Assembly (NCBI GenBank): GCA_964452935.1 | Contig: CAYVNO010000006.1 | Location: 5,574-69,573, forward strand | DNA length: 64,000 bases | Source: an uncultured Methanosarcinales archaeon | Lineage (GTDB): Archaea; Nanobdellota; Nanobdellia; Woesearchaeales; DSVV01 | Reading direction: 5' to 3' | Shown: positions 1 through 64,000 of the stretch, piece after piece | Layout of the letters: each line of letters starts with the position of its first letter | How positions within the stretch are numbered: the first letter of the stretch is position 1 | Position numbers and translations under genes: made by a program | The notes under the pieces: generated by a model | What the model saw: only the letters and a program-made list of their open reading frames with translations | The model's database searches: none | What the model was told of the DNA's origin: nothing

Positions 1-774
1 CTCTTTTGCATATTCTTTGTCAAACGTGAAATTATCGTCAATAATATTAATATGTCTTATATTTTTTTCATAATACAAATATTTAATCCAATTGATCATA
101 TATTCAATTGAATGTTTTCTTATAACTCTCCCATTTTGTAATGATGCAGAACAAAAGGAGCAGGCATAAGGACAACCACGTGTTACCCAGACTGGAGCAT
201 TCATTTTATGTGATGTGTTGTACCTATACCCTTTCTGAAGGTATTTCATAAACTTTATTGCCCCATAATTTGGCATTTTTATTTCGTCGATGTTTCTTTC
301 TAATACTATTCTATTTTTGATGATTGAACGGTTTGAGATATAAACAAGACCAGATATTTTTGAAAAATTGGGTTTTTTCTTCTTTAGCTCATCAATAAAT
401 TTAGGAAAAGAGGTTTCAGATTCACTTCTAAAAACAAAATCAACAACATTTTCTTTAATAACTGAATCAGGGTATGAAGTTACATGAACTCCTCCCATAA
501 CTGTTGTGATCTCTTTATTTATTGATTTGATAGTTTTGAGAATATTTAATCCTTCAAGATAAGTGTTGGACCAGCAAGAAACCCCAACAACATCAGGTTT
601 AAACTGATTAATCATATCTTTCAGTTGTTTAGAATTAGAATTTACATTATTCAATGCACAATCAAAGATTATTACCTCATGTTTATCACTAATATTGCTT
701 TTTAGATATGCAAGAGCAAGTGGTACAACATAATTCACATCATATCCATTTGGCCAGATCAACGCGATTCTCAT
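1..774 (-). CDS. B12-binding-domain (class B) radical SAM protein, N-terminal part; the C-terminus lies beyond the window edge
   Basis: Not in the ORF track because it runs off the window. Hand translation of the minus strand from the ATG (plus-strand CAT about 772-774) gives MRIALIWPNGYDVNYVVPLALAYLK... followed by TRGCPYACSFCSA, a CxxxCxxC radical SAM motif. Same architecture as ORF 15282..16844. Confidence 0.7.
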   Translation of the reverse strand, partial: MRIALIWPNGYDVNYVVPLALAYLKSNISDKHEVIIFDCALNNVNSNSKQLKDMINQFKPDVVGVSCWSNTYLEGLNILKTIKSINKEITTVMGGVHVTSYPDSVIKENVVDFVFRSESETSFPKFIDELKKKKPNFSKISGLVYISNRSIIKNRIVLERNIDEIKMPNYGAIKFMKYLQKGYRYNTSHKMNAPVWVTRGCPYACSFCSASLQNGRVIRKHSIEYMINWIKYLYYEKNIRHINIIDDNFTFDKEYAKE

Positions 775-915
775 CTTTAGAATAGAATAAAAGGCATTTT
801 ATAAATTTTACGGTAGTCATTTAATATTGGTTTTCTACTGACATTCCCTTGATTGTTTGTCAAAACATCACCTTATTTTTGTATGAAGATATATAATGTT
901 TAAAATTTCATAATG

Positions 916-1905
916 CTAACTTAAAAATGTTCTATTGGAGATGCATTCTCTATAATGTTCATAAATACTCGCACCTTCTCTTTTGTCAGGCTCCAGTAAG
1001 GGTTGGCCATATCTTTCGGCAAATTCTTCTATCCTTCCTATCAATCTATTATGTGATATCCCTAAATGACCTGTCAAAGACGTGATCATTCCATAATGTT
1101 TTCTTGGATCTCTCTGATTGTAAAGCAGTTGATTCCCAAAAAGATCTGTTATTTCTCCCCCCTGCATCTGTGTGATTAAATGGATGCCAATAGTATCCCA
1201 TTCTTTCCAGTTGCTTGCGATGCTGTTAATGTATAAATTAATTCCTTCTGTGACTATTCTTGATGCCATTGCACCTGGTCCACCACCTTCGACAATAACT
1301 AATTCTTTCTTTTCCTTCTCAGCTAGGAATTCATAAAAATCCTGCAGTCTTTTCAATCTAACAACAGTTCTTTGAACTCCAACAATCTTATCTATTGGCT
1401 CAGCAGGTGCTTGTAATACTCCATTTATTTTAACATAGGGGCCACTATCCTTTGTACAATAAATTAATGTTTGTGTTTCTGGAGTATATCCAACCATTGC
1501 AACAGGAATATTGTTCTCATCAAGCAATCCAAGAATAGTTCCAGAAGACCCTTTGAGACTACAACCCTCGGCGGGAACTAATTCACGCCTAATCTCTTCA
1601 TCTCTTGCCTGAAGATCTAATGATCCATCTATTGGGTCAATTTCCCACCTATATCCTGTTTTCCTCCTTTCTTGTTGAGATTGTTTCTGATCAACTTTGA
1701 GGCTTTCCTCTGTAAATGAAAGTGGAAATCTATCTCGAACAGCTGTGAGAAGCCCTTCGCTTATACAAAGATCAGATGTTGTGATTATTTCATCTGGGGG
1801 TTGTTCTCCCACAATGTCAATGTTTCCCAATTTGTTTGTTATGTGTTGATCCCCTAGTTTAATTACAACTGGAATAATTGATTCAATCTCATACATCAAG
1901 TCCAT
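916..1905 (-). CDS. Inositol monophosphatase / FBPase / CysQ family phosphatase
   Basis: WEIDPIDGS metal-binding motif and a downstream KEWDTIG (WDxxxG-like) motif typical of the IMPase superfamily. Confidence 0.6.
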   Translation of the reverse strand: MDLMYEIESIIPVVIKLGDQHITNKLGNIDIVGEQPPDEIITTSDLCISEGLLTAVRDRFPLSFTEESLKVDQKQSQQERRKTGYRWEIDPIDGSLDLQARDEEIRRELVPAEGCSLKGSSGTILGLLDENNIPVAMVGYTPETQTLIYCTKDSGPYVKINGVLQAPAEPIDKIVGVQRTVVRLKRLQDFYEFLAEKEKKELVIVEGGGPGAMASRIVTEGINLYINSIASNWKEWDTIGIHLITQMQGGEITDLFGNQLLYNQRDPRKHYGMITSLTGHLGISHNRLIGRIEEFAERYGQPLLEPDKREGASIYEHYRECISNRTFLS

Positions 1906-1983
1906 TTTATTTGAGAAAATGAATGAGTTTATAAACTTTTTTGATTTATTATGGCTCAGGAGTAGTAACTAATTCTTAATGTC

Positions 1984-3558
1984 TTACTGTAACTGTCTAG
2001 AATAAGAGTGGTATTTTCTTTTATCAAAGAAATCCTGCCAATATAAGAACTCTTTATAATGGTCAATCGTTCTTATCTGAACAAATTTGTCAACCTCAAA
2101 AATAACTACTTTTTTACCTTTTTTTATGAGTTCGTTAACAGCAGATAAGAAATATGGGCGTTTTTCTTTTTCTGATTTCATAAATTCTTCCAAACTCCAG
2201 AACAAATCTTCAGATCTTTTATAAATTGCTGTTCCTGTTAGTGTGTTATCTTTGTAAGGTGTATCTGATATGGTCTTTTTAGTAACAACTTCTGTTACAT
2301 TTATTAAATCCTTTACTTTTGCATAATGTACGCTGTCCGGGTTTCTCAAAACCCACTCATGGTGGGAAAACGAGAACAATATCACATCAACATCTTTTTC
2401 CATCAAATGTGTCAATCTTCGTTCATCATAATCAGAAATATAAGTGCATCCTGAAACACAAACTGAATGATCTTTGGGTATTTTATCTTGAACTTTCAAT
2501 ATTGTTTCTGCATTGCTCGATGTTTTGTTCTTTAAATAAACAATCTCAGAATTATATCTAGTGGTTTCAGGCAGAATTTTTTCATGGAACTCGTTTTTGT
2601 GCTCTTCAAGAGATATAAAAATGTTCTTAACAGCCCCAGGACACGAATAGAGGGCATAATGTAGCATTGGTTTGTTCATGACAGGAACCATGAAATTAAG
2701 ATTATTTAGTCCTACCTCTTTAAAATCACGTTCTCCACCTGCTAACGGAAATATATTTTTCACTTTGAGATTCACATTGTCAAAAGATATGAATTTTGGA
2801 GTGTATTGAAGAAAAAATTCTGACCAGAATTTATACAATTCATAATCTCTTGGCGTTCCTAAACATATAAACTTCTTTGCCTCATAATTAAGTATGCGTA
2901 GTCCATCATCTATCATAAATAAATAAGGTAAACTCATATAAAATTCACCATTAACCGCATTTGTAGGAGATGAAACTAATTTTTTTACATATTTCTTGAA
3001 TAATTCTCCAGTTGCAAAATAGTAAGTTCCAGTTGAACCATAATCCTGGGTCCTATCTTCTGAAAAACTCTCTTTTTCTTTCAATGCAGTTACATAACCA
3101 TCTTCATTAACTTTCATATAAGCATAATATGTATCTCCTAAAGATGAAGGATGAAATCCTCTAAAACTGATTATTGCTCCATGGGGCTTTTCTTTGTTTA
3201 TTGTATTATAAAAATCATTATAATCCCATTCTTGTATAAAATCACAATAATTTACAATAACCTCTTCATTATCACCAATAAACTCAAATGCAGCGAAACT
3301 TGAATAAGCAGGTCCTTTAAGCATTTCATCTGCAATACCAATTATTCTACAGTTTGGTGCAATTCTTTTCAAAATATTTTTTATATTTGTTGTTTTCAAA
3401 TGAGTTTCATTGCACACAAATATAAATTCAGAGTTTCTAGGAAAATAATCAACAACATGTTCGATCATGGGCTTTCCATCTAATTCTATGAGTGGTTTCG
3501 GGGATAAAAAATTATTGAATCTTTTCCCCCTACCTGCCATCAAAATTAATATCTTCAT
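1984..3558 (-). CDS. Two-domain sugar-phosphate nucleotidyltransferase family protein
   Basis: MKILILMAGRGKRF N-terminal NTP-transferase signature. I place the start at the internal Met (ORF track starts at 3597), 1 nt after the stop of the upstream gene. The C-terminal half is unassigned. Confidence 0.6.
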   Translation of the reverse strand: MKILILMAGRGKRFNNFLSPKPLIELDGKPMIEHVVDYFPRNSEFIFVCNETHLKTTNIKNILKRIAPNCRIIGIADEMLKGPAYSSFAAFEFIGDNEEVIVNYCDFIQEWDYNDFYNTINKEKPHGAIISFRGFHPSSLGDTYYAYMKVNEDGYVTALKEKESFSEDRTQDYGSTGTYYFATGELFKKYVKKLVSSPTNAVNGEFYMSLPYLFMIDDGLRILNYEAKKFICLGTPRDYELYKFWSEFFLQYTPKFISFDNVNLKVKNIFPLAGGERDFKEVGLNNLNFMVPVMNKPMLHYALYSCPGAVKNIFISLEEHKNEFHEKILPETTRYNSEIVYLKNKTSSNAETILKVQDKIPKDHSVCVSGCTYISDYDERRLTHLMEKDVDVILFSFSHHEWVLRNPDSVHYAKVKDLINVTEVVTKKTISDTPYKDNTLTGTAIYKRSEDLFWSLEEFMKSEKEKRPYFLSAVNELIKKGKKVVIFEVDKFVQIRTIDHYKEFLYWQDFFDKRKYHSYSRQLQ

Positions 3559-3559
3559 T

Positions 3560-4135
3560 CTACCACACCTCAATATGGTCTGTAAGTATAGCATCAACTG
3601 GATGTTCTTTCAACAATTCTTTTGTTTGTTCAACCTCTTCTCTATGCAAAAGTTCGGGAGATACAATACATAATTTAAAATGTTCTCTTAATATCTTAAA
3701 CGCATTGTTTTCAGTAGGTAGTTTTGTGAAATTATCTATAAACACCCATTCAACTTTTCCTTTAAGGGCTAAGCAAGTTTCTATTGACTCAAATTCAGAA
3801 AATCTTACAGCCATTTGAGTAATCCCTTTATTTATGTATTTTATCATAAAAGGGAAAGTAACGTCAAGGAAGAAATAGTTTGTTATTTTATATTTATTCA
3901 CTAATTCAAGAACATCTTTTTCTATGCCTTCTGATTTTACATTCAATATTAACAACGCACGTTCATTCTCTGAATACTTTTTTAGAAATTCATCCAGGAA
4001 CTCTCCATCTTCAAAAGGTTCATGATGGAGAATCAGTTTCTTTCCATAAGGTCTGATATCTATTTCAACCCCACATTCTTTTGGAGTCATTTTTAATTTT
4101 TCAAGATTGTTGACTCTGTGGTTTACAATTATCAT
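3560..4135 (-). CDS. Glycerophosphodiester phosphodiesterase-like (PLC-like TIM barrel) protein
   Basis: N-terminus IIVNHRVNN...GVEIDIR...LILHHEPF matches the HR...ExD...HD pattern of the GDPD family. Weak assignment. Confidence 0.4.
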   Translation of the reverse strand: MIIVNHRVNNLEKLKMTPKECGVEIDIRPYGKKLILHHEPFEDGEFLDEFLKKYSENERALLILNVKSEGIEKDVLELVNKYKITNYFFLDVTFPFMIKYINKGITQMAVRFSEFESIETCLALKGKVEWVFIDNFTKLPTENNAFKILREHFKLCIVSPELLHREEVEQTKELLKEHPVDAILTDHIEVW

Positions 4136-4863
4136 TTTAAAATTCTTACCCTCATCTTTATAGCATCTCTAATAAAGCCTTTTATAGTCGAAAGTTTTGA
4201 AATTGTTGAGTATGCCCAGCTTGAAAATCCAAATATCCTTTTTTCAAAGTTCACATAGAAATATCTTACTTTGCATCTATTTTTCTTTGCTTTATATTGT
4301 ACATAAAGGTCATATGAAAACTCTTTTGGAGGAATCCGAAACGTTCTAAAAAGATTCTTATGAAATATTTTGGGCTGACCATTTATATCATCAAATATCT
4401 TCCATAAAATTAATGTTGAATAAATTGAAAAACAAGAACTCAATATTAATGATTTCCAATCACGATATCTTCTATGGCCTTTAACCAACACCTTTTTGTT
4501 ATTTATTTTTCTATAAATTTTATATCCGTTAAACACATCTTCAGGGGAACATTGAAGATCTCCATGTGACCACCCAATTACTTCGGAATCACAATTCAAA
4601 AGTCCTTTATGGATACCATGTCCATAACCAACATTCTTTTCTATCTTGATTATTTTTATAAATTTCTCTTTTTTTGAAATTTCTTTTAAATAATCCCATG
4701 TAGCATCACCTGAACCATTGTCTACAAGAACTAACTGGAAATTTACCTCATTTTTTGCATTTTTATATCTTTCAATAAGGAGTGGAATTGATTTCAATTC
4801 ATTATAACAAGGGATTACTATTGATAACTCATACTTTTTATTATTTTTCTTATTCATTTGCAT
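4132..4863 (-). CDS. GT2 family glycosyltransferase (dolichyl/polyprenyl-phosphate glycosyltransferase-like)
   Basis: LSIVIPCYNE ... VLVDNGSGD motifs. 4-nt overlap with the downstream gene. Confidence 0.75.
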   Translation of the reverse strand: MQMNKKNNKKYELSIVIPCYNELKSIPLLIERYKNAKNEVNFQLVLVDNGSGDATWDYLKEISKKEKFIKIIKIEKNVGYGHGIHKGLLNCDSEVIGWSHGDLQCSPEDVFNGYKIYRKINNKKVLVKGHRRYRDWKSLILSSCFSIYSTLILWKIFDDINGQPKIFHKNLFRTFRIPPKEFSYDLYVQYKAKKNRCKVRYFYVNFEKRIFGFSSWAYSTISKLSTIKGFIRDAIKMRVRILK

Positions 4864-5764
4864 GTTGCCTCACCCACTTTTGCCAGTATTCAGCAGATTC
4901 CTTTAAGTGTTGCATTACAAGACTATCATTTGGCTCCCTCTCCCTAAACGATAGCTCAAGCAGTAGTATGGTATTATTCATTGGATCAGATCTTTTTAAT
5001 GTCTCAATAAGCTCGGGCGGATTGATTTTCCCTTTTATGTTATACTGCTCTATGAAAGGATAGTGGCCCCCTTTATCAAGTAAAGATTGTTTTATGTGTA
5101 TAAACGGACTTATAGATGCAAAATTCTCAAGCCATTTTTTATAATCTGTGTCATGAGAATTATTAGAACTCAAATCTCCATGATCAACGTCAAGACATAA
5201 ATAAATAGGAATCGCACTACCCTCAAGCATTCTCTGTATTCTCTTAGTTTCCTCGATTGTCTCTCCATACTCCCTTTTGACAGACATCGGTTCCCAGCTA
5301 AGAGATTTCAACCCAATACTCTTGCCGTATTCTGCAAGTTCTTTCCAGGAAGCAACTGTTTCTTTTAAGATAAAGTCCCTTCTTTCTTTGTCATACAAAT
5401 CTTCATAGCACAATATACCAAAATGACTTGAGAGATCATAAGCTCCAAGTTTGACTGCTATATCTGCTAATTTTTTAAACCATTTTTTCCAGAATTCTCT
5501 AGATATTCTATCTGGATGTGAAAAATGATTGACACGAGTAAATGCCCCAGTCATAACACTATCAATTTGAATGTTATACTTCTCTTTACATTTTTTTATC
5601 CTATTAATAAGATCATTTATAACTTCATCTCCTAATGAAGGATTGATCAAATCAGCTGTCAATTGTACGTGTCTTATTCCTAAATCTTCCCCAATAACCT
5701 TCATCCACTGTTCTGGCTTTGGGTAACGATTCAATGCAAATCCTGTATTTATGCCCAATTTCAT
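4850..5764 (-). CDS. Sugar phosphate isomerase/epimerase (xylose isomerase-like TIM barrel; IolE/IolI-like)
   Basis: Length and motif pattern (LGINTG..., DVDHGD) resemble the AP endonuclease 2 / xylose isomerase-like barrel family. Confidence 0.55.
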   Translation of the reverse strand: MKLGINTGFALNRYPKPEQWMKVIGEDLGIRHVQLTADLINPSLGDEVINDLINRIKKCKEKYNIQIDSVMTGAFTRVNHFSHPDRISREFWKKWFKKLADIAVKLGAYDLSSHFGILCYEDLYDKERRDFILKETVASWKELAEYGKSIGLKSLSWEPMSVKREYGETIEETKRIQRMLEGSAIPIYLCLDVDHGDLSSNNSHDTDYKKWLENFASISPFIHIKQSLLDKGGHYPFIEQYNIKGKINPPELIETLKRSDPMNNTILLLELSFREREPNDSLVMQHLKESAEYWQKWVRQHANE

Positions 5765-5776
5765 TCTTATTTTACC

Positions 5777-6820
5777 TCAAGGATTTATTATTATCTTTAG
5801 ATTATTCTTGTTTTTTGCTTCTTCATACGCTTTATCTATCTCTTCTAAAGGAAATGTTTTTGTTATTAAAGGCTTCAAGTTTATTTTCTTATTCATGATC
5901 ATCTCAACTGCTAATTTATGGTGCTTAGATGTTGAACCATGTGAACCAAGAATTGTTAATTCCTTATAATGTATCAAATTTGAATTTATTGATATGTTTC
6001 TAGTATTCCCTGGGAGTCCACCAAAAAAATTTATAACTCCCTTATTCTTAATGTATTTCAATGACATTTCTTGGGCATCTATCGATGGACATGCTGTAAT
6101 AATAATGTCAAATCCTAAGTTGTCTGTTAACTCATTCTTTGCTTTTTCAAGCTCCTCATGTGCTGAAATTATATATCGATCCGCTTCAACTCTTTTTGCA
6201 ACTTCTAGTCTTGTACTGTCAATATCACATAACACAACCACAGACGCACCCATAACTTTCCCTAAAATGGTTAACATACAACCCATAGGTCCTGCACCCA
6301 AGATCAATACTTTCTTCCCAATACTCATATTGCACAATTCATAACAGTTTATGCAGCATGCCAGCGGTTCACTCATTGAAAACTCATCTTGGCTCGCACT
6401 ACTCCCAGTCGTTATAACTACTGGCCCAAAATCAAGAATCCTTTTGTCCAATTTCAAATATTCTGCAAACCCACCTGGGTATTCATACCCAAAAGCCACA
6501 TTTCTCAAACAGTTGTTACTAAATCCTTCTTTACACCAAACACACTTTCCACAAGCAATATCTGCAGATAAAGCAATTTTATCTCCAATATTGAATCTGT
6601 GTTTTTGATTCTCACCAACTCTTACAACTGTGCCTGAAGTTTCATGGCCTATAATCTGAGGAGGGGTGATTCTATCATTTCCTGACTCCAAAATTCTCAA
6701 ATCACTGCCGCATATCCCACAACTGTCTACTTTTATAATTATTTCATCATCTGTTATTTCAGGGATAGGGACATCTTTTATTGTTAGATTGTTAATGCTT
6801 TCTAAAAATACGGCTTTCAT
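5777..6820 (-). CDS. Zn-dependent medium-chain alcohol/polyol dehydrogenase
   Basis: CGICGSDL, GHETSG and GAGPMG motifs of the MDR family. Confidence 0.8.
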   Translation of the reverse strand: MKAVFLESINNLTIKDVPIPEITDDEIIIKVDSCGICGSDLRILESGNDRITPPQIIGHETSGTVVRVGENQKHRFNIGDKIALSADIACGKCVWCKEGFSNNCLRNVAFGYEYPGGFAEYLKLDKRILDFGPVVITTGSSASQDEFSMSEPLACCINCYELCNMSIGKKVLILGAGPMGCMLTILGKVMGASVVVLCDIDSTRLEVAKRVEADRYIISAHEELEKAKNELTDNLGFDIIITACPSIDAQEMSLKYIKNKGVINFFGGLPGNTRNISINSNLIHYKELTILGSHGSTSKHHKLAVEMIMNKKINLKPLITKTFPLEEIDKAYEEAKNKNNLKIIINP

Positions 6821-6829
6821 TTTTCTCCT

Positions 6830-8545
6830 TCAATTCGGGTGTATTAAAACTTTCAAACAAGATATCTTCTTATCTTTTATTTTGTCAAAAGCTTCTACAA
6901 TTTCTTTTAATTGATATCTATGGGTGATTAATGGATTGACATCAATCTCATTTTTTGACATTAAATTCATACATACCTTCCAATCATTCTTAAAAGGATC
7001 AGAGATATTTGAATTCCATGATGAGTAAATTTTTAACTCACTTCTAAGAATCTTTGACATTGTTCTTGGTTCAAGACACAAATCGTTTTGATGATTACCT
7101 AAAAAAAGAATCGAGCCTTCTTTTTTTATGTTATGAATATTCATATTTATCAATTCAGATGCACCACTACAATCTATCAATATATGAAATGTTCTGTTGT
7201 TTACATTGATATCAGGGGTCCATGCTTCATCAAACCCTGCCTGTTTTGCTATTATCATTTTATGTTGATTTCTATCAATTCCAGCAATCATATTCGCACC
7301 AAAATGTTTACATAACATTCCAGCAATAACACCAATTGGTCCAAGACCAAGTATCAAAACATATGCATTTGCAACATCAGTTAATTTCTTTACCCCCCTA
7401 TGAACAACTGCCAATGGTTCTAGTAAAGATGCCTGATCATAAGTAACATTATTAGGAATTGGTACTAAGTTATCTTTAGGAACTACTACTTGTTCTGCAA
7501 AGCCACCGTCACACCTTGAACCTAAGTAATTATAATTATCACAAAGATTGTACTTTTCAGACTTACAGTAATCACATTTTTTGCAAGGTATTAACGGGAA
7601 CACTGCAACCCTCTGATTCATTAAATGATCGTTATCTTGATTTGTTTTTAAAACAATCCCAGAAAACTCATGTCCTGGAACAAGATTTTTTGAATACATT
7701 CCATTTTTATAAACCCTATCAATATCAGATCCACATATGCCGCAGCTCATTACTTTTACAATGACTTCATCTTCTTTCAAAGATTTTTGTTTCTTTTTCT
7801 CTATTTCAAAATCATTTATATCTCTTAATACTGCAGCATTGTACTCTGTTTCATAACTTTTTTCTACATCAATCATCTTTCTTTCTGGAAGGTTTGATGT
7901 TATTTCCTTAAATTTATGGAGATTATTACTGAACCCATTATTATTGAATAACATTGAAGTTCCAGCAACAACAATATCAATACCACTTTCATATAATGGT
8001 TTTATGTGTTCTAACTTAACTCCTCCGTCTGATATTAATTCAACATTAAGGTTATTCTTTTTTATGTAAGAATATAGGTAATTTGTCTTTTCATATAACT
8101 CATCACAAAATTTCAATCCTGAAAAGCCAGTCTTGACATTCATTAATAAAAGGTAGTCAATGTGGGGTAAATACTTTTCAACAAATGAGGGAGGTGTTTC
8201 TATGTTCATTGCCAACCCAACCTTAACATTCTTTTTCTTTAGGTATTCAATGTTTTTTTGAATATCCTCATTTGTCTCTACATGGAAAATTATTATGTCA
8301 ATCTCACATTCTACCAATTGGTCAAAATATTTAGAAGGTTCTTGTACCATTAAATGTACATCAAAGGGTATTCTTGTCAAACGCCTACTTTCTCGAATAA
8401 CCTCTAGATTAAGGGCAAGATTATTTACAAAATTACCATCCATTATATCCATATGGAAATAATCAACACCAACTTTTACAAGTGCCATTACGTTTCTCAT
8501 TATGTGCATTGAATCAGCACACATTAATGAAGCAGCTATTTTCAT
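6830..8545 (-). CDS. Fusion protein: ribulose-phosphate 3-epimerase-like N-terminal domain plus Zn-dependent MDR dehydrogenase C-terminal domain
   Basis: N-terminus SLMCAD...DYFHMDIMDGNFVNNL is an Rpe signature. C-terminal half has CGICGSDI, GHEFSG and GLGPIG (MDR dehydrogenase). Confidence 0.7.
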   Translation of the reverse strand: MKIAASLMCADSMHIMRNVMALVKVGVDYFHMDIMDGNFVNNLALNLEVIRESRRLTRIPFDVHLMVQEPSKYFDQLVECEIDIIIFHVETNEDIQKNIEYLKKKNVKVGLAMNIETPPSFVEKYLPHIDYLLLMNVKTGFSGLKFCDELYEKTNYLYSYIKKNNLNVELISDGGVKLEHIKPLYESGIDIVVAGTSMLFNNNGFSNNLHKFKEITSNLPERKMIDVEKSYETEYNAAVLRDINDFEIEKKKQKSLKEDEVIVKVMSCGICGSDIDRVYKNGMYSKNLVPGHEFSGIVLKTNQDNDHLMNQRVAVFPLIPCKKCDYCKSEKYNLCDNYNYLGSRCDGGFAEQVVVPKDNLVPIPNNVTYDQASLLEPLAVVHRGVKKLTDVANAYVLILGLGPIGVIAGMLCKHFGANMIAGIDRNQHKMIIAKQAGFDEAWTPDINVNNRTFHILIDCSGASELINMNIHNIKKEGSILFLGNHQNDLCLEPRTMSKILRSELKIYSSWNSNISDPFKNDWKVCMNLMSKNEIDVNPLITHRYQLKEIVEAFDKIKDKKISCLKVLIHPN

Positions 8546-8779
8546 TATTCTTTCCTTTTATTTTAATTAAGTGTAGAATGGGCTGTAATCAAATTTAAAC
8601 CTATTTTCAACTCCCACCCGGTTTACAGGAACGTAAAATCCTTTATAAATCTTCGTTTTATAGATTGTTAAATAAAATAAATAAAAAGTGGCATATAAAT
8701 CAAACAAAGATAAAACACCATCTAATGGTGGTAAATTTATTAACCAATAACTAAAGTTATAACAAAAGAGTGTAGCAGT

Positions 8780-11158
8780 TTAAATTACATTCCCGACCCT
8801 ATAAATTAAAACAGTATCTGATTCATAGAACAGATGCAGATCCAAAAGCTCAACATATTCTTTAATGGGCCGCTCCGCTCCTTCAAACATGATATATGCT
8901 ACGTTGTTTTTTATCACATATTCTCTTAAAAACTCAACCTTTTCTTGCTTTTCTGATAAGGGGACTATTTGAGTGTTATTATAAATAAACTTAAAGAAAT
9001 CATTAGTATATGTGTAAAAGTTTTCTGTACTAAAATACCTAAAATAGTCATATCCTATTAAATCTTCATATTCAGGAACACCCGAGTTATTAAATAACAT
9101 ATTGACTTCTTCAATTCTGTCTTCCATACCAGTGATTATGAGGTAAAAATATATATTGTTTAAACTACGGTTCTTGTAATCTTTTTCTGCAAGTACACTT
9201 TTATACTTGTGTTGTTCAATCAACGCACTTTTTTGCGAAAGTGCACTTCTTATAAATCCATGAGATTTCCAAGATGAAGAAGGTTTATTCTCCACTGTTT
9301 CATATAACTTACTAAACAAAAGCACATCATTTTTGTTTGTATGGGAGAGTTCATTAAGACCATTTATAAGATCATATGGATAAAAAAAGCCTTCAAAATC
9401 CACAATTTTACGAATATTATGGTTATTATTAAGTTGGATATTAACTATATCAAGAGATGATTTAATCAATGTAAGTTTCACATTTGCAACTCTATTAACA
9501 GGATCATAATTAAGATCATACGTCTTATCAGATGGGGCAATGTAATAAATACCACCTATTAAACTAAAGTTGATTAAACTGAACAGGGCCAAAAAAATCA
9601 CAAATTTTTTGGCAAACCTGTGTTTTAATATGTATGTATAAGCAAGTAATGAAAGAATGATACATCCAGGATAAATAAATTGGAATTGATCTAATTCTGC
9701 CAGTTCAACAAAAAAGAGTAGAAAAAAATAACTAACCCCAATTATAGATAGAAAATAAGTAGTAGAATTTATTACAAACAGCTTTTTTTTGAATATTGAT
9801 GATATTAAATCACGCACAAGAGGATATAAACAAAAAAGACCTATTCCAAAATACAATACTACTTGTATAACAAATGAGAGTATGGCACTAGGAATCAAAT
9901 ATTCTGGAACAAGATAAGTAAATGACTTTAAATAACCTGGAAAGATTACCCACAATGTTTGTTTATGTGCTCCAAACACAAAGATAACCAAATACATCAC
10001 ACCAGGAGCCAAAACTAATGATTGTTTTAAAACTTTTTTAATATCTCTATCTTTAATAAATTCTAAAGCATACATAAGTGAATAAGCAACAAATATGGGA
10101 ACAAAGAATGTAGCTTTGATCATAGCTATTCCTGTAATTATAATTGCCTCTAATAATAAATTCCTCTTCTTCTCTTTTATCAAAAAGAATAAACCAACTA
10201 CAAATAAGATTGCAAGTCCAAAACTCCCCATATAAGTAATGCTGTGGAGAAAAAAGGGTGGTTGGGGGATTGAAGTAATTCTAAAGATTATATCTGGCCA
10301 TGCAACATTAGTAAGTGCTTTTATAAGATATCTTAACTTATCAATATGTATATTCAGACTTGAAAAAAGAATGGCAAACATAAATATTATTCTATAATAA
10401 TTATTTTTTATAGTCCTTGATACTTCGATCAAAAAAAGAATAAAAATAAACAAGAACATAGCAGGAATTAGTTTGTACACTAATGTTAATGGATCTACAC
10501 CAAAATTATTGGTTAATTGGTGTATAATTATGGGGTATCCAAAATGATACTTCATTATCTTCCCTGAATAAGACATATCATACACAGGAAACATTGACCC
10601 CAAACCATTGGAAATGCTTATCTCATATATCGGATGCGAGTCATCCTTAAAATAAATTCCATCTTCAGCATAATAGGAAAAATCAGATATTAAAAAGATA
10701 GAAAAAATAAGAAAGAACATCCCAACAGTAAATAAGATATCTTTATGAATATCAATCCGTTTAATTACATAAAAAGCTTTTGTATTATTAAGTATGAGCG
10801 AGATAGAACCAATAACAAAAAGTATAATTAATGAAACAAAACCCATTATGCTAAGATAATCTAAAAAAATAAAGAGTATTATGTTTAACGATATCCCAAC
10901 TAAAAGTGATATCAAAAGAATAATCAAGTAAGAAAATTCATAGTTATGTTTTTTGAGCATCAAAATAAAACCAAACCCACCAATAAGAAGAACCACAAAA
11001 TAAGCAATAAATGAAATAAAGCTAACTATTGAAGAAAATAGCGAATAAAAAACAAGAAGGAACAAAAGAAAAGAGATTATATTTAAATACATGACCCACT
11101 TATTATTTAATGTTTTATTATTTACTTCTTTGTTTATTATGGTATCAGCCATAGACAT
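8780..11158 (-). CDS. Large polytopic membrane protein (792 aa) with a C-terminal soluble domain; candidate GT-C type glycosyltransferase or polymerase
   Basis: About 500 aa of consecutive hydrophobic segments followed by about 250 aa of hydrophilic sequence. No WWDYG-type oligosaccharyltransferase motif seen. Function inferred from context only. Confidence 0.45.
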   Translation of the reverse strand: MSMADTIINKEVNNKTLNNKWVMYLNIISFLLFLLVFYSLFSSIVSFISFIAYFVVLLIGGFGFILMLKKHNYEFSYLIILLISLLVGISLNIILFIFLDYLSIMGFVSLIILFVIGSISLILNNTKAFYVIKRIDIHKDILFTVGMFFLIFSIFLISDFSYYAEDGIYFKDDSHPIYEISISNGLGSMFPVYDMSYSGKIMKYHFGYPIIIHQLTNNFGVDPLTLVYKLIPAMFLFIFILFLIEVSRTIKNNYYRIIFMFAILFSSLNIHIDKLRYLIKALTNVAWPDIIFRITSIPQPPFFLHSITYMGSFGLAILFVVGLFFLIKEKKRNLLLEAIIITGIAMIKATFFVPIFVAYSLMYALEFIKDRDIKKVLKQSLVLAPGVMYLVIFVFGAHKQTLWVIFPGYLKSFTYLVPEYLIPSAILSFVIQVVLYFGIGLFCLYPLVRDLISSIFKKKLFVINSTTYFLSIIGVSYFFLLFFVELAELDQFQFIYPGCIILSLLAYTYILKHRFAKKFVIFLALFSLINFSLIGGIYYIAPSDKTYDLNYDPVNRVANVKLTLIKSSLDIVNIQLNNNHNIRKIVDFEGFFYPYDLINGLNELSHTNKNDVLLFSKLYETVENKPSSSWKSHGFIRSALSQKSALIEQHKYKSVLAEKDYKNRSLNNIYFYLIITGMEDRIEEVNMLFNNSGVPEYEDLIGYDYFRYFSTENFYTYTNDFFKFIYNNTQIVPLSEKQEKVEFLREYVIKNNVAYIMFEGAERPIKEYVELLDLHLFYESDTVLIYRVGNVI

Positions 11159-13110
11159 TAATCCTCATTAGTAACTTTCCTAGCAATTAGTGAGAATGAT
11201 AACTTGTTAATTCCATCAAAAAAACAGTCACTGGTTTCATCGTTCTCAATTAATGTATTAAAAACTCTCAAGAAATATGATCCTTCGAGGTTCTCAAATT
11301 TAATCATAGGTACAGAATATGTTTCAGATTTATCTGTTGTCAATATAATTTCTTTATTTTTATCCCCAATAACTAATTCTCCATTAGTTGAACCCAAACA
11401 ACTTCGTGCGGAAAACCTAAAGTCAACAGGAGAAGCTTGATCAAAACTCTTTCCAAATACGTATCTTTCTTTTTTAAGTCCACCATTAACTATGCTATAA
11501 GATAAGTTATTTTTATCAAATGTTTCAGGGTTTATTGTATAAATCATTGTTCTAAGGAATGTTGTTCTTACCTCTCTCTTTAAATCAAGAATAAGTTCTA
11601 CATCAAGCTTTGACTCATTTTTATAAATTATATATCTCTTTGTAATTAACCCTAAGCTTCCTAGATTTACTTCACATTCTGCTCTAATGAAATTATCAAA
11701 TTCTTTTGCTTTGATAATTGTTTTAGAAAGATCTGTTATCTGTTTCTTTCCATCAAAAACAAGGGTGTGACCTGAAAAGAAGTCCATTGCATACTCTATG
11801 TCTTCATAATATCCATGGGGAATTGTCTTTATAATCGGTTTTTCACAAATTTCTTTAAATTTTAGCTCTTTTATTGTGCCTCCTTTCTTCTCACATAATT
11901 TTAAGATAACCATTTTTGTTTCAATTGTATTATCTTTCAACTCTAAATCTTCAGAAGGCATATTATCTATTTCTATTGTTTTTGTTTTACTTTTTAACTC
12001 TCTTATGAATAATTTCAAATCGGCCCTAAACTTATTCCACTTAACCTCCTCTGTATGCGTACGAAAATCACTTGCCCAAAACTCAACAAGTTTCCCCCAG
12101 TCTTCTTCATTAGATGCCTCATCTTTTTTTAGATTTAACAATAAATGGTATGCTTTATAGCACATGGAGTTGCTTTCATAATTATTTTTTCCACAAACTG
12201 CCCATCTCAAGACATTGTATTTCTCTTGCTTTTTTGTAATTATAGGTGCTTCAGCTGAGCCAACATCATAATCTTGATCCAAATAACACTTTTTGATTGA
12301 GTCCGAGGGAAGAATAAACCCAATATCTTTCTCTTCCTTTAATTTTTCAAATGCTAATTTTATCTTTTCCATCTCCTTCTCTTTCACATCACCTGAATGA
12401 AGTGTTTTTGGATCTCTAGGACGGAAATCAAACACCTCCATATCATTACCATATAACATCATCACTCTATCTTCCTCAATAGACATATTGGATTTAACAA
12501 ACTCAATATATTCCTTCAGGTCAATATCACCATATACATATCTCTGAAGTTTCTGAAAAAATATTGAGTTATTCCAGATAACCTTAATCCTTTCATCACC
12601 AACACCTTTGATACTGGTTGTTGAAAACTTACACTCACTTAAGGCTCTGTTATGTCTTACAGAATTTACCCAATCAATAATCAATGATTCATACCCAGAT
12701 TTATTGTAAATTTCTACAAGTCCTTTTGAATAAACTTGCTCATTAACAAAAGCTGTCTTTGGTTTTACACCTAAAATTTTCTCATAAACTCCATTTCCCA
12801 TCTCAAGATTTTTTATATTAACTTCTGCAGGAATTAAAGGAAAAATACTCTGTACATACCCAGAACCAATAAATTCTACTTTTCCTTCTTCAATTAATTG
12901 TTTTATCTTACCTATCAGTGTAGGATCTAACTCTTTAATTATCTCTAGTGTTTTCCCAGGAAATTCTAAGCCTATTTTAATGTCTAATTCGCCAACTAAC
13001 CTAATGATCGGCCAATAACATTTTTCAATAACTTCTTTATACTTGCTTTCCGGAATACTAGAATACCCAAGATTTCCGTGAAAACAAGTCGTTAAATATA
13101 ATTTTGCCAT
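11158..13110 (-). CDS. GH57-like glycoside hydrolase family protein
   Basis: The N-terminal pattern LYLTTCFHGNLGYSSIP ... EFPGKTLE ... GKVEFIGSGYVQSIFPLIP resembles the GH57 catalytic domain. Start codon shares one nt with the downstream gene. Confidence 0.45.
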   Translation of the reverse strand: MAKLYLTTCFHGNLGYSSIPESKYKEVIEKCYWPIIRLVGELDIKIGLEFPGKTLEIIKELDPTLIGKIKQLIEEGKVEFIGSGYVQSIFPLIPAEVNIKNLEMGNGVYEKILGVKPKTAFVNEQVYSKGLVEIYNKSGYESLIIDWVNSVRHNRALSECKFSTTSIKGVGDERIKVIWNNSIFFQKLQRYVYGDIDLKEYIEFVKSNMSIEEDRVMMLYGNDMEVFDFRPRDPKTLHSGDVKEKEMEKIKLAFEKLKEEKDIGFILPSDSIKKCYLDQDYDVGSAEAPIITKKQEKYNVLRWAVCGKNNYESNSMCYKAYHLLLNLKKDEASNEEDWGKLVEFWASDFRTHTEEVKWNKFRADLKLFIRELKSKTKTIEIDNMPSEDLELKDNTIETKMVILKLCEKKGGTIKELKFKEICEKPIIKTIPHGYYEDIEYAMDFFSGHTLVFDGKKQITDLSKTIIKAKEFDNFIRAECEVNLGSLGLITKRYIIYKNESKLDVELILDLKREVRTTFLRTMIYTINPETFDKNNLSYSIVNGGLKKERYVFGKSFDQASPVDFRFSARSCLGSTNGELVIGDKNKEIILTTDKSETYSVPMIKFENLEGSYFLRVFNTLIENDETSDCFFDGINKLSFSLIARKVTNED

Positions 13111-13128
13111 TTTTCTTGTTCCAACTAA

Positions 13129-13917
13129 TCATAGATCATTTAACATCCATCTATAATCTGGGTGAGTGTTTATAAATAATACTCCTCTTTTTTCTCCAAC
13201 TAGAATCCAAAGGTAATATAGTTTGTAGCCTGGAGTAGCCACAACAGGATGATATCCTTTAGGGATTAAAACAGTTGTATTGTTTTCTATAACTAACGCT
13301 TCATCTAACTCTTTATCAAAAGAATAAACTCTTTGAAGACCAAAGCCATTTTCAGGGTATATTTTAAAAAAATACACTTCATCCATCTTGACCTCTTCTT
13401 CTCCTTTGTTCTCATCATGTTTATGTGGGGGATAACTTGACCAATTCCCAGAAGGATTTATTGTTTCTCCAACACAAATACTTTCTGCATCTACATTTTC
13501 ATATATAATATCCTGGACTTTTCTTCTAAAATTATCTTTTCCAACGTCCCTAACTCTAACACTTTCTTGGGCAACAAACTGAACCTCTTTTTTTTGTTTT
13601 GCCTCTGTCTGACAAACAGCCACTTCCGAATTCTGCAAAAACAAGACAGTAAATTTTGAATCAATTGGAACATACAACGCAGTAGCTTTTTCATCAAAAA
13701 CATTTTTCCTTTTTAGTTCATATTCTTTAGAATCAACAGTAACTTTAACATGCCCACTTAATATAATCAAAGCAGTTTCATTATTTCTTGTACCAATCGA
13801 ATGAGACTCTCCTTCTTTTCCCGACAGTATCCCAAAACAAATATTTTTCATATCTTCGGAGCTAACAATCCCATTATAACCACTAATTATCTCATTTTTC
13901 TTGAGCAAGTTTATCAT
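13129..13917 (-). CDS. KduI/IolB family cupin (5-deoxy-glucuronate isomerase-like)
   Basis: GNWSSYPPHKHD motif characteristic of IolB-type cupins. Confidence 0.6.
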   Translation of the reverse strand: MINLLKKNEIISGYNGIVSSEDMKNICFGILSGKEGESHSIGTRNNETALIILSGHVKVTVDSKEYELKRKNVFDEKATALYVPIDSKFTVLFLQNSEVAVCQTEAKQKKEVQFVAQESVRVRDVGKDNFRRKVQDIIYENVDAESICVGETINPSGNWSSYPPHKHDENKGEEEVKMDEVYFFKIYPENGFGLQRVYSFDKELDEALVIENNTTVLIPKGYHPVVATPGYKLYYLWILVGEKRGVLFINTHPDYRWMLNDL

Positions 13918-15269
13918 TCTAAATCACCACAAATCTCACTAAAAGCTTTATTTAGAACCTCAAGTCCCTCTTGTATGGCTTCTTTAGTTATAATCAGTGG
14001 AGGGCATATTTTTATCGTAGCTCCCCCAAAACCTACTGGGGAAAACATCAACAAACCATTCTCAAAACAATTAAATACTATTTTCTTAGCTGTTGCTCCA
14101 TCAGATTCTTCACTATTAATTTTGGTAATATGTAATCCATAAACTAACCCCTTGCCATGTAAAGCACTGACAATCGAAGGATATTTTTCTTTTATTCTTC
14201 TTAGTCCTTCATAAAGAATATGGCCATTAATCTCTGCTTTTTCTACAATTCCCTCTTTTTTCATTAATTTAATATTAGCCAACGCACTTGCACAGCAAAT
14301 TGGATTTCCTCCATGTGTACTAGTCATCTCTCCAGGACCATAAAGATCCATAATCTCGCTTTTTCCAACAACTGCAGAGAGCGGCAAAGCACTACTTATG
14401 CCTTTCCCACAACAAACAATATCCGGAATAACATCATAATGTTCGAATGCAAACATCTTTCCTGTTCTCCCAAAACCAGATTGAACCTCGTCTACAATAA
14501 ACAGAACTTCATTCTCGTCACACCACCTTTTTAAGCTTTGAACATACTCTTTTGGTGCAAAACTTGCTCCTCCTCCCTGATAGGGTTCCATCAATACAGC
14601 AATAATCTCTTCTTTGGGATTAATTCCCAACTCATTCATTCTTTCTAAAAAAACATCAAAGCCTGTTTGTTTATATCTGAACCCATCTGGAAATGGTACT
14701 TGAAACATATCTTTGTCTAAATTAACTATCCACTCTTTTAGTGCAGGAATTCCTCCAACCATTTGTGCCCCCATTGTTCTCCCATGAAAGCCATTCTCAA
14801 AACTGATAATGCCAATCTTCTTCTTTCCATATTTCTTAATACCTTGTGTTCTTGCTAATTTTATTGCAACTTCAATTGCTTCTGAACCAGTTGTTAGAAT
14901 AAAAGATTTATTTAATTCATCAGGAAATAAACTTACTAACTCCTTTGCAAATTCAATCCGTGGTTTACAAGGAAAGCAATAATTATAAAGTAAATCATTC
15001 TCTAATTGCTCAATTATGGCTTTTTTTATCTCTTCAGCAGCATGTCCCGTATTTGCTACAAGAACACCAGAACTCCAATCAAGCCACATGTTACCGTGTA
15101 TATCATAAACTTGAAACCCTTTTGCACTATGCCAAACCACTGGGGGCTGACCACTCATTGATCTTGACTCATATTTATATGAGCTATCTAATAATTCCAT
15201 AGATTCCTTTGGAGGAATCTCTGTAACAATTTTCCTAAACTTTGTTTCTATTTTTTCCATGTAAATCAA
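13914..15269 (-). CDS. Class III PLP-dependent aminotransferase
   Basis: DEVQSGFGRTGKMFAFEH and the overall pattern of the acetylornithine/GABA aminotransferase family. Confidence 0.8.
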   Translation of the reverse strand: MIYMEKIETKFRKIVTEIPPKESMELLDSSYKYESRSMSGQPPVVWHSAKGFQVYDIHGNMWLDWSSGVLVANTGHAAEEIKKAIIEQLENDLLYNYCFPCKPRIEFAKELVSLFPDELNKSFILTTGSEAIEVAIKLARTQGIKKYGKKKIGIISFENGFHGRTMGAQMVGGIPALKEWIVNLDKDMFQVPFPDGFRYKQTGFDVFLERMNELGINPKEEIIAVLMEPYQGGGASFAPKEYVQSLKRWCDENEVLFIVDEVQSGFGRTGKMFAFEHYDVIPDIVCCGKGISSALPLSAVVGKSEIMDLYGPGEMTSTHGGNPICCASALANIKLMKKEGIVEKAEINGHILYEGLRRIKEKYPSIVSALHGKGLVYGLHITKINSEESDGATAKKIVFNCFENGLLMFSPVGFGGATIKICPPLIITKEAIQEGLEVLNKAFSEICGDLE

Positions 15270-15281
15270 CTTCCTATATCC

Positions 15282-16844
15282 TTATTTTTTGTATATTTTA
15301 TGTGGCATTAATTTCTGAACTAATTTAAACAATCTCCATTCAAAAGGAAGGTCATAAAACTGTCTTTTTACTCTGGCTTTTGCTAAAAAATGTAAAATTC
15401 TTAAAATATATTTGTACTTTCCTTTTTTCATATGGGATCTAACATTAGTCAATGTGCCCAAGACCATATCTGCAGGATATGCTAACGGCAAATAAAATAT
15501 TATGACTCTTTTAACAAGATCAACATATTTATCACTAATATACACTGTTGCCGGATTCTTATCTATAACATCAGGTACATACTTAGACCATTCTTCAAGT
15601 GATTTTGGTTCTTTAAATCCTTTTTCTAATGCATCATAATACATTGGTGTTGAAGGATATGGATCAAAAAAATACATTGGCAGTAAAATCTTTGGAAATA
15701 ACTCTTTTAATTGAGCTGCCAAATGAAATGATTCATACAAATCCTTCTTAGATTCATTTTTTGGCATACCAAACATAAAAAAGAAAGTCATCTCAATACC
15801 TGATTTATGAATCTTTCTTGCAGCTTTCATGATATCTGTAGCTTTGATATCTTTCTTCATATAATCCAATACTCTCTGAGATCCAGTCTCTGACCCAACA
15901 CCTAACCATACACAACCTGCTTCCTTTAGTAATGGAAGAACAGTGTCATCCCACCTAATCACTTGATCTACTCTGGGATCTGCTGTAAACCTGATGTTCA
16001 ATTTTCTTTTTATTATTTCCTGACATATCGCTTTGACTCTATCTACGCTCACAAAAAAATTAGAATCAATAAAAAAGAATGAATGAATATCATACTTTTT
16101 AACAAGATATTCCAACTGCTCTCCAACTGTTTCAGCTTTTAACATTGTTATCTGATGGCCATACACACTAGTACTAGCACAGTAAGCACACCTATACGGA
16201 CAACCATAAGCCGTCGTATAAGGTAACATTCTATTTTTCCTGTCTTGTACATCATTTGATATTCCCATGCCTTTATTACAACCATCTTGAATATATCTCT
16301 CTAAGTCTATTATATCATAGGCAGGTAAGGGGTAGTTATTCATATCAACAATTTTTCTATTAGGATTCTCAATAATCTTACCATTCTCCTTATATACTAT
16401 TCCAGGAATATCATTTAATGGTAACCTTTTTTCTATAGCATTAATCAGATCTAATATAGTTTGTAACCCAAGACCTTTTACAATAAAATCCACATAGGGA
16501 TTTTCTGCTGTTTGTTGAGAAGCTGTAGAAGCATGCCATCCTCCCCATATTGTTGGAACTTTTAGAACTTCCTTTGCAAATTTTGATATCCTTAACCCAC
16601 CAACAAGCTCATATCCTGTTTGGGCAGATACACCAACAGCAATAATATCTTTCTTAATGGATAACATCTTCTTTTCAATGTTTTCATCAAACTTTTCATC
16701 AAAAACAACTACATTATATCCTTCTTTAATCAAAGGAGAAGCTATTGCTAGCAAACCCAACGGAACATGTGCAGGTTTAACCCTATCATTACGAGAACCT
16801 CTCGAATATGCTCTTCCTTTAAACAAAACAACAGTTTTACTCAT
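15282..16844 (-). CDS. B12-binding-domain (class B) radical SAM enzyme
   Basis: N-terminal Rossmann-like B12-binding region and YGCPYRCAYCAS (CxxxCxxC). Confidence 0.8.
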   Translation of the reverse strand: MSKTVVLFKGRAYSRGSRNDRVKPAHVPLGLLAIASPLIKEGYNVVVFDEKFDENIEKKMLSIKKDIIAVGVSAQTGYELVGGLRISKFAKEVLKVPTIWGGWHASTASQQTAENPYVDFIVKGLGLQTILDLINAIEKRLPLNDIPGIVYKENGKIIENPNRKIVDMNNYPLPAYDIIDLERYIQDGCNKGMGISNDVQDRKNRMLPYTTAYGCPYRCAYCASTSVYGHQITMLKAETVGEQLEYLVKKYDIHSFFFIDSNFFVSVDRVKAICQEIIKRKLNIRFTADPRVDQVIRWDDTVLPLLKEAGCVWLGVGSETGSQRVLDYMKKDIKATDIMKAARKIHKSGIEMTFFFMFGMPKNESKKDLYESFHLAAQLKELFPKILLPMYFFDPYPSTPMYYDALEKGFKEPKSLEEWSKYVPDVIDKNPATVYISDKYVDLVKRVIIFYLPLAYPADMVLGTLTNVRSHMKKGKYKYILRILHFLAKARVKRQFYDLPFEWRLFKLVQKLMPHKIYKK

Positions 16845-17760
16845 TTTTTAACCTAGCCCCAGGTCTCTTAAAATATTCATCTGCTCTAAAAATTTCACCT
16901 TCTACATCTATCTCTTCTATGCAAATAACATTATCTTTTGTCTTCACTAGAACACCTTTATTTTTTAACACAGATACAATGTGACCTGGAATTTCTAAAT
17001 AATCATCACACCCAAACATTGAAGCTTTCCATATTATCACTTTTTTCCCTTTATGATATGTAAACGCACCAGGATATGGTTTTACTAACGCCCTAACCAG
17101 ATTAAAAACATACCTAGAATTTTTACTCCAATCAATAAGACCATCTTCTGGTTTTCTTTGTTGAATAAATATTGATTTTCTTAAATCTTGTTTAATTCTG
17201 AGTGCAGTTCCATCCTCTATTTTTCCTAATACTTCACATATAGAATTTGCCAAATCATTATTTAACTTACTGTACAACGAGTTTATATCGTCTTCTTCTT
17301 TTACCTCTATTTTTTGTTGAAAAATAATATCTCCAGCATCTACTTCCTCAGTCATCCAATAGATGGTATAACCAACATATTTTTCATCATTAATAATGGC
17401 CCATTGGGTAGAATGCATTCCCCTATATCTAGGAAGTAAAGAATAATGAACATTTATGAATCTAAACTTTTCCAAATAGGATGAGGGAATTATATCTCTA
17501 TAATTATTCAAAATAACAAGATCTGGTTTTATTTGATTCAATACATCTAACTCTGTTGGTGGATACACAGGAATTCCATTCTCTTTTGCAATCCTGATCA
17601 CACCTTCAGAGGTTGAAGCTTTTGAAGGAATATTTTTTGGTACATTTGAGTGAATAACTGCTTCCACTTTAAATTTCTTTATTACTTCCTTTAGAGATGG
17701 TTCTGAAGGATGACCTGAACCAAGGTATACAATTCTCATCTTGTCAAAATTATCATGCAC
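16837..17760 (-). CDS. Formyltransferase (Fmt/ArnA-N-like, probable sugar N-formyltransferase)
   Basis: NVHYSLLPRYRGMHSTQWAI matches the HxSLLPxxRG formyltransferase motif. C-terminal Fmt-like domain. Confidence 0.8.
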   Translation of the reverse strand: MHDNFDKMRIVYLGSGHPSEPSLKEVIKKFKVEAVIHSNVPKNIPSKASTSEGVIRIAKENGIPVYPPTELDVLNQIKPDLVILNNYRDIIPSSYLEKFRFINVHYSLLPRYRGMHSTQWAIINDEKYVGYTIYWMTEEVDAGDIIFQQKIEVKEEDDINSLYSKLNNDLANSICEVLGKIEDGTALRIKQDLRKSIFIQQRKPEDGLIDWSKNSRYVFNLVRALVKPYPGAFTYHKGKKVIIWKASMFGCDDYLEIPGHIVSVLKNKGVLVKTKDNVICIEEIDVEGEIFRADEYFKRPGARLKNE

Positions 17761-17776
17761 CTTTTAAACACCTCAC

Positions 17777-19042
17777 CTACTCTAACTCCTCAACTTCTAA
17801 ATTTATTGACTTTATTGCCTTTTCAGCTATAGATACTGCTTCTTCCTTTGTTTCTGCATGTGTCATAACACAACCAACCCTTTCTCCATGGGATGTAGGA
17901 ATTTTAACCTCTGTCCCAACATCCATATTTTCATACGCAGGTTCCCAATTAAAAAAATGTACTCCTTCCATCTGCTTAACTTTTTCTAAACCACTTATTG
18001 ATCTAACTTTCCCAAATCTCTTTGGGAATAAATACCTTAATGCAACTCCATGATTGAACTTAGGTTTTAACAAATCTAAGTCTGGTTTTTCACCTACAAC
18101 TGCATCTAGCAACACACTTAAAATATCAGTTCCATTATGGAGTGGAACAGTTTCCCAACAAAAATAATCCCCACTAAGTCTAGAAGCCATTTCTAAAATT
18201 TTAGGACCATCTTCATTGATAAAAATATCTCCCTTTGCCGGTCCAAAACTTATTCCAAGTGCTTTAATAGCTTTCTCAACTTCTTTCATTGTTTTATCAT
18301 ACATCTCATTAGATAAACTAGTTGGTAAGGTATCACCATCCTCTAAAAAATAAGGGGGATGAATCTCTTTTTTATCATAGTTTCTATCAGAAAATCCAGT
18401 AGTATATATCTTTCCATCTAACACTATTGATTCAGAACTATGTTCAGTGCCGCCAGTTAAAAACTCTTCGATTAAATATGAATTCTCCTTAGAATACTTA
18501 TCAATCTCCATCATTGCAGAATCTACCTGATCCATGCTAGATATCTTTTGAACACCTCTTGCACCAGCGCTGTCTACAGGTTTAATAACAACAGGTAGAT
18601 TTAACTCTTTTATCGCTGAAATAACTTCTTCCTTATTTGTAGCATGACGAAACTCAGGAATAGAAACTCCACATTCCTTTAATTTTTCATACCTTTTTAA
18701 TTTATTTGTTGTAACTAACGCAGTCTCTTTACCGACAGCAGGCAAACCCAATTCCTCAGCAACCGCAGCAATAGTTTGAGAAACTTCTGCTGCCATTGTT
18801 GTTACACCATGAATACCAATCTCATCATTCAATCTTTTAGCTAAGTTCACTACAGCAGGAATATCTCTAGTACTAATTGTGTGTGAATAATCCGCATACT
18901 TAAAACCAACTGCCTTCGGATTAAAATCTGTTACAATGACTCCTAAACCTTTATTTTTAGCTAATTTTATTAAAGGTAGCTGATTAATACCTGCTCCAAT
19001 TATTAAAATATTCTTCTTCAAATAAATCTCCCTCCAAAACAA
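17777..19042 (-). CDS. ATP-grasp domain carboxylate-amine ligase
   Basis: Domain order and the LPVVIKPVDSAGARGV and EEFL..G.E motifs are typical of ATP-grasp enzymes. Confidence 0.7.
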   Translation of the reverse strand: MFWREIYLKKNILIIGAGINQLPLIKLAKNKGLGVIVTDFNPKAVGFKYADYSHTISTRDIPAVVNLAKRLNDEIGIHGVTTMAAEVSQTIAAVAEELGLPAVGKETALVTTNKLKRYEKLKECGVSIPEFRHATNKEEVISAIKELNLPVVIKPVDSAGARGVQKISSMDQVDSAMMEIDKYSKENSYLIEEFLTGGTEHSSESIVLDGKIYTTGFSDRNYDKKEIHPPYFLEDGDTLPTSLSNEMYDKTMKEVEKAIKALGISFGPAKGDIFINEDGPKILEMASRLSGDYFCWETVPLHNGTDILSVLLDAVVGEKPDLDLLKPKFNHGVALRYLFPKRFGKVRSISGLEKVKQMEGVHFFNWEPAYENMDVGTEVKIPTSHGERVGCVMTHAETKEEAVSIAEKAIKSINLEVEELE

Positions 19043-19072
19043 TAAATAACATTACTTACATTTTGAATTTTG

Positions 19073-20278
19073 TTAATCAAAATCATCTGAAAACAAGTTA
19101 TCAAATTTTAGATCTGTATTTAATTTATCAAAATCTGATTTTATATGACGCTGCACCATCTGACTTGTAGATGTACTAAAAACAATAGAATTTTTAGCCG
19201 TTAGCAATCTTTCAACTGGTTCAATCTCCAAAAGGAACAATTTCTTACCACTCTTTTGTTTATTATGATCCACACATTGAAACTTATCAATATTTTTCTC
19301 AAAAAATTCCTTATTGCTTTCTATGAGGCAAAATAAATCTTCTCCACCACCATAAAATATCACTTTTTCAAAATTTTCCAAGCAATTTTTGACCTTCATC
19401 AATGCATTTTCATAATTAACTATATGACGGGACTCAAAATATTTCTTAAATTCATCTTTTATTCCTTCAGTATAATCCATTTTTCTAAATAAAAATCTTT
19501 GGGTTGGGTAATTACTACTAGACAACTCAGTATAAGTAGCCAAAGGCGTACAATGTTCCATTTCAAGAAATTTAATTATGGAAAAAGGACTAAAATGATT
19601 ATGGTGGATAGCACATAGGGTATTACCATAACGTGGATTTGGATAGCGTTTAACAAACCAAGAAGGAACATCAACATAAATATATCCTCCTGGCTTAGTT
19701 AATGAAATTAGAGATCTCAAAAAGATTTTTGGATTAGATACTAAATCTAAAACATGTAAACACAAAACAACGTCAAAACCTTCTTTTAATTGTTTATGTT
19801 CTTCCTTCTCAAAGTCTAAATCATTCAACATGCAATCAATAAGTTCAATATTAAAATTATCCTGAGCGAATTTAACACATTCTTGGCTAGGCTCTAATCC
19901 TGCCACTTCGCAACCAAATTTCCCCTTTACCATATTAAGCAAAAGTCCCTGTGAAGCTCCAACATCAAAAATTCTCTTACCTTTTAATCCAATAATTCCA
20001 TCAAGGTAATTTATTGTTGCTTCATAAAAAATATTGGTGTATCTCTTCAAAACATTATCATCAAACTGAGAAGTAGGAACATTTTTATAATAACTTTTTA
20101 GTACTTCCTCACTATACCTTGGAAAGATTGATATAAACCCACAAGAAGGACACATCATAAAACTTCTATCTTTTGTATTTATCTGATCTTTAATCAAAGA
20201 ATAATCAATATCCACCATTTTAACATCAACAATTTTATTACAGTCATTATGACCGCACATTACACATTCATAATCCAT
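19073..20278 (-). CDS. Class I SAM-dependent methyltransferase with N-terminal Cys-rich Zn-ribbon (sugar C/O-methyltransferase-like)
   Basis: CVMCGH...CPSCGF zinc-ribbon pairs, then the FDVGASQGLL SAM motif I. Confidence 0.7.
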   Translation of the reverse strand: MDYECVMCGHNDCNKIVDVKMVDIDYSLIKDQINTKDRSFMMCPSCGFISIFPRYSEEVLKSYYKNVPTSQFDDNVLKRYTNIFYEATINYLDGIIGLKGKRIFDVGASQGLLLNMVKGKFGCEVAGLEPSQECVKFAQDNFNIELIDCMLNDLDFEKEEHKQLKEGFDVVLCLHVLDLVSNPKIFLRSLISLTKPGGYIYVDVPSWFVKRYPNPRYGNTLCAIHHNHFSPFSIIKFLEMEHCTPLATYTELSSSNYPTQRFLFRKMDYTEGIKDEFKKYFESRHIVNYENALMKVKNCLENFEKVIFYGGGEDLFCLIESNKEFFEKNIDKFQCVDHNKQKSGKKLFLLEIEPVERLLTAKNSIVFSTSTSQMVQRHIKSDFDKLNTDLKFDNLFSDDFD

Positions 20279-21423
20279 TATAACTCATCTCCTATTGTTT
20301 TTTTAGAGTCTTTTTTTAGCTGACTCTTCTTATTAATCATCGCCTTCGTTATATGATGGTGCTTTATATATTTTTCGTCTGGAAAGATGATTTGAGATAC
20401 TCTTTTAACACCTTGACCATCAACAAGTTTTGCTCCATTTTCTCCAAATCTTTTTCTAGTCTCTACATCAACAAGCAATCTCCCAATTTCTCTTGCTATA
20501 TCTTCTTCATTTACATCATCATAATCTCCAATGTAAAAACAAGTTCCAAATTCCTTAAATAACTCAGCAGCCTCCTTATTTCTTTCAGAAAAACTCAATA
20601 TTACTGAAGGCAATCTTGTAAACGCTGCTTCATAAGCTGTAACACCAAACAGTAAAATTCCCATATCGCTTTCTGACATTAATTCAAGCATATTATCAAC
20701 ATTTCTTTTAAAAGAATATTCTTTTTTTAACGTCTTCTTGAAATCTTCCAGTTGTTTATCACTCGTAAAGGCAGGTCCAATTATAACAGTTGTTTTGAAA
20801 TCCTCATTCACTTTCTCCAAAGCTTCTAATACTTTAAATATGCACCCACGACAATCACCACCTCCCATAGAAACAAGAATTTTTGTCACATCTGAATTAT
20901 CTTCTTCTTCGACTACAGTTGTATTGTTAAGATTTTCTGAGTCAATAATAGCATAATCAGCACCATAATACAACTTCTTTGTTCCAATCAATTTCTCTTT
21001 TCTTAAGTGCTCTGTGGGGATTATTACACAATCTGCAATTTTTCTAGCCGGCCCAATATTATCTAATAAGATTATCTTAGTCTTAGTTTTAATTAACCCT
21101 TCAACATAGGATATGTCAATCTTTTCTTTTAAATCAATAACTAATGAGATTATTTTTTCATCTGCAAGAATCTCACATAATTTTTTTGATTCATTCTCTT
21201 CACTTAAATCTCTATCTAAAAGCAAATACTCGAAACTTTCCTTTTTAATAAACTCTAAAGACACATCATAATTCTTTGTTATAAATAAAATATTAATATT
21301 TTTATTCTTAAAAAGATATTTAGCTAGAACTACACATCTCTTCAAATGCCCAAAACCAATCTCTCGATTTGCATCCACCCTAAATGCTATTGTTTTTTGC
21401 ATATTATTTGTTCCCCAGTCCAC
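20278..21423 (-). CDS. pseG: PseG-like UDP-sugar hydrolase (GT28 C-terminal-like)
   Basis: IAFRVDANREIGFGHLKRCVVLAKYL resembles the PseG N-terminal signature. Lies among pseB/C/I-like genes. Confidence 0.6.
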   Translation of the reverse strand: MDWGTNNMQKTIAFRVDANREIGFGHLKRCVVLAKYLFKNKNINILFITKNYDVSLEFIKKESFEYLLLDRDLSEENESKKLCEILADEKIISLVIDLKEKIDISYVEGLIKTKTKIILLDNIGPARKIADCVIIPTEHLRKEKLIGTKKLYYGADYAIIDSENLNNTTVVEEEDNSDVTKILVSMGGGDCRGCIFKVLEALEKVNEDFKTTVIIGPAFTSDKQLEDFKKTLKKEYSFKRNVDNMLELMSESDMGILLFGVTAYEAAFTRLPSVILSFSERNKEAAELFKEFGTCFYIGDYDDVNEEDIAREIGRLLVDVETRKRFGENGAKLVDGQGVKRVSQIIFPDEKYIKHHHITKAMINKKSQLKKDSKKTIGDEL

Positions 21424-22069
21424 CTAGTTTATTCCTATCTAATTTTTGAAAATTATTTTTGTATTTTTTACCAATGCACAATATGGACTTTGTACCTCCA
21501 GGAATCCATGATGCAATAATCCACTTTAAGAAATTTGGTAAATTCCAATAAAATGCGGACTTACATATTAATCCCGGTTCTAAAAAAATAAGTTTAAATG
21601 AATACATTTTCATAAGTGCAGCTAAACTAATGGGGGTGTAGGGTGTTTTGTGAGTTGGATCATTGTAAAAATTATTTTTGTCTAATTGCCAATTGGGGGT
21701 CCTTATTATGAGTATCCCTCTTTCTTTCAACACCCTATTCATCTCTTTCATAATATTGATTGGATTGCTTATATGTTCGATAACTGCATTACAAATTATT
21801 AAATTAAATGTTTTATCTTTGTAAGGTAAACTATCCGTCTCAAAATTGCATTGATCAATATCAATCCCTTCTGTATCATAACCCTTTATTCTACATGCTC
21901 GAACAAGATGCCCAGATCCACAACCAACATCAAGAATTTTAGATCGAAATTTGTCCTGTAAAATCTTTTTATAAGTTTTTATATATCTTAAATTATAGTT
22001 CAACCAACTGTTATCTGTTTTCTCACGTTGCATATCTATTTCTCTTTTCTGCCTATATTCTTTAATCAT
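21404..22069 (-). CDS. SAM-dependent methyltransferase (type 11)
   Basis: ILDVGCGSGHL motif I. 20-nt overlap with the downstream ORF as called. Confidence 0.75.
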   Translation of the reverse strand: MIKEYRQKREIDMQREKTDNSWLNYNLRYIKTYKKILQDKFRSKILDVGCGSGHLVRACRIKGYDTEGIDIDQCNFETDSLPYKDKTFNLIICNAVIEHISNPINIMKEMNRVLKERGILIIRTPNWQLDKNNFYNDPTHKTPYTPISLAALMKMYSFKLIFLEPGLICKSAFYWNLPNFLKWIIASWIPGGTKSILCIGKKYKNNFQKLDRNKLGGLGNK

Positions 22070-22111
22070 CTTTAACCCACCATAAAATATTATTTATATT
22101 ACTAAAAACTG

Positions 22112-23275
22112 TTAAGCCAACTCACCTTTAAACTGATTTAGGTTTAATGGAGGGACAAAACACGAATCTACGCCACCCTGTTTTATTAATCCACCAACCG
22201 AAATAATTTTTCTTATTCTTGTTTTATTCTTTATCTCTAAAAAATCATATAAGTTAATGTCCTTAACATCCACTATTAGGATGTCTATTGCCATTTTATT
22301 TGAAAACTGTATGATGTCTTCATTTGTCTCAACAAAATCACATTTAAAAGCAATGTTATCTTCATTGACAATTTTTTTACAAATATCATTTTTGTTTATC
22401 CCAAAAATAACACAATGGTTTAAATGTTCAACTATGAAATTAGAAAGAACTAACATTCTTTCAATATGGTTTAAACCAATCTTGTCTCCAGCTTCAGTTT
22501 TTATTAATATGTTGTTGTATTGCCCGCTTGGTTCTTTTTGTTTTACATGTGCATTTATCATCTTTATGGATGGATATTTATCTAAAAAATCAATAACCTC
22601 TCTTAAACCCACAATGTTTCTTTCATCTAAATAAAATTGTTTATATATCTCCTGCATAAATTTAAAGTCCGCCGAGTTGTCTATTGATAGTCTAAACCCA
22701 TCTCTTTGAAATCGGAGCGTTGGTTCAAAATATGATATCTTAAATTTCTCTGGATTTTCTCTTATGTAAATAGTAACATGTTCCTTTACATATCCTTCTT
22801 GAGAAAAATCCAATTGTTTTCTAAGCGCCTCTAAACTCACCACCTCCATACCTTCATGAATACATTTAACTCCTTGTTTTACCAATACATAATCAGAGTT
22901 ATCCTTATAAATAACTGATATCATTTTGTCAATCTCTTCTGGATCAATCAAAGGACTATCACAACATATTCTAACAACAATATCAGCATCAAATTTCTCC
23001 GCAGCTAAAATAAATCTATTCAAAACATCATCTTCAAGTCCTCGAAAATATTTTACATTCAATGACTCAAGATATTCAACAAGTTTATCATCTTCTTTAT
23101 TGATAGTTGTAGCAACAATTATCTCATTCACATTCTTAGATCTTCTTAATCTTTCAATAATATGCCAGACAATGGGTTTTCCAGATAGTTTCATCAAAAC
23201 TTTATTGGGTAATCTACTAGAGCTCATCCTAGCTTGAATAATCGCCACGACTTTCTTTCTCTTATCCATCTCCAT
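22112..23275 (-). CDS. CMP-sugar synthetase-type cytidylyltransferase (SpsF/PseF-like) with an extra C-terminal domain
   Basis: VVAIIQARMSSSRLPNKVL signature of the acylneuraminate cytidylyltransferase family. Confidence 0.7.
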   Translation of the reverse strand: MEMDKRKKVVAIIQARMSSSRLPNKVLMKLSGKPIVWHIIERLRRSKNVNEIIVATTINKEDDKLVEYLESLNVKYFRGLEDDVLNRFILAAEKFDADIVVRICCDSPLIDPEEIDKMISVIYKDNSDYVLVKQGVKCIHEGMEVVSLEALRKQLDFSQEGYVKEHVTIYIRENPEKFKISYFEPTLRFQRDGFRLSIDNSADFKFMQEIYKQFYLDERNIVGLREVIDFLDKYPSIKMINAHVKQKEPSGQYNNILIKTEAGDKIGLNHIERMLVLSNFIVEHLNHCVIFGINKNDICKKIVNEDNIAFKCDFVETNEDIIQFSNKMAIDILIVDVKDINLYDFLEIKNKTRIRKIISVGGLIKQGGVDSCFVPPLNLNQFKGELA

Positions 23276-24312
23276 TAAATATCAACCATCTCTCTTGTAA
23301 TTAATTCACCTTTTTTTACACTCGTTTTTATTTGTTGACCAAGAACTTTTTCATAATATTCAGGAGCAAGACTTCCTAAAGGGGAAGGCCTCACAATCAT
23401 TAAATTATCTTCACTTAATTTTTCTCCTACGTCAATATCAACTTTTGCGTAAATTGATCTTCTCCACTGGGTTTCTATTTTTTCACCTTCAGAGGGCCCA
23501 TTTTTTGCTTTTCCAATGGATTTCTCCACATTTCTAATTGAAGTCACCATCTGCTTTAATTCCTCAGCATTCAAAGCAAACTTATGATCTCCATGTTCTA
23601 ATGATTTGTCATATGTAATATGTTTCTCAATCATGTTTGCTCCTAGCACAACCGCAGCAATAGCATCTATAACACTATTACAATGACTAGAAAGACCAAC
23701 AGGAACTTTAAATTTCTCTTTCAAGAATGGAATCGTCTTTAAATTTAAATCTTCATAAACTGTAGGATACGCAGAAACACAATGGAATAATGCCAGCTGT
23801 TTATTTCCTTGTTGATAAATCCATTCAACACTCTTTTCTATTTCTTCAATTGTTGCAATACCACACGACATTAAGACGGGTTTCTGTTTTTTTGCAATAC
23901 ACTCAACCAAATGTTTGTCAGTCATCTCATATGATGCAACCTTATGCGCTGGAATAAACAGTTGTTCTAAAAAATCAATATCCTCTTCTGAAAAAGCACT
24001 AGATAAAAATATTAATCCCTTTGACTCAGCATAATCTTTCAAAGGTTTATGCCATTCTCTTTTAAACTCCCATTTCTTTAGTTTTTCAACCACATGTTCT
24101 TGAGTAAATTCATTAAATAGTTTATTTGCTTCAAAAGTTTGAAACTTAACTGCATCACATTTAGCTTCTACAGCCATATCAACCATATTCTTAGCATTTT
24201 CATAACTTCCATCATGGCCACACCCTACTTCTGCTATTATAAAACAAGGTTCTCCGTCACCTATTAATCTATCATTAATCTTAATCTTAGTTATATCTCT
24301 TATCTCAAACAT
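23275..24312 (-). CDS. pseI: Nonulosonic acid synthase (NeuB/PseI family) with C-terminal SAF domain
   Basis: PCFIIAEVGCGHDGS and AVKFQTF motifs of the NeuB family. I cannot separate Pse from Leg or Neu by sequence alone. Confidence 0.8.
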   Translation of the reverse strand: MFEIRDITKIKINDRLIGDGEPCFIIAEVGCGHDGSYENAKNMVDMAVEAKCDAVKFQTFEANKLFNEFTQEHVVEKLKKWEFKREWHKPLKDYAESKGLIFLSSAFSEEDIDFLEQLFIPAHKVASYEMTDKHLVECIAKKQKPVLMSCGIATIEEIEKSVEWIYQQGNKQLALFHCVSAYPTVYEDLNLKTIPFLKEKFKVPVGLSSHCNSVIDAIAAVVLGANMIEKHITYDKSLEHGDHKFALNAEELKQMVTSIRNVEKSIGKAKNGPSEGEKIETQWRRSIYAKVDIDVGEKLSEDNLMIVRPSPLGSLAPEYYEKVLGQQIKTSVKKGELITREMVDI

Positions 24313-25433
24313 TCTTTAACACCTCTAATCACATGCTCCACATCTGCATTCTTCATACTTGGGAATAGTGGCAAGGTTATTATTCTGCTAAAAACATTCT
24401 CTGTAACAGGAAATTCAATCTCACTAAGTCCAAATCTCCCTTTATAATAACTATGTCTATAAATAGGGATATAATGAACATTAACGCCAATATTTGATTC
24501 TCTCATTTTTCTAAAAAATTCATCCCTGTTAATTCTTTTATCTAACAAAACAGTATACAAATGCCAAGAATGTTTAACATCTTCATTAACAAATGGAATA
24601 CTTAATCCTTCAACATTTCTAAAGGCTTCATTATATCTTTCAACAACTTTCTGCCTCTTATCAACAAAGTCATCAAGCTTTCTCAATTGAGAAATCCCTA
24701 AAGCACATTGGAAATCAGTAATCCTATAATTTTTCCCCAATGTTTTCATATCATAAGCCCACCCGGCTTGTGGACCGAATCTCTCCTTACAATCTTTATC
24801 AATTCCATGGTTTCTTAACATCAACAATCTATTATAAATATCGCAATTATTCGTCGTTATCATCCCACCTTCTCCTGTAGTAATATGTTTGACAGGGTGA
24901 AAACTAAAAATGGTTACATCAGCAAATCCTCCTACTTTCTTTCCTTTATACTCAGAACCAACAGCATGACATGCATCCTCAATAAGAAAAAGACCATGTC
25001 TTTCAGCAATCTCTTTTATTTTTTCAATCTCACAAGGCTGCCCAGCATAATCAACATATAGTATCGCTTTTGTTTTAGGGGTGATCTTCTCTTCTATCTT
25101 ATTAACATCAATATTAAATGTCTTTGCACAAATATCAACAAATACTGGTTTACAATTATTATACAAAATACAATTAGAGCTTGCAATAAAAGTAAAAGGA
25201 GTCGTTATTATCTCACTTCCCTCTTCTAAACCTAAGGCTTGCACAGCAATATCAAGCGCAGCAGTTCCATTACAAACAGCAACAGAATGATTAGAATTAA
25301 CATATTCAGAAAACTCACTCTCAAACTGCCCAACCTTTGGTCCAGTAGTTATCCAATCCGACTTTAGAACAGAAACTACTTCATTAATATCTTCTTCATT
25401 AATATTATGTAAACCATAAGGGATAAATTCCAT
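24300..25433 (-). CDS. pseC: DegT/DnrJ/EryC1 family nucleotide-sugar aminotransferase (PseC-like)
   Basis: Family-typical WITTGPKV..FE and SFHPVKHITTGEGG (PLP lysine) motifs. Confidence 0.85.
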   Translation of the reverse strand: MEFIPYGLHNINEEDINEVVSVLKSDWITTGPKVGQFESEFSEYVNSNHSVAVCNGTAALDIAVQALGLEEGSEIITTPFTFIASSNCILYNNCKPVFVDICAKTFNIDVNKIEEKITPKTKAILYVDYAGQPCEIEKIKEIAERHGLFLIEDACHAVGSEYKGKKVGGFADVTIFSFHPVKHITTGEGGMITTNNCDIYNRLLMLRNHGIDKDCKERFGPQAGWAYDMKTLGKNYRITDFQCALGISQLRKLDDFVDKRQKVVERYNEAFRNVEGLSIPFVNEDVKHSWHLYTVLLDKRINRDEFFRKMRESNIGVNVHYIPIYRHSYYKGRFGLSEIEFPVTENVFSRIITLPLFPSMKNADVEHVIRGVKECLR

Positions 25434-25434
25434 C

Positions 25435-26439
25435 TTAAATTAAACCCATTTTATTAAACAACTCAATAACTTCTTGTTTGCTTATGAGTGCTTGATCAGA
25501 ACTATAATGATTCATCTCATGTTCAGATAATTTTCTTCCTTCTGATTGATATACACTACTATCATGATTAAAAATCTCTGGGACTATAACATACATATTT
25601 CTAAACTCGTAAGTCCTTCTAATTTCAGCATTATTAACCATATACTCATGTATCTTTTCACCAGGCCTTATACCTACTATTTTAACACCATTATTGGCAT
25701 TATATCTTTCTTTTAATATCTCTATTAAATCAACAATCTTAAACGCAGGCAACTTAGGAACAAATATCTCTCCTCCTTTTGCATATCTTAAAGAATTAAA
25801 TATCAAATCAATTGCATGATTGGGGCTAATTATAAATCTAGTCATTCTGCTATCTGTTAATGGAATATCTTCTCCTTCCTTTATCTTCGAAATAAAAAAT
25901 GGAATTACAGATCCAGTACTCTCCAAAACATTACCATATCTAACAACAGAAAAAATAGTTCTTGTTTTCCCTTTACTTCTATTGGTGTCTGCAAATATCC
26001 TCTCAGCTAAAAATTTACATGCTCCATATGTGTTTATTGGAGAACAAGCCTTATCTGTGGAAACAAAAATCGCTTTCTCAACATTATTAATCAAACAAGC
26101 TTTAGAAACATTAAGTGTTCCTAAAATATTTGTTTTTATAGATTCATCAACATTGTACTCAATTATATCCAGCCTTTTCAATGCAGCTGCATGAATAACT
26201 ATATCAGCACCATTTGCAGCTCTCTTTACTCTATCATAATCTCTAACATCACCTATAAAATGTCTTAATTTTTTATTATAATTAAACATCTCTTGCATTT
26301 TGTGATGTTTTACTTCATCTCTGCTAAGAATCCTTATACTTTGGGGGTTGTATTTTAGTATTTCTTTAGCCAAATGTCTGCCTAAATATCCTGTTCCTCC
26401 TGTTATTAAAACAGTTTTCCCTTCAAAAATATCATGCAT
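25435..26439 (-). CDS. pseB: UDP-N-acetylglucosamine 4,6-dehydratase (PseB/FlaA1/CapD-like)
   Basis: KTVLITGGTGYLG ... SRDEVKHHKM pattern typical of PseB-type SDR enzymes. Confidence 0.8.
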   Translation of the reverse strand: MHDIFEGKTVLITGGTGYLGRHLAKEILKYNPQSIRILSRDEVKHHKMQEMFNYNKKLRHFIGDVRDYDRVKRAANGADIVIHAAALKRLDIIEYNVDESIKTNILGTLNVSKACLINNVEKAIFVSTDKACSPINTYGACKFLAERIFADTNRSKGKTRTIFSVVRYGNVLESTGSVIPFFISKIKEGEDIPLTDSRMTRFIISPNHAIDLIFNSLRYAKGGEIFVPKLPAFKIVDLIEILKERYNANNGVKIVGIRPGEKIHEYMVNNAEIRRTYEFRNMYVIVPEIFNHDSSVYQSEGRKLSEHEMNHYSSDQALISKQEVIELFNKMGLI

Positions 26440-27169
26440 TTTCTCTCTCCATCTTCTCGCTGATTTTTCCTTTAACTAAATTGCTTGCTCTTAACAAACT
26501 ATCAAATGTTCCTGCATCACTCCAGAAACCTTTTACCTTGAAAGCCTTCATATCTCCCCTATTCACATAATAATTATTAACATCAGTTATCTCAAGCTCC
26601 CCTCTTGATGATGGCTTTAACGTTTTTACAACATTAAAAACTGAATTTTCATACACATACAACCCAGTAACACAATAGTTAGATTTAGGATTTTGTGGTT
26701 TCTCTTCTATTCCTAAAACCTTTTCTCCATCTTCTGAAACTTCAGCAACACCAAATCTCTGTGGATCATGAACCTCTTTCAAAAAGATCATACCACCTGA
26801 AACAAACGACTGAATTGCCTCTTTTACATTACCCTCAAATATATTATCACCAAGTATTACAGCTATTGAATCTCCTTTTGCAAAATCTTCAGCAAGAGCT
26901 AACGCATGAGCAATCCCTCCTGCTTTTTCCTGTATAGCATAACTAAGTCTAACCCCAAATTCACTACCAGATCCCAATAAATTAAGGAAATGTCCAGCAT
27001 GTCCTGGACCTGAAACAATTAAAATATCATTTATCCCGGCATCAATCAATGTTTTTAATGGGTACATGACCATAGGTTTATCATATATCGGTAATAAATG
27101 CTTATTTGTAACCTTTGTAAGAGGCATCATTCTACTTCCAGTGCCCCCTGCTAATATAACTCCTTTCAT
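26432..27169 (-). CDS. rfbA: Glucose-1-phosphate thymidylyl/nucleotidyltransferase (short form)
   Basis: MKGVILAGGTGSRMMPLT signature. Adjacent to rfbD/B/C-like genes. Confidence 0.8.
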   Translation of the reverse strand: MKGVILAGGTGSRMMPLTKVTNKHLLPIYDKPMVMYPLKTLIDAGINDILIVSGPGHAGHFLNLLGSGSEFGVRLSYAIQEKAGGIAHALALAEDFAKGDSIAVILGDNIFEGNVKEAIQSFVSGGMIFLKEVHDPQRFGVAEVSEDGEKVLGIEEKPQNPKSNYCVTGLYVYENSVFNVVKTLKPSSRGELEITDVNNYYVNRGDMKAFKVKGFWSDAGTFDSLLRASNLVKGKISEKMERENA

Positions 27170-27185
27170 TCCCTCACCTTTTTAT

Positions 27186-28013
27186 TTAATTGTCTTTTAT
27201 TTTTAAATAACAAGTTAAAGCATCTTTCCACGTTCTAAGCGGCGAAAGCTTTGTATTAATCAATATAGAGTATTTAGGCCTTTTTGCAGGTCTTGGAAAC
27301 TCATCACTCTTCACTGGAATTACTCTAGTATTTAAATTAGTTTTGGCTATTATCTCCTTGGCAAATTCAAACCAACTACAATATTCACTATTTGTCACAT
27401 GATACACCCCAAAATCACATTTATTATCAATAATCCACCTAATCTGGTGTGCTAAATCAAGTGTAAATGTTGGACTACCCACCTGATCATTTACAATCCT
27501 CAACTCCTCCTTTTCTCCACCTAATCTCATGATTGTTTCAACAAAATTCTTTCCATTTAACCCAAACAACCAAGAAGTCCTTATTAAATAATACTTGTCC
27601 ATATTCTCTTTCAAGACAGTCTCTCCAACTAATTTTGACTCTCCATACACACTCATTGGGCCAACATCAGAATCTTCTTTATACCCTTCATCACTCTCAC
27701 CATTAAATACATAGTCTGTGCTTATATGGATCAAGACTGCACCAACTTCTTTACAAATCTTTGCCAAATAACCAACAGATTCACCATTCACTTTCATTGC
27801 TATCTCTTTATTTGTCTCACACCCATCAACATCAGTGTATGCTGCTGCATTTATAACAATGTCTGGACTTAAACTGGAAATCTTCTCTTTCAATCTCTCT
27901 GCATCAGTGATGTCCACATCATCTTTACTCAAACCAACAACTTCTTTATCAGAAAAAGAATTCATTAAATCTGTGCCCAACATCCCTTTTGCACCAAGAA
28001 TCAAAACTTTCAT
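27186..28013 (-). CDS. rfbD: dTDP-4-dehydrorhamnose reductase
   Basis: MKVLILGAKGMLG and the overall RmlD pattern (AAYTDVD, STDYVF). Confidence 0.85.
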   Translation of the reverse strand: MKVLILGAKGMLGTDLMNSFSDKEVVGLSKDDVDITDAERLKEKISSLSPDIVINAAAYTDVDGCETNKEIAMKVNGESVGYLAKICKEVGAVLIHISTDYVFNGESDEGYKEDSDVGPMSVYGESKLVGETVLKENMDKYYLIRTSWLFGLNGKNFVETIMRLGGEKEELRIVNDQVGSPTFTLDLAHQIRWIIDNKCDFGVYHVTNSEYCSWFEFAKEIIAKTNLNTRVIPVKSDEFPRPAKRPKYSILINTKLSPLRTWKDALTCYLKIKDN

Positions 28014-28015
28014 TT

Positions 28016-29008
28016 TTATTGTTTTTTCGTTATGTCATTTATTGTTTTTCCTTTCAGAGGTCTCCACCAACTTTCATTCTCTTTGTACCATCTAATGGTC
28101 TCTTTCAACCCTTCTTCAAAAGTACGTTTTGGATTCCATCCTAGATCATTTTTTATTTTTGTAAAATCAATTGCATACCTAAAATCATGACCTTTCCTAT
28201 CAGGAACATTCTCAATCATCTCATCACCCAAACCAAACTCATTCAATAACAGTTTAGTAATCTTAATGTTTTGCATTTCAGCATCGCCACCAATACAATA
28301 TGTCTCTCCAATCTTCCCTTTATGCAGAATGAGATCAACAGCCTCATTATGGTCCCAGACATGGATCCAATCCCTAACATTCAAACCTTCTCCATAAACA
28401 GGAACTTTCTTCCCATCAATTAAATTTGTTACAAACAACGGAATTAATTTCTCAGGAAACTGATAAGGTCCATAATTATTTGAACAATTTGAAATTGTTA
28501 TAGGCAAACCAAAAGTAGCAAAATATGCTCTAACTAAATGATCTGAAGCAGCTTTTGAAGCAGAATAAGGTGATCCAGGATCATAAGGCGTCTTCTCAGA
28601 AAATTTCCCCTCCTCTCCCAATTCACCAAAAACTTCATCACTACTAATATGATGGAATCTTTTCTTACCATTTCTCAAAGCAGCATCGAGTAAAACTTGT
28701 GTTCCTAAAACATTTGTTTTTACAAATTGATCAGCATACAAAACACTTCTATCAACATGACTTTCTGCAGCAAAATGAACTATTGCATCAACCTCTTTGA
28801 CTAACTGATCAACCAGTTCTTTATCACAAACATCTCCTTGTACAAATTTATATCTAGAATCTCCTTCAAGACTCTTTAAATTTTCCTTATTTCCAGCATA
28901 AGTTAATTTATCTAAATTAATAATATTGTAATCAGGATACTTCTTTAATATCTGAAGTATAAAATTTGACCCAATAAATCCACAACCACCCGTAACTAAT
29001 AATCTCAT
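28016..29008 (-). CDS. rfbB: dTDP-glucose 4,6-dehydratase
   Basis: LLVTGGCGFIGSNF, HFAAESHVDRS and YSASKAA motifs. Confidence 0.9.
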   Translation of the reverse strand: MRLLVTGGCGFIGSNFILQILKKYPDYNIINLDKLTYAGNKENLKSLEGDSRYKFVQGDVCDKELVDQLVKEVDAIVHFAAESHVDRSVLYADQFVKTNVLGTQVLLDAALRNGKKRFHHISSDEVFGELGEEGKFSEKTPYDPGSPYSASKAASDHLVRAYFATFGLPITISNCSNNYGPYQFPEKLIPLFVTNLIDGKKVPVYGEGLNVRDWIHVWDHNEAVDLILHKGKIGETYCIGGDAEMQNIKITKLLLNEFGLGDEMIENVPDRKGHDFRYAIDFTKIKNDLGWNPKRTFEEGLKETIRWYKENESWWRPLKGKTINDITKKQ

Positions 29009-29023
29009 CTTTTAATCCCCCAA

Positions 29024-29476
29024 CTATTCAATCTTAAATTCTGAACTATCTCCTTCTTCATGTCTAATTTCATCTACGTCTTCTTTTTTGCTTTCTCCAG
29101 CGTACAATGCATCAGGTAAATTAATACAAACTCCTCCTTTCTCTGAAATACATTTATAACCATGCACAACTCCGGGAGGAACTATAACGCTAGTCATCTC
29201 ACTCTCACCAACAACTACTTCAACCTTCTCTCCATAAGTCTCGCTATCTTTTCTATTATCCCATAAATGCAACTCAAAATCTCCTGATCCAATAAACACA
29301 AAAAAATCACTCTGTTTTACATGTTCATGTGGTCCTCTAACTTTGCCAAAATTTGTAAAAGAAACATAACTCATTACAGGCCTTAAATCATCCTCATCTT
29401 TCCTATAAATCTCAGTCAACCACCCTCTTTCATCTGTAAATTTATTCAATTTTTTTATTATCACACCTTTTATCAT
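29024..29476 (-). CDS. rfbC: dTDP-4-dehydrorhamnose 3,5-epimerase-like cupin (short form)
   Basis: FTDERGWLTEIYR and a cupin His pattern. Located between rfbB and a dehydrogenase gene. Confidence 0.7.
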   Translation of the reverse strand: MIKGVIIKKLNKFTDERGWLTEIYRKDEDDLRPVMSYVSFTNFGKVRGPHEHVKQSDFFVFIGSGDFELHLWDNRKDSETYGEKVEVVVGESEMTSVIVPPGVVHGYKCISEKGGVCINLPDALYAGESKKEDVDEIRHEEGDSSEFKIE

Positions 29477-29506
29477 TTTAACCCCATTATAACATTGTTA
29501 CATTAA

Positions 29507-30781
29507 TCACAATGTTTTATAATCAAAACCCAACAAGTCTGCTTTCTTTTTATCATAAAATCCTTTTACATCAACTAAGAATGGTTTATCCATCTTATTC
29601 TTTAAATCATCGAGTGAAATATTCTCAAACTCTCTGTGATTATTAATAAAAACAACACAATCAATATCATTAATACCATCGAATTTTTTATTTTCAACAT
29701 TAAACCCATTAACAACACCATAACTTATTAATGGCTCACAAGCAATAACATTAATATTAAAATACTTCAAAAAACTTATCACATCTTTTGCTTTACTATT
29801 CCTAAGATCAGGAACATTCTCTTTAAATGTCAACCCCATAACTAGAACATTACAATCTTTAATCTCTTTCCCACTATTCTTAAGTCCATTAATAACTTTC
29901 TTCCCAACAACTTCAGCCATCCCATCATTTATCTCTCTACCAGCTAAAATAACTCGGGGATGATAACCTAACTCTTGAGATTTGTATGTTAAATAATACG
30001 GGTCCACTCCAATACAATGTCCTCCAACTAAACCAGGATAATAATTATGAAAATTCCATTTTGTTCCAGCAGCTTCTAAAACATCCTTTGTATTAATATT
30101 CATCTTCCCAAATATCAACGATAACTCATTCATAAGTGCAATATTCAAATCTCTCTGAACATTCTCAATAACCTTAGCAGCCTCTGCTGTTTTTATGTCA
30201 GCTGCTTTAAACACACCAGCTTCAATAACCATAGAATAAATCTCAGCCACTTTTTCACAGGTTTCTTTATCACAACCAGAAACAATCTTAATAATTTTAC
30301 TAATTGTATGTTCTTTGTCTCCAGGATTAATCCTTTCAGGACTATATCCAATCTTAAACTCTCCTAATTTCATTCCAGACTCTCTTTCAAGGATAGGCAA
30401 ACACACATCCTCTGTAACTCCAGGATAAACAGTGCTCTCATACACAACTATTGCACCCTTATTCAAATTTTTCCCAACAATCTCAGAAGCGCTTTCTAAA
30501 TATTTTAAATCAGGTCTTTTGCTCTCATCAATGGGTGTGGGAACAGCAACTATAACGAAAGTTGCATTTTTTATCTGGACAGGATCATTCGTAAACTCAA
30601 TCTCAACTCCAGCTAACTCTTCATTAGAAACCTCTTTAGTTTTATCGATACCTTGTTTTAATTCATTAATCCTTTGTCTATTAACATCAAAACCTATGAC
30701 GCCTGTCTTTCTACCAAAAGCTACTGCTAAAGGCAATCCAACATATCCTAACCCCACAACACAAATTTTTAAATTTTCCAT
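29507..30781 (-). CDS. Nucleotide-sugar dehydrogenase (UDP-N-acetyl-hexosamine dehydrogenase-like, TviB/WecC type)
   Basis: ICVVGLGYVGLPLA NAD motif and the catalytic GGHCIGVDP motif. Confidence 0.85.
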   Translation of the reverse strand: MENLKICVVGLGYVGLPLAVAFGRKTGVIGFDVNRQRINELKQGIDKTKEVSNEELAGVEIEFTNDPVQIKNATFVIVAVPTPIDESKRPDLKYLESASEIVGKNLNKGAIVVYESTVYPGVTEDVCLPILERESGMKLGEFKIGYSPERINPGDKEHTISKIIKIVSGCDKETCEKVAEIYSMVIEAGVFKAADIKTAEAAKVIENVQRDLNIALMNELSLIFGKMNINTKDVLEAAGTKWNFHNYYPGLVGGHCIGVDPYYLTYKSQELGYHPRVILAGREINDGMAEVVGKKVINGLKNSGKEIKDCNVLVMGLTFKENVPDLRNSKAKDVISFLKYFNINVIACEPLISYGVVNGFNVENKKFDGINDIDCVVFINNHREFENISLDDLKNKMDKPFLVDVKGFYDKKKADLLGFDYKTL

Positions 30782-30795
30782 TTCTTTATTCCCTC

Positions 30796-31368
30796 CTAAT
30801 CATACATAAATATCCCAAATAGACTATGTTTAATAAATCCCCTCATTCTTGTATTAGCATGTACAACAAGGAAAGCAATAAAAAATATTATTCCTCTAAC
30901 AAAAAATCCAAATAAAGTAATCTTTGAAAATATAACACTCAGGAAGGTATTAATACAAACTGCAACTAAGATAATTATCCCAAGGGTAATAAATGGTTTC
31001 ATTTTAGTCATCTCCACTAAGGATTTCAAAATATTTCCAATAGTCCCATTATTAAAAGCAGTTTCTCCTTTTATAATTCCATCTTCAGCCAATTCAAGAC
31101 CTCCATTCATTCCCTTACTTGTCTCAAAAACATCAATATACCTATAGGATCTTGTAAAAAACTTCCAAATAAAACTATCATAGCTTTGGATCTTTAAATA
31201 GTTAAAAAATGATCTAAGTTTAGAGTTAATATATAATGAAATAAGGAAATTGTTAGTTAATTCCAACACATCACAAATAACACTACATTCATAACAGCAA
31301 GAAGTAAACCAGTCAAAATAATTAACAAACTTACTTGTTTTTGTCAACATTTTGTTTAAACCACTCAA
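30796..31368 (-). CDS. Hypothetical membrane protein (doubtful ORF)
   Basis: ORF track only. It overlaps the 3' end of the upstream epimerase gene by 38 nt. It has a C-terminal hydrophobic stretch and no recognised motif. Confidence 0.3.
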   Translation of the reverse strand: MSGLNKMLTKTSKFVNYFDWFTSCCYECSVICDVLELTNNFLISLYINSKLRSFFNYLKIQSYDSFIWKFFTRSYRYIDVFETSKGMNGGLELAEDGIIKGETAFNNGTIGNILKSLVEMTKMKPFITLGIIILVAVCINTFLSVIFSKITLFGFFVRGIIFFIAFLVVHANTRMRGFIKHSLFGIFMYD

Positions 31369-32263
31369 TTGTTTTTCTTAATCCTTCATCCAAACTAAAT
31401 CTAGGATTCCATCCTAGTAAGTTTTTAGCCTTAGATGAATTTAAATAATTCTCTTTTAATTCTCCTTTTCTTGCAGGAGCAAAATTTGGCCCATTAGTAC
31501 AATTCAAAACAGAAGCCATCTTCTTCAATAAAATGTTTACAGAAGTCGGAATGCCTGTGCCAATATTGAAGCTTTCATTATTTCCCTTATCTAAAGCTAA
31601 GACATTTGCCTCAACAACATCCTCAACAAAAACATAATCTCTTGTCTGTTCTCCATCCCCAAATATTGTACACACCTTTCCCTCTAATAACAAATTAGAA
31701 AAAATAGCAATAACTCCAGCTTCCCCATGAGGGTCTTGTCTCGGGCCATAAACATTCGAATACCTTAATGCAGTAAATCTCAATCCATGAACCTTTGAAT
31801 AATATCTTACGTAATATTCTCCAACCATTTTTGTTACGCCGTACGGGGACTCTGGAGCAAAAGGATAATCTTCTGTGGGAGGTTTATTCTCAGGATCTCC
31901 ATAAACCACCCCTCCTGAAGAGATAAAAACAACCTTTTTCACATCAAATTTTCTGCAATTCTCTAATAGATTCAATAATCCAATAACATTTATTTGTGCA
32001 TCATACACCGGATCATCAACAGATTTTCTAACATCAATCTGAGCTGCATGATGATTAACAACATCAAAATTGTGCTTATCAAAAACTTCCTTCAATTCAT
32101 CACTTTGTATATTTATCTCATAAAAAACAGCCTTTGGATTAATATTATCTTTTTTCCCAGAACTTAAATCATCAACTATAACAACCTCATGGCCTAACTC
32201 AATATATCTATCTACAATATTACTTCCAATAAAACCAGCTCCACCAGTTACAAGTATTTTCAT
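31331..32263 (-). CDS. NAD-dependent nucleotide-sugar epimerase/dehydratase (GalE-like)
   Basis: ILVTGGAGFIGSN and YGVTKMVGE (YxxxK) motifs. Confidence 0.8.
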   Translation of the reverse strand: MKILVTGGAGFIGSNIVDRYIELGHEVVIVDDLSSGKKDNINPKAVFYEINIQSDELKEVFDKHNFDVVNHHAAQIDVRKSVDDPVYDAQINVIGLLNLLENCRKFDVKKVVFISSGGVVYGDPENKPPTEDYPFAPESPYGVTKMVGEYYVRYYSKVHGLRFTALRYSNVYGPRQDPHGEAGVIAIFSNLLLEGKVCTIFGDGEQTRDYVFVEDVVEANVLALDKGNNESFNIGTGIPTSVNILLKKMASVLNCTNGPNFAPARKGELKENYLNSSKAKNLLGWNPRFSLDEGLRKTIEWFKQNVDKNK

Positions 32264-33219
32264 TATTCCACCCCATAGTATTCTTTATACCACTTAACAA
32301 ATGCTCTAATCCCTTCTTCAATATTAGTTGTCGGATTAAAACCAATTAATCTCTTTGCTTTCTCAATATCTGCAAACGTCGCAGGAACATCTCCTGGTTG
32401 TATCTCCATAAGATTCTTCTCAGCTTTTTTACCTAATTCATTTTCAATACACTCAATAAAATAACTTAACTCAACAGTGTTTGAATTTCCTATATTCAGT
32501 ATCTCAAAACCTAACTCATTATCAATTGATCCCAAAACACCTTTAACAATATCTGTAATAAATGTAAAATCTCTCTTCATCTTTCCAAAATTATAAACAT
32601 CTATTGGTTTCCCTTCAATAATATTCTTTGTAAACATAAACAACGCCATATCTGGCCTCCCCCAAGGACCATAGACAGTAAAAAATCTTAAACAGATAAT
32701 ATTCATACCAAATAAATGGTGATACGTATGTCCCATTAACTCATTAGCTCTTTTTGTCGCAGCATATAGTGAAACAGGACTATCTACTCTATCTCCCTCA
32801 GAAAAAGGAACTTTTGTATTCCCTCCATAAACACTTGAACTAGAAGCCATAACAAAATTCTTAACTTTCTTTTGTTTTGCTAACTCAAGTAGGTTTAATG
32901 TTCCCTTAACATTAGTCTCTTCATATGAAAACGGATTTATCAATGAATACCTAACGCCTGCCTGCGCAGCTAGATGACACACCTTATCAATTTCATTCTC
33001 TTCAAAAACTCTTTTCATTGCTTCTAAATCAGCAATATTCTCCTTGTAAAACTTATGGTTGGGATGATCTTTAATCTGTTTTAATCTTGCTTCTTTTAAT
33101 GTAACATCATAATAATCATTTAGATTATCAATAGAAATAACTTTATCTCCTCTTTCTAACAACTCCTTAACAAGATGGAACCCAATAAATCCTGCACTTC
33201 CTGTAACTAAAATATTCAT
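32263..33219 (-). CDS. NAD-dependent epimerase (UDP-glucuronate 4-epimerase-like)
   Basis: ILVTGSAGFIGFHL, YAATKRANE and FTVYGPWGRPDMA motifs typical of the CapI/WbnF group. Confidence 0.8.
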   Translation of the reverse strand: MNILVTGSAGFIGFHLVKELLERGDKVISIDNLNDYYDVTLKEARLKQIKDHPNHKFYKENIADLEAMKRVFEENEIDKVCHLAAQAGVRYSLINPFSYEETNVKGTLNLLELAKQKKVKNFVMASSSSVYGGNTKVPFSEGDRVDSPVSLYAATKRANELMGHTYHHLFGMNIICLRFFTVYGPWGRPDMALFMFTKNIIEGKPIDVYNFGKMKRDFTFITDIVKGVLGSIDNELGFEILNIGNSNTVELSYFIECIENELGKKAEKNLMEIQPGDVPATFADIEKAKRLIGFNPTTNIEEGIRAFVKWYKEYYGVE

Positions 33220-33220
33220 T

Positions 33221-34282
33221 TTAAACCTCGATTATCATTCCAGTAAACTCAACATCCCCCAAATCAAGAGAAATCTCCTGGCCAATTTTTACTTTATAAT
33301 TGTGAAAATAATACTCATCATGTCTTTGTTCCACTTGTAATTCGACAATCAAGGTAACATCTTTATTGACTGGGTGATCTCTTTTATAAACCTCTCCTGT
33401 ATGTGTTTCGACAATCATCTCTGCTGGCACAATCTCTATCCCAATTATCTCTGCATTCACCTTCCCTTGGCTCAATTCTGTATCTCCAACACCCATAGCA
33501 TCTACTAACCATGGATAAATATCATATATTTTTATTTTGATTTCTTTAGGAATACTGTTGGTTGGTTCATCTTTCACTTCTACAATAACTCCAGAAAAAA
33601 GCAGATCATCAGTAAGGAACCTCAATGAATTACTTAATCTTATAGACTGTCCTTGAAAATACCTTTCTCCACCAATCCTTTTTGTTTTTATCACTATATC
33701 CATATCAACAATTTTATTTGTACCAGACGTAACAATGGAATTAATTCTTTCTATTTTAGCAATCTCATTTCCAAAATAATCATAAATATACTCAGTCTCT
33801 AATAAATCTTCTAAATTATTGGAGCTAATATGGACAGAAATAGTAAGATTATCCAATTTAGTAATAGGTGTTTTATTGACTAATATGACCTCACCATTCA
33901 AAACCATGGATTGAGTCTCTAATTTTATCTTATTATTTGCTTTTAATACATATTCATTTTCAAAAATAAAAATATCTTTATCATTTATTACTAGAACATC
34001 TGCTGTAACAAATAACTGATGATTTTCAAGTAATTCAAGATCATTGATTATAGCAATCTCATTCCCATTTGAATCAAATACAACATCTCCTATTTTCAAA
34101 GACTCAACAATGTCTGGCTCAACATTATCTACCTTAAAATAAACAGGAACATACTCCTGTTCTGAACCAGACAGCAGGTATTTAAACCCAACAATAATAA
34201 CTAAAACAATAAACAATATTACTATCAGATCAATTATATTGATTTTCCCAAATAATCTCCCCTTTTCATCTACAATCGGCAT
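33221..34282 (-). CDS. DUF4330-like membrane-anchored protein
   Basis: N-terminus DEKGRLFGKINIIDLIVILFIVLVII resembles the DUF4330 family start (single TM anchor plus repeated beta-rich domains). Confidence 0.5.
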   Translation of the reverse strand: MPIVDEKGRLFGKINIIDLIVILFIVLVIIVGFKYLLSGSEQEYVPVYFKVDNVEPDIVESLKIGDVVFDSNGNEIAIINDLELLENHQLFVTADVLVINDKDIFIFENEYVLKANNKIKLETQSMVLNGEVILVNKTPITKLDNLTISVHISSNNLEDLLETEYIYDYFGNEIAKIERINSIVTSGTNKIVDMDIVIKTKRIGGERYFQGQSIRLSNSLRFLTDDLLFSGVIVEVKDEPTNSIPKEIKIKIYDIYPWLVDAMGVGDTELSQGKVNAEIIGIEIVPAEMIVETHTGEVYKRDHPVNKDVTLIVELQVEQRHDEYYFHNYKVKIGQEISLDLGDVEFTGMIIEV

Positions 34283-34368
34283 AATAGTCTGAAAAAGCCA
34301 TGCATTTATAAAGTTTACCTGTAAAGTATAAAAACATATTTAAATACCTACTTTCCCCTATCTCCACA

Positions 34369-35664
34369 ATGAAAATCACAATAATTGGCTCAGGATATGT
34401 AGGATTAACAACAGGAACTTGCCTAGCAGAATTAGGTAATAATGTCACCTGTCTCGATATTGATCAAAACAAGATAGATAGCTTAAACAACGGAAAAATC
34501 CCAATATATGAACCGGGTCTAAAAGAACTCTTAGAAAGGAATATGTTGGCAAAAAGAATACTTTTCACTACAAACCCTCGGGAAGCTATTGAAAGTTCAG
34601 ATGTAATCTTCCTCTGTGTAGGAACCCCCCAAAACGAAATAGGAAAGGCAAACCTAGAGTACATTTTTTCAGCTGCAAAAACTATAGCAGAAAATATGAA
34701 TTGTTATAAAATTATTGCTACCAAAAGTACTGTTCCTGTGGGAACAGCAAACAAAATAAAAGAAATAATCAAAAATAACACAACACACGAATTTAGTGTA
34801 GTAAGCAACCCCGAATTCTTAAGAGAGGGCGCAGCTATTAAAGATTTCATGAACCCAAACAGAGTTATAATTGGAGTAGAAGACAAAAAAGCAGAAGAGG
34901 TATTAGTCAAAATATACAAGGGAGTAGAAAGAATTAACCAACCTATAATAATTACAGACATCAAAAGTGCAGAATTAATTAAATATGCAGCTAACGCAAT
35001 GCTGGCAACAAGAATCTCGTTTATGAATCAACTCTCACATTTATGTGAGAAAACAGGAGCAGATATCAAGACAATTGCTAAAGGCATAGGTTTAGACAAG
35101 AGAATAGGTCCAAAATTCTTACAAGCAGGCATTGGTTATGGTGGATCATGTTTTCCAAAAGATGTTAGAGCATTAATTAACACTCTAAAAGAGAATAACT
35201 GCGAAGCAGATCTATTCGAAGCAGTTGATAATACAAATAACAGACAAAAGTCTTCAATTATACCAAAAATAACAAACATTTTTGGAGGAAATATAGAAAA
35301 TAAAAAGATTGCAGTGTGGGGATTAGCATTCAAACCAAAAACAGACGATATAAGAGAAGCTCCATCAATTATAATAATAAAAGAACTACAAAGACTTGGT
35401 GCAAAAATAAAAGCATATGATCCTGTTGCAAAAGAAAACGCAGAAAAAATACTTCCTGGTATAGAATTCGGAGAAACACCTTATGATACAATTCATGAAT
35501 GTGATTGTTTAGTGATTGTTACAGAATGGAACGAGTTCAGATATCTAGATAAAACAAAGATAAAAACACTAATGAATCAACACAACATTGTCGACGGCAG
35601 AAACATCTACAATCCAAAAGAAATGAAAGAAAAAGGTTTTAATTATATCTGTATTGGTAGATAA
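34369..35664 (+). CDS. ugd: UDP-glucose 6-dehydrogenase
   Basis: MKITIIGSGYVGLTTG, GGSCFPKD and overall family colinearity. Confidence 0.9.
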   Translation: MKITIIGSGYVGLTTGTCLAELGNNVTCLDIDQNKIDSLNNGKIPIYEPGLKELLERNMLAKRILFTTNPREAIESSDVIFLCVGTPQNEIGKANLEYIFSAAKTIAENMNCYKIIATKSTVPVGTANKIKEIIKNNTTHEFSVVSNPEFLREGAAIKDFMNPNRVIIGVEDKKAEEVLVKIYKGVERINQPIIITDIKSAELIKYAANAMLATRISFMNQLSHLCEKTGADIKTIAKGIGLDKRIGPKFLQAGIGYGGSCFPKDVRALINTLKENNCEADLFEAVDNTNNRQKSSIIPKITNIFGGNIENKKIAVWGLAFKPKTDDIREAPSIIIIKELQRLGAKIKAYDPVAKENAEKILPGIEFGETPYDTIHECDCLVIVTEWNEFRYLDKTKIKTLMNQHNIVDGRNIYNPKEMKEKGFNYICIGR

Positions 35665-36735
35665 TTATCTCTTTACCATCATTCTCTTAACACTTTGAGT
35701 AATTTGCCATTTCATCTTTCTTTTATCTCTTCCTGCATTAATAATGGCATTCTTTTGTCTTAAACTTTTTATCAAATCTTTAGAAGTCTTAAGTGGAATA
35801 TGTAAAGTTCTTGCTAATCCTACACTAGTCATTGCCCCGTCTTTTGCAAAGCATCTAAGGGCATTCTGTTCTATGAGTCTAAATGATTTCTCAAAGGATT
35901 CTCCCTTCTTAGAAACTTCCTCTGTTTTCTCATCTCCTAATTTTTCATATCCTTCCACATTTATATTATTAACATTTAGAATCTCCTTAGCAGCATGATA
36001 AGAAACAACATACTCTGGCTTTTTTGCTATAGGGTTAATATCACCAAATCTCCTAAAATGAAAATCAAAAATCATATCAGTATACTCTAACAGTCTTCTT
36101 GCATTCCCATCAGCAACTCCCACTAATAAATTAACAGCATCATCACTCAATTTTTCACAATGATTAGCCTTGCTCTTTTTATCCATGAGTCTAAGTTTAA
36201 GTATCTTTTTCATCTCATCATCATCTAACTGCCTCAAAGTAATTGACCTGCTCCCTAACCTATCTTTAAACGAACCAGTAACATTCCTCAACTGATCACT
36301 AATCTGAGCGATAATAATACTCTTTATCTTTTTCTCGTTAGGATTCTCCCAATTACTCCTAGCTTCAAGTATTAAATTTGGATCTGTGGCCTGGAACTCA
36401 TCAATTATCAGAACAGGCTTCTTAGAAGGAAACTTTTTAAAAGAAATCTTATCAAAAAAACTCCGTTTATCCTTTAACGCTCCCAATAAATCAAAATCTC
36501 TTGGCAAAGCATCAGCATCTAAATAAACAAACTTATGTCCTTTCATCTTATTCTGTATCTTTTTAAGCATAGAAGTCTTCCCTGAACCAGTCAAACCGTT
36601 AAGAAAACATATCTCCTCTTTTAAAATATAATTCTTAAGCTCTTCTTCCTCACTCTCTAGTCCTACTAATTTAGGACAAGGTCTAGCATCCAAAGGATTC
36701 TTATTAAAACTTAACTGTTTAAACCATGTTGTCAT
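35665..36735 (-). CDS. Orc1/Cdc6-like AAA+ ATPase with C-terminal winged helix
   Basis: Walker A GLTGSGKTS, Walker B VLIIDEFQ, a sensor-like GNARRLL, and a basic C-terminal wHTH-like region. Confidence 0.5.
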   Translation of the reverse strand: MTTWFKQLSFNKNPLDARPCPKLVGLESEEEELKNYILKEEICFLNGLTGSGKTSMLKKIQNKMKGHKFVYLDADALPRDFDLLGALKDKRSFFDKISFKKFPSKKPVLIIDEFQATDPNLILEARSNWENPNEKKIKSIIIAQISDQLRNVTGSFKDRLGSRSITLRQLDDDEMKKILKLRLMDKKSKANHCEKLSDDAVNLLVGVADGNARRLLEYTDMIFDFHFRRFGDINPIAKKPEYVVSYHAAKEILNVNNINVEGYEKLGDEKTEEVSKKGESFEKSFRLIEQNALRCFAKDGAMTSVGLARTLHIPLKTSKDLIKSLRQKNAIINAGRDKRKMKWQITQSVKRMMVKR

Positions 36736-36764
36736 TTTATACTAATCCTGAAAGAATGTTATAT

Positions 36765-37613
36765 TTAAAATTTTCTAAAAACCATACTAACATAACTCAC
36801 ACTACTTCCATAATCTCCAGTTACATCACCAGAAGTATAATAATTTAACAACTCACCCATAACACCTTTTCCTAAAATTTCAATTAATAAGGCAATTGTA
36901 TTCTTTCCACAAATTGTTGCCCCTGTTTTTTCACAATATTCTAGAAAGCCATCTGAATTCATTTTCTCAATAAACTTCACAGCACCAAGATCTAATTTCT
37001 TTAAATTATCCTTAACATCTACTTTGAACGGAGAATACCCAAAACTGTTGCCAAAATGTGTAAAATCACTACTTGCAATAACACAAACCTTTTTCCCGGT
37101 TTTCTTAATAAAATCCCTAACTTCTTTTCCAACTTTTTTGATATCACAATCATAACCAACACTCATTGCAATAAATTTCGCATTCTTTTTAACAAACTGT
37201 AAAAATGGAAGCTGTACTTCAATAGAATGTTCCATCTTATGCACATTTTCATCATTAATCACACTTGTTTCTTCAACAAGTTTCTTTCCAAACTCCTTAT
37301 CACATTCTATAACTCCCAACGGCGTCTCCCAATCATCTAAACTAATAACGCAATTATTCTTATCAAACCCTTGATGACTAAATCCTAAAACCAGATACAG
37401 ATCAGCGTCTTCACTCTCACTAATCTCTTTGAAACAATACGCCTCTCCAATCCCAGAAAACACATAACCTGCATGGGGACTTACAACACCCTTAACAAAG
37501 CCTTTTTTCTCCCCATAAACACCCAACCCTTTCTCAAAGCATTCTTTTATCTGCTCTCTTAATTTCTTCTCAGAATCTTCATAAAACTGTCCTGCAACAA
37601 TCGCATTTCTCAC
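36765..37613 (-). CDS. MEMO1 family / AmmeMemoRadiSam system protein B
   Basis: AGQFY..., VVSPHAGYVFSG and SSDFTHFG motifs. Confidence 0.7.
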   Translation of the reverse strand: MRNAIVAGQFYEDSEKKLREQIKECFEKGLGVYGEKKGFVKGVVSPHAGYVFSGIGEAYCFKEISESEDADLYLVLGFSHQGFDKNNCVISLDDWETPLGVIECDKEFGKKLVEETSVINDENVHKMEHSIEVQLPFLQFVKKNAKFIAMSVGYDCDIKKVGKEVRDFIKKTGKKVCVIASSDFTHFGNSFGYSPFKVDVKDNLKKLDLGAVKFIEKMNSDGFLEYCEKTGATICGKNTIALLIEILGKGVMGELLNYYTSGDVTGDYGSSVSYVSMVFRKF

Positions 37614-38138
37614 TCATACCAACTCAAAACTATCTAGAACAACACTAAAATCATCTAAATGGTCATCAAAATTAGCAACTTCTGTTTGATAAACAATACC
37701 ATACACATTTCCATTATAAAAAATTAATAATGTTCTTGCTTTTATCTCTTTACTCATCATCTCATAGGTGTAATCTACTAAATGTGCATTATGTCCATTA
37801 ACATTAACTTGGGACCACTGTAACACATTTGTATTAACCATTAATTCAGATCTCTCAAGCTTTTCTTTATAATCTTGTATGTATGCTACCTGAGTCATAT
37901 TTGTCTCATCTACCTCTGCCACAACATTCACAAAATAGTCATAATTTCCTAAAAAAGAAACAATACAATCAGGAGCCTCCGCAATGATCCATCCGCTAGG
38001 AACACTCATAGAATAACCATACTCTTCACAGAAATAAAAATCCCCTTGTTGTGCATTATTCTGTTGGGATGGGGCATTATTTTGTTGACACCCACCTACT
38101 AACATCAACACTAACAATAATATGATTATCCATCTCAT
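37614..38138 (-). CDS. Secreted lipoprotein-like hypothetical protein
   Basis: Signal peptide with a lipobox-like LVGGC, followed by a Q/N-rich linker. Confidence 0.5.
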   Translation of the reverse strand: MRWIIILLLVLMLVGGCQQNNAPSQQNNAQQGDFYFCEEYGYSMSVPSGWIIAEAPDCIVSFLGNYDYFVNVVAEVDETNMTQVAYIQDYKEKLERSELMVNTNVLQWSQVNVNGHNAHLVDYTYEMMSKEIKARTLLIFYNGNVYGIVYQTEVANFDDHLDDFSVVLDSFELV

Positions 38139-38223
38139 AACCAGAAATAATCCAATGATATTTATAAATATTTTGATGTCATTTATAAAAACTTATATAA
38201 ATGGGTGAAAAAATCTTCAAGAG

Positions 38224-38910
38224 ATGGATTTATACCAAAAATTAAGAAGAGATTGTGAAACAAACCCACCGCTACAAAGAGATTTAGCTTATCTTAGAGA
38301 AAGAACCGAATTTCCTACAGTGGAAGAGCTCGCAAAATACGAGCCACAACAAGAATGGTTTCATAGACACAGCAATATTCATGGAATAGGTCATGAAACA
38401 AGAGTTCTTATCCATGGAGAATTAATAGCAAGAGCAACACATCCTGGAGGAAACACGGCAGACAGAGAAGTGATTAAATTAGGTGCAATGACACATGACC
38501 TGGGAAGACATGATGATGGATATGACTTTAAACATGGACAAAGATCAGCTGCATGGTTTTTAGAAAATTATGAAACTCTAAGAGCGTTAGGTATTGTCTC
38601 AGACACAACAGACAGAGATAGGGTAGCATATGTAAACGAATGGCATGTCCCACCTGATACAGATGCACCAGAAATGACTCCAGAACTACAAACATTCAAA
38701 GACGCAGATGCATTAGATAGATTTAGACTAGGCAGCGGTCACGTTTCTCGTTTAGATCCAAGATATTTAAGAACAGAGGCATCAAAAAACATGATGGAAA
38801 TAGCAAGACAACTTTATGGAATGAGTTTTATTCTGGAATTTGGCTCAGAATATCAACCATATCAAGCAGCAATAGAAGCAGCTAAAATTATTGGGATTCT
38901 TCAACCATAA
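38224..38910 (+). CDS. HD-domain-like hypothetical protein
   Basis: HGIGHETRV ... MTHDLGRHDDG (H...HD pattern). Visibly less AT-rich than its neighbours. Confidence 0.5.
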   Translation: MDLYQKLRRDCETNPPLQRDLAYLRERTEFPTVEELAKYEPQQEWFHRHSNIHGIGHETRVLIHGELIARATHPGGNTADREVIKLGAMTHDLGRHDDGYDFKHGQRSAAWFLENYETLRALGIVSDTTDRDRVAYVNEWHVPPDTDAPEMTPELQTFKDADALDRFRLGSGHVSRLDPRYLRTEASKNMMEIARQLYGMSFILEFGSEYQPYQAAIEAAKIIGILQP

Positions 38911-38931
38911 CAACACCTTCCGCCGTTTTTT

Positions 38932-39033
38932 GCATTAATGCCGCCAAGCGAAGTTATAAAAACTGGAAGTACTAATGCTAGAAGTTACTGATAATGTTGT
39001 ATTATACTGAAACAGGAAGCGCAGCATTAATGC
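38932..39033. repeat. Copy E1 of a structured intergenic repeat family (candidate ncRNA or MITE-like element)
   Basis: 5' GCATTAATGCCGC pairs with 3' GCGCAGCATTAATGC. Conserved blocks CCGCCAAG, CTAGAAGTTACTGA and ACAGGAAGCGCAG. Confidence 0.55.
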
Positions 39034-39044
39034 TACAACGTAAG

Positions 39045-39584
39045 TTAATGTTCAACCCTAATAACTCCATCTGTAACATGAGTTATCCCACTTTCAACAT
39101 TTCTATAAGAAATTTCAATATCTGTCTTCAAATCTTCCTCAATTAGTCCACCATTACATCGAAACTCAATAACCGCACTCTCTCTGTCTCCTAAAACAAC
39201 ACCATCACTATAAACAACTCCTCCTTCTAACGTAGAATAAACACTAATCAATGAAGCATATTCACACTGTCTTGTCCCTTTTATCTCAGATCCAATCTGG
39301 TCAATTGGATATCCTAACTCATTAATAATCGCTAATTTTACAATACCTGTATTAAAATCCACAAAAGGTTCAACACATTTAATCCCATCTAACTTACATT
39401 TGTCCACATCAAACTGAATAGGAGTAAGAACCCCTAAATAAGCTAAAATAAAAGTGGCAGCAACTATAACTAATATGGCCCAACCATAAGTCATAAGAAA
39501 CTCTAAATAAGCATGCAATCTCATAGTAATACCTCTTTTTATACTTTGATAGTACAATGAGTATATAATCTTTACTGTCTTCAT
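39045..39584 (-). CDS. Archaeal type IV pilin-like protein (class III signal peptide)
   Basis: MRLHAYLEFLMTYGWAILVIVAATF resembles archaeal prepilin N-termini. The true start is probably this internal Met (about 39524). My hand translation did not reproduce the first 20 codons of the track ORF, so the 5' end is uncertain. Confidence 0.55.
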   Translation of the reverse strand: MKTVKIIYSLYYQSIKRGITMRLHAYLEFLMTYGWAILVIVAATFILAYLGVLTPIQFDVDKCKLDGIKCVEPFVDFNTGIVKLAIINELGYPIDQIGSEIKGTRQCEYASLISVYSTLEGGVVYSDGVVLGDRESAVIEFRCNGGLIEEDLKTDIEISYRNVESGITHVTDGVIRVEH

Positions 39585-39635
39585 TTAAATACTTCTGGGG
39601 AAATCTTTATAAATCTCAAATCCAAACATTAACCT

Positions 39636-39962
39636 ATGAGGAAGCAGGATTTAGGACTAACAACATATCTCTGGAAAAGAAAGAAAAACAAAATATCATT
39701 ACTATTTGATAATCTAAAATCAATAATCAAATGGTGCCCTCACAAAGGAGACAACACCATCAATGAGTCAGACCTAAAAAGAGAGACAATAAATCCGGGA
39801 GCAAATGATGTTATAGTAATTCAGTCTGAACCAAACTTCTTCCAAAAAAACTATAACAAAATAACAGATTACATTCAAAAGAAAAGACACCAAAGAAGAA
39901 TAGATAAGGAACAAAGATTACAAGACCACATTGACTCACAGATTGCTAACTCTAAAAAGTAA
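39636..39962 (+). CDS. Hypothetical protein
   Basis: ORF track. TATA-like CTTTATAAAT about 30 nt upstream. No motif recognised. Confidence 0.4.
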   Translation: MRKQDLGLTTYLWKRKKNKISLLFDNLKSIIKWCPHKGDNTINESDLKRETINPGANDVIVIQSEPNFFQKNYNKITDYIQKKRHQRRIDKEQRLQDHIDSQIANSKK

Positions 39963-40054
39963 TTTCTACATAGTTAAGAAAAAACAAGATACAATCAATA
40001 TATGCCACAACATACAAATAAATTTATAAAACTAAACATCATTCAAAATTAACT

Positions 40055-41458
40055 GTGATCAATTTGGAAGATAACTACGATGTAATCATTGTTGGAGCAG
40101 GGCCTGCAGGTTTATTTGCAGCTTATTCTTTTGTTGATAAAAACAAAAAAGTCTTAGTGTTAGATGAAGGCCATGAACCTATGAAGAGAAAAGAGTTTGT
40201 AGATAACAAACAACTAGTTGTAGAAGGCATATCAAACATAATGAGTGGAGTTGGTGGTGCAGGTTTGTTTTCAGATGGAAAACTTAACTATATCTCAAGA
40301 TTAGGTAAAACAGATTTAACAGAATTCATGCCTTTGGATGATGCAGATAAACTAATTGACGATGTAGAAAAAATCTTCAACCAATTCAATATGGATGGCA
40401 AAGTCTATCCAACTGACATGGAAAAAGCCATAGACATAAAAAAAACAGCAAAAAATCACGGCGTAGACCTATTAATAATTAAACAAAAACATCTAGGTTC
40501 AGATAATCTTCCATACCACATCCAAAATATGGTTGATTGGTTAAAAACAAAAGGTGTAGAATTCAAAACAAATGAACACATTACTGAAATTATAATCAAA
40601 GGTGATGACTGTATAAGAAATGTAGTTGGTGTAAAATCATCAAGCAACACATACAAGGGAAAAAATGTAATTGTAGCACCAGGAAGAACTGGATCAAAAT
40701 GGTTATATGAAGAAGCAAAAAGATTGGGTATTCAAGTTAAATACAGAGCAGTAGAAGTTGGAGTTAGAGTTGAAGTCCCAAAAGAGATCATGGATAAAAT
40801 AACAAGTATAATCTATGACCCGACTTTTTTTATCTACACAGATACATATGACGACCACATAAGAACATTCTGTACTAACAGAGATGGATTTGTAGCAAGA
40901 GAAGATTATAATGGTGGATTTGTCTGTGTTAACGGACACGCAGAAAAAAAGAGGCATTCAGAAAACTCAAACTTTGCATTTCTAAGTAAAATATCTTTAA
41001 CAGAACCAATGACTGACACATATAAATATGGAAAATCTATAGGACAATTAGCAACAACAATTGGTGGAGGAAAACCAATTCTTCAAAGATATATTGACTT
41101 GAAAAAAGGAAGAAGAAGTACTTGGGAAAGAATAAAAAGAAGTTATGTAACTCCAACACTAAAAGATGCAACTCCTGGTGATATTTCAATGGCATTACCT
41201 TCAAGAATTGTAACAAATATTGTAGAAGGTCTAGAAAAATTAAACAATATTATTCCTGGAATAGCCTCAAACTCAACTTTATTATACGCTCCTGAAATAA
41301 AATTCTTTTCTACACAAATCGAATCAAATAATGATCTACAAACAAAAATTAATGGACTATCTATCGCAGGAGACGGAGCAGGCGTCGCAGGAAATATTGT
41401 AGGTGCAGCCGCTACTGGGCTCATAGCTGCAAAAGGAATTCTAAAGAAAGAAAGATGA
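40055..41458 (+). CDS. FAD-dependent oxidoreductase (COG2509-like)
   Basis: YDVIIVGAGPAGLFAA dinucleotide motif. GTG start. C-terminal GDGAGVAGNIVGAA. Confidence 0.75.
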   Translation: MINLEDNYDVIIVGAGPAGLFAAYSFVDKNKKVLVLDEGHEPMKRKEFVDNKQLVVEGISNIMSGVGGAGLFSDGKLNYISRLGKTDLTEFMPLDDADKLIDDVEKIFNQFNMDGKVYPTDMEKAIDIKKTAKNHGVDLLIIKQKHLGSDNLPYHIQNMVDWLKTKGVEFKTNEHITEIIIKGDDCIRNVVGVKSSSNTYKGKNVIVAPGRTGSKWLYEEAKRLGIQVKYRAVEVGVRVEVPKEIMDKITSIIYDPTFFIYTDTYDDHIRTFCTNRDGFVAREDYNGGFVCVNGHAEKKRHSENSNFAFLSKISLTEPMTDTYKYGKSIGQLATTIGGGKPILQRYIDLKKGRRSTWERIKRSYVTPTLKDATPGDISMALPSRIVTNIVEGLEKLNNIIPGIASNSTLLYAPEIKFFSTQIESNNDLQTKINGLSIAGDGAGVAGNIVGAAATGLIAAKGILKKER

Positions 41459-41467
41459 TATAAACAG

Positions 41468-42175
41468 TCACTTCTTTAGCTCTTCTAACATTCTTTTCAC
41501 TAAACTTGCTTTTAGGTTATCACCTAAAACTTGTTCTGCAATATATTCTTGTAAATCAAATCTAGAAATAATCTTATCAGCAGCTTTTTTTACACCAACA
41601 TTTATTTTAAATTTCTTTCCAGAATAAAATAACAAAGCAAAGATATCACACGCATCTTTTAATTCTTTGTCTAATTTTTCTCTTTCAAAAAATGAAGTTA
41701 CTTTTAGGTTCAATAAAGAATCAACAGTAAAAACTGGACATCCTTCAATTTCCTCTGTTTTCATATTTTCTAATTTAGGAAACACCCAACTCCCCAACAT
41801 TTTAGTCTTTTTATCTGAGAACACATCTAAAAAAATATAAACAAGATTAAAAATAGGTTTTTGTTTGGATCTCTCGGAAGAAATTATCTTATTTTCTCCT
41901 CTGTCATAAATTAGTTCATATCTAAAACTATAAGCACTTCCTGTAAACCCCATCCCCTTAATAATATCAAAAAATTCTTGTTCATTCTTATGGTCCACAA
42001 AAACATCAATATCTCTTGATCTTAAATACTCTTTGCCAAAAGCTTTCTGATATTCATCTTTTACTTGTAAAAAAACCGCCCACCCTCCGAGAACAGCCCA
42101 CCTAAGATCTGTAATCTTTTCTTTTAATTTTTGTAGATATTCATACGATATATCTGTTTCAACAGGATCATACAT
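41468..42175 (-). CDS. AbiEii/AbiGii-like nucleotidyltransferase (type IV toxin candidate)
   Basis: LGGWAVFL ... RSRDIDVFVD resembles the GGxAL...DxD NTase core of AbiEii. 8-nt overlap with the upstream wHTH gene. Confidence 0.5.
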   Translation of the reverse strand: MYDPVETDISYEYLQKLKEKITDLRWAVLGGWAVFLQVKDEYQKAFGKEYLRSRDIDVFVDHKNEQEFFDIIKGMGFTGSAYSFRYELIYDRGENKIISSERSKQKPIFNLVYIFLDVFSDKKTKMLGSWVFPKLENMKTEEIEGCPVFTVDSLLNLKVTSFFEREKLDKELKDACDIFALLFYSGKKFKINVGVKKAADKIISRFDLQEYIAEQVLGDNLKASLVKRMLEELKK

Positions 42176-42785
42176 CTTTTTCCCTCATTATTTTCAAAAT
42201 TTGTTCAGCAGCTTCTTCTGCCCTTCCACCATAAGATAAAAGATCGGTATATAGTTGAGGTAGAGAAATTATTTTAACATCTCTTACCTCTTGACTACCA
42301 TAAAAATGATTCTCATCAACTAAATAACAAACAATATTGCCTTTTTCTGCTAACATAATTCCATTTTTTATAAATATATCCTTAATTTTTTCTTTCTCTG
42401 GAATATAAAGATGAACTTTATTTGGAGCAACATAAGGAGATATGATTTCTGTAGCAGAAAACAAGGTAAAAGCATATTCTTCCTTCCTTAGCAATTGACT
42501 TATCTTTTTAATTAAATATTGAGGTCTTTCCGGAGCCAAAAACTCCATTCTTTGATTTTCTTTAATAGAAACAGTATATGACCATGCTTTTAATAACTTT
42601 TCATAATTAACTACCTTTATTCCCCTTCTTTTTTCTAAATGACCACACGATTCTAAAGCTCTAACTATCTTGACAGTCATTCCCAACGATACTCCAGCTT
42701 TCTTAGCAAGATCTCTAACTGTTAGTTTCTCTTTCTCATTCAATAAAACTCTTATTATGTCTTGCGTTGTCTTGTTCAATATCAT
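42168..42785 (-). CDS. AbiEi-like wHTH transcriptional regulator (antitoxin candidate)
   Basis: N-terminal wHTH (TVRDLAKKAGVSLGMTVKIVRALESCGHLEKRRG). C-terminal LPQLYTDLLSYGGRAEEAAEQIL resembles the AbiEi C-terminal domain. Confidence 0.5.
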   Translation of the reverse strand: MILNKTTQDIIRVLLNEKEKLTVRDLAKKAGVSLGMTVKIVRALESCGHLEKRRGIKVVNYEKLLKAWSYTVSIKENQRMEFLAPERPQYLIKKISQLLRKEEYAFTLFSATEIISPYVAPNKVHLYIPEKEKIKDIFIKNGIMLAEKGNIVCYLVDENHFYGSQEVRDVKIISLPQLYTDLLSYGGRAEEAAEQILKIMREKDV

Positions 42786-42791
42786 TTTTAT

Positions 42792-42819
42792 ATGTTCACA
42801 GTAGTTTATAAATGTTCAC
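42792..42819 (-). promoter_or_regulatory. Promoter of the AbiE-like operon: TATA box flanked by two 8-nt direct repeats
   Basis: ATGTTCAC at 42792..42799 and 42812..42819 (GTGAACAT on the coding strand) flank TTTATAAA (42805..42812), about 23 nt upstream of the ATG at 42785. Confidence 0.4.
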
Positions 42820-42992
42820 TCATATTTAAATATTTATATACTGAAACATACATGTAAGCAACAAAAGTTATATATGAATAAAACTTACATGTCTAACACA
42901 TAAATAATACTTAATTTCATCAAATAGTGGTAACATAACCAAAAGATTTATATATGGCCTCCAATTCTTCTACATCATAAATATTCACCGAG

Positions 42993-43949
42993 GTGCTTAA
43001 TAAAATGAGTTTAGAAGGACAATTAACAAATGAGAGAGGAACATTAAAAGAATCATATTCTAGAGTAAAACCTGAAACAGTACAACATTCTGATGAAATA
43101 CAAACAGATAGACTGACTGATGAAGGATTAAGAAATGTATGGTTTTGGACAGCAGATTTTCCAATGTACAGAGTTGAAGATGATAAAGGGAATGCTGTTC
43201 AAGGCAGAGCTGTTGAAGATGGTGAAGCAGTATTATATTTAGCAAGAAGAGAGCATAATTTAGTTTTTCAAAACATAGAAGAAGCTACAGATCAATTAAT
43301 AAGAACTAATAATTATGTTGTAGAAAATCAAGAGGATATTGAATCTATGGTAAATGCAGAATCTACTGTAAGGATAGTGCTTTCAAACTTAGGGTTGAAA
43401 AGGCACAATGATGAATTTTCTTATATTGAATTAAACACTAAAACATTAGCAGAAGGAAGAGAAGCTGTCTTAGAACAGTATGGAGAAGATGTTACTGCTT
43501 TTGTTGACAGGGTTCATGGAGATGCTGGTTATGAAAAAGAAGGCATTGGTGATTTGTTGGCAGAGAAAGGAAGAAATATTACAAGGATTTATGTTTTAAA
43601 TCCAGAATATGTTAAAGGTAAACGTGCAATTAGGGAAGGTAAATCTCTTGCGCGGGCTTGTAGGCTCGTTGACTTTGACTACTATTCCAATTTCTACGCC
43701 GGTGTCCGTAATGTTGACGAGTCCGACTATGCCCTGCGTGGGGTACCAGTTATCGCCGAAGGCGACGCACAAAATTTAGAACATAGTGCACAAGTAGCTT
43801 CAAAAGAAGTAACAGCAAAATACACTCCTGAAGGTGTATTAAGTTACATGAGTGCACATAAGCAAGAACTTGCAGATGCAATGCAACCATCTAATAACAT
43901 AGATCTTGCAGAAGTTCAACTTATGTATGATACTAAACAAAACCAATAA
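42993..43949 (+). CDS. DGR target (variable) protein, 318 aa, no signal peptide recognised
   Basis: Contains the VR at codons 219-250 (LARACRLVDFDYYSNFYAGVRNVDESDYALRG). N-terminal two thirds acidic, with no known motif. Confidence 0.8.
   Translation: MLNKMSLEGQLTNERGTLKESYSRVKPETVQHSDEIQTDRLTDEGLRNVWFWTADFPMYRVEDDKGNAVQGRAVEDGEAVLYLARREHNLVFQNIEEATDQLIRTNNYVVENQEDIESMVNAESTVRIVLSNLGLKRHNDEFSYIELNTKTLAEGREAVLEQYGEDVTAFVDRVHGDAGYEKEGIGDLLAEKGRNITRIYVLNPEYVKGKRAIREGKSLARACRLVDFDYYSNFYAGVRNVDESDYALRGVPVIAEGDAQNLEHSAQVASKEVTAKYTPEGVLSYMSAHKQELADAMQPSNNIDLAEVQLMYDTKQNQ
43648..43741 (+). repeat. DGR variable region (VR)
   Basis: Aligns without gaps to 44196..44289. 13 mismatches, 12 of them at positions where the TR has A. 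Confidence 0.85.
43753..43765 (+). promoter_or_regulatory. GC-rich hairpin 11 nt downstream of the VR (candidate DGR target-recognition element)
   Basis: TCGCC-GAA-GGCGA, a perfect 5-bp GC-rich stem with a 3-nt loop in an AT-rich genome. Confidence 0.4.
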
Positions 43950-44195
43950 TTTTATTAATTTCTAATTTTATTTTTTCTTTTGTCTCAGTATGACTCTACT
44001 TGTATAAGTGGAGTAGTGCTGGACTACATGCTCTTTTGCTATGGCAAACGATATTGTTTGTTATAAAATACAGCTGTGACACATGAACTGAGGTTTATAT
44101 GGTTGAAACAGCAGTGCAAGATACATGAAAACTTATTTAGTTTTTCATGTCCTAAAAATCCATTTGGGTTTTTATGACAGCAAAAGAGCTACTAG

Positions 44196-44289
44196 TTGCG
44201 CGGGCTTGTAGGCTCAATGACTTTGACAACAATTCCAATTTCAACGCCAATGACCATAATGTTGACAATTCCAACAATGCCCTGCGTGG
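44196..44289 (+). repeat. DGR template repeat (TR)
   Basis: Contains 10 AAY codons in the VR reading frame. Lies 34 nt upstream of the probable RT start codon. Confidence 0.85.
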
Positions 44290-44323
44290 AATAGCCCACA
44301 CTTATGCTGAGACAATTATTAAA

Positions 44324-45434
44324 ATGCGCAGAGACTTATGGAAAGAATTTACAAGCTATGACAACCTCAAACTTGCGTACCAAAAAGCAAGGAAACATAA
44401 AACAACTAAAGATTATGTTATTGATTTTGAGAAAAATCTTAAAACTAATCTTCTCCTGCTTCGTTCTGAACTTTTACTACATTCTTATAGACCAAAACCC
44501 TTAGTAAATTTTATCATCAGAGACCCAAAGACTAGAAAAATAAGCAAATCTGATTTTAGGGACAGAGTTATACATCATGCTTTATGCAACATTATAGAAC
44601 CAATCTTTGAAAAAGGTTTTATCCATGACTCTTATGCTAATCGAATAAATAAAGGCACTCTAAAAGCAATTGAAAGATTTGATTATTTCAAAAGAAAAGC
44701 AACAAAGAATAACACAATAAAAGCTTACGTCTTCAAAGCAGACATAAAAAAATACTTTGAAAACATAAACCATAAAATCTTGTTAAATATAATCAAGAGA
44801 AAAATAAGAGATAAAAAAGTTTTATGGCTAATAAGACTGATACTTAGTCACGCAGGGGGGGGGCGAACAGAAGAATGGAATGCCTTTGGGCAATCTCACG
44901 TCCCAATTCTTTGCCAATGTTTATCTTAATGAACTTGATTATTTTGTAAAACATAAACTAAAAATAAAATATTACATTAGATATGTTGATGATTTTGTAA
45001 TTATTCATAGATCAAAAGAGAAAATTGAAGAATACAATAACAAAATAAATCACTTCCTAACAAATAGATTATCAATCCAACTACATCCTGATAAATCTAA
45101 GATCATCCAAATGAATAAGGGAATAAACTTTCTAGGATTGAAAATCCTTCAATATCATAAGATCATACAAAAGAAAAACAGAAGACAATTCACCAATAAA
45201 TTAAACAATTATGTCTCAGAATACAAGGAAAACAATATGAACTATGATAAAATCTATGATTTTCTTGAAGGATGGTTGGCTTACACTAAACACACAAATT
45301 CATACAAACTAAGGAATAAAATTACTAGTAAGATAGAAAAAACATTTCACAATGAGATATCAACAAAAGAAATAAATAGAATAATAAAACTATCTACAGA
45401 CTCAACGAAGAATAATACAAATGACTCATTATAA
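44324..45434 (+). CDS. DGR-type reverse transcriptase, interrupted by a +1 frameshift in a G9 homopolymer (44855..44863)
   Basis: Track ORFs 44174..44929 and 44880..45434 are in different frames. The first carries RT motifs 1-3 (RKISKSDFRDRVIHHAL). The second carries motif 4 PLGNLTSQFFANVYL (the DGR-typical (I/L)GxxxSQ) and motif 5 YIRYVDDF. The probable start is ATG 44324; upstream codons are just the open TR. Confidence 0.8.
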
Positions 45435-45978
45435 AATTATGTTGGAATAACGCCCACATTTTATATCTCTCCATCATATCAGGATCAATATAATTTGCTT
45501 CACAATGCATTATCTGATTCATCTTTGTCGCTCTTATTATCTCTGTAACCTCTTTAAATGTTGCTGTCTGTTGATTCTCTCTTGCCTCAACCGGTCCTCT
45601 ATCTTCCTCTCCCCAAGATAAACTTGAATAATCATAATCAACTGAACCATACACATTCTCTCTCAAATACTCTGATAAGAATCTCTGATAAGCTTGTAAC
45701 TGTTTAGCATATTGCTCAATATGGAATCTCTCAAAACCATCCATCTTAACAGTGATGCCCAAGACACCGTCAAGAAATTTATCATTTTTCTTTCCTTGAA
45801 TCTCTTTATCATCATCTATTGCAGAAAAAGCATCCTTCTTTTTCTTTATTTTTGCTCTCTCCTCTAAATCCTTCTCAGATTTTCTCTGCAAGGCTTTAAG
45901 AAATAACTCTTCTAACTCACTAAGATCTGGCTTTTTCTCTTTTTTCTTCAATCTTTTAACAAGATCAACTTTTCCCAT
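45394..45978 (-). CDS. Hypothetical protein with a Lys/Glu-rich N-terminus
   Basis: ORF track only. Its 3' end overlaps the RT 3' end by 41 nt (convergent). Confidence 0.4.
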   Translation of the reverse strand: MGKVDLVKRLKKKEKKPDLSELEELFLKALQRKSEKDLEERAKIKKKKDAFSAIDDDKEIQGKKNDKFLDGVLGITVKMDGFERFHIEQYAKQLQAYQRFLSEYLRENVYGSVDYDYSSLSWGEEDRGPVEARENQQTATFKEVTEIIRATKMNQIMHCEANYIDPDMMERYKMWALFQHNFIMSHLYYSSLSL

Positions 45979-46281
45979 AAAAACAAAAAAGAATAAGTAA
46001 TATATAAATTATGTGCTATTAGCACTGGACACCATTTGTCCACTGGTCTTAAACTATTGAATTCTGGACTCTCAGCCTTTCTCTGACACCCCAAAAAGCA
46101 CTAGACTTGCTGGTGTGAAGCTTATATATGATTAATTCATTCTAATTATAAAAAAGACACGCAAATCTACTAAATAATATTTTTTGGTCATAGACACAAA
46201 AAATAATTATGTAGATTCGCTAGAAGTCTTTTTCTTAAAATACTCCAAACTTAAAATAATAAAAGTTTGGAGGTGTAAAGA

Positions 46282-47691
46282 ATGAAAAGTATAATAAGAA
46301 ATATAAAGATTGAAAAAAGAGAAGGTTGTGTGGCCCATATAATCCCTCTTCTAAAAAAAGCACAAATTAAAATGGGCGACTGGTTGATTTTAAAAGCTAA
46401 GAATATAACTGATAATAAGGAATTAATTTTTCCAACTAATGTTAGGAGCATTTATAGAATAAATATAAGAAAAAATATTAGAACTAAGTTAGGATTAGTA
46501 TTTGATAAAAAGATACTAGTCCAATTTGAAGTTATAAAAAAATTAGATAAAATCAAATTAAATAATGGTCCAATTAATTTCTTGTGCATTAACTTAACTG
46601 AAGTTCTCCCAAATTATGTAAAAATAAAGACCAATAAGGTATATCTGCTTTGTTTCAAATGGGATAATCAATTAATTTTTAGTTACAAAAACTCAAAATC
46701 TTCAAACTATATAATTTTAAATAATAATCTAGTTCTTGATCCGTTTATAGTTGGTTTATGGAGGGCCGAGGGTGGAAAGTATTCCTTAACAAGGTCTGGA
46801 CTCCAATTTACCAATAGCAATTTAGAAATTGTTAAGAAATGGATAGATTATATTTGTTCTTTAGGATTTTCAAGAGATGATTCGAGAATTTCTTATTATA
46901 TTCAATATATTTCTCCAAGAAGAGATCTCAAAAGAGAAAGAAATTTGATTAATTATTGGTCAGATAGATTAGATCTACCGAAAAATTCATTTGGATTCAT
47001 ATATAAAACCGGACCAGGATATAAAGCAAAAAAACATGGAACTATTCAAATAAAATTTAATAATTCTACATTATCTTTTATTATTCAATATTTATTTATG
47101 AAATTTGAAAAGTCACTTTTGTTAGAGAAATGGGATAAAAATATTGTTAAAGATTATATTAAAGGGGTTATGTGTGATTGTAGCCTTAGGGGAAAAAGTT
47201 TAGCAGAAATAAGGTTTTCGACTTCATGTAAAAATGAAGCTGAATTATATAAAAAATTATTATTCAAATATTTTAGTATAACCTCAAGAATTTTCCCAGA
47301 TAAAAGGAATAAATGCTTTTATTTAAGGTTAAGTCGATGGGAAAATTTATTAATTTTTTTGAGACATAGTCTATTTGATACTGATTCTTGGAAGGGTACG
47401 AACAATAATTACAATAAATTCAAGACTGGAATTATCAATCATTTGTATTCAAAGATCATACTTTCTTTATCTTCAGATAGTCTAAAAACAGATGATGAGA
47501 TAACGTCTAATTTATTAATTAACGAGCCAAAATCAAATAAACATGGCAGGATTACCTTAATCAAAAGGGGGATAAATTTTCTAATTTCAAAAAACTTTCT
47601 AAAAAAGAAAGAAAATAAAATTTCTTTATCTTCAAAAGGTTTACAAACAAAAACTTATTTAGTTAGATTAAGTGCCCTCCTCCCAAGATGA
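46282..47691 (+). CDS. LAGLIDADG-like (homing endonuclease-like) protein with a possible AbrB/SpoVT-like N-terminus
   Basis: FIVGLWRAEGG resembles a LAGLIDADG motif. A second, degenerate motif is YIKGVMCDCS. Extremely AT-rich. GGAGG Shine-Dalgarno-like sequence 8 nt upstream. Confidence 0.35.
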   Translation: MKSIIRNIKIEKREGCVAHIIPLLKKAQIKMGDWLILKAKNITDNKELIFPTNVRSIYRINIRKNIRTKLGLVFDKKILVQFEVIKKLDKIKLNNGPINFLCINLTEVLPNYVKIKTNKVYLLCFKWDNQLIFSYKNSKSSNYIILNNNLVLDPFIVGLWRAEGGKYSLTRSGLQFTNSNLEIVKKWIDYICSLGFSRDDSRISYYIQYISPRRDLKRERNLINYWSDRLDLPKNSFGFIYKTGPGYKAKKHGTIQIKFNNSTLSFIIQYLFMKFEKSLLLEKWDKNIVKDYIKGVMCDCSLRGKSLAEIRFSTSCKNEAELYKKLLFKYFSITSRIFPDKRNKCFYLRLSRWENLLIFLRHSLFDTDSWKGTNNNYNKFKTGIINHLYSKIILSLSSDSLKTDDEITSNLLINEPKSNKHGRITLIKRGINFLISKNFLKKKENKISLSSKGLQTKTYLVRLSALLPR

Positions 47692-48933
47692 AAGATATTT
47701 CGATTGAGTTTCTGATAAAACATCTTTCTTAACTTCTAAAGATTCTAACTGTAATTCAGCAATATGGTTGTCTATGTCTGCTGGTAATTCATTAACACCA
47801 TTCTTCAATTTATCTGTATTCTTTATCCCATATTCAACTGCTAATGCTTGTCCACAAAATGATTGTGCCATAACAATGCTTGGATGACCTTCTGCAGCTG
47901 AAAGATTGCATAGACGACCAGAAGCAACTAAGAAAATCTTTCTTCCATTTTCTAAAGTGTATTCATCAAACTGAGGTCTTATCTCTCTTTTGTTAACTGC
48001 CATATTCTCTAATCCATCAACGTCAATTTCAATATCAAAATGACCCGAGTTAGCAATAATTGTACCTTCTTTCATAAGTTTCATATGTTCTGTGTTTATT
48101 ACATGTTTATTTCCTGTAACTGTCACAAAAACTTCACCTTGTTTTGCTGCCTCAACCATTGGCATTACTCTATATCCATCCATTTTTGCTTGCAATGCCC
48201 TAAGTGCATCAACTTCAGTCACAATAACATTTGCTCCCATTCCTTTTGCTCTAAGTGCAACACCTCTTCCACAAGGACCATATCCACAAACCACAAATGT
48301 TTTTCCAGCCAATAAAATGTTTGTAGCTCTTGTTATTCCATCTAATGTGCTGGCCCCAGTCCCATAGAAGTTATCAAACAAATGTTTTGTCTTTAGATCA
48401 TTAACAGCAAGAACTGGATAATTTAATGCACCATCTTTTTCCATTGCTTTGAGTCTTATAATGCCCGTTGATGTTTCCTCATTTCCGAACTTGATATTAG
48501 GAATAAGTTCTGGATAATTCTTATGAACTTCACTAACAAGATCACATCCATCATCTATTGTAACATTTGGCTTAAAATTGATAACATTTTTGATATATTT
48601 GTAATAATCTTCATTCGATTCTCCTTTATAGCCCCAGACTTTGACGCCTTCTTTTGCAAGGGCAGCAGCTACGTCATCCTGTGTACTAAGTGGATTACAC
48701 CCAGTAATAGCAACCTCTGCTCCTCCAGCAATTAATGTTCTAACTAAAACTGCTGTTTCCTTTGTTATGTGAAGTGCAATACTTATCTTCAATCCTTCCA
48801 ACGGCTTCTCTCTTGCAAACCTTTCTTTGACCTTCAACAACGCACCCATCTGCATCTCAGCCCACTCAATATTCTTCATACCTTGCTCTGCTAGACTCAT
48901 ATCCTTTACTTCATAATTTTCTCCTGTATCCAT
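47668..48933 (-). CDS. ahcY: Adenosylhomocysteinase
   Basis: Family colinearity (EWAEMQMGAL, CNPLSTQD, GYGPCGRG NAD motif). I place the start at the internal Met MDTGENY, which has GGAGG 8 nt upstream; the track ORF extends to 49041. Confidence 0.9.
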   Translation of the reverse strand: MDTGENYEVKDMSLAEQGMKNIEWAEMQMGALLKVKERFAREKPLEGLKISIALHITKETAVLVRTLIAGGAEVAITGCNPLSTQDDVAAALAKEGVKVWGYKGESNEDYYKYIKNVINFKPNVTIDDGCDLVSEVHKNYPELIPNIKFGNEETSTGIIRLKAMEKDGALNYPVLAVNDLKTKHLFDNFYGTGASTLDGITRATNILLAGKTFVVCGYGPCGRGVALRAKGMGANVIVTEVDALRALQAKMDGYRVMPMVEAAKQGEVFVTVTGNKHVINTEHMKLMKEGTIIANSGHFDIEIDVDGLENMAVNKREIRPQFDEYTLENGRKIFLVASGRLCNLSAAEGHPSIVMAQSFCGQALAVEYGIKNTDKLKNGVNELPADIDNHIAELQLESLEVKKDVLSETQSKYLSSWEEGT

Positions 48934-49187
48934 TTTACAACCTCCATAAATGTTATTCAATTCAGAATCATGTGGACACTTATAAAGATTAACAATTAAA
49001 AAATAGACAATGTCCATATTATTATCTATTTTCATGGACAAAAACCAAAAGGTTTAAATATAAGCTGTACAGGTTATAATTTCAGAGTCGTGGAGATCAG
49101 TACGCTTATTCGCTCTGGTCTGAGGGGGGTCGAGGCTTCATATTCGCCAAACCCAATCACTTGTTGGCGCAGTGTAATTTACCCACA

Positions 49188-49201
49188 GATCAGAGCTGAT
49201 C
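49188..49201 (+). promoter_or_regulatory. Perfect palindrome GATCAG-AG-CTGATC immediately upstream of the lrp-like start codon
   Basis: Seen directly. A GATCAG half-site also occurs near 49094. Confidence 0.3.
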
Positions 49202-49204
49202 ATT

Positions 49205-49627
49205 ATGAAACTAGATGAAACAGACCACAAGATTATTGCAGTACTTAAGCAAGACGCAAGAACTTCTATCAGAGATATTGCAAAGCAACTAAAACTCAGA
49301 CCTTCTACAGTCCATCTAAGGATAACAAAACTAAAAAGAGATAATATTATAGAAAAATTCACATTAAAACTAAACAACAAAGCAGTCAATGAAAACTTTA
49401 TTGTGTTTATATTCATTGCAACAGATAAAATAATCCCAAACACAGCATTCAAAAGCAAACATGTCAGAGAGGTCTTCGGAATAACCGGAGAATTCGATAT
49501 ATTAATAAAGTCCAAGTTCAAAGACATCGAAGAATTCAATAATTTTATTTTGGACTTCAGAAAAAAATACAATTTGAAAAAAACATTAACACAAATTGCA
49601 ACCGCAACAATAAAAGAGGAACTATGA
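49205..49627 (+). CDS. Lrp/AsnC family transcriptional regulator
   Basis: LDETDHKIIAVLKQDARTSIRDIAKQLKLRPSTVHLRITKL (HTH) plus a C-terminal RAM-like domain. Confidence 0.85.
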   Translation: MKLDETDHKIIAVLKQDARTSIRDIAKQLKLRPSTVHLRITKLKRDNIIEKFTLKLNNKAVNENFIVFIFIATDKIIPNTAFKSKHVREVFGITGEFDILIKSKFKDIEEFNNFILDFRKKYNLKKTLTQIATATIKEEL

Positions 49628-49950
49628 TGGCATTCGAACAAGCAGGAGCTGAAAGTGCTACAACAACTCCACAACAAACAAGTATTGATGGTGTTATACT
49701 CCTTGATGTAGCTATATCTCATGAGGATGAATTATATTTAATGTGTGGAAGAACATTTCGAGCAATATCCCAACAAGGCCCAATAACATATGATACTCTA
49801 TCAACTTATCTAAGAGGCCATCTAACAACAGAATTAGATAGACAGCTATTTGATAGATCAATAGGAGATTTATTAAATGCAGATTTCATCGAATTAACAG
49901 AACTAACCCCTCCAACATATAGAAAAAGAGAAACCAGGCAAGAATACTAA
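49624..49950 (+). CDS. Hypothetical protein
   Basis: ORF track. ATGA start/stop overlap with the lrp-like gene suggests co-translation. Confidence 0.4.
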   Translation: MMAFEQAGAESATTTPQQTSIDGVILLDVAISHEDELYLMCGRTFRAISQQGPITYDTLSTYLRGHLTTELDRQLFDRSIGDLLNADFIELTELTPPTYRKRETRQEY

Positions 49951-49951
49951 A

Positions 49952-50065
49952 ATGAACAAAAAAGCCCACCACGAACTTGGTTGGACACCTTATGCAATTG
50001 CATTGGCTTTCTTAGCATTAATTGCAGTATTCTTTAAAAAAATCTATAGAAAATTAAAGAACTAA
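49952..50065 (+). CDS. Possible 37-aa single-pass membrane peptide
   Basis: Hand-read ORF MNKKAHHELGWTPYAIALAFLALIAVFFKKIYRKLKN starting 1 nt after the previous stop. Below the track cutoff. Confidence 0.25.
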   Translation: MNKKAHHELGWTPYAIALAFLALIAVFFKKIYRKLKN

Positions 50066-50955
50066 AACTCTCTCATCTCAACAAACTCTTTAAATCTATT
50101 CTCAATCTCCTCATTACTTAAGGTCTTCATTCTCTCCAAAGAAAAGTCTTCTGCATTAAACGAAGCAATAACACTCCCATACACAACTGCTTTTCTTAAG
50201 TTTGTCTCAGAAATATCATCTGTCTTAGCAAGATACCCAATAAACCCACCAGCAAAACTATCTCCGCAGCCAGTGGGATCTTTTAAAAACTCCAATGGAT
50301 ATCCTGGAGCATTGAAATGTTTTCCATCTGAAAACAACAGTGCTCCATGTTCCCCTTTTTTTATTATCACAAACTTCGGCCCAAGAGCCAAAGCCTCTTT
50401 CCCGCACTTGACTAAGCTAACAGTATCAAATAACTGTCTTGCCTCTCCGTCATTTAATAATAAAACATCAACCTTCTTGATAACTTCTAATAATTTATCC
50501 TTTTTTGTATCAATCCAAAAATTCATTGTATCCATAACAATCAATTTTGGCTCTTTAACTTGATCAATAACTTTTAATTGTATTTCTGGATCTATATTTG
50601 CTAAAAAAATGTATTTCACATTTCTGTATTCTTCAGGCAATACAGGATCAAAATCAAGAACAGAGTTTAATTCAGTCTTTAAAGTCTTTGCTTCATTCAT
50701 ATCATATTCATACTCTCCTCCCCACCTGAATGTTTTACCTTTTACTTCTAACCCTTTCAAACAAATATCTTTTTGAATGAGGATCTCTTTATCTCTAAAA
50801 TCTTCTCCAGCTATAGATATCATTCCTGGTTTTGCAAAGAATGAAGCAGACACAGAAGCATAAACCGCAGCCCCACCTAATACATCTTTTCTAAAACCAA
50901 AAGGAGTCTTAACATCATCATATCCAACAGTTCCTGCAATAATAACATCAACCAT
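50062..50955 (-). CDS. PfkB/ribokinase family sugar or nucleoside kinase
   Basis: DPTGCGDSFAGGFIGYL signature plus an N-terminal GGAAVYAS motif. Confidence 0.85.
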   Translation of the reverse strand: MVDVIIAGTVGYDDVKTPFGFRKDVLGGAAVYASVSASFFAKPGMISIAGEDFRDKEILIQKDICLKGLEVKGKTFRWGGEYEYDMNEAKTLKTELNSVLDFDPVLPEEYRNVKYIFLANIDPEIQLKVIDQVKEPKLIVMDTMNFWIDTKKDKLLEVIKKVDVLLLNDGEARQLFDTVSLVKCGKEALALGPKFVIIKKGEHGALLFSDGKHFNAPGYPLEFLKDPTGCGDSFAGGFIGYLAKTDDISETNLRKAVVYGSVIASFNAEDFSLERMKTLSNEEIENRFKEFVEMREF

Positions 50956-51004
50956 TTTAATTAGAATAAAGAGATTGTTTTTAAGTTTTTTGTATTAATA
51001 ACAA

Positions 51005-51098
51005 TAATGCTGCCAAGTGAAGTCCGAGATTCTGGTTGTAAATAAGCTAAAAGTTACTGACAATAGAGAACTACACTGAGACACGGAACGCAGCATTA
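51005..51098. repeat. Copy E2 of the structured intergenic repeat family
   Basis: 5' TAATGCTGC pairs perfectly with 3' GCAGCATTA. Blocks CTGCCAAG, CTAAAAGTTACTGA and ACACGGAACGCAG. T-rich tract follows. Confidence 0.6.
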
Positions 51099-51121
51099 AT
51101 GTCATTTGTTTTGTTGTTTGA

Positions 51122-51439
51122 TTAATATGTATGAATAGAATTTAAGTATTCTCTTGTATATTGTTCCGTCTTAGCAACCATCCTTCTTTCATCTCTTAAC
51201 AACTCAACCCTCTCATTTGCAGCACCTTTAATAAAATGACCTGCAGTATAAGCCAAAGCACCAAACAATGCAGCATTAGCATCTGCATAATAACTACTCA
51301 CAGAAGCATTTCCTGTAACAGTTGAATGAACAACATCTACTGCTGTAAGAGTAATAGCGGCAATACCTACTGCCTTTAAACCAGTAATAAACAACTTATC
51401 TACTAAAGTTAACTTAGCCTCCGGTAATACTTCTTCCAT
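51122..51439 (-). CDS. Hypothetical membrane protein
   Basis: ORF track. Hydrophobic Ala/Gly-rich helices. Confidence 0.4.
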   Translation of the reverse strand: MEEVLPEAKLTLVDKLFITGLKAVGIAAITLTAVDVVHSTVTGNASVSSYYADANAALFGALAYTAGHFIKGAANERVELLRDERRMVAKTEQYTREYLNSIHTY

Positions 51440-51474
51440 AATAAACTAATTAACTCAGAAATATATAAATTTTC

Positions 51475-52269
51475 CTATTTCTTCTTTATCTTCCCATCCT
51501 TATCAATATAACTATCATTCATCTCATTCAGAATCTCTTTCTCAGCCTTCTTTGCTTTCTTCTCTTCTGCTTTCTTCACCTTCTCTTCTAACTTCTTCTC
51601 TTTCTCTTCTTCTTTAACCTCTTCCTCAATTACCTCTCTAACTGCAGCAACCTTTTCTTCAACTATATCCTTTGACTTTGGAACAAAAACACCAATCACT
51701 TTAAAGCCAGCAAACAACAACCCAAACATAAACAACGCTGAGTAAACAGTAATAATATCAAAAGGAATCTTAAATGCACCTTCTGCTAAATTTGTATAAA
51801 CTAAAATTATTGCCACATATGCTGTAACATTCACAGGCAGTGCCGACGAAATCAAAAAAGCTAATTTCTTAGGCATAACATGGAAGAAATTAAAAAACAT
51901 TAACCCTAATCCCCACAAACCAACAACTACTGCCATAATAACAACAGGATGAACTATTGCAAAAACCTCATTAACATCAGATATCGAACCAATCGTACTC
52001 AATAATTCGGGACTTTTGCCATAGATATGTCTAAATAAATCAATCGCTATAAACATAAGAACAATAGAATTCCCAACAGCAGTATTCCATCCTAGCTCTT
52101 CCACCTTATACCTATTGAAATAAAACTCCATAACTACTAAAGTAAAAATCAACGGTAGAATTATCCAAATCATCTCATGATATTGTGCAGGAGCAGTAAC
52201 TAAATCAATAAATCTCTCCCAAATAGCATTAACCGCAGGCATTAACTGTTCATTAACAAACTCACTCAT
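51475..52269 (-). CDS. Polytopic membrane protein with a Lys/Glu-rich C-terminal tail
   Basis: ORF track. About 6 hydrophobic segments, then a EEEVKEEEKEKKLEEKVKKAEEKKAKKAEKE tail. Confidence 0.5.
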   Translation of the reverse strand: MSEFVNEQLMPAVNAIWERFIDLVTAPAQYHEMIWIILPLIFTLVVMEFYFNRYKVEELGWNTAVGNSIVLMFIAIDLFRHIYGKSPELLSTIGSISDVNEVFAIVHPVVIMAVVVGLWGLGLMFFNFFHVMPKKLAFLISSALPVNVTAYVAIILVYTNLAEGAFKIPFDIITVYSALFMFGLLFAGFKVIGVFVPKSKDIVEEKVAAVREVIEEEVKEEEKEKKLEEKVKKAEEKKAKKAEKEILNEMNDSYIDKDGKIKKK

Positions 52270-52327
52270 ATGTATTCCCTTTATAAATGACTATTTAAAT
52301 CTTTCCATAGCCTTATAGCTTTGAGTA

Positions 52328-52425
52328 GCACCACTGCCAAGCGCAGTCCAATTATATCAACATAACTAAAACTAAAAGTTACTGAGAATGTAATAATTAT
52401 TCATAGACACGGAGCGCAGTGGCGC
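52328..52425. repeat. Copy E3 of the structured intergenic repeat family
   Basis: 5' GCACCACTGC pairs with 3' GCAGTGGCGC (one mismatch). Blocks CTGCCAAG, CTAAAAGTTACTGA and ACACGGAGCGCAG. Confidence 0.6.
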
Positions 52426-52474
52426 TATACTGCCCATAGCAACCTTTATAAATAAATAACAATTATCCTGTATA

Positions 52475-53389
52475 ATGCCAATAAACATATACAAAACATT
52501 ATTTGGAATAATTGTAACGGAGAACAAGAAAGTAATAAAGAAACATATATTCAAATCTCTAAAAGAGTACAAAAATTCTGAAACTCTTTTTGGCAAAACA
52601 AAGAAACAGTACCCTAAAGCAAACATTGCAAAGAAGTTTCCTAAAAAACCAGAATTCTTTAAGGAATTCCACCAATATAATATTATGAACACCAAACAAC
52701 TAATCAAAGATTCCACAAAAAAAGACAATATGATCACACAAGCAGTAAACAATATTGATGATATCGAAAGAATAAAAAACAATCTAACAAAAAGATTAAG
52801 GGAGTGGTATTCATTCTATCTTCCAGAACTAGATAAAATAATAACAAACAATGATAAATATGTAAAACTAGTTTTAACACAAACAAAAGAACAATTAATA
52901 GATGGATTTAAAATAAAACAAACAATGGGTGCAGACTTTTCAAAGAATGATTTAGAACCCATTAAGAAATTAGCAAAAAAGATACAAGAAATGCAAGAAT
53001 TACAAGATTCTCATAAAGAATATTTAGAAAAAACAATGATGGACTTGTGCCCAAATTTAACAACAGTCGCTGGATCACTAATTGGAGCAAGACTAATGAC
53101 ACATGCAGGTTCAATCAAGAAACTTGCAGAAATGCCTGCCTCAACTATTCAATTATTAGGGGCAGAAAAAGCATTATTCAGACATTTAAAAACAAAAGCA
53201 AGATGTCCAAGACATGGATTAATAATAAATCATCCATTATTAGCAAACGCAAAACAAAAAGATCACGGAAAAATAGCTCGACATCTAGCAAGTTCAATGG
53301 CATTAGCTGCAAGAGTTGATTTTTTCCAAGGAGATCCTAACACAGGATTTAAATTAAGAGAAAAATTAGATAAACTATTCGGAAAATGA
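52475..53389 (+). CDS. nop5: Nop5 (Nop56/58) box C/D RNP protein
   Basis: C-terminal Nop domain motifs (AGSLIGARLMTHAGSIKKLA, LGAEKALFRHLKT, GLIINHPL). ATGA overlap with fibrillarin. Confidence 0.85.
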   Translation: MPINIYKTLFGIIVTENKKVIKKHIFKSLKEYKNSETLFGKTKKQYPKANIAKKFPKKPEFFKEFHQYNIMNTKQLIKDSTKKDNMITQAVNNIDDIERIKNNLTKRLREWYSFYLPELDKIITNNDKYVKLVLTQTKEQLIDGFKIKQTMGADFSKNDLEPIKKLAKKIQEMQELQDSHKEYLEKTMMDLCPNLTTVAGSLIGARLMTHAGSIKKLAEMPASTIQLLGAEKALFRHLKTKARCPRHGLIINHPLLANAKQKDHGKIARHLASSMALAARVDFFQGDPNTGFKLREKLDKLFGK

Positions 53390-54054
53390 AACCAACAAAA
53401 CACAAGAACATATTTATGGAAAAAAGAAAGAGTGTATACTATTACACTAAGAATTTAGTTAGAGGTAAAGATGTTTATGGAGAAAGATTAGTAAGAGAAC
53501 AAGGAACAGAATACAGAGAATGGGATCTTACACGTTCAAAACTTGCAGCAGCGATTGCTAAAGATATACAAGAGATAAAATTAGGAGATGCGGTGCTGTA
53601 TTTAGGAGCTTCAACAGGAACAACTGTTTCACATGTATCAGATATTTTAGGAAAAAAAGGAATTGTCTTTGCAATTGAATTTGCACCAAGAGTATTAAGA
53701 GATCTAGTATTCTTAGCAGAAAAAAGACAAAATATTGCACCAATTCTAGCCGACGCAAACCAACCAAATAACTATGCAGATAAGGTTTGTGAATGTGATT
53801 TCCTATTCCAAGACATTGCACAAAGAAACCAGGTAGATATCTTTATTAAAAATCTAAAATTCTTAAAAATGAATGGCCAAGCAATGCTAGCAGTCAAAGC
53901 AAGAAGCATTGACGTAACAAAGAATCCAAAAGTAATCTTTGAACAAGTTAAAAAGAAATTGCAACAGAATAAACAGATAAAGATTCTAGGTTACACAGAA
54001 CTTTTCCCATATGAAAAAGATCACTGTGTTTTTCTGTGTGAAAAAGTTAATTAG
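53386..54054 (+). CDS. flpA: Fibrillarin, rRNA/tRNA 2'-O-methyltransferase
   Basis: YREWDLTRSKLAAAI, LYLGASTGTTVSHVSDI and FAIEFAPR motifs. Confidence 0.9.
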   Translation: MKPTKHKNIFMEKRKSVYYYTKNLVRGKDVYGERLVREQGTEYREWDLTRSKLAAAIAKDIQEIKLGDAVLYLGASTGTTVSHVSDILGKKGIVFAIEFAPRVLRDLVFLAEKRQNIAPILADANQPNNYADKVCECDFLFQDIAQRNQVDIFIKNLKFLKMNGQAMLAVKARSIDVTKNPKVIFEQVKKKLQQNKQIKILGYTELFPYEKDHCVFLCEKVN

Positions 54055-54071
54055 TAACCTTTAAAAAAGCA
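54055..54071 (+). promoter_or_regulatory. Promoter motif TAACCTTTAAAAAAGCA (TATA box), 18 nt upstream of ATG 54090
   Basis: An identical 17-mer with identical spacing recurs at 54444..54460. Confidence 0.55.
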
Positions 54072-54089
54072 ATCAAATTACTTCTTAAC

Positions 54090-54446
54090 ATGGAACACGT
54101 AACATTACAAGATGGGAAGTTTATTCAAGTCTATGTTAAAGATGAACCTTATCTGATGTCAGCTCCAGAGAACAGGTTTCATGGAGATATGTTAGAAGAT
54201 TTATTAAAAGAATTAAAGATAGAATACTCTACTTTTACTAAAGGGACTAGACAACTTCCTGAAGCAGAAGGTGAAGATTATCATATGGTTGGTGCAGGTG
54301 CTATAATGGATGTTTCACCAACTTCTTATTTGTTAACTGGAGAAAGTTTTGATTATGGTCTAAAACCAAACCAAGAACACTTAGATGATGTTAAACCACA
54401 TATTCCAGACGGAATCGAATTAAAAGTCAGTAATTTTACTCCATAA
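54090..54446 (+). CDS. Hypothetical acidic protein
   Basis: ORF track plus its own promoter motif. No family recognised. Confidence 0.45.
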   Translation: MEHVTLQDGKFIQVYVKDEPYLMSAPENRFHGDMLEDLLKELKIEYSTFTKGTRQLPEAEGEDYHMVGAGAIMDVSPTSYLLTGESFDYGLKPNQEHLDDVKPHIPDGIELKVSNFTP

Positions 54447-54460
54447 CCTTTAAAAAAGCA
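54444..54460 (+). promoter_or_regulatory. Promoter motif TAACCTTTAAAAAAGCA (second copy), 18 nt upstream of ATG 54479
   Basis: Exact repeat of 54055..54071. The TAA is the stop codon of the preceding ORF. Confidence 0.55.
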
Positions 54461-54478
54461 GTTCTATTCCTCTCTTCT

Positions 54479-55321
54479 ATGTCAGTAACAAGAATTCACC
54501 CAGGTGCAGAACCAGTTGAAAATCCTGCAATATCATTTTTAGAAGGGATAGGGACAGAAGGAAGATTCCACAACCCTTATTCATCAAGGGCTGAATACAA
54601 CAGAAGATTAAAAGAATTCCTAGAACTACAAAAAGAATTATTATCTTTATTAGGTCATGATATCAATTCAAATAATTTAGATGAAATGGTAAATCAGGTA
54701 CGTAGTATTGGGATTTATCCATCACAAAGCTCACAAATAGATCAAATTGTTTTGGATAAAATATTTCCAAGTGACTGGAGAGATAATCTAACAGAATATG
54801 AAATAATTGATGGAAATGGATTTGGACACAGAGCAAGAAAAAGTGAATTCAGATGGGATAAAATAGAATTCATTTATCGATGGCAAGGAGGAAGATACCT
54901 TTGCTGTAGTTTACTAAAAGATCCTTACTCTGAACCTGAACTAACTACTGCAGCAGAAAAAGCAATAGAAATCTATGAAACATTAGAATTCTCAGAACAT
55001 CTTTACGGAATAAGATATTGGGGACCAAATCCAATGGATACTTTTCTAGAATCATTCTTAAACATTATCGGAAGAATAGCTCCTAGAAGAATTCCTGATG
55101 AAGAAATTCCAGATAAGATAAAAAAAGCCAAAGTTCAAGGATACTTTAATACAGATCTTCCAGGAAAAACATACGTTGCAGTCGAACTACCAGATGAAAC
55201 AAGATTGAGATTATTCAATGCAGACAGATCACAATTCCCAGACATAATTGAACAAGGAGATTATGTCTGGTGCAAAAGAGATTTTAACAGAGATGGAGAG
55301 TTACTAAGTGTTGGTTTATAA
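54479..55321 (+). CDS. Hypothetical protein
   Basis: ORF track. No family recognised. Confidence 0.5.
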   Translation: MSVTRIHPGAEPVENPAISFLEGIGTEGRFHNPYSSRAEYNRRLKEFLELQKELLSLLGHDINSNNLDEMVNQVRSIGIYPSQSSQIDQIVLDKIFPSDWRDNLTEYEIIDGNGFGHRARKSEFRWDKIEFIYRWQGGRYLCCSLLKDPYSEPELTTAAEKAIEIYETLEFSEHLYGIRYWGPNPMDTFLESFLNIIGRIAPRRIPDEEIPDKIKKAKVQGYFNTDLPGKTYVAVELPDETRLRLFNADRSQFPDIIEQGDYVWCKRDFNRDGELLSVGL

Positions 55322-55359
55322 ACACAAAACTTTTTAAACTAATTCTCTATAACAATATT

Positions 55360-55845
55360 ATGATAAGAAAAGCAAAACTCAAAGATCTAAACATTATAGT
55401 AAAACTCTTTGATGAATTTATGAAAGAACATGATAGAATTATTCTAAAAGTAGATCCAAAAATAAAACCACATCTTTCAAGAAACAAAGGAGCAAAACTA
55501 GATTTCAAAAACTTTATGAGAAAAAACATTAAATCAAAGAACGCCTTAGTTCTAATCGCAGAAGTTGATAAAAACGTTGCAGGTTATTGTTTAGCTAAGA
55601 TTGTAGATAACATCTCAATATTCACAATAGAAAAACTCGGACATATTAATGATATATATGTTAAAAAACAGTACCAAGGATTAAAAATATCCTCAAAATT
55701 CAAAAACACAATAATGCAATGGCTCAAAAAAAGAAAAATAAAATATTCATCACTACAAGTCAACATCCAAAACAAACACGCACACTCAATCTATAAAAAA
55801 TGGGGATATAAAGACTTTAAGATGGAAATGCGAAAGAAGATTTAA
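55360..55845 (+). CDS. GNAT family N-acetyltransferase
   Basis: The pattern INDIYVKKQYQGLKISSKF (acetyl-CoA binding Q/RxxGxG/A-like) and the size are typical of GNAT. Confidence 0.75.
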   Translation: MIRKAKLKDLNIIVKLFDEFMKEHDRIILKVDPKIKPHLSRNKGAKLDFKNFMRKNIKSKNALVLIAEVDKNVAGYCLAKIVDNISIFTIEKLGHINDIYVKKQYQGLKISSKFKNTIMQWLKKRKIKYSSLQVNIQNKHAHSIYKKWGYKDFKMEMRKKI

Positions 55846-56063
55846 CCAATTCTCAAAACCTTCTCCCTACTCCTCAACCCTTTCTTAATTCTAACTTTAC
55901 GACCCAACTCTTTAGAAACAAACTTAACTAACTCTTTGTTTGCTTTATCTTTGTCAGCAACAGCTTTAACATCTACTCTAACTTTGCCATCCTTAACATA
56001 AATCTTATTACATTTAGAATTAGGTTTAACAATTACTTTCAATAAACCATCTTTAATATCCAT
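55842..56063 (-). CDS. DUF167 (YggU-like) protein
   Basis: VKPNSK...VDVKAVADKDKANKELVKFVSKELG...GLRSREKVLRI matches the DUF167 pattern. Confidence 0.7.
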   Translation of the reverse strand: MDIKDGLLKVIVKPNSKCNKIYVKDGKVRVDVKAVADKDKANKELVKFVSKELGRKVRIKKGLRSREKVLRIG

Positions 56064-56064
56064 T

Positions 56065-56355
56065 CTAACTCATGGCTTTTTCCATCTTCTTAAGCACAGA
56101 GTCAATACCAACTAACAAATTCCTTTCAGTAATTTCTGTATCATAATCCTTATCAGCACTTAAATGCGCCTTTAATTCATACAATTCAGATGTCTCTCTT
56201 TCATGCACAGTCTTCATTGTTACTGTTATGCTCTTAAAATTTCCTCTGTCAGCAAACCCTTTGACATAATTCCCTACAACTTTTTTAATAATAATCATAG
56301 TTGCAGGATCAACTTCTCTAAACCCAGAAAGAGTTATATTACCACCAAGTTCCAT
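56065..56355 (-). CDS. Small alpha/beta protein, possibly HPF/RaiA (S30EA)-like
   Basis: The pattern NITLSGF.EV.P....I.KKV...V..F then ITVTM...YELKAHL...Y.TEI...L...IDSVLKKMEKA loosely recalls ribosome hibernation factors. Weak. Confidence 0.35.
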   Translation of the reverse strand: MELGGNITLSGFREVDPATMIIIKKVVGNYVKGFADRGNFKSITVTMKTVHERETSELYELKAHLSADKDYDTEITERNLLVGIDSVLKKMEKAMS

Positions 56356-56438
56356 TATCAGTCACCTCTATTATTAATTAAGAATTTACTAGTATATTTA
56401 ATATTTAAATGTTCCCCTAAAAAAGCATCGATGGCATT

Positions 56439-56547
56439 GTGAGTTATACTGCCAAGAGTCTTTATAATGCTATAATTAGAAAGCGCTAAAAGTTACTTGC
56501 GTACATAGATTATATGGCCTTATTACAAGACTCGCAGTATTACTCAC
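56439..56547. repeat. Copy E4 of the structured intergenic repeat family
   Basis: 5' GTGAGTTATACTGC pairs with 3' GCAGTATTACTCAC (one mismatch). An inner GAGTC/GACTC pair follows a CAA bulge. CTAAAAGTTACT block present. A CCTAAAAAAGCA promoter-like motif lies just upstream (56416..56427). Confidence 0.6.
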
Positions 56548-56608
56548 TTCCATCCCATAATCTTATTTACTATAAACCTTTATAAACCCATATATAACCC
56601 TTTATATA

Positions 56609-57886
56609 ATGGCAGATAAGATCTTCATAAAAACATTCGGATGCAGCAATAATTTCCATGAGTCTGAGGTAATGGCAGGACTACTACAAGAATCTGGATA
56701 TATTATAACACAAGATCCAGTTAAAGCTAGTTTAATAATTATCAATATCTGCACAGTCAAAGGAGATAAAAACCCTTTGAAAGAAATCAAACTTACTCAT
56801 AACAAATACCCAGCAAAAAAACTATTAATAGCAGGTTGCATCCCAAAAGAGACACACCAAAGAATAAGAAAAGTATCAAAAGAAATATCATTCATCTCAA
56901 CACACAATATAACAAAAATAACTAAGACAGTAAACGAAGTTCTAGGTGATAACACAATCGAAGAACTAACTCCTGGAAACGAAACAAAGATTTGCCTACC
57001 AAAAGTAAGACAAAATCCAGTAATAAGTATAATCCCAATCGCCTCAGGCTGCCTTTCAAATTGTGCATACTGTTCTGTAAAAAAAATAAAAGGACACCTA
57101 TTCTCATACCCAAAAGAAAAAATAATCGAAGAAGTAAAAAAATCAATAAACGACGGAGCAAAAGAAATATACTTAACAGCACAAGACACAGGATGTTATG
57201 GAGAAGATATAAACACCTCACTACCAGAATTACTAAAAGAAATTATAAATCTGAAAGGAAACTTCTTAATACGTCTAGGAATGGCAAACCCAAACTTTGT
57301 AAAAAAACATCTGAAAGAACTCATCGAAATATTCAAACACAAACATATGTACAAATTCCTACACATCCCAGTTCAATCTGGCAATGACGAAATTCTAAAA
57401 GATATGAATAGAAATTACACTGCTGAAGAATTCAAAACAATCATAACTGAATTCAGAAAAGCAATCCCAGAAATAACAATCGCAACAGATATCATTGTAG
57501 GTTTTCCAGGAGAGACAGAAGAACAATTTAAAGACACACTAAAATTAGTAGATGACATTCAACCTCCAGTCTTAAACATCTCAAGATACTCAAGAAGACC
57601 AGGAACAAAAGCAGCATTCAAAAAAGAAATTCTATCAAGAACAGTCAAAGAACGTTCAAGAGAACTTACAGATAAATTCATTTTCATCGCATTCAACCAA
57701 CACATGAAATGGAAACACTGGGCAGGAAACATAATCATAGATGAACAAGGCAAAGACAACACAATGATCGGCAGAAACTACGCCTACAAACCAGTCATAG
57801 TCCAAGGCAGCTATCCATTAGGAAGAGTTCTAAAAGTAAAAATAATTAAAATTGGAAAACATGATCTACGAGGAGAAGTTATTTAG
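56609..57886 (+). CDS. MiaB-like radical SAM methylthiotransferase (archaeal/eukaryotic CDKAL1 type) with TRAM domain
   Basis: N-terminal FGCSNNFHESE (UPF0004), ASGCLSNCAYCSV radical SAM motif, and a C-terminal TRAM-like domain. Confidence 0.85.
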   Translation: MADKIFIKTFGCSNNFHESEVMAGLLQESGYIITQDPVKASLIIINICTVKGDKNPLKEIKLTHNKYPAKKLLIAGCIPKETHQRIRKVSKEISFISTHNITKITKTVNEVLGDNTIEELTPGNETKICLPKVRQNPVISIIPIASGCLSNCAYCSVKKIKGHLFSYPKEKIIEEVKKSINDGAKEIYLTAQDTGCYGEDINTSLPELLKEIINLKGNFLIRLGMANPNFVKKHLKELIEIFKHKHMYKFLHIPVQSGNDEILKDMNRNYTAEEFKTIITEFRKAIPEITIATDIIVGFPGETEEQFKDTLKLVDDIQPPVLNISRYSRRPGTKAAFKKEILSRTVKERSRELTDKFIFIAFNQHMKWKHWAGNIIIDEQGKDNTMIGRNYAYKPVIVQGSYPLGRVLKVKIIKIGKHDLRGEVI

Positions 57887-57912
57887 CCTTCTCCCCATAA
57901 ACCATTAAATAA

Positions 57913-58449
57913 TTAATTTGTCCTAAAAACTATTGATGTCCACCCAGGATCAGTATCAGGATCATTTTGATCTAAATACCATTTATTAGTATCATCAATA
58001 ATTTCACCAAACACTCTTTCTAAAGATATTGGTCCTTCTGTAAATCCTTGGGAATGCTCTCTTACTAAATCATCAATTTTTACAGAAGGACGTATCAAAT
58101 TAAATCTTTGTAAATACATCATAGTACATTTCAAGACAAGTAACCCTTTTATTTGATCTCCTGTTGATTCTTCTACAAACCTTCTAAATTCAGCAGAAGC
58201 AATGACATCTAGAACCTCAGCAGCATATGTAAAGCTTCCTGGAACTCTTTTTCCATATTTTCTATCACTGGCTGCAAAATGTTCTGTATGAAAAGCAACT
58301 CTTTGTTCTTCAGTTAAATGTAAAGAAATTCCTACGAACTCTGGATCAGGAGAATCAACATCTTTTAATTTCCATGTATAACCCTAAAGAGTATTTGGAT
58401 CCTTAGCATAACTCAAAGGTCTTATCTCATCATCTCCTATCACTCCCAT
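57913..58449 (-). pseudogene. Hypothetical gene interrupted by a single in-frame TAG (58384..58386)
   Basis: Hand translation from ATG 58449: MGVIGDDEIRPLSYAKDPNTL-TAG-GYTWKLKDVDSPDPEFVG...FRTN. 83 sense codons without any ATG/GTG/TTG lie between the TAG and the track ORF start (a TTG at 58134). TATA-like TTTTATATATTA lies upstream of 58449. Confidence 0.5.
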
Positions 58450-58522
58450 AAACCAAAGAAATCCAGTATAATATATAAAAGTTTATATACCTATTAATAA
58501 ATAAACAAAAAGAGGTGATATT

Positions 58523-58735
58523 ATGTACATAATAAAACAAACAGAAAAGTTTGCAAAGAAAATGAAGTGGTATGATTTCTCATTATTGAAATCACATGTT
58601 CTGTTCTTCACACTGTTCTTAGTAACAGTCTGGCCAGACTTCAGAAACCTTGTGTTAGGGATTGAATGGTACTGGTTTTTAACCATAGCAATGATTCTAT
58701 GGGTTCCATTAGCAAAGAAGTTTTTCTCAAGTTAA
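58523..58735 (+). CDS. Small two-TM membrane protein
   Basis: ORF track. Two hydrophobic segments. GAGGTGA Shine-Dalgarno-like sequence upstream. Confidence 0.35.
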   Translation: MYIIKQTEKFAKKMKWYDFSLLKSHVLFFTLFLVTVWPDFRNLVLGIEWYWFLTIAMILWVPLAKKFFSS

Positions 58736-58869
58736 ATTTTTTATTAGACACACAGACCATTTTGTTGGTATAAACAAAAAGGTATTGTTGTCATTTTGTG
58801 AACAACTGCTGTAAGAATGTGATCATCTGCAATGTTTTGATTTAAACATATAATTAGTATCAAACACCA

Positions 58870-58889
58870 TTTTCCTGGCGTCAGGAAAA
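58870..58889. terminator. Perfect 8-bp hairpin TTTTCCTG-GCGT-CAGGAAAA between convergent genes
   Basis: Seen directly, 13 nt beyond the stop of the ATPase gene. A terminator role is inferred. Confidence 0.3.
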
Positions 58890-58901
58890 CGATAGATATG
58901 C

Positions 58902-60728
58902 CTAAACCTCAATCTCTTTTCCATTAACTCCACTTACAAAAACAACTCTTGTCTCTTTTTTAGATTTCAACTTAACTTCATACAGTGGATAATAAACTAT
59001 CTCAGAATTAGCAACTTCAGCATTAAACTTCTTCTCAACTGACTTCTTCATATTACTCAGCTTTGGTTTCATTCCTTTTATCTCTCCATCATCTAACTCA
59101 GGAACATTACAATGTAATTTCTTCAAATTCTCTAACTCACTATACTTTCCAAGAATATCAATTGTATCTCCTCTAACTTTCAAAACATTCCCTTTCATTC
59201 CATCAATTAATAGATTATACTCTTTAACTTTCATACCAAACAATCCTTTCTTCTTAACTCTAACATCAAATAAATAAAAAGGATAATACAACAATTTCAA
59301 TGAACTAACTTTCTCATTATCAGATCCAAAAAACACAAACTTTTTTGACTTTTTACCATCTGCAAAATCTCTGACATATTCTTCTGAATAATTTAAACCA
59401 AAATGTCTTTTATATTTGCCTTTCTTCCTCTCAACCTCTAACTCCACTTCCTCAACTTCTATTTCTTTCTCCTTCCGCTTAACATAATATCTACTAAACT
59501 CCTCTCTAAGACCCAAATCATCAACAACTTTCTTAACAGCACTCTCACTAAGTGTCTTGTGCTCAGTATACAACCACCTAGTATTTATTAAAGGAATATC
59601 ATCAAAAACATCTGGTGCAAAAACAATAAACTCTCCTGGCTTTAACTTAGGCAAACTTTTAATAACTTCTCCACCATCTAGAGACTTCAACGCATCTTCT
59701 ATTTTCTTCTTATCTTGTTTAGTAGTTATCCTTCCAATAAGCCAGGTTCCAAACTGAGCAAACGCTTTGTAGTCGATATCTCCAGGATTCTGTGTACTTA
59801 CAACACAACCAATCCCATACTTCCTAGCCTGTTTAAATATCAACTTTAAAATTTCTTTTGTTACAGGTTTTCTTGCTCCTGCAGGAATAAACTCTGCAAT
59901 CTCATCTACCATAAACAACGCTTGTAAATCCTTCGAAGGATTTTTCAACATCCAATTATATAACTCATTAGCAATACTAAACAAGAAAAAGTGCTTATCA
60001 TCAACACTGTCCAAACAATTCAGATAAATAATATTAACCTGTCCTTTCTTTAACATTAAATTAATATCGATAGGCATACCAAACTGAAATAATAAATCCT
60101 TTGCACCAATGGTCAAAAACTTTATCTTTTTAGCAATTAACTCATAATCCTTTTCATTACTAATAAAATCTTTAACCTTTCTTTTAAGAGGGCCAGGATT
60201 TCTAACCTTTGAAGCCAACTTAGAAAAACTTCCTATCTCTTTTTTCTTCTTCCAAGAATCTAAAAATATCTCATACAACAAAGCTGCAGCAGCTTTCCCT
60301 TTATCAGTCCTCAAACTAAACCCAATCAATTTAGTTATAGATTCAGCTAACGCGTGAGTTATACCAACTAAATCTTCAAACTCAATATTTCCAGGAGGTA
60401 ATTTTAACGGACTTAAACATAACGGAACACCTTTAGAACTTGCAGGTGTAAAAATAACAACCTTCCTTTTCTTAAACTTAGAAAAACTTGTTTTATTAAA
60501 CTCTTCTTTCTCTTCACCAATTATTGCTAAACTAGCTAAATCACCTTGAGGATCAATTAATATGCTGGGAATATTATTAATTGCAGCTTCTTCAATCAAA
60601 CCCTTACATAAAACAGTTTTTCCGCTACCAGATCCACCAAGAGCTAACAAATGCTTTTTTAGAACAGCATCTGGCAAACTAAACTCCTTTTCCCAGATTT
60701 TACCTAGTTTTATATTAATTTTAATCAC
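58902..60728 (-). CDS. HerA/DUF87-type P-loop ATPase with an uncharacterised C-terminal domain of about 200 aa
   Basis: Walker A LGGSGSGKT, Walker B ALFMVDEIAEF, and ARKYGIGCVVSTQNPGDID typical of the DUF87/HerA central domain. 8-nt overlap with the HEPN gene. Confidence 0.7.
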   Translation of the reverse strand: MIKINIKLGKIWEKEFSLPDAVLKKHLLALGGSGSGKTVLCKGLIEEAAINNIPSILIDPQGDLASLAIIGEEKEEFNKTSFSKFKKRKVVIFTPASSKGVPLCLSPLKLPPGNIEFEDLVGITHALAESITKLIGFSLRTDKGKAAAALLYEIFLDSWKKKKEIGSFSKLASKVRNPGPLKRKVKDFISNEKDYELIAKKIKFLTIGAKDLLFQFGMPIDINLMLKKGQVNIIYLNCLDSVDDKHFFLFSIANELYNWMLKNPSKDLQALFMVDEIAEFIPAGARKPVTKEILKLIFKQARKYGIGCVVSTQNPGDIDYKAFAQFGTWLIGRITTKQDKKKIEDALKSLDGGEVIKSLPKLKPGEFIVFAPDVFDDIPLINTRWLYTEHKTLSESAVKKVVDDLGLREEFSRYYVKRKEKEIEVEEVELEVERKKGKYKRHFGLNYSEEYVRDFADGKKSKKFVFFGSDNEKVSSLKLLYYPFYLFDVRVKKKGLFGMKVKEYNLLIDGMKGNVLKVRGDTIDILGKYSELENLKKLHCNVPELDDGEIKGMKPKLSNMKKSVEKKFNAEVANSEIVYYPLYEVKLKSKKETRVVFVSGVNGKEIEV

Positions 60729-61242
60729 CTTTTTTTAGTATATCTTTTATCTTACCTATAAACAACATTGCTTTTAACCTTAACCCATTGACAGTAGTCT
60801 TATCAAATTTATAATTGCTTGAGTAGGTTGCTTCTTCTCTTTTATTCTTGCTCTGCACATAGAACAATAGATCTTGATAATCAAGAAAAAACTTATTCAC
60901 CATCATTATCTCTTCCTCACTAACTCCTTTATTGTAAAATTCTTTTATAAGAATACAAACAGTTGCATCATGATTCTTCGAACTAAATCCCTTAGAAAGA
61001 ATTAATGCAAGAGCAGCATGATAAGACGCATAATAGCACCCAGTAATGCACCAATCAAAATAACCTAGTTTCATAGTATCCTTTACAAACTCAAGATTCC
61101 TTTCTGACTTTTCTTTATGACCCTCTACTTCATCATGTTTAGGAGAATGTTTTTTAACTAAATCTTTCTTGACATAATTCTTTATCCTTTTTTCAACTTC
61201 TTTTTTGTCCGTCAATAATTTTTTCAATTGGAATTCATTCAT
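60721..61242 (-). CDS. HEPN domain protein
   Basis: KSERNLEFVKDTMKLGYFDWCITGCYYASYHAALALILSKG..SKNH resembles PF05168-type HEPN. The track ORF starts at 61272. The internal ATG at 61242 gives an ATGAATGA overlap with the MNT stop codon. Confidence 0.65.
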   Translation of the reverse strand: MNEFQLKKLLTDKKEVEKRIKNYVKKDLVKKHSPKHDEVEGHKEKSERNLEFVKDTMKLGYFDWCITGCYYASYHAALALILSKGFSSKNHDATVCILIKEFYNKGVSEEEIMMVNKFFLDYQDLLFYVQSKNKREEATYSSNYKFDKTTVNGLRLKAMLFIGKIKDILKKGD

Positions 61243-61828
61243 TGTAAACTTCCTCATAATAATATTTCTCATTAAATATTGGAAACCCAGTATTCAAAGC
61301 AGACTGTACAACCTTATCTTTCTTCCCAACAAGTTCCCTCTCAAAATCTTTTACAGTTAACTGAAATACACTAATTCTTATGCCTGTCTGTGACTCAACA
61401 TAACTTATTGTTTTCTTATTATCTGTCCTTGAATAAACAACTTCTAAAATATCAACGTCTGAGTCCTTTCTATATGTTCCCTTTGCCGTTGAACCAAACA
61501 AAATTAAAAATAGAGGTTTCTTTTGCAGATGTTTAACATAGTCTTTTATGGCATTCCTTCTCAATATCGGAAATTTTCCGACTCTTTCATAATCATAAAA
61601 TGGAAATATTTCAGGTATTATATTTTTTTTCAATCTAAACTTCTTCAAATTTGCTTCGCTCTCAAAACCTAAAACTCCATCTTTCAACATAGAATTAAGA
61701 TGTCTAGAAACACTACTCTCATTTAATCCGACATTCCTAGCAATCTCTCTTAAATGCACAGCTTTGTTTCTGTTATAATAAAACAACTTAATTATCTTAT
61801 ATATGGCATCTTTGAGTATTGTTTTCAT
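61235..61828 (-). CDS. wHTH-fused minimal nucleotidyltransferase (MNT)
   Basis: N-terminal wHTH (VHLREIARNVGLNESSVSRHLNSMLKDGVL) and the NTase core LFGSTAKGTYRKDSDVDIL (GSxxxG...DxD). Confidence 0.7.
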   Translation of the reverse strand: MKTILKDAIYKIIKLFYYNRNKAVHLREIARNVGLNESSVSRHLNSMLKDGVLGFESEANLKKFRLKKNIIPEIFPFYDYERVGKFPILRRNAIKDYVKHLQKKPLFLILFGSTAKGTYRKDSDVDILEVVYSRTDNKKTISYVESQTGIRISVFQLTVKDFERELVGKKDKVVQSALNTGFPIFNEKYYYEEVYNE

Positions 61829-61901
61829 TTTCCAAACAATTGTTTGAAATATTCAAACATTTATAAAGTTTTTGCTAAAAAGCATACAATAAAAAGAAAA
61901 T

Positions 61902-62915
61902 TCACTGCTTCCTTTCAATACCTAAAGATTCATCAGTCATTCTCATTGACTCTGCACCATTAGGAAATCCCATTGCGGCCCTTATAGCATCAATATTCTC
62001 AGGAACAACATCTGACTCTTGGTGAACCGCTTGTATAAAGAAGATCTCTTTTCCATGCACACCTACTCCTTCTTCCCATACACAAATGTCCATCATATCT
62101 CCTCTAGGTCCTCCTAACTCTTTAGCTAGTTCCATAATCTCTGCAGTAGACCTAACTCTATCAGAACCTCTAACAATCTTTATCCTTGGTTCATTCCTCA
62201 ACGCTTCTAAAACCTCATCTTTTGTCACTCCATCTGAAAGTAGATCAATACTTAGATTATGCATATGCATAAGTGTAGTAGGAACAACAACAGCTGTTGT
62301 AAAGACCTCAACATCAGGTAACACTGTTCTAACATCTGGTCCATGATGACTTGGTAACTCTAAAACAGGAACAATTGAATTTACTGGTCCCCTTTTTGTC
62401 TCACCAGGATCACTAGCTCTTCTTATCAAAGTAGCTCTAACTCTTTGAATAGGCCATCTCTTATTTATCGCATGAATTGTTCTTGACATACCAGTGGTGT
62501 TGCAACTTACAACTCTGATATAATTCTTTCCTAGACATTCATTATAATTACATTGTGCAACAAAACTTGCCTCAGCAATATTATGTTTCTCTCCACCCTG
62601 GAATAAAGCCTTTACTCCAGATTGAACATACTTGTCTTTCAACCCTTGTTTTTTTGGAGTACAATCAACAACAATATCTACTTTACTTAACATGTCATCA
62701 AAAGACCCAGCAGGTTTTATACCATTCTTAATAAAATCTTGTTGATCTCCAATAGCATAAATTGGAAACCCTTTAGAATTAGCAATCTCCATTCTATAAT
62801 TGTAAGAATAACCAGTAACTCCAACTAACTCCATGTCTTTCTGAAGAACAACAGCATCTGCTACTCTTTTACCAATTGTTCCATAACCAACAATTCCTAC
62901 TTTATATTTCTCCAT
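61902..62915 (-). CDS. gap: Archaeal type II glyceraldehyde-3-phosphate dehydrogenase
   Basis: KVGIVGYGTIGKRVADAV, the catalytic SCNTTG, and overall colinearity. I place the start at the internal Met MEKYKVG; the track ORF extends to 62957. Confidence 0.85.
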   Translation of the reverse strand: MEKYKVGIVGYGTIGKRVADAVVLQKDMELVGVTGYSYNYRMEIANSKGFPIYAIGDQQDFIKNGIKPAGSFDDMLSKVDIVVDCTPKKQGLKDKYVQSGVKALFQGGEKHNIAEASFVAQCNYNECLGKNYIRVVSCNTTGMSRTIHAINKRWPIQRVRATLIRRASDPGETKRGPVNSIVPVLELPSHHGPDVRTVLPDVEVFTTAVVVPTTLMHMHNLSIDLLSDGVTKDEVLEALRNEPRIKIVRGSDRVRSTAEIMELAKELGGPRGDMMDICVWEEGVGVHGKEIFFIQAVHQESDVVPENIDAIRAAMGFPNGAESMRMTDESLGIERKQ

Positions 62916-62941
62916 CACCATCTCCTCCTTTATCTTCGTCA

Positions 62942-63048
62942 AGAACACCTTTGCCAAGACCGGCTTTTAAATCCAAGGTAACAATGTCGGGACAAACCGT
63001 TTTCGGCTTAACTCTCCAACATCGAGCGATCGGTCGCAATGGTGTTCT
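62942..63048. repeat. Copy E5 (divergent, GC-richer) of the structured intergenic repeat family
   Basis: 5' AGAACACCTTTGC pairs with 3' GCAATGGTGTTCT (one mismatch). Same TGCCAAG block and CAA bulge, followed by a GACCGG/TCGGTC pairing. Lacks the central AAAGTTACT block. Confidence 0.45.
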
Positions 63049-63057
63049 AATAAATAA

Positions 63058-64000
63058 TCATTCAGTTAACTTAGTCTGTTGTTTGATTCTAAACCTTTTA
63101 TCAATCTCTTCTAACTTTTTCTTTATGCCACCATACTCTAACTCATTCATTCCTAACATGGCATTTCCAAAAAAACCTTGTTCTCTAATATCTACAGATT
63201 TTCTTGAAGCTTTCTCTCTAACATGATCCCAAAACGGATGATCAAATAAATCAGCTGGCTCTGTTAATTTTCCATCATGAACACAAAATGCTAACGCACT
63301 CACAACTGGTGGGCCATCAAAAAAAGATATTGTCGCATTCTTTTTCATCGGCATCATCGGACCGTTATGGCTTCCTCTCATAAAACCTGCAACAAAATGA
63401 CATATTCTGTATGGAGAAATTACCTCTCCTGTCGCTGGAAACTGTCCTTGTACCCTCAACAATGCAATTGGGTCATCTTTTCCAGTATATTTTCCTGCAA
63501 TATTATGAAGTCTGGTTGTACTAACAGAAACTGCTTGCTCACCTTCTTTTGTATAAATTGCATCAATAACATATCTATCTGTCTCTCTTAATAAAGCTGC
63601 AATCTCATAAAGATCTTCAGGTGCACTTAACTCAACAACTCTATCTGCTTCTGTATGTGCAACATCCATTATATCAAACTTAAACCCTTTCATATTAGGA
63701 TTCAAAATTAGTCCTGAATTATGCATCGGATCGGTGTAAGCCATATACAATGGTAAGTTATAAGCTCCAGGATCTGTTTTATCTGCTGCAAAAACAACAA
63801 ATGGTTCATTAGGTCTCTCTTCAAACTCTAACTCTGCAACAGCAGGACCCATTCCTTTAACATTTCCTGAAAAAGAATCTTTCAATAAATCTTGTCCTGC
63901 CCCATATAATCCTTGAGATTTTGCTATTCTTGTTCCTTCCATTAACGCATCCCACGCTAATTTATGTATCTCAGAATTATCTTTCCCTTTTATGTGAGTC
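63058..64000 (-). CDS. fbp: Fructose-1,6-bisphosphate aldolase/phosphatase (class V FBPase), 5'-truncated by the window edge
   Basis: LYGAGQDLLKDSFSGNVKGMGPAVAELEFEERPNEP...DKTDPGAYNLPLY is highly characteristic. The frame stays open upstream of the track start (…HIKGKDNSEIHKLAWDALMEG) to position 64000. Confidence 0.9.
   Translation of the reverse strand, partial: THIKGKDNSEIHKLAWDALMEGTRIAKSQGLYGAGQDLLKDSFSGNVKGMGPAVAELEFEERPNEPFVVFAADKTDPGAYNLPLYMAYTDPMHNSGLILNPNMKGFKFDIMDVAHTEADRVVELSAPEDLYEIAALLRETDRYVIDAIYTKEGEQAVSVSTTRLHNIAGKYTGKDDPIALLRVQGQFPATGEVISPYRICHFVAGFMRGSHNGPMMPMKKNATISFFDGPPVVSALAFCVHDGKLTEPADLFDHPFWDHVREKASRKSVDIREQGFFGNAMLGMNELEYGGIKKKLEEIDKRFRIKQQTKLTE

Follow-up and report, generated by a model that had tools for sequence, protein, structure and literature searches.

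A new, very narrowly distributed hairpin-repeat family in the intergenic spacers of an uncultured marine DPANN archaeon

What maintains a bulged hairpin in five diverged copies located between the genes of an uncultured marine DPANN archaeon, and does it act as a stand-alone RNA, as part of longer messages, or as DNA? The element, approximately 105 bases long, lies in a 64-kb stretch of DNA (hereafter the window), and the original prediction regarded it as a candidate new structured RNA family. DPANN archaea have very small, tightly packed genomes. To our knowledge, neither a dispersed hairpin repeat nor a multi-copy family of structured RNAs has been reported from them, and the literature on DPANN MITEs and Woesearchaeota ncRNAs offered nothing specific.

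All five sites were recovered by a covariance model built from the copies, which scores 72-105 bits there. The first copy, c1 (38932..39033, plus strand), is bounded by the arms GCATTAATGCCGC and GCAGCATTAATGC (13 positions, one C.A mismatch), carries a CAA bulge at 38945-38947 followed by the inner pairing GC/GC, and scores 105.5 bits. Copies c2 (51001..51102, plus strand) and c3 (52325..52428, plus strand) reach 3-4 bp further than had been predicted; c2 has the arms ACAATAATGCTGC and GCAGCATTAATGT (13 positions, one A.A mismatch), a CAA bulge at 51014-51016 and the inner pairing GT/AC (93.5 bits), and c3 has the arms GTAGCACCACTGC and GCAGTGGCGCTAT (one A.C mismatch and a terminal G.T), a CAA bulge at 52338-52340 and the inner pairing GC/GC (88.3 bits). 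In c4 (56439..56547, plus strand), the arms GTGAGTTATACTGC and GCAGTATTACTCAC (14 positions, one T.T mismatch) are followed by a CAA bulge at 56453-56455 and a longer inner helix, GAGTCTT/AAGACTC (80.3 bits; z = -5.6). Copy c5 (62942..63048, plus strand) comprises the arms AGAACACCTTTGC and GCAATGGTGTTCT (13 positions, one T.T mismatch), a CAA bulge at 62955-62957 and the inner pairing GACCG/CGGTC (71.7 bits). With filters off, the model detected no further credible copy in the window, and its next-best match (19 bits at 15652) falls within a coding gene. An independent description of the architecture (arm ending in GC, 3-nt bulge, then G, with at least 11 Watson-Crick outer-arm pairs and at least two inner pairs) retrieved exactly these five copies from the 64-kb window, all in spacers and all on the plus strand as predicted, and gave 5 matches plus one true relative in 1.94 Mb of unrelated bacterial and archaeal loci; a general structural scan allowing G.U pairs had a background too noisy for use. 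By our own tally of gene calls and ORF lists, the copies fill 5 of the 13 spacers in the window that measure 100 nt or more (approximately 40%). Their GC content is 35-48%, compared with 27-30% in the surrounding spacers, and their pairwise identity is only 60-72%.

The feature common to all copies is the closing helix, which has 13-14 positions with one mismatch in each copy, followed by the 3-nt bulge in the 5' arm and then by a G:C pair. Pairs were counted on a trimmed module alignment of six members, namely the five copies and a copy found in the closest sister species. Counted from the bulge, pairs 1-13 are kept across 6/6 members, with one mismatch in the outer arm of each copy, and changes on both sides occurred at 10 of the 16 outer pairs and 5 of the 7 inner pairs. 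The same alignment confirmed the predicted change of CTGC/GCAG to TTGC/GCAA in c5 and the covariation of the second inner pair. None of 500 shuffles matched the observed covariation, and slid registers collapsed; as the six members share ancestry, fewer independent events underlie these changes than the shuffle statistics suggest. Even in the closest pair, c1 and c2, whose stems are nearly alike (differences at just 3 + 1 positions), the outermost pair changes from G:C to A:T. By a hand estimate, only some 2-3% of copies would still have at least 12 of 13 pairs after neutral decay to this divergence. The compensatory changes that had been claimed are thus borne out, and the intact helix in copies that have diverged so far indicates that pairing is being maintained in place.

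The outer stems, described as completely different, turned out to fall into two classes rather than five, although the outermost 4-5 bp are indeed copy-specific and still pair. The stem TAATG-CTGC/GCAG-CATTA is present in c1, c2, and c4, and CACCA-CTGC/GCAG-TGGYG (class B) in c3 and c5. Within these classes the inner 9 bp of the helix are conserved in sequence and end in YTGC/GCAR, and pairing stops sharply at bp 13-14. Inverted-repeat covariation alone does not separate RNA structure from single-stranded-DNA structure or from correction of one arm by the other.

The apical part (73-125 nt) is variable and replaceable, with the closing module retained, and RNAalifold found no conserved interior helix in it. 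The interiors of c1-c4 carry the conserved blocks CTAAAAGTTACTGA and ACA(C)GGA, both apparently single-stranded. The central block, CTA[A/G]AAGTTACT, located at 51047..51058 in c2 (plus strand) and also at 38978-38989, 52372-52383, and 56486-56497, is shared by copies 1-4, as had been noticed: it is identical in c2-c4, where the surrounding interior is only approximately 50-60% identical, is extended by GA in c1-c3, and is absent from c5. Copy c5 has only the closing module in common with the others, and its interior shows no significant similarity to those of c1-c4. The parts are combined in a modular manner, c3 joining a class-B stem to an interior of the c1/c2/c4 type, and c5 and the sister-species copy joining class-B stems to two further, unrelated interiors. 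A scan for empty palindromes, which might have indicated insertion of an interior into a pre-existing REP-like hairpin, found none.

The element matches no Rfam family. None of the copies gave a match at gathering thresholds (Rfam 15), in agreement with the earlier statement that it resembles no known RNA class, and searches at E up to 10 over 26 kb, with c2 alone, and with the sister-species copy were also negative. The BHB motif was rejected, as there is a single 3-nt bulge only, the outer arm lacks a bulge, and the helix after the bulge runs uninterrupted for 5-7 bp in c4, c5, and the sister-species copy. A K-turn (L7Ae site) was rejected because the two post-bulge pairs are Watson-Crick and covarying (G:C, then AU/CG/GC/UA), and an archaeal C/D box sRNA because RUGAUGA is missing and the CUGA motifs of c1 and c2 lie 15 nt apart, one of them being lost in c3 and c4. 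ARAGORN found no tRNA in the window, relaxed intron settings producing noise only. H/ACA, hammerhead, twister, and HDV-like ribozyme cores, 5S rRNA, a minus-strand BRE/TATA reading, and a rolling-circle origin nonanucleotide (AAAGTTAC against NANTATTAC) were rejected on inspection of the sequence.

One interpretation of these data is a family of stand-alone sRNA genes on the plus strand, with approximately 105 nt per transcription unit, in which the helix would form a protein-binding or processing platform and CUAAAAGUUACUGA a seed or binding sequence. Structural covariation with a fixed helix length, internal blocks that remain identical while their surroundings diverge, elevated GC content, and the location of all copies on one strand are consistent with it. 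A comparable design is known from the multi-copy Y RNAs, vault RNAs, Qrr, and LhrC, which are approximately 100 nt long, pair their ends in a conserved bulged helix, vary in the interior, and occur as several paralogues per genome; however, the present element shows no sequence or Rfam match to them, and no Ro/TROVE or vault protein gene was present among the Pfam results for this stretch. The TATA-like motifs predicted upstream of c2, c3, and c4 do exist, centred 20-33 nt upstream of the first paired base, but in c2 and c3 they stand at promoter distance for neighbouring minus-strand genes, whose promoters explain them; ATTTAAAT occurs at ten window sites, several of them in other divergent spacers, and such palindromic boxes could in principle fire both ways. 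Copy c1 lacks an upstream TATA box and starts directly after a T6 run. The T-rich tract reported after c2 does not generalize, as no consistent T-run follows the copies, and neither a consistent promoter nor a consistent terminator was found across the five.

The genomic settings are mixed. Copy c1 lies between convergent genes, 22 nt past the stop codon of an HD-domain gene (plus strand) and 12 nt past that of a 179-aa gene (minus strand), and c2 lies 20 nt past the stop codon of a 105-aa gene and 46 nt upstream of the PfkB start (both minus strand). Copy c3 is located between the divergent promoters of a 264-aa gene (minus strand) and Nop5 (plus strand), and c4 between a divergent 96-aa gene (minus strand) and a MiaB-like gene (plus strand). 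Copy c5 lies within the FBPase-GAPDH operon, whose two genes are encoded on the minus strand; it is separated by 9 nt from the FBPase stop codon and by 26 nt from the GAPDH ATG. Upstream of this ATG there is a GGAGG but no TATA box at -27, and the gene downstream of the sister-species copy is preceded by the Shine-Dalgarno sequence GAGGTGA, which implies read-through across the element. Thus, transcription of c5 and the sister-species copy probably yields the reverse complement of the strand originally considered, antisense within operons, which speaks against a plus-strand gene family, as do the interior that lacks a conserved fold and is wholly replaced in these two members and the absence of the element from 30 other Woesearchaeota loci. 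In our view, the stand-alone sRNA family is a serious but rather unlikely rival. The proposal of a new structured RNA family therefore holds insofar as the family is real, matches nothing in Rfam, and keeps its paired helix, whereas a stand-alone plus-strand RNA gene is not established.

The distribution of the element raises the alternative that it is selfish DNA. The sixth member, 156 nt long and operon-internal, was found in the closest sister species (L128, 3306-3461), which is the closest relative (GAPDH 73% identical). In this relative the FBPase-GAPDH gap measures 15 nt, compared with the 142 nt that hold c5, and the MiaB divergent spacer 126 nt, compared with the 253 nt that hold c4; the element is absent from both. 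No copies were found within approximately 2 kb beyond each window end or in the 30 other Woesearchaeota/Nanoarchaeota loci around GAPDH, and scans of viral contigs and of phage and plasmid collections gave no match. Pattern matches in genome contigs (105) and metagenome contigs (6) were chance, as shown by the covariance model. The known range is one species and one sister species, with six members in total.

Selfish DNA without a host function could be a foldback or MITE-like non-autonomous transposon, or a single-stranded DNA hairpin serving an HUH/Y1-type or other recombinase, and the complementarity of the arms would then stem from transposition needs or quasi-palindrome correction rather than from RNA function. 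Like MITEs and foldback transposons, including those of archaea (Sulfolobus, haloarchaea), the element is small, non-coding, intergenic, and bounded by terminal inverted repeats, which co-vary in any transposon, and it is missing from the orthologous spacers of a relative. The occupation of harmless insertion positions only and the very narrow taxonomic range agree with this explanation, and the uniform orientation would fit single-stranded DNA transposition tied to the direction of replication. However, the MITE alternative raised originally also entails target-site duplications, and none was found at any boundary tried: the flanks outside the 13-14-bp arms of c1-c5 and the sister-species copy contain no direct repeat, and immediately inside the ends of the helix the sequence shows complementarity rather than repetition. 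In transposons the termini are normally the most strongly conserved part, whereas here the outermost 4-5 bp differ in each copy. The strong divergence indicates no recent burst, yet the helix is kept in all copies; the 3-nt bulge is asymmetric, and binding of a transposase to the termini does not account for an identical internal 12-nt block. The screened 38-64 kb proteins included no transposase or integrase domain, no IS element related to the repeat was seen, and approximately 10 near-identical strain contigs showed no presence/absence polymorphism, empty site, or new copy. The case for mobility consequently rests on comparison with a distant relative, and we consider purely selfish DNA unlikely.

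A more specific form of single-strand recombination, in which the copies would be attC-like sites of an archaeal integron or a comparable site-specific system, is suggested by approximately 100-nt hairpins of uniform orientation with conserved structure, little conserved sequence, extrahelical bases, and a variable apical part. Nanoarchaeota MAGs are reported to contain integrons (PMC9668308). Nevertheless, the arms contain neither the R'' (RYYYAAC) nor the R' (GTTRRRY) core site, which largely refutes this explanation, and a cassette array is not apparent: the copies are spaced by 1.2-12 kb, the putative cassettes are core genes in both orientations (Nop5, fibrillarin, GAPDH, SAH hydrolase), and no integrase was found among the screened window proteins. 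We regard it as very improbable. Even harder to credit is that the copies are minus-strand small protein genes. In c1 and c2, a 30-codon ORF begins with an ATG in one arm, ends with a TAA in the opposite arm, and is open across the whole element, the reverse complements encoding MLRFLFQYNTTLSVTSSISTSSFYNFAWRH and MLRSVSQCSSLLSVTFSLFTTRISDFTWQH, respectively; the corresponding frame of c3 and c4 is interrupted or has no start codon, and c3 carries indels whose lengths are not divisible by three. Identity between c1 and c2 is 72% for DNA but only approximately 43% for protein, giving no sign of selection on a protein.

Taken together, the mixed contexts, the lack of a consistent promoter or terminator, the absence of a conserved helix from the interior, the replaceability of that interior, and the absence from orthologous sites fit a dispersed hairpin repeat better than a family of sRNA genes. 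Our preferred reading, to which we assign a probability of roughly 0.4, is a lineage-specific dispersed repeat, REP/ERIC-like, which is under structural selection and probably acts as an RNA structure. Copies would have arisen by insertion into tolerant spots (after stop codons, in an operon spacer, and between divergent promoters) and would then have been kept in place through selection on the bulged helix. Wherever transcription crosses it, the helix may function as a structured module in the RNA, in c5 and the sister-species copy presumably within polycistronic mRNA. The module would most plausibly be a protein binding or processing site and may also form a stable intercistronic or 3'-end stem-loop modulating mRNA fate, by analogy with enterobacterial REP/ERIC sequences. 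We infer action at the RNA level from sequence and context; against an mRNA-embedded role, c3 and c4 lie between divergent promoters firing away from them, and such a role would account for conservation of their helix only if they had promoters of their own or bidirectional ones.

The enterobacterial ERIC/IRU elements (~127-bp imperfect palindromes) resemble the present family in their size (~100-150 bp), their stem-loop, the absence of a transposase of their own, and their dispersal in intergenic and intercistronic transcribed regions, possibly within operons, with presence or absence at orthologous sites. In contrast, they share no sequence similarity with it, and its host is an archaeon (DPANN); ERIC copies are highly similar to one another and form a long, nearly continuous imperfect palindrome, whereas here only the 13-bp closing helix and bulge are paired and the interior is mostly unstructured and replaceable. 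REP/BIME sequences (RAYT-associated) are likewise dispersed intergenic hairpins with a mismatch or bulge and maintained pairing, located after stop codons, where REPs stabilize mRNA 3' ends. REPs differ in being 20-40 nt long, bacterial, and RAYT-linked, with a conserved 5' GTAG and hundreds of near-identical copies, none of which is seen here; membership in REP/RAYT itself was rejected, as the elements are 102-156 nt long, their interiors span 73-125 nt, and the screened 38-64 kb proteins include no Y1 transposase.

A more speculative possibility, which we consider doubtful, is that a previously undescribed, DPANN-specific RNA-protein system uses the bulged 13-bp helix as its recognition platform, with approximately 105-nt paralogous structured RNAs or mRNA modules in which exchangeable apical domains would supply distinct single-stranded recognition sequences; this would represent a new class of archaeal regulatory or processing RNA. 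Structural integrity despite strong sequence divergence suggests that the bulged helix is read by the cell or by an enzyme, and the filled spacers include one inside a central carbon metabolism operon. If the element acts as RNA, it would give new access to post-transcriptional regulation in an uncultured lineage; should it act as DNA, it would point to a mechanism of mobility or hairpin maintenance without target-site duplication. Its restriction to one species and one sister species limits its general importance. As regards the strand, wobble and mismatch counts are about equal on both strands; by minimum free energy, three members fold better as the minus strand and two as the plus strand, with no preference in the remaining one.

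The five copies of the roughly 105-nt element (c1 to c5; window positions 38932–39033, 51001–51102, 52325–52428, 56439–56547 and 62942–63048) lie in chromosomal DNA of an AT-rich (32% GC), uncultured DPANN archaeon, whose genes in the window include Nop5, fibrillarin, archaeal type II GAPDH, FBP aldolase/phosphatase, SAH hydrolase, and a MiaB-like enzyme, and whose top GAPDH relatives carry the source names Woesearchaeota or Nanoarchaeota. Strain contigs nearly identical to the window are present in several marine metagenomes, and the nearest other species (sister species; CAYVNN010000004.1) shows 73% identity in GAPDH and 51% in Nop5. A covariance model built from c1–c5 scored these copies at 72–105 bits and, run over the whole window with filters off, returned no further credible match. 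An independent architecture scan, which required ...GC, a 3-nt bulge, and G..., with at least 11 Watson-Crick pairs in the outer arms, at least two inner pairs, and 40–260 nt between the arms, returned exactly c1–c5, all five on the plus strand; both searches thus support the original prediction of five real copies on one strand. With a bulge of 0, 2, or 4 nt, the scan gave no match in the window. Unrelated loci of bacteria, DPANN, and other archaea, 1.94 Mb together, gave five matches, mostly GC-rich, and the scan also picked up one genuine relative outside the window, a 156-nt copy in the sister species (L128 3306–3461; arms AATAATACCACTGC / GCTGTGGTATTATT, bulge CTT, inner helix GGCTC/GAGCC). 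The window copies fill 5 of the 13 spacers of at least 100 nt (our tally from gene calls and ORF lists) and have a GC content of 35–48% vs 27–30% in the surrounding spacers. All are located in the second half of the window because the first 38 kb form one dense minus-strand gene block with just one spacer of at least 100 nt.

Closing modules trimmed from the six known members were aligned without gaps. Counted from the bulge, outer-helix positions 1–13 are paired in all six and position 14 in two, beyond which pairing ends abruptly; each member contains a single internal mismatch, whose position varies. Changes on both sides affect 10 of 16 outer and 5 of 7 inner pairs, a level of covariation reached by none of 500 shuffles and collapsing when the register is slid by 1–3 columns. 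The innermost outer-helix pairs, (Y)TGC/GCA(R), are almost invariant, and the compensatory change from CTGC/GCAG to TTGC/GCAA reported earlier for c5 is confirmed. All five window copies have a CAA bulge and the sister copy has CTT; the first inner pair is G:C in every member, and the second covaries (AU, CG, GC, UA), as had been proposed. The outer stems had been described as completely different between copies, which is true of the outer 4–5 bp only (GCAT/ATGC, ACAA/ATGT, GTAG/CTAT, GTGAG/CTCAC, AGAA/TTCT, and AATAA/TTATT in the six members), but there are two stem classes rather than five: class A, TAATG-CTGC (c1, c2, c4), and class B, CACCA-CTGC (c3, c5, sister copy).

Stem class is uncoupled from interior type, since c3 carries a class-B stem around an interior of the c1, c2, and c4 type, and the class-B stems of c5 and the sister copy enclose two other interiors. 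Copies c1–c4 are significantly related (60–72% overall identity), their interiors sharing identical short blocks (GCCAAG, CTA[A/G]AAGTTACT(GA), ACA(C)GGA, and CGCAG) separated by sequence that is about half identical, and c5 is related to them through the stem only. RNAalifold found no conserved helix in the interiors; that of the sister copy is unrelated, with three or four internal hairpins predicted. We estimate that a neutral 13-bp inverted repeat at 30–40% divergence would keep at least 12 pairs in a few per cent of cases, and six of six members do so; pairing has therefore been preserved in each copy separately, whether through selection or through a correction mechanism acting between the arms, and is not mere inheritance from a recent copying burst. 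Upstream of the element, c1 and c2 share additional similarity, GTTTTTTG[C/T]ATTAAT (38920–38940 and 50984–51000), and c2 shows an apparent partial duplication, of approximately 9 nt, of its own 5' arm (TATTAAT / CAATAAT).

The first genes of transcription units in this genome mostly look leaderless, lacking a Shine-Dalgarno sequence and having a TATA box (usually ATTTAAAT or TTTATAAA) approximately 27 nt before the ATG; operon-internal genes have a Shine-Dalgarno sequence of the GGAGG or GGTGA type. The palindromic octamer ATTTAAAT, which looks like the usual TATA box and could fire both ways, occurs in divergent intergenic spacers at window positions 34338, 39583, 42824, 52293, and 56403. 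GAPDH has GGAGG ahead of its ATG and no TATA box, and is therefore probably read through from FBPase across c5, on the strand opposite to that originally predicted. Read-through is likewise probable at the sister copy, which is located between two co-directional genes, the downstream one having a Shine-Dalgarno sequence (GAGGTGA). Read in that minus sense, c1 starts 12 nt and c2 20 nt past a stop codon. Copies c3 and c4 lie between divergent promoters firing away from both copies. The TATA-like boxes described ahead of c2 and c3 are present but probably belong to the neighbours' promoters, and a T-run does not consistently follow the copies. Wobble counts and folding energies favor neither strand consistently. 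A stand-alone small RNA family, as first proposed, is a serious rival that we nevertheless consider doubtful: the element is new and structurally constrained, but an RNA gene on the plus strand is only a candidate.

No Rfam family matched the window copies or the sister copy, in agreement with the earlier failure to recognize a known RNA class. No tRNA was detected; a BHB motif was rejected because the element has a single bulge with as many as 7 unbroken pairs after it, a K-turn because the post-bulge pairs are Watson-Crick and covarying, and a C/D box sRNA because C/D boxes are absent. An attC-like site is unlikely, as R boxes and cassette organisation are missing and no integrase was found among the proteins screened in the 38–64 kb stretch. 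A small minus-strand protein gene is likewise unlikely: c1 and c2 contain a 30-codon ORF with ATG in one arm and TAA in the other, which is probably fortuitous because c3 and c4 are not open in this frame and the c1 and c2 peptides are only approximately 43% identical.

The family has a very narrow range. The c1–c4 type was absent from the GTDB species representatives and the JGI metagenome and IMG/VR contigs searched, and no member was found in 30 other Woesearchaeota/Nanoarchaeota loci; the 37 kb examined in the sister species contain one. Two orthologous spacers of that species lack the element, the FBPase-GAPDH gap measuring 15 nt vs 142 nt with c5 in the window, and the divergent MiaB spacer 126 nt vs 253 nt with c4. 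In all of approximately 10 strain contigs, the copies are present and unchanged. Several short metagenomic contigs from the same population terminate exactly at element boundaries, two stopping 23 nt past the HD-domain gene stop, where c1 starts, and the other two beginning 33 nt left of c2 (L225, L226, L113, L114), which could reflect chance or assembly breaking at repeats. The alternative of a MITE, raised with the original prediction, agrees with absence from orthologous sites, but no target-site duplications were found at the elements, nor a transposase among the proteins screened in the 38–64 kb stretch, nor empty palindromes that would indicate insertion into pre-existing hairpins. A purely DNA-level selfish element, whose arms would stay complementary through constraints of transposition or through quasi-palindrome correction, is in our ranking less probable than the small RNA family.

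Any explanation must account for patchy, insertion-like occurrence in tolerant intergenic spots, including an operon spacer, for a replaceable interior, for an element lacking its own promoter and terminator, for a very narrow taxonomic range, and for a fixed-length bulged helix that is nonetheless strictly maintained in place. The reading we rank first, with a probability of roughly 0.4, is a dispersed hairpin repeat that the cell itself or a putative enzyme reads as structure, probably acting at the RNA level where transcribed. So interpreted, the family would be the archaeal counterpart of REP/ERIC-type elements. The standard definitions of MITE, REP, and attC do not fit an element with a bulged helix of constant 13-bp length, outer pairs that differ from copy to copy, and a lack of target-site duplications. 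To our knowledge, no such family has been described in DPANN archaea, and a literature search found nothing specific; the tiny known range limits the wider interest of the family.

The window also contains a complete diversity-generating retroelement (42993–45434). Its variable repeat (43648–43741), at the 3' end of a 318-aa target gene, is 86% identical to the template repeat (44196–44289), differing where the latter has A; an RT-16 RNA motif (RF03019, 67.5 bits) spans 43985–44197, and the reverse transcriptase is split into two overlapping ORFs (44174–44929 and 44880–45434), which suggests a frameshift or sequencing error. A GC-rich spacer (44% vs approximately 28% elsewhere) between SAH hydrolase and Lrp/AsnC (49086–49204) could form a hairpin of approximately 85 nt closed by GCTCTGGTCTG / CAGATCAGAGC (z approximately −2, either strand); it has no Rfam match and does not belong to the c1–c5 family. 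Two toxin-antitoxin pairs are likely, one comprising an AbiEi-like antitoxin beside a gene whose nucleotidyltransferase match is weak and below threshold (41468–42785), the other HEPN and MNT (NTP_transf_2) genes (60721–61828). The latter pair and a HerA-like ATPase lie in a segment of approximately 4 kb that separates GAPDH from MiaB and is missing in the sister species. Coding-looking minus-strand sequence in short ORFs (57913–58470), within a gene-poor 1-kb stretch, may be a decayed gene.

Follow-up and report, generated by a model that had tools for sequence, protein, structure and literature searches.

A recently active archaeal diversity-generating retroelement, probably from a DPANN host, with a conserved poly-G tract that breaks the reverse transcriptase gene

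In this study, a stretch of 64 kb of DNA (hereafter the window) was analysed. We believe, with high confidence, that it carries a chromosomal diversity-generating retroelement (DGR), probably of a DPANN archaeon of the Nanoarchaeota/Woesearchaeota type, in which the target gene is followed by an RT-16 RNA, the TR and the reverse transcriptase (RT) gene, without an accessory gene (Table 1). The DGR is real and has recently been active. The class to which it belongs has been known since 2015–2016, and the window adds one well-documented natural example. The break of the RT gene by a G tract is the one feature of this DGR that may be new.

Table 1. Features of the DGR and their positions in the window
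Feature	Position	Strand	Details
Target (variable protein) gene	43005..43949	+	ATG 43005 is the gene-caller start; 314 aa
VR	43648..43741	+	Codons 219–250 of the longest ORF (start 42993); 68 residues after the VR
IMH-like GC-rich VR 3' end	43731..43744	+	GCCCTGCGTGGGGT; TGGGGT at 43739–43744; encodes the nearly invariant LRGV strand
Hairpin/cruciform	43753..43765	+	TCGCC-GAA-GGCGA; 5-bp GC stem, GRA triloop; within the target ORF, 12 nt past the VR
Closing helix, 5' strand	43980..43993	+	TTGTCTCAGTATGA; core GTCTCAG at 43982–43988
RT-16 RNA (Rfam RF03019)	43985..44197	+	Structured leader filling the target–TR spacer; ends on the first TR bases
TR	44196..44289	+	26 adenines, 10 AAY codons
IMH*-like TR end	44279..44292	+	GCCCTGCGTGGAAT; TGGAAT at 44287–44292
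Closing helix, 3' strand	44302..44315	+	TTATGCTGAGACAA; core CTGAGAC at 44307–44313
DGR RT	44324..45434	+	One frame up to the G tract, +1 frame after it; 369 aa if one G is removed
G9 homopolymer	44855..44863	+	Interrupts the RT immediately 5' of motif 4
Predicted RT peptide across the G-tract junction			SHAGGGEQKNGMPLGN
Neighbouring ORF	45394–45978	-	194 aa, acidic; no Avd signature

The VR and the TR form a 94-nt direct repeat with 86% identity and two sharp ends, which the repeat finder recovered at the coordinates given by a previous sequence-only reading of the window. After the alignment was recomputed, 13 of the 94 positions differed between TR and VR, 12 of them at TR adenines (six A to G and six A to T), and the sole mismatch elsewhere was a T to G change at 44269/43721; these counts, and that of the AAY codons, agree with the previous ones. 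With 26 adenines among the 94 TR bases, the chance that at least 12 of 13 mismatches fall on A is P = 2e-7. Adenines occur in 16 TR codons, a stop codon cannot be reached, and approximately 1.8e15 protein variants are possible. As the previous reading had also stated, the TR has a single VR here; when the full 64 kb were searched with the TR and any base was allowed in place of A, no second one was found.

Public contigs from other samples were compared with the window. Its backbone occurs in ENA ERZ23499127, ERZ23499185, ERZ23499079 and ERZ23499344 and in JGI 3300008625 and 3300009375. Outside the VR, the differences were 0–1 over 4301, 3503, 1681 and 6555 nt, and the TR was identical in each contig that covers it. 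Two VR alleles beyond that of the window were found on the matching contigs, giving three natural alleles in total on one backbone. The alleles differ at 12–17 positions, compared with 0–1 change in flanks of 1.7–6.5 kb. In the three alleles together, 37 of 40 mismatches to the TR were at adenines and three were elsewhere, and 21 of the 26 TR adenines were altered in at least one allele. We conclude that the activity is recent because near-identical public backbones bear further VR alleles and the TR/VR mismatches are mostly at TR adenines. These alleles are assembled consensus sequences instead of reads, and therefore the order of the diversification and of the frameshift in the RT gene is not fixed by them.

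The RT gene as written consists of two ORFs (44174–44929 and 44880–45434) split by a run of nine G, and an intact RT is read from ATG 44324 when one G is left out. The motifs MPLGNLTSQ (motif 4, of the [ILV]GxxxSQ type) and YVDD, on which the previous reading had relied, are present. The best relative in the PDB was the Bordetella phage DGR RT 8ub7 (E 9e-47, 163 bits), in which I181–Q187 aligns with LGNLTSQ, whereas group II intron RTs reached at most 86 bits; the DGR affinity of the RT is drawn from this motif and these match scores. More than 7000 RT homologues were found. Together with the adenine-specific pattern and the population alleles, the nearest relative of the RT upholds the DGR identity proposed previously.

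Several points stand against the DGR reading: no Avd-like protein was found, sequence profiles do not tie the target family to AvpA, three of the 40 mismatches lie off adenines, and the frame of the RT gene is broken. In the three assemblies that cover the tract, namely the window and two independent ones, the RT is +1-shifted at G9, and the gene as written cannot yield a full-length RT; both halves are otherwise open and conserved. The tract is the sole run of at least seven G or C in the 64-kb window. Homologous tracts, from G6 to G14, were found in about 90 DPANN species genomes, and CGA usually comes next, whatever the frame. A programmed +1 frameshift was first suggested by the window and four related loci with tracts of 7, 8 or 9 G, all of which need +1. 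This idea was dropped because all three frames are about equally represented (24, 28 and 27) among the 79 complete cases of the GTDB genome scan. When unique loci with both RT halves intact were counted in GTDB genomes and related metagenome loci, 23 were in frame and 52 were out of frame, and the unique loci with at least eight G and both halves intact were distributed over the three frames as 15, 24 and 25.

The broken frame seen in all three assemblies would also fit a dead relic. In that case, the RT would be a pseudogene inactivated at G9, and the VR would owe its differences to frozen remnants of past activity or to recombination between strains. In line with a relic, switching was not directly seen, as the tract had the same length in four of four near-identical strain pairs. 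However, we consider a relic improbable. The three VR alleles have diverged while their flanks are nearly unchanged, and both RT halves are open and conserved in the window. The 52 unique out-of-frame loci retain intact halves, and additional RT disruptions are no more frequent when the gene is out of frame (five loci, against two in-frame loci). A diversified TR/VR pair was present beside 34 of the 43 RTs that are out of frame and beside 14 of the 17 that are in frame.

Because the RT is out of frame at G9, a full-length RT needs either an occasional change in tract length (phase variation) or transcriptional or translational slippage. Among the genomes compared, the frame seems random at the tract, both RT halves are kept intact and the VRs are diversified, which suggests that the RT may be phase-variable or slippage-dependent. 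We tentatively speculate that the conserved poly-G 5' of motif 4 could be a built-in control of hypermutation, either an on/off switch by replication slippage or a throttle by expression slippage, and we regard this as possible rather than probable. The conservation of CGA after the tract in all frames points to a signal at the nucleic acid level, with which transcriptional or translational slippage would still be compatible.

Bacterial homopolymer contingency loci offer a comparison. For example, as in the poly-G/C loci of Neisseria and Campylobacter, a long G run lies within an ORF of an AT-rich genome, the tract length varies between lineages (6–14 here), each of the three frames is represented, and the coding sequence on either side is intact. 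In contrast, the host here is archaeal, the gene concerned encodes the RT, which acts as the mutator in targeted hypermutation, and no variation in tract length was found between near-identical strains. It has been speculated that hypermutation is suppressed under stable conditions (PMC8867640). To the question of how cells restrain DGRs, the frame-breaking poly-G in many DPANN DGR RTs offers a directly testable answer. If the tract does act as such a control, no regulator of DGR activity that lies inside the RT gene would have been described before it, and DPANN archaea would have a clear locus of the contingency or recoding type. The literature searched, whose scope leaves out the 2017 survey of DPANN DGRs, contained nothing relevant on DGRs combined with homopolymers, phase variation or frameshifts.

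The longest ORF of the target starts at GTG 42993 and encodes 318 aa (42993–43949). As had been noted from the sequence, 68 residues follow the VR, and no signal peptide or membrane segment was found; the target has no hydrophobic segment (the maximum 19-residue Kyte–Doolittle mean is 0.57). The target had no match in Pfam or NCBIfam and none in a viral structure library. Its AlphaFold (AF2) model has a pLDDT of 87.6, which exceeds 95 over the VR, and ends in a helical tail of low confidence (residues about 256–318). In a Foldseek search with this model, AvpA (5ioo_A) was the only significant PDB match (probability 1.0, E 2e-5), with modest geometry (TM 0.40 by query length and 0.56 by AvpA length, with an rmsd of 6.9 A and an identity of 10%). 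The predicted fold of the target is therefore an AvpA-like C-type lectin, and the previous doubt about a C-type lectin, raised by a VR scaffold unlike the canonical GGSW...GFR ending, is not borne out by the model.

AvpA is the variable protein of a Nanoarchaeota DGR (PDB 5ioo; Handa et al. 2016, PMC5006420). The likeness to it lies in the predicted C-type-lectin fold, a VR of about 27–32 residues, 10 AAY codons in both, a conserved aromatic within the VR, and a last strand encoded by the IMH (RFxGV in AvpA and LRGV in the window). There are 12 variable residues in AvpA and 16 variable codons in the target of the window, and a flexible helical tail past the VR has 46 residues in AvpA and 68 in the window. 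At the sequence level, no link from the target to AvpA, Mtd or TvpA was seen. The identity to AvpA in the structural alignment is only about 10%, and profiles of 32 and 70 family members gave no match to 5ioo at E <= 10; homology to AvpA by sequence was dropped, since both profiles gave only spurious matches to a designed protein. The AvpA motifs GxxVVVYAH and HPxxxPFxG are unrecognisable in the target apart from a loose GEAVLYLARR, and only LRGV resembles RFxGV. The target family is large rather than rare, with 807 cluster representatives at E <= 1e-3 and hundreds of members in DPANN metagenomes.

No ORF of at least 40 aa was found on the + strand between the target stop and the TR, which confirms the previous statement that an avd-sized ORF is absent there, and no Avd-like ORF or Pfam match was found within about 5 kb. 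The neighbouring ORFs were considered as accessory-gene candidates and rejected, because related cassettes do not keep them as neighbours and they bear no Avd signature. Besides the acidic ORF in Table 1, the neighbours include a 469-aa ORF and an AbiEi-like and nucleotidyltransferase-like pair. The absence of avd had been regarded as unusual. However, Avd, found in 74% of surveyed DGRs, is common but not universal, and 29% of the DGRs surveyed have no accessory gene at all (Architecture A; PMC5758913).

The target had likewise been called unusual for its internal VR and its lack of a signal peptide. These features, like the GAA hairpin within the gene and the TGGGGT/TGGAAT ends, have been published as hallmarks of the DGRs of Nanoarchaeota, and the descriptions of this class fit the window point for point (PMC4372165, PMC5006420). 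The same literature bears on the idea of a new kind of DGR, with a cytoplasmic target that lacks the C-type-lectin fold, an internal VR and a mechanism independent of Avd. This idea would agree with the missing Pfam and NCBIfam matches, the missing sequence link to AvpA, Mtd or TvpA, the lack of a signal peptide or membrane segment, and the fact that avd was not found. We nevertheless hold it to be very unlikely: AvpA is the only significant match of the fold search, published accounts of Nanoarchaeota DGRs already include an internal VR, a GRA hairpin within the gene and both ends, 29% of known DGRs have no accessory genes, and the target family has hundreds of DPANN metagenome members.

Among the closest published systems are the DUSEL4 Nanoarchaeota DGRs (Paul et al. 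2015, Nat Commun 6:6585, PMC4372165), whose signatures are a hairpin with a GRA/GAA loop in the target ORF and TGGGGT at the VR against TGGAAT at the TR. Shared features are both of these ends, a GC-rich GRA-loop hairpin within the target gene, an orphan target whose VR is internal, and an RT that falls in the archaeal DGR group; the relatives often have several DGRs or targets per genome. Unlike in those DGRs, the target of the window belongs to another sequence family, the structured RT-16 RNA instead of an Avd-sized ORF lies in the target–TR spacer, and the RT bears a frame-breaking G9 tract. Two VRs per TR were observed in two related loci and in some GTDB loci.

In 17 related cassettes, the gene order, the TGGGGT/TGGAAT ends and the hairpin with its GRA triloop (17 of 17) were all kept, and the VR terminates in the same IMH-like sequence. 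The stem of the hairpin has compensatory changes at four of six pairs, and the observed covariation was reached by none of 500 shuffles. The long-range closing helix covaries, encloses RT-16 and the TR, and was predicted independently by RNAalifold; its 3' strand lies 13 nt past the TR and 9 nt ahead of the RT start codon. The RT-16 RNA scored 67.5 bits against a gathering score of 50, over model positions 1–158, which is the full model. Of 15 related cassettes, 13 have an RT-16 RNA that exceeds the gathering score, in the corresponding position and always abutting the TR, and its internal helices covary.

In the 2017 report, RT-10 was the only RT motif tied to DGRs and the other RT motifs were left unassigned (Weinberg et al. 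2017, PMC5737381). Compared with that report, RT-16, for which the window and 13 related loci exceed the threshold over the full model, is now placed precisely in archaeal DGRs, with the target gene on one side and the TR on the other. This orphan Rfam family is given a specific role in archaeal DGRs without avd, where it is the structured leader 5' in the template RNA, and the closed unit of RT-16 and TR is a defined RNA for in vitro testing.

That the locus is no DGR, but an assembly duplication or an ordinary gene-conversion repeat beside a group II intron or retron RT, is already refuted by the adenine-specific mismatches (P = 2e-7), by the recurrence of the arrangement in independent assemblies and dozens of related loci, by a bRT match far stronger than the group II matches, and by the lack of any group II intron or retron RNA by Rfam in the window, even though the best NCBIfam model of the RT is a group II intron RT/maturase (TIGR04416, yet 179.6 bits, below the cut-off of 300; the retron RT model gave 62 bits against a cut-off of 235).

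The DGR of Bordetella phage BPP-1 (mtd-avd-TR-brt) shares with that of the window the adenine-specific transfer from TR to VR, an RT with [ILV]GxxxSQ, IMH and IMH* at the repeat ends and a hairpin past the VR. The duplex of TR-flanking sequences is comparable to its 'cPRT Stop' duplex (bioRxiv 10.1101/2023.10.23.563531). [quoted passage not shown] The hairpin of the window has a triloop and sits in coding sequence, the VR is internal, and the target is no tail protein of a phage.

From the Bordetella phage system, taken as a model, we infer the RNA boundaries, the priming and the homing steps, as well as a ligand and a cellular role, as follows. An RNA that spans the RT-16 leader and the TR would be made and closed off by the helix of the flanking sequences. 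The RT would copy this RNA and misincorporate opposite template adenines. The cDNA would then replace the VR of the target, directed by the GC-rich IMH end (TGGGGT) and the downstream GAA-loop hairpin. In this way, up to 16 codons may be rewritten on the ligand-binding face of a protein with a putative AvpA-like C-type-lectin fold.

The host taxon was inferred from the names of homologues. No rRNA or tRNA was found in the 64-kb window. The named homologues of the target and of the RT all come from Nanoarchaeota, Woesearchaeota or Pacearchaeota MAGs. An archaeal 16S gene is present at one related locus.

The element is a genuine diversity-generating retroelement (DGR) that has been active recently; it belongs to the known Nanoarchaeota type, and its target is AvpA-like. 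The repeat finder identified the variable repeat (VR) and template repeat (TR) as the largest direct repeat in this region, 94 nt long and 86% identical, whose boundaries are sharp. The VR differed from the TR at 13 positions, 12 of which were TR adenines (six A to G and six A to T), and the remaining one was a T to G change. Given 26 adenines in the 94 TR bases, the probability that at least 12 of the 13 mismatches would fall on adenine by chance is 2e-7. The TR contains 10 AAY codons and 16 codons with adenine; no stop codon can be reached by its mutagenesis, and approximately 1.8e15 protein variants are possible. A scan for a second VR found none anywhere in the 64-kb window. The adenine-specific divergence, the internal VR and the single VR for this TR, all claimed in the sequence-only reading, were confirmed.

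Features of the DGR cassette and its upstream neighbors (window positions)
Feature	Positions	Strand	Details
Nucleotidyltransferase-like ORF	41468-42175	minus	235 aa; overlaps the AbiEi_2-like ORF
AbiEi_2-like HTH protein	42168-42785	minus	directly upstream of target
Target ORF	42993-43949
VR	43648-43741		codons 219-250 of target ORF; 68 residues C-terminal of VR
Hairpin TCGCC-GAA-GGCGA	43753-43765		3' of VR
Closing helix, 5' strand	43980-43993		TTGTCTCAGTATGA
RT-16 (RF03019)	43985-44197		Rfam, 67.5 bits, gathering score 50
Predicted protein with TR-encoded N-terminus	44174-44929		251 aa
TR	44196-44289
Closing helix, 3' strand	44302-44315		TTATGCTGAGACAA
Reverse transcriptase (RT) gene	44324-45434		ATG at 44324; two ORFs
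Poly-G tract	44855-44863		G9

The question of population variation raised by the same reading was answered from public assemblies, in which VR alleles varied on near-identical backbones. Contigs from samples other than that of the window aligned with it over 4301 nt (L001), 3503 nt (L002), 1681 nt (L003) and 6555 nt (L055), and the differences outside the VR numbered 0, 1, 0 and 0, respectively. Their VRs differed from the window VR at 12-17 positions, giving three alleles in total including that of the window, and the TR was unchanged in all contigs covering it. The three alleles had 13, 15 and 12 mismatches to the TR, 37 of 40 at adenines (16 A to G, 21 A to T, no A to C), and 21 of the 26 TR adenines were altered in at least one allele. 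The three non-adenine changes, in the VR alleles of the window and L001 (43679, 43721 and 43730), were all to G, each immediately 3' of a TR adenine. According to Wu et al., several non-A changes are often present in DGRs from the CPR/DPANN set (PMC5758913). L002 ended at window position 44202, and L001 and L003 both ended at 44614; independent assemblies break at the TR start or at one common point within the RT gene, which probably reflects the VR/TR repeat and strain heterogeneity.

The target protein matched nothing in Pfam, NCBIfam or PADLOC. It has no hydrophobic segment, in line with the earlier statement that it lacks a recognisable signal peptide or TM segment. A word-indexed search returned 31 close homologues, the named ones from Nanoarchaeota or Woesearchaeota, and an exhaustive profile search extended the family to 807 cluster representatives, a sizeable and unannotated group. 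In its alignment, the N-terminal region of some 215 residues is conserved and leads into the scaffold AIARAxxLxxFxxxSxFxAxxRxVxxxxxxLRGV, with free variation at the x positions; a poorly conserved tail follows. The AlphaFold model built on this alignment had a mean pLDDT of 87.6, exceeding 95 over the VR strands and low only in the helical tail, which starts near residue 256. Foldseek gave one significant PDB match, 5ioo_A, which is AvpA, a variable protein of a Nanoarchaeota DGR (probability 1.0, E 2e-5, TM 0.56 normalized by AvpA length, 10% identity); a search of the viral structure library with the model returned nothing. Since sequence profiles of 32 or 70 family members did not find AvpA, the relation holds at the fold level only.

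Handa et al. (2016) described AvpA as a protein with a C-type-lectin fold and 12 residues that vary, 10 being AAY codons. Its VR lies close to the C-terminus without reaching it; the 46 residues beyond could not be seen in the crystal, and in silico prediction gives them two helices. The gene carries a hairpin within the coding sequence, and the last strand of the protein is encoded by the IMH (PMC5006420). The earlier view that the VR scaffold is not C-type-lectin-like was therefore not upheld by the predicted model, and an internal VR is not an odd trait. Paul et al. (2015) described DGRs of this kind with TGGGGT in the IMH, TGGAAT in the IMH* and GRA trinucleotide-loop hairpins inside the target gene (PMC4372165). 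The window has the same features, with ...GCGTGGGGTACC at the VR end, ...GCGTGGAATAGC at the TR end, and the GAA-loop hairpin. The missing avd is not unusual either, because DGRs lacking any accessory gene (Architecture A, TR-RT core) made up 29% in the work of Wu et al. (2018, PMC5758913). The sequence-only reading was thus right in identifying a DGR, and the features that it considered unusual are defining traits of a published class.

Scanning metagenomes with the target family alignment yielded 51 loci. In 30 of them, 1.8 kb or more of sequence followed the target homologue; 15 of these had an RT nearby and 15 had none. Loci without a nearby RT include L010, L015, L017, L018, L020, L026, L027, L035 and L050; such targets could be served in trans or could be undiversified paralogues, and some AvpA homologues likewise lie outside DGRs (PMC5006420). 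In all 17 TR/VR pairs compared (that of the window and 16 from related loci), the order was target with VR, about 450 nt, TR, about 40 nt and RT, and the mismatches were almost solely A-type. All 17 cassettes had the TGGGGT/TGGAAT ends and a GC-rich hairpin, with a GAA loop in 15. In a loop-anchored alignment, compensatory changes occurred at 4 of 6 stem pairs, and 0 of 500 shuffles reached the observed covariation. Two loci of this set had two tandem target genes per TR, with VRs at 2021-2115 and 2885-2978 of L005 and at 5731-5826 and 6598-6692 of L009; two VRs per TR, again in two tandem target genes, were also seen in several GTDB loci (L075, L081, L099, L102, L109 and L113).

The window is chromosomal, carrying sugar-nucleotide and polysaccharide genes, HerA, a MiaB-like radical-SAM enzyme, S-adenosylhomocysteine hydrolase and an Lrp/AsnC regulator. 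The immediate neighbors of the cassette are not kept beside related cassettes, including the two minus-strand ORFs upstream of the target, which look like an AbiE-type toxin-antitoxin pair.

Three parts deserve further work: the RT-16 assignment, the closing helix and, most of all, the G tract that splits the RT. Weinberg et al. (2017) linked only RT-10 to DGRs and left the other RT motifs unassigned (PMC5737381). In the window, RT-16, an orphan Rfam family, occupies the spacer between target and TR, its 3' end being the first two TR bases. Of 15 related loci, 13 also carry it, each time in the interval from the target stop to the TR and with its 3' end overlapping the first few TR bases. Sequence at its 5' edge pairs with sequence 13 nt past the TR. 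With no imposed structure, RNAalifold predicted this closing helix (GTCTCAG with CTGAGAC) from all 11 loci, with compensatory changes in 4 of 7 pairs. It also predicted inner helices that covary, and 21 of the 49 pairs predicted had a compensatory change. A hand-anchored count gave 87% paired cells and four compensatory pairs, and is weaker than the RNAalifold result because its nine loci were chosen on pairing itself. The 5' strand of the closing helix overlaps that of the first RT-16 hairpin, and the two may be alternative pairings. The duplex resembles the 'cPRT Stop' duplex of the Bordetella phage RNP; the paper on that RNP predicts similar duplexes for many DGRs, including those of Nanoarchaeota (bioRxiv 10.1101/2023.10.23.563531). 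Unlike the phage system, the window has a large structured domain 5' of the TR and no Avd.

The RT gene is broken into two ORFs by the nine successive G, and removal of one G restores an unbroken 369-aa RT. This protein matched RVT_1 of Pfam (E 1.7e-23) and scored under the cut-off of the group II RT/maturase model. Of the solved structures, the best by far was 8ub7 chain A (163 bits, E 9e-47), whereas group II intron RTs reached at most 86 bits. We identify 8ub7_A as the Bordetella phage DGR RT because the aligned residue numbers I181, G182, Q187, D215 and D216 match those published for it (bioRxiv 10.1101/2023.10.23.563531); the motif LGNLTSQ pairs with its IGSLTSQ. More than 7000 database proteins matched at E < 1e-40, and the nearest intact homologues (60-69% identity) were, where an organism was named, all from Nanoarchaeota or Woesearchaeota MAGs. 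Because the TR is open in the RT frame, gene callers predict a protein with a TR-encoded N-terminus; the TR is probably also included in many RT homologues that are 400-448 aa long.

The G9 is the sole G or C run of at least 7 in the window, against 0.0008 expected from composition. L055 and L056, two independent assemblies of the same strain, carry the identical G9, so it is not a one-off assembly error. Runs of G7-G9 stood at the homologous position in 5 of 16 related metagenome RTs (including L016, L034, L042 and L051), and all five genes were split there. Searching GTDB species genomes for G6 or longer, followed by 8-30 nt and motif-4 codons, gave 94 stretches (L058-L151), nearly all from DPANN MAGs. 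In roughly 90 DPANN species genomes the tract, G6-G14 in length, occupies one fixed position just 5' of RT motif 4. Across both sets, the unique loci in which the two RT halves were intact comprised 23 in-frame and 52 out-of-frame cases, and the frame across the tract appears random. Additional RT disruptions were rare, with no excess out of frame (5 out-of-frame and 2 in-frame loci), and A-biased TR/VR pairs lay upstream of 34/43 out-of-frame and 14/17 in-frame RTs. The next three bases after the run were CGA in 80 of 96 cases, in any frame relative to the downstream ORF, which points to conservation at the nucleotide level.

We believe that the tract is selected and functional, possibly as a control of the DGR that is phase-variable or depends on slippage. 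Phase variation via replication slippage is our first, still tentative, candidate, with belief and doubt nearly balanced. Tracts of at least G8 were spread over the three frames in 15, 24 and 25 loci, which fits a uniform distribution (chi-square p = 0.24), and 7 of 8 G6 tracts were in frame; all near-identical pairs kept the same tract length. Slippage during transcription or translation is possible, though we doubt it more than we believe it; a sequencing or assembly artefact is improbable, and what probability remains goes to other explanations. Our literature search, whose coverage did not extend to the 2017 DPANN DGR survey, found no description of the tract. At the tract loop, 19 of 117 intact close RT homologues have GG to GGGG. 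In L043 (about 7513-7597) and likewise in L048, an inserted AT-rich stretch of about 85 nt interrupts a related RT after HHALCNI and before IGPLFEK. It contains two inverted repeats and resembles a miniature mobile element or a small intron-like insert.
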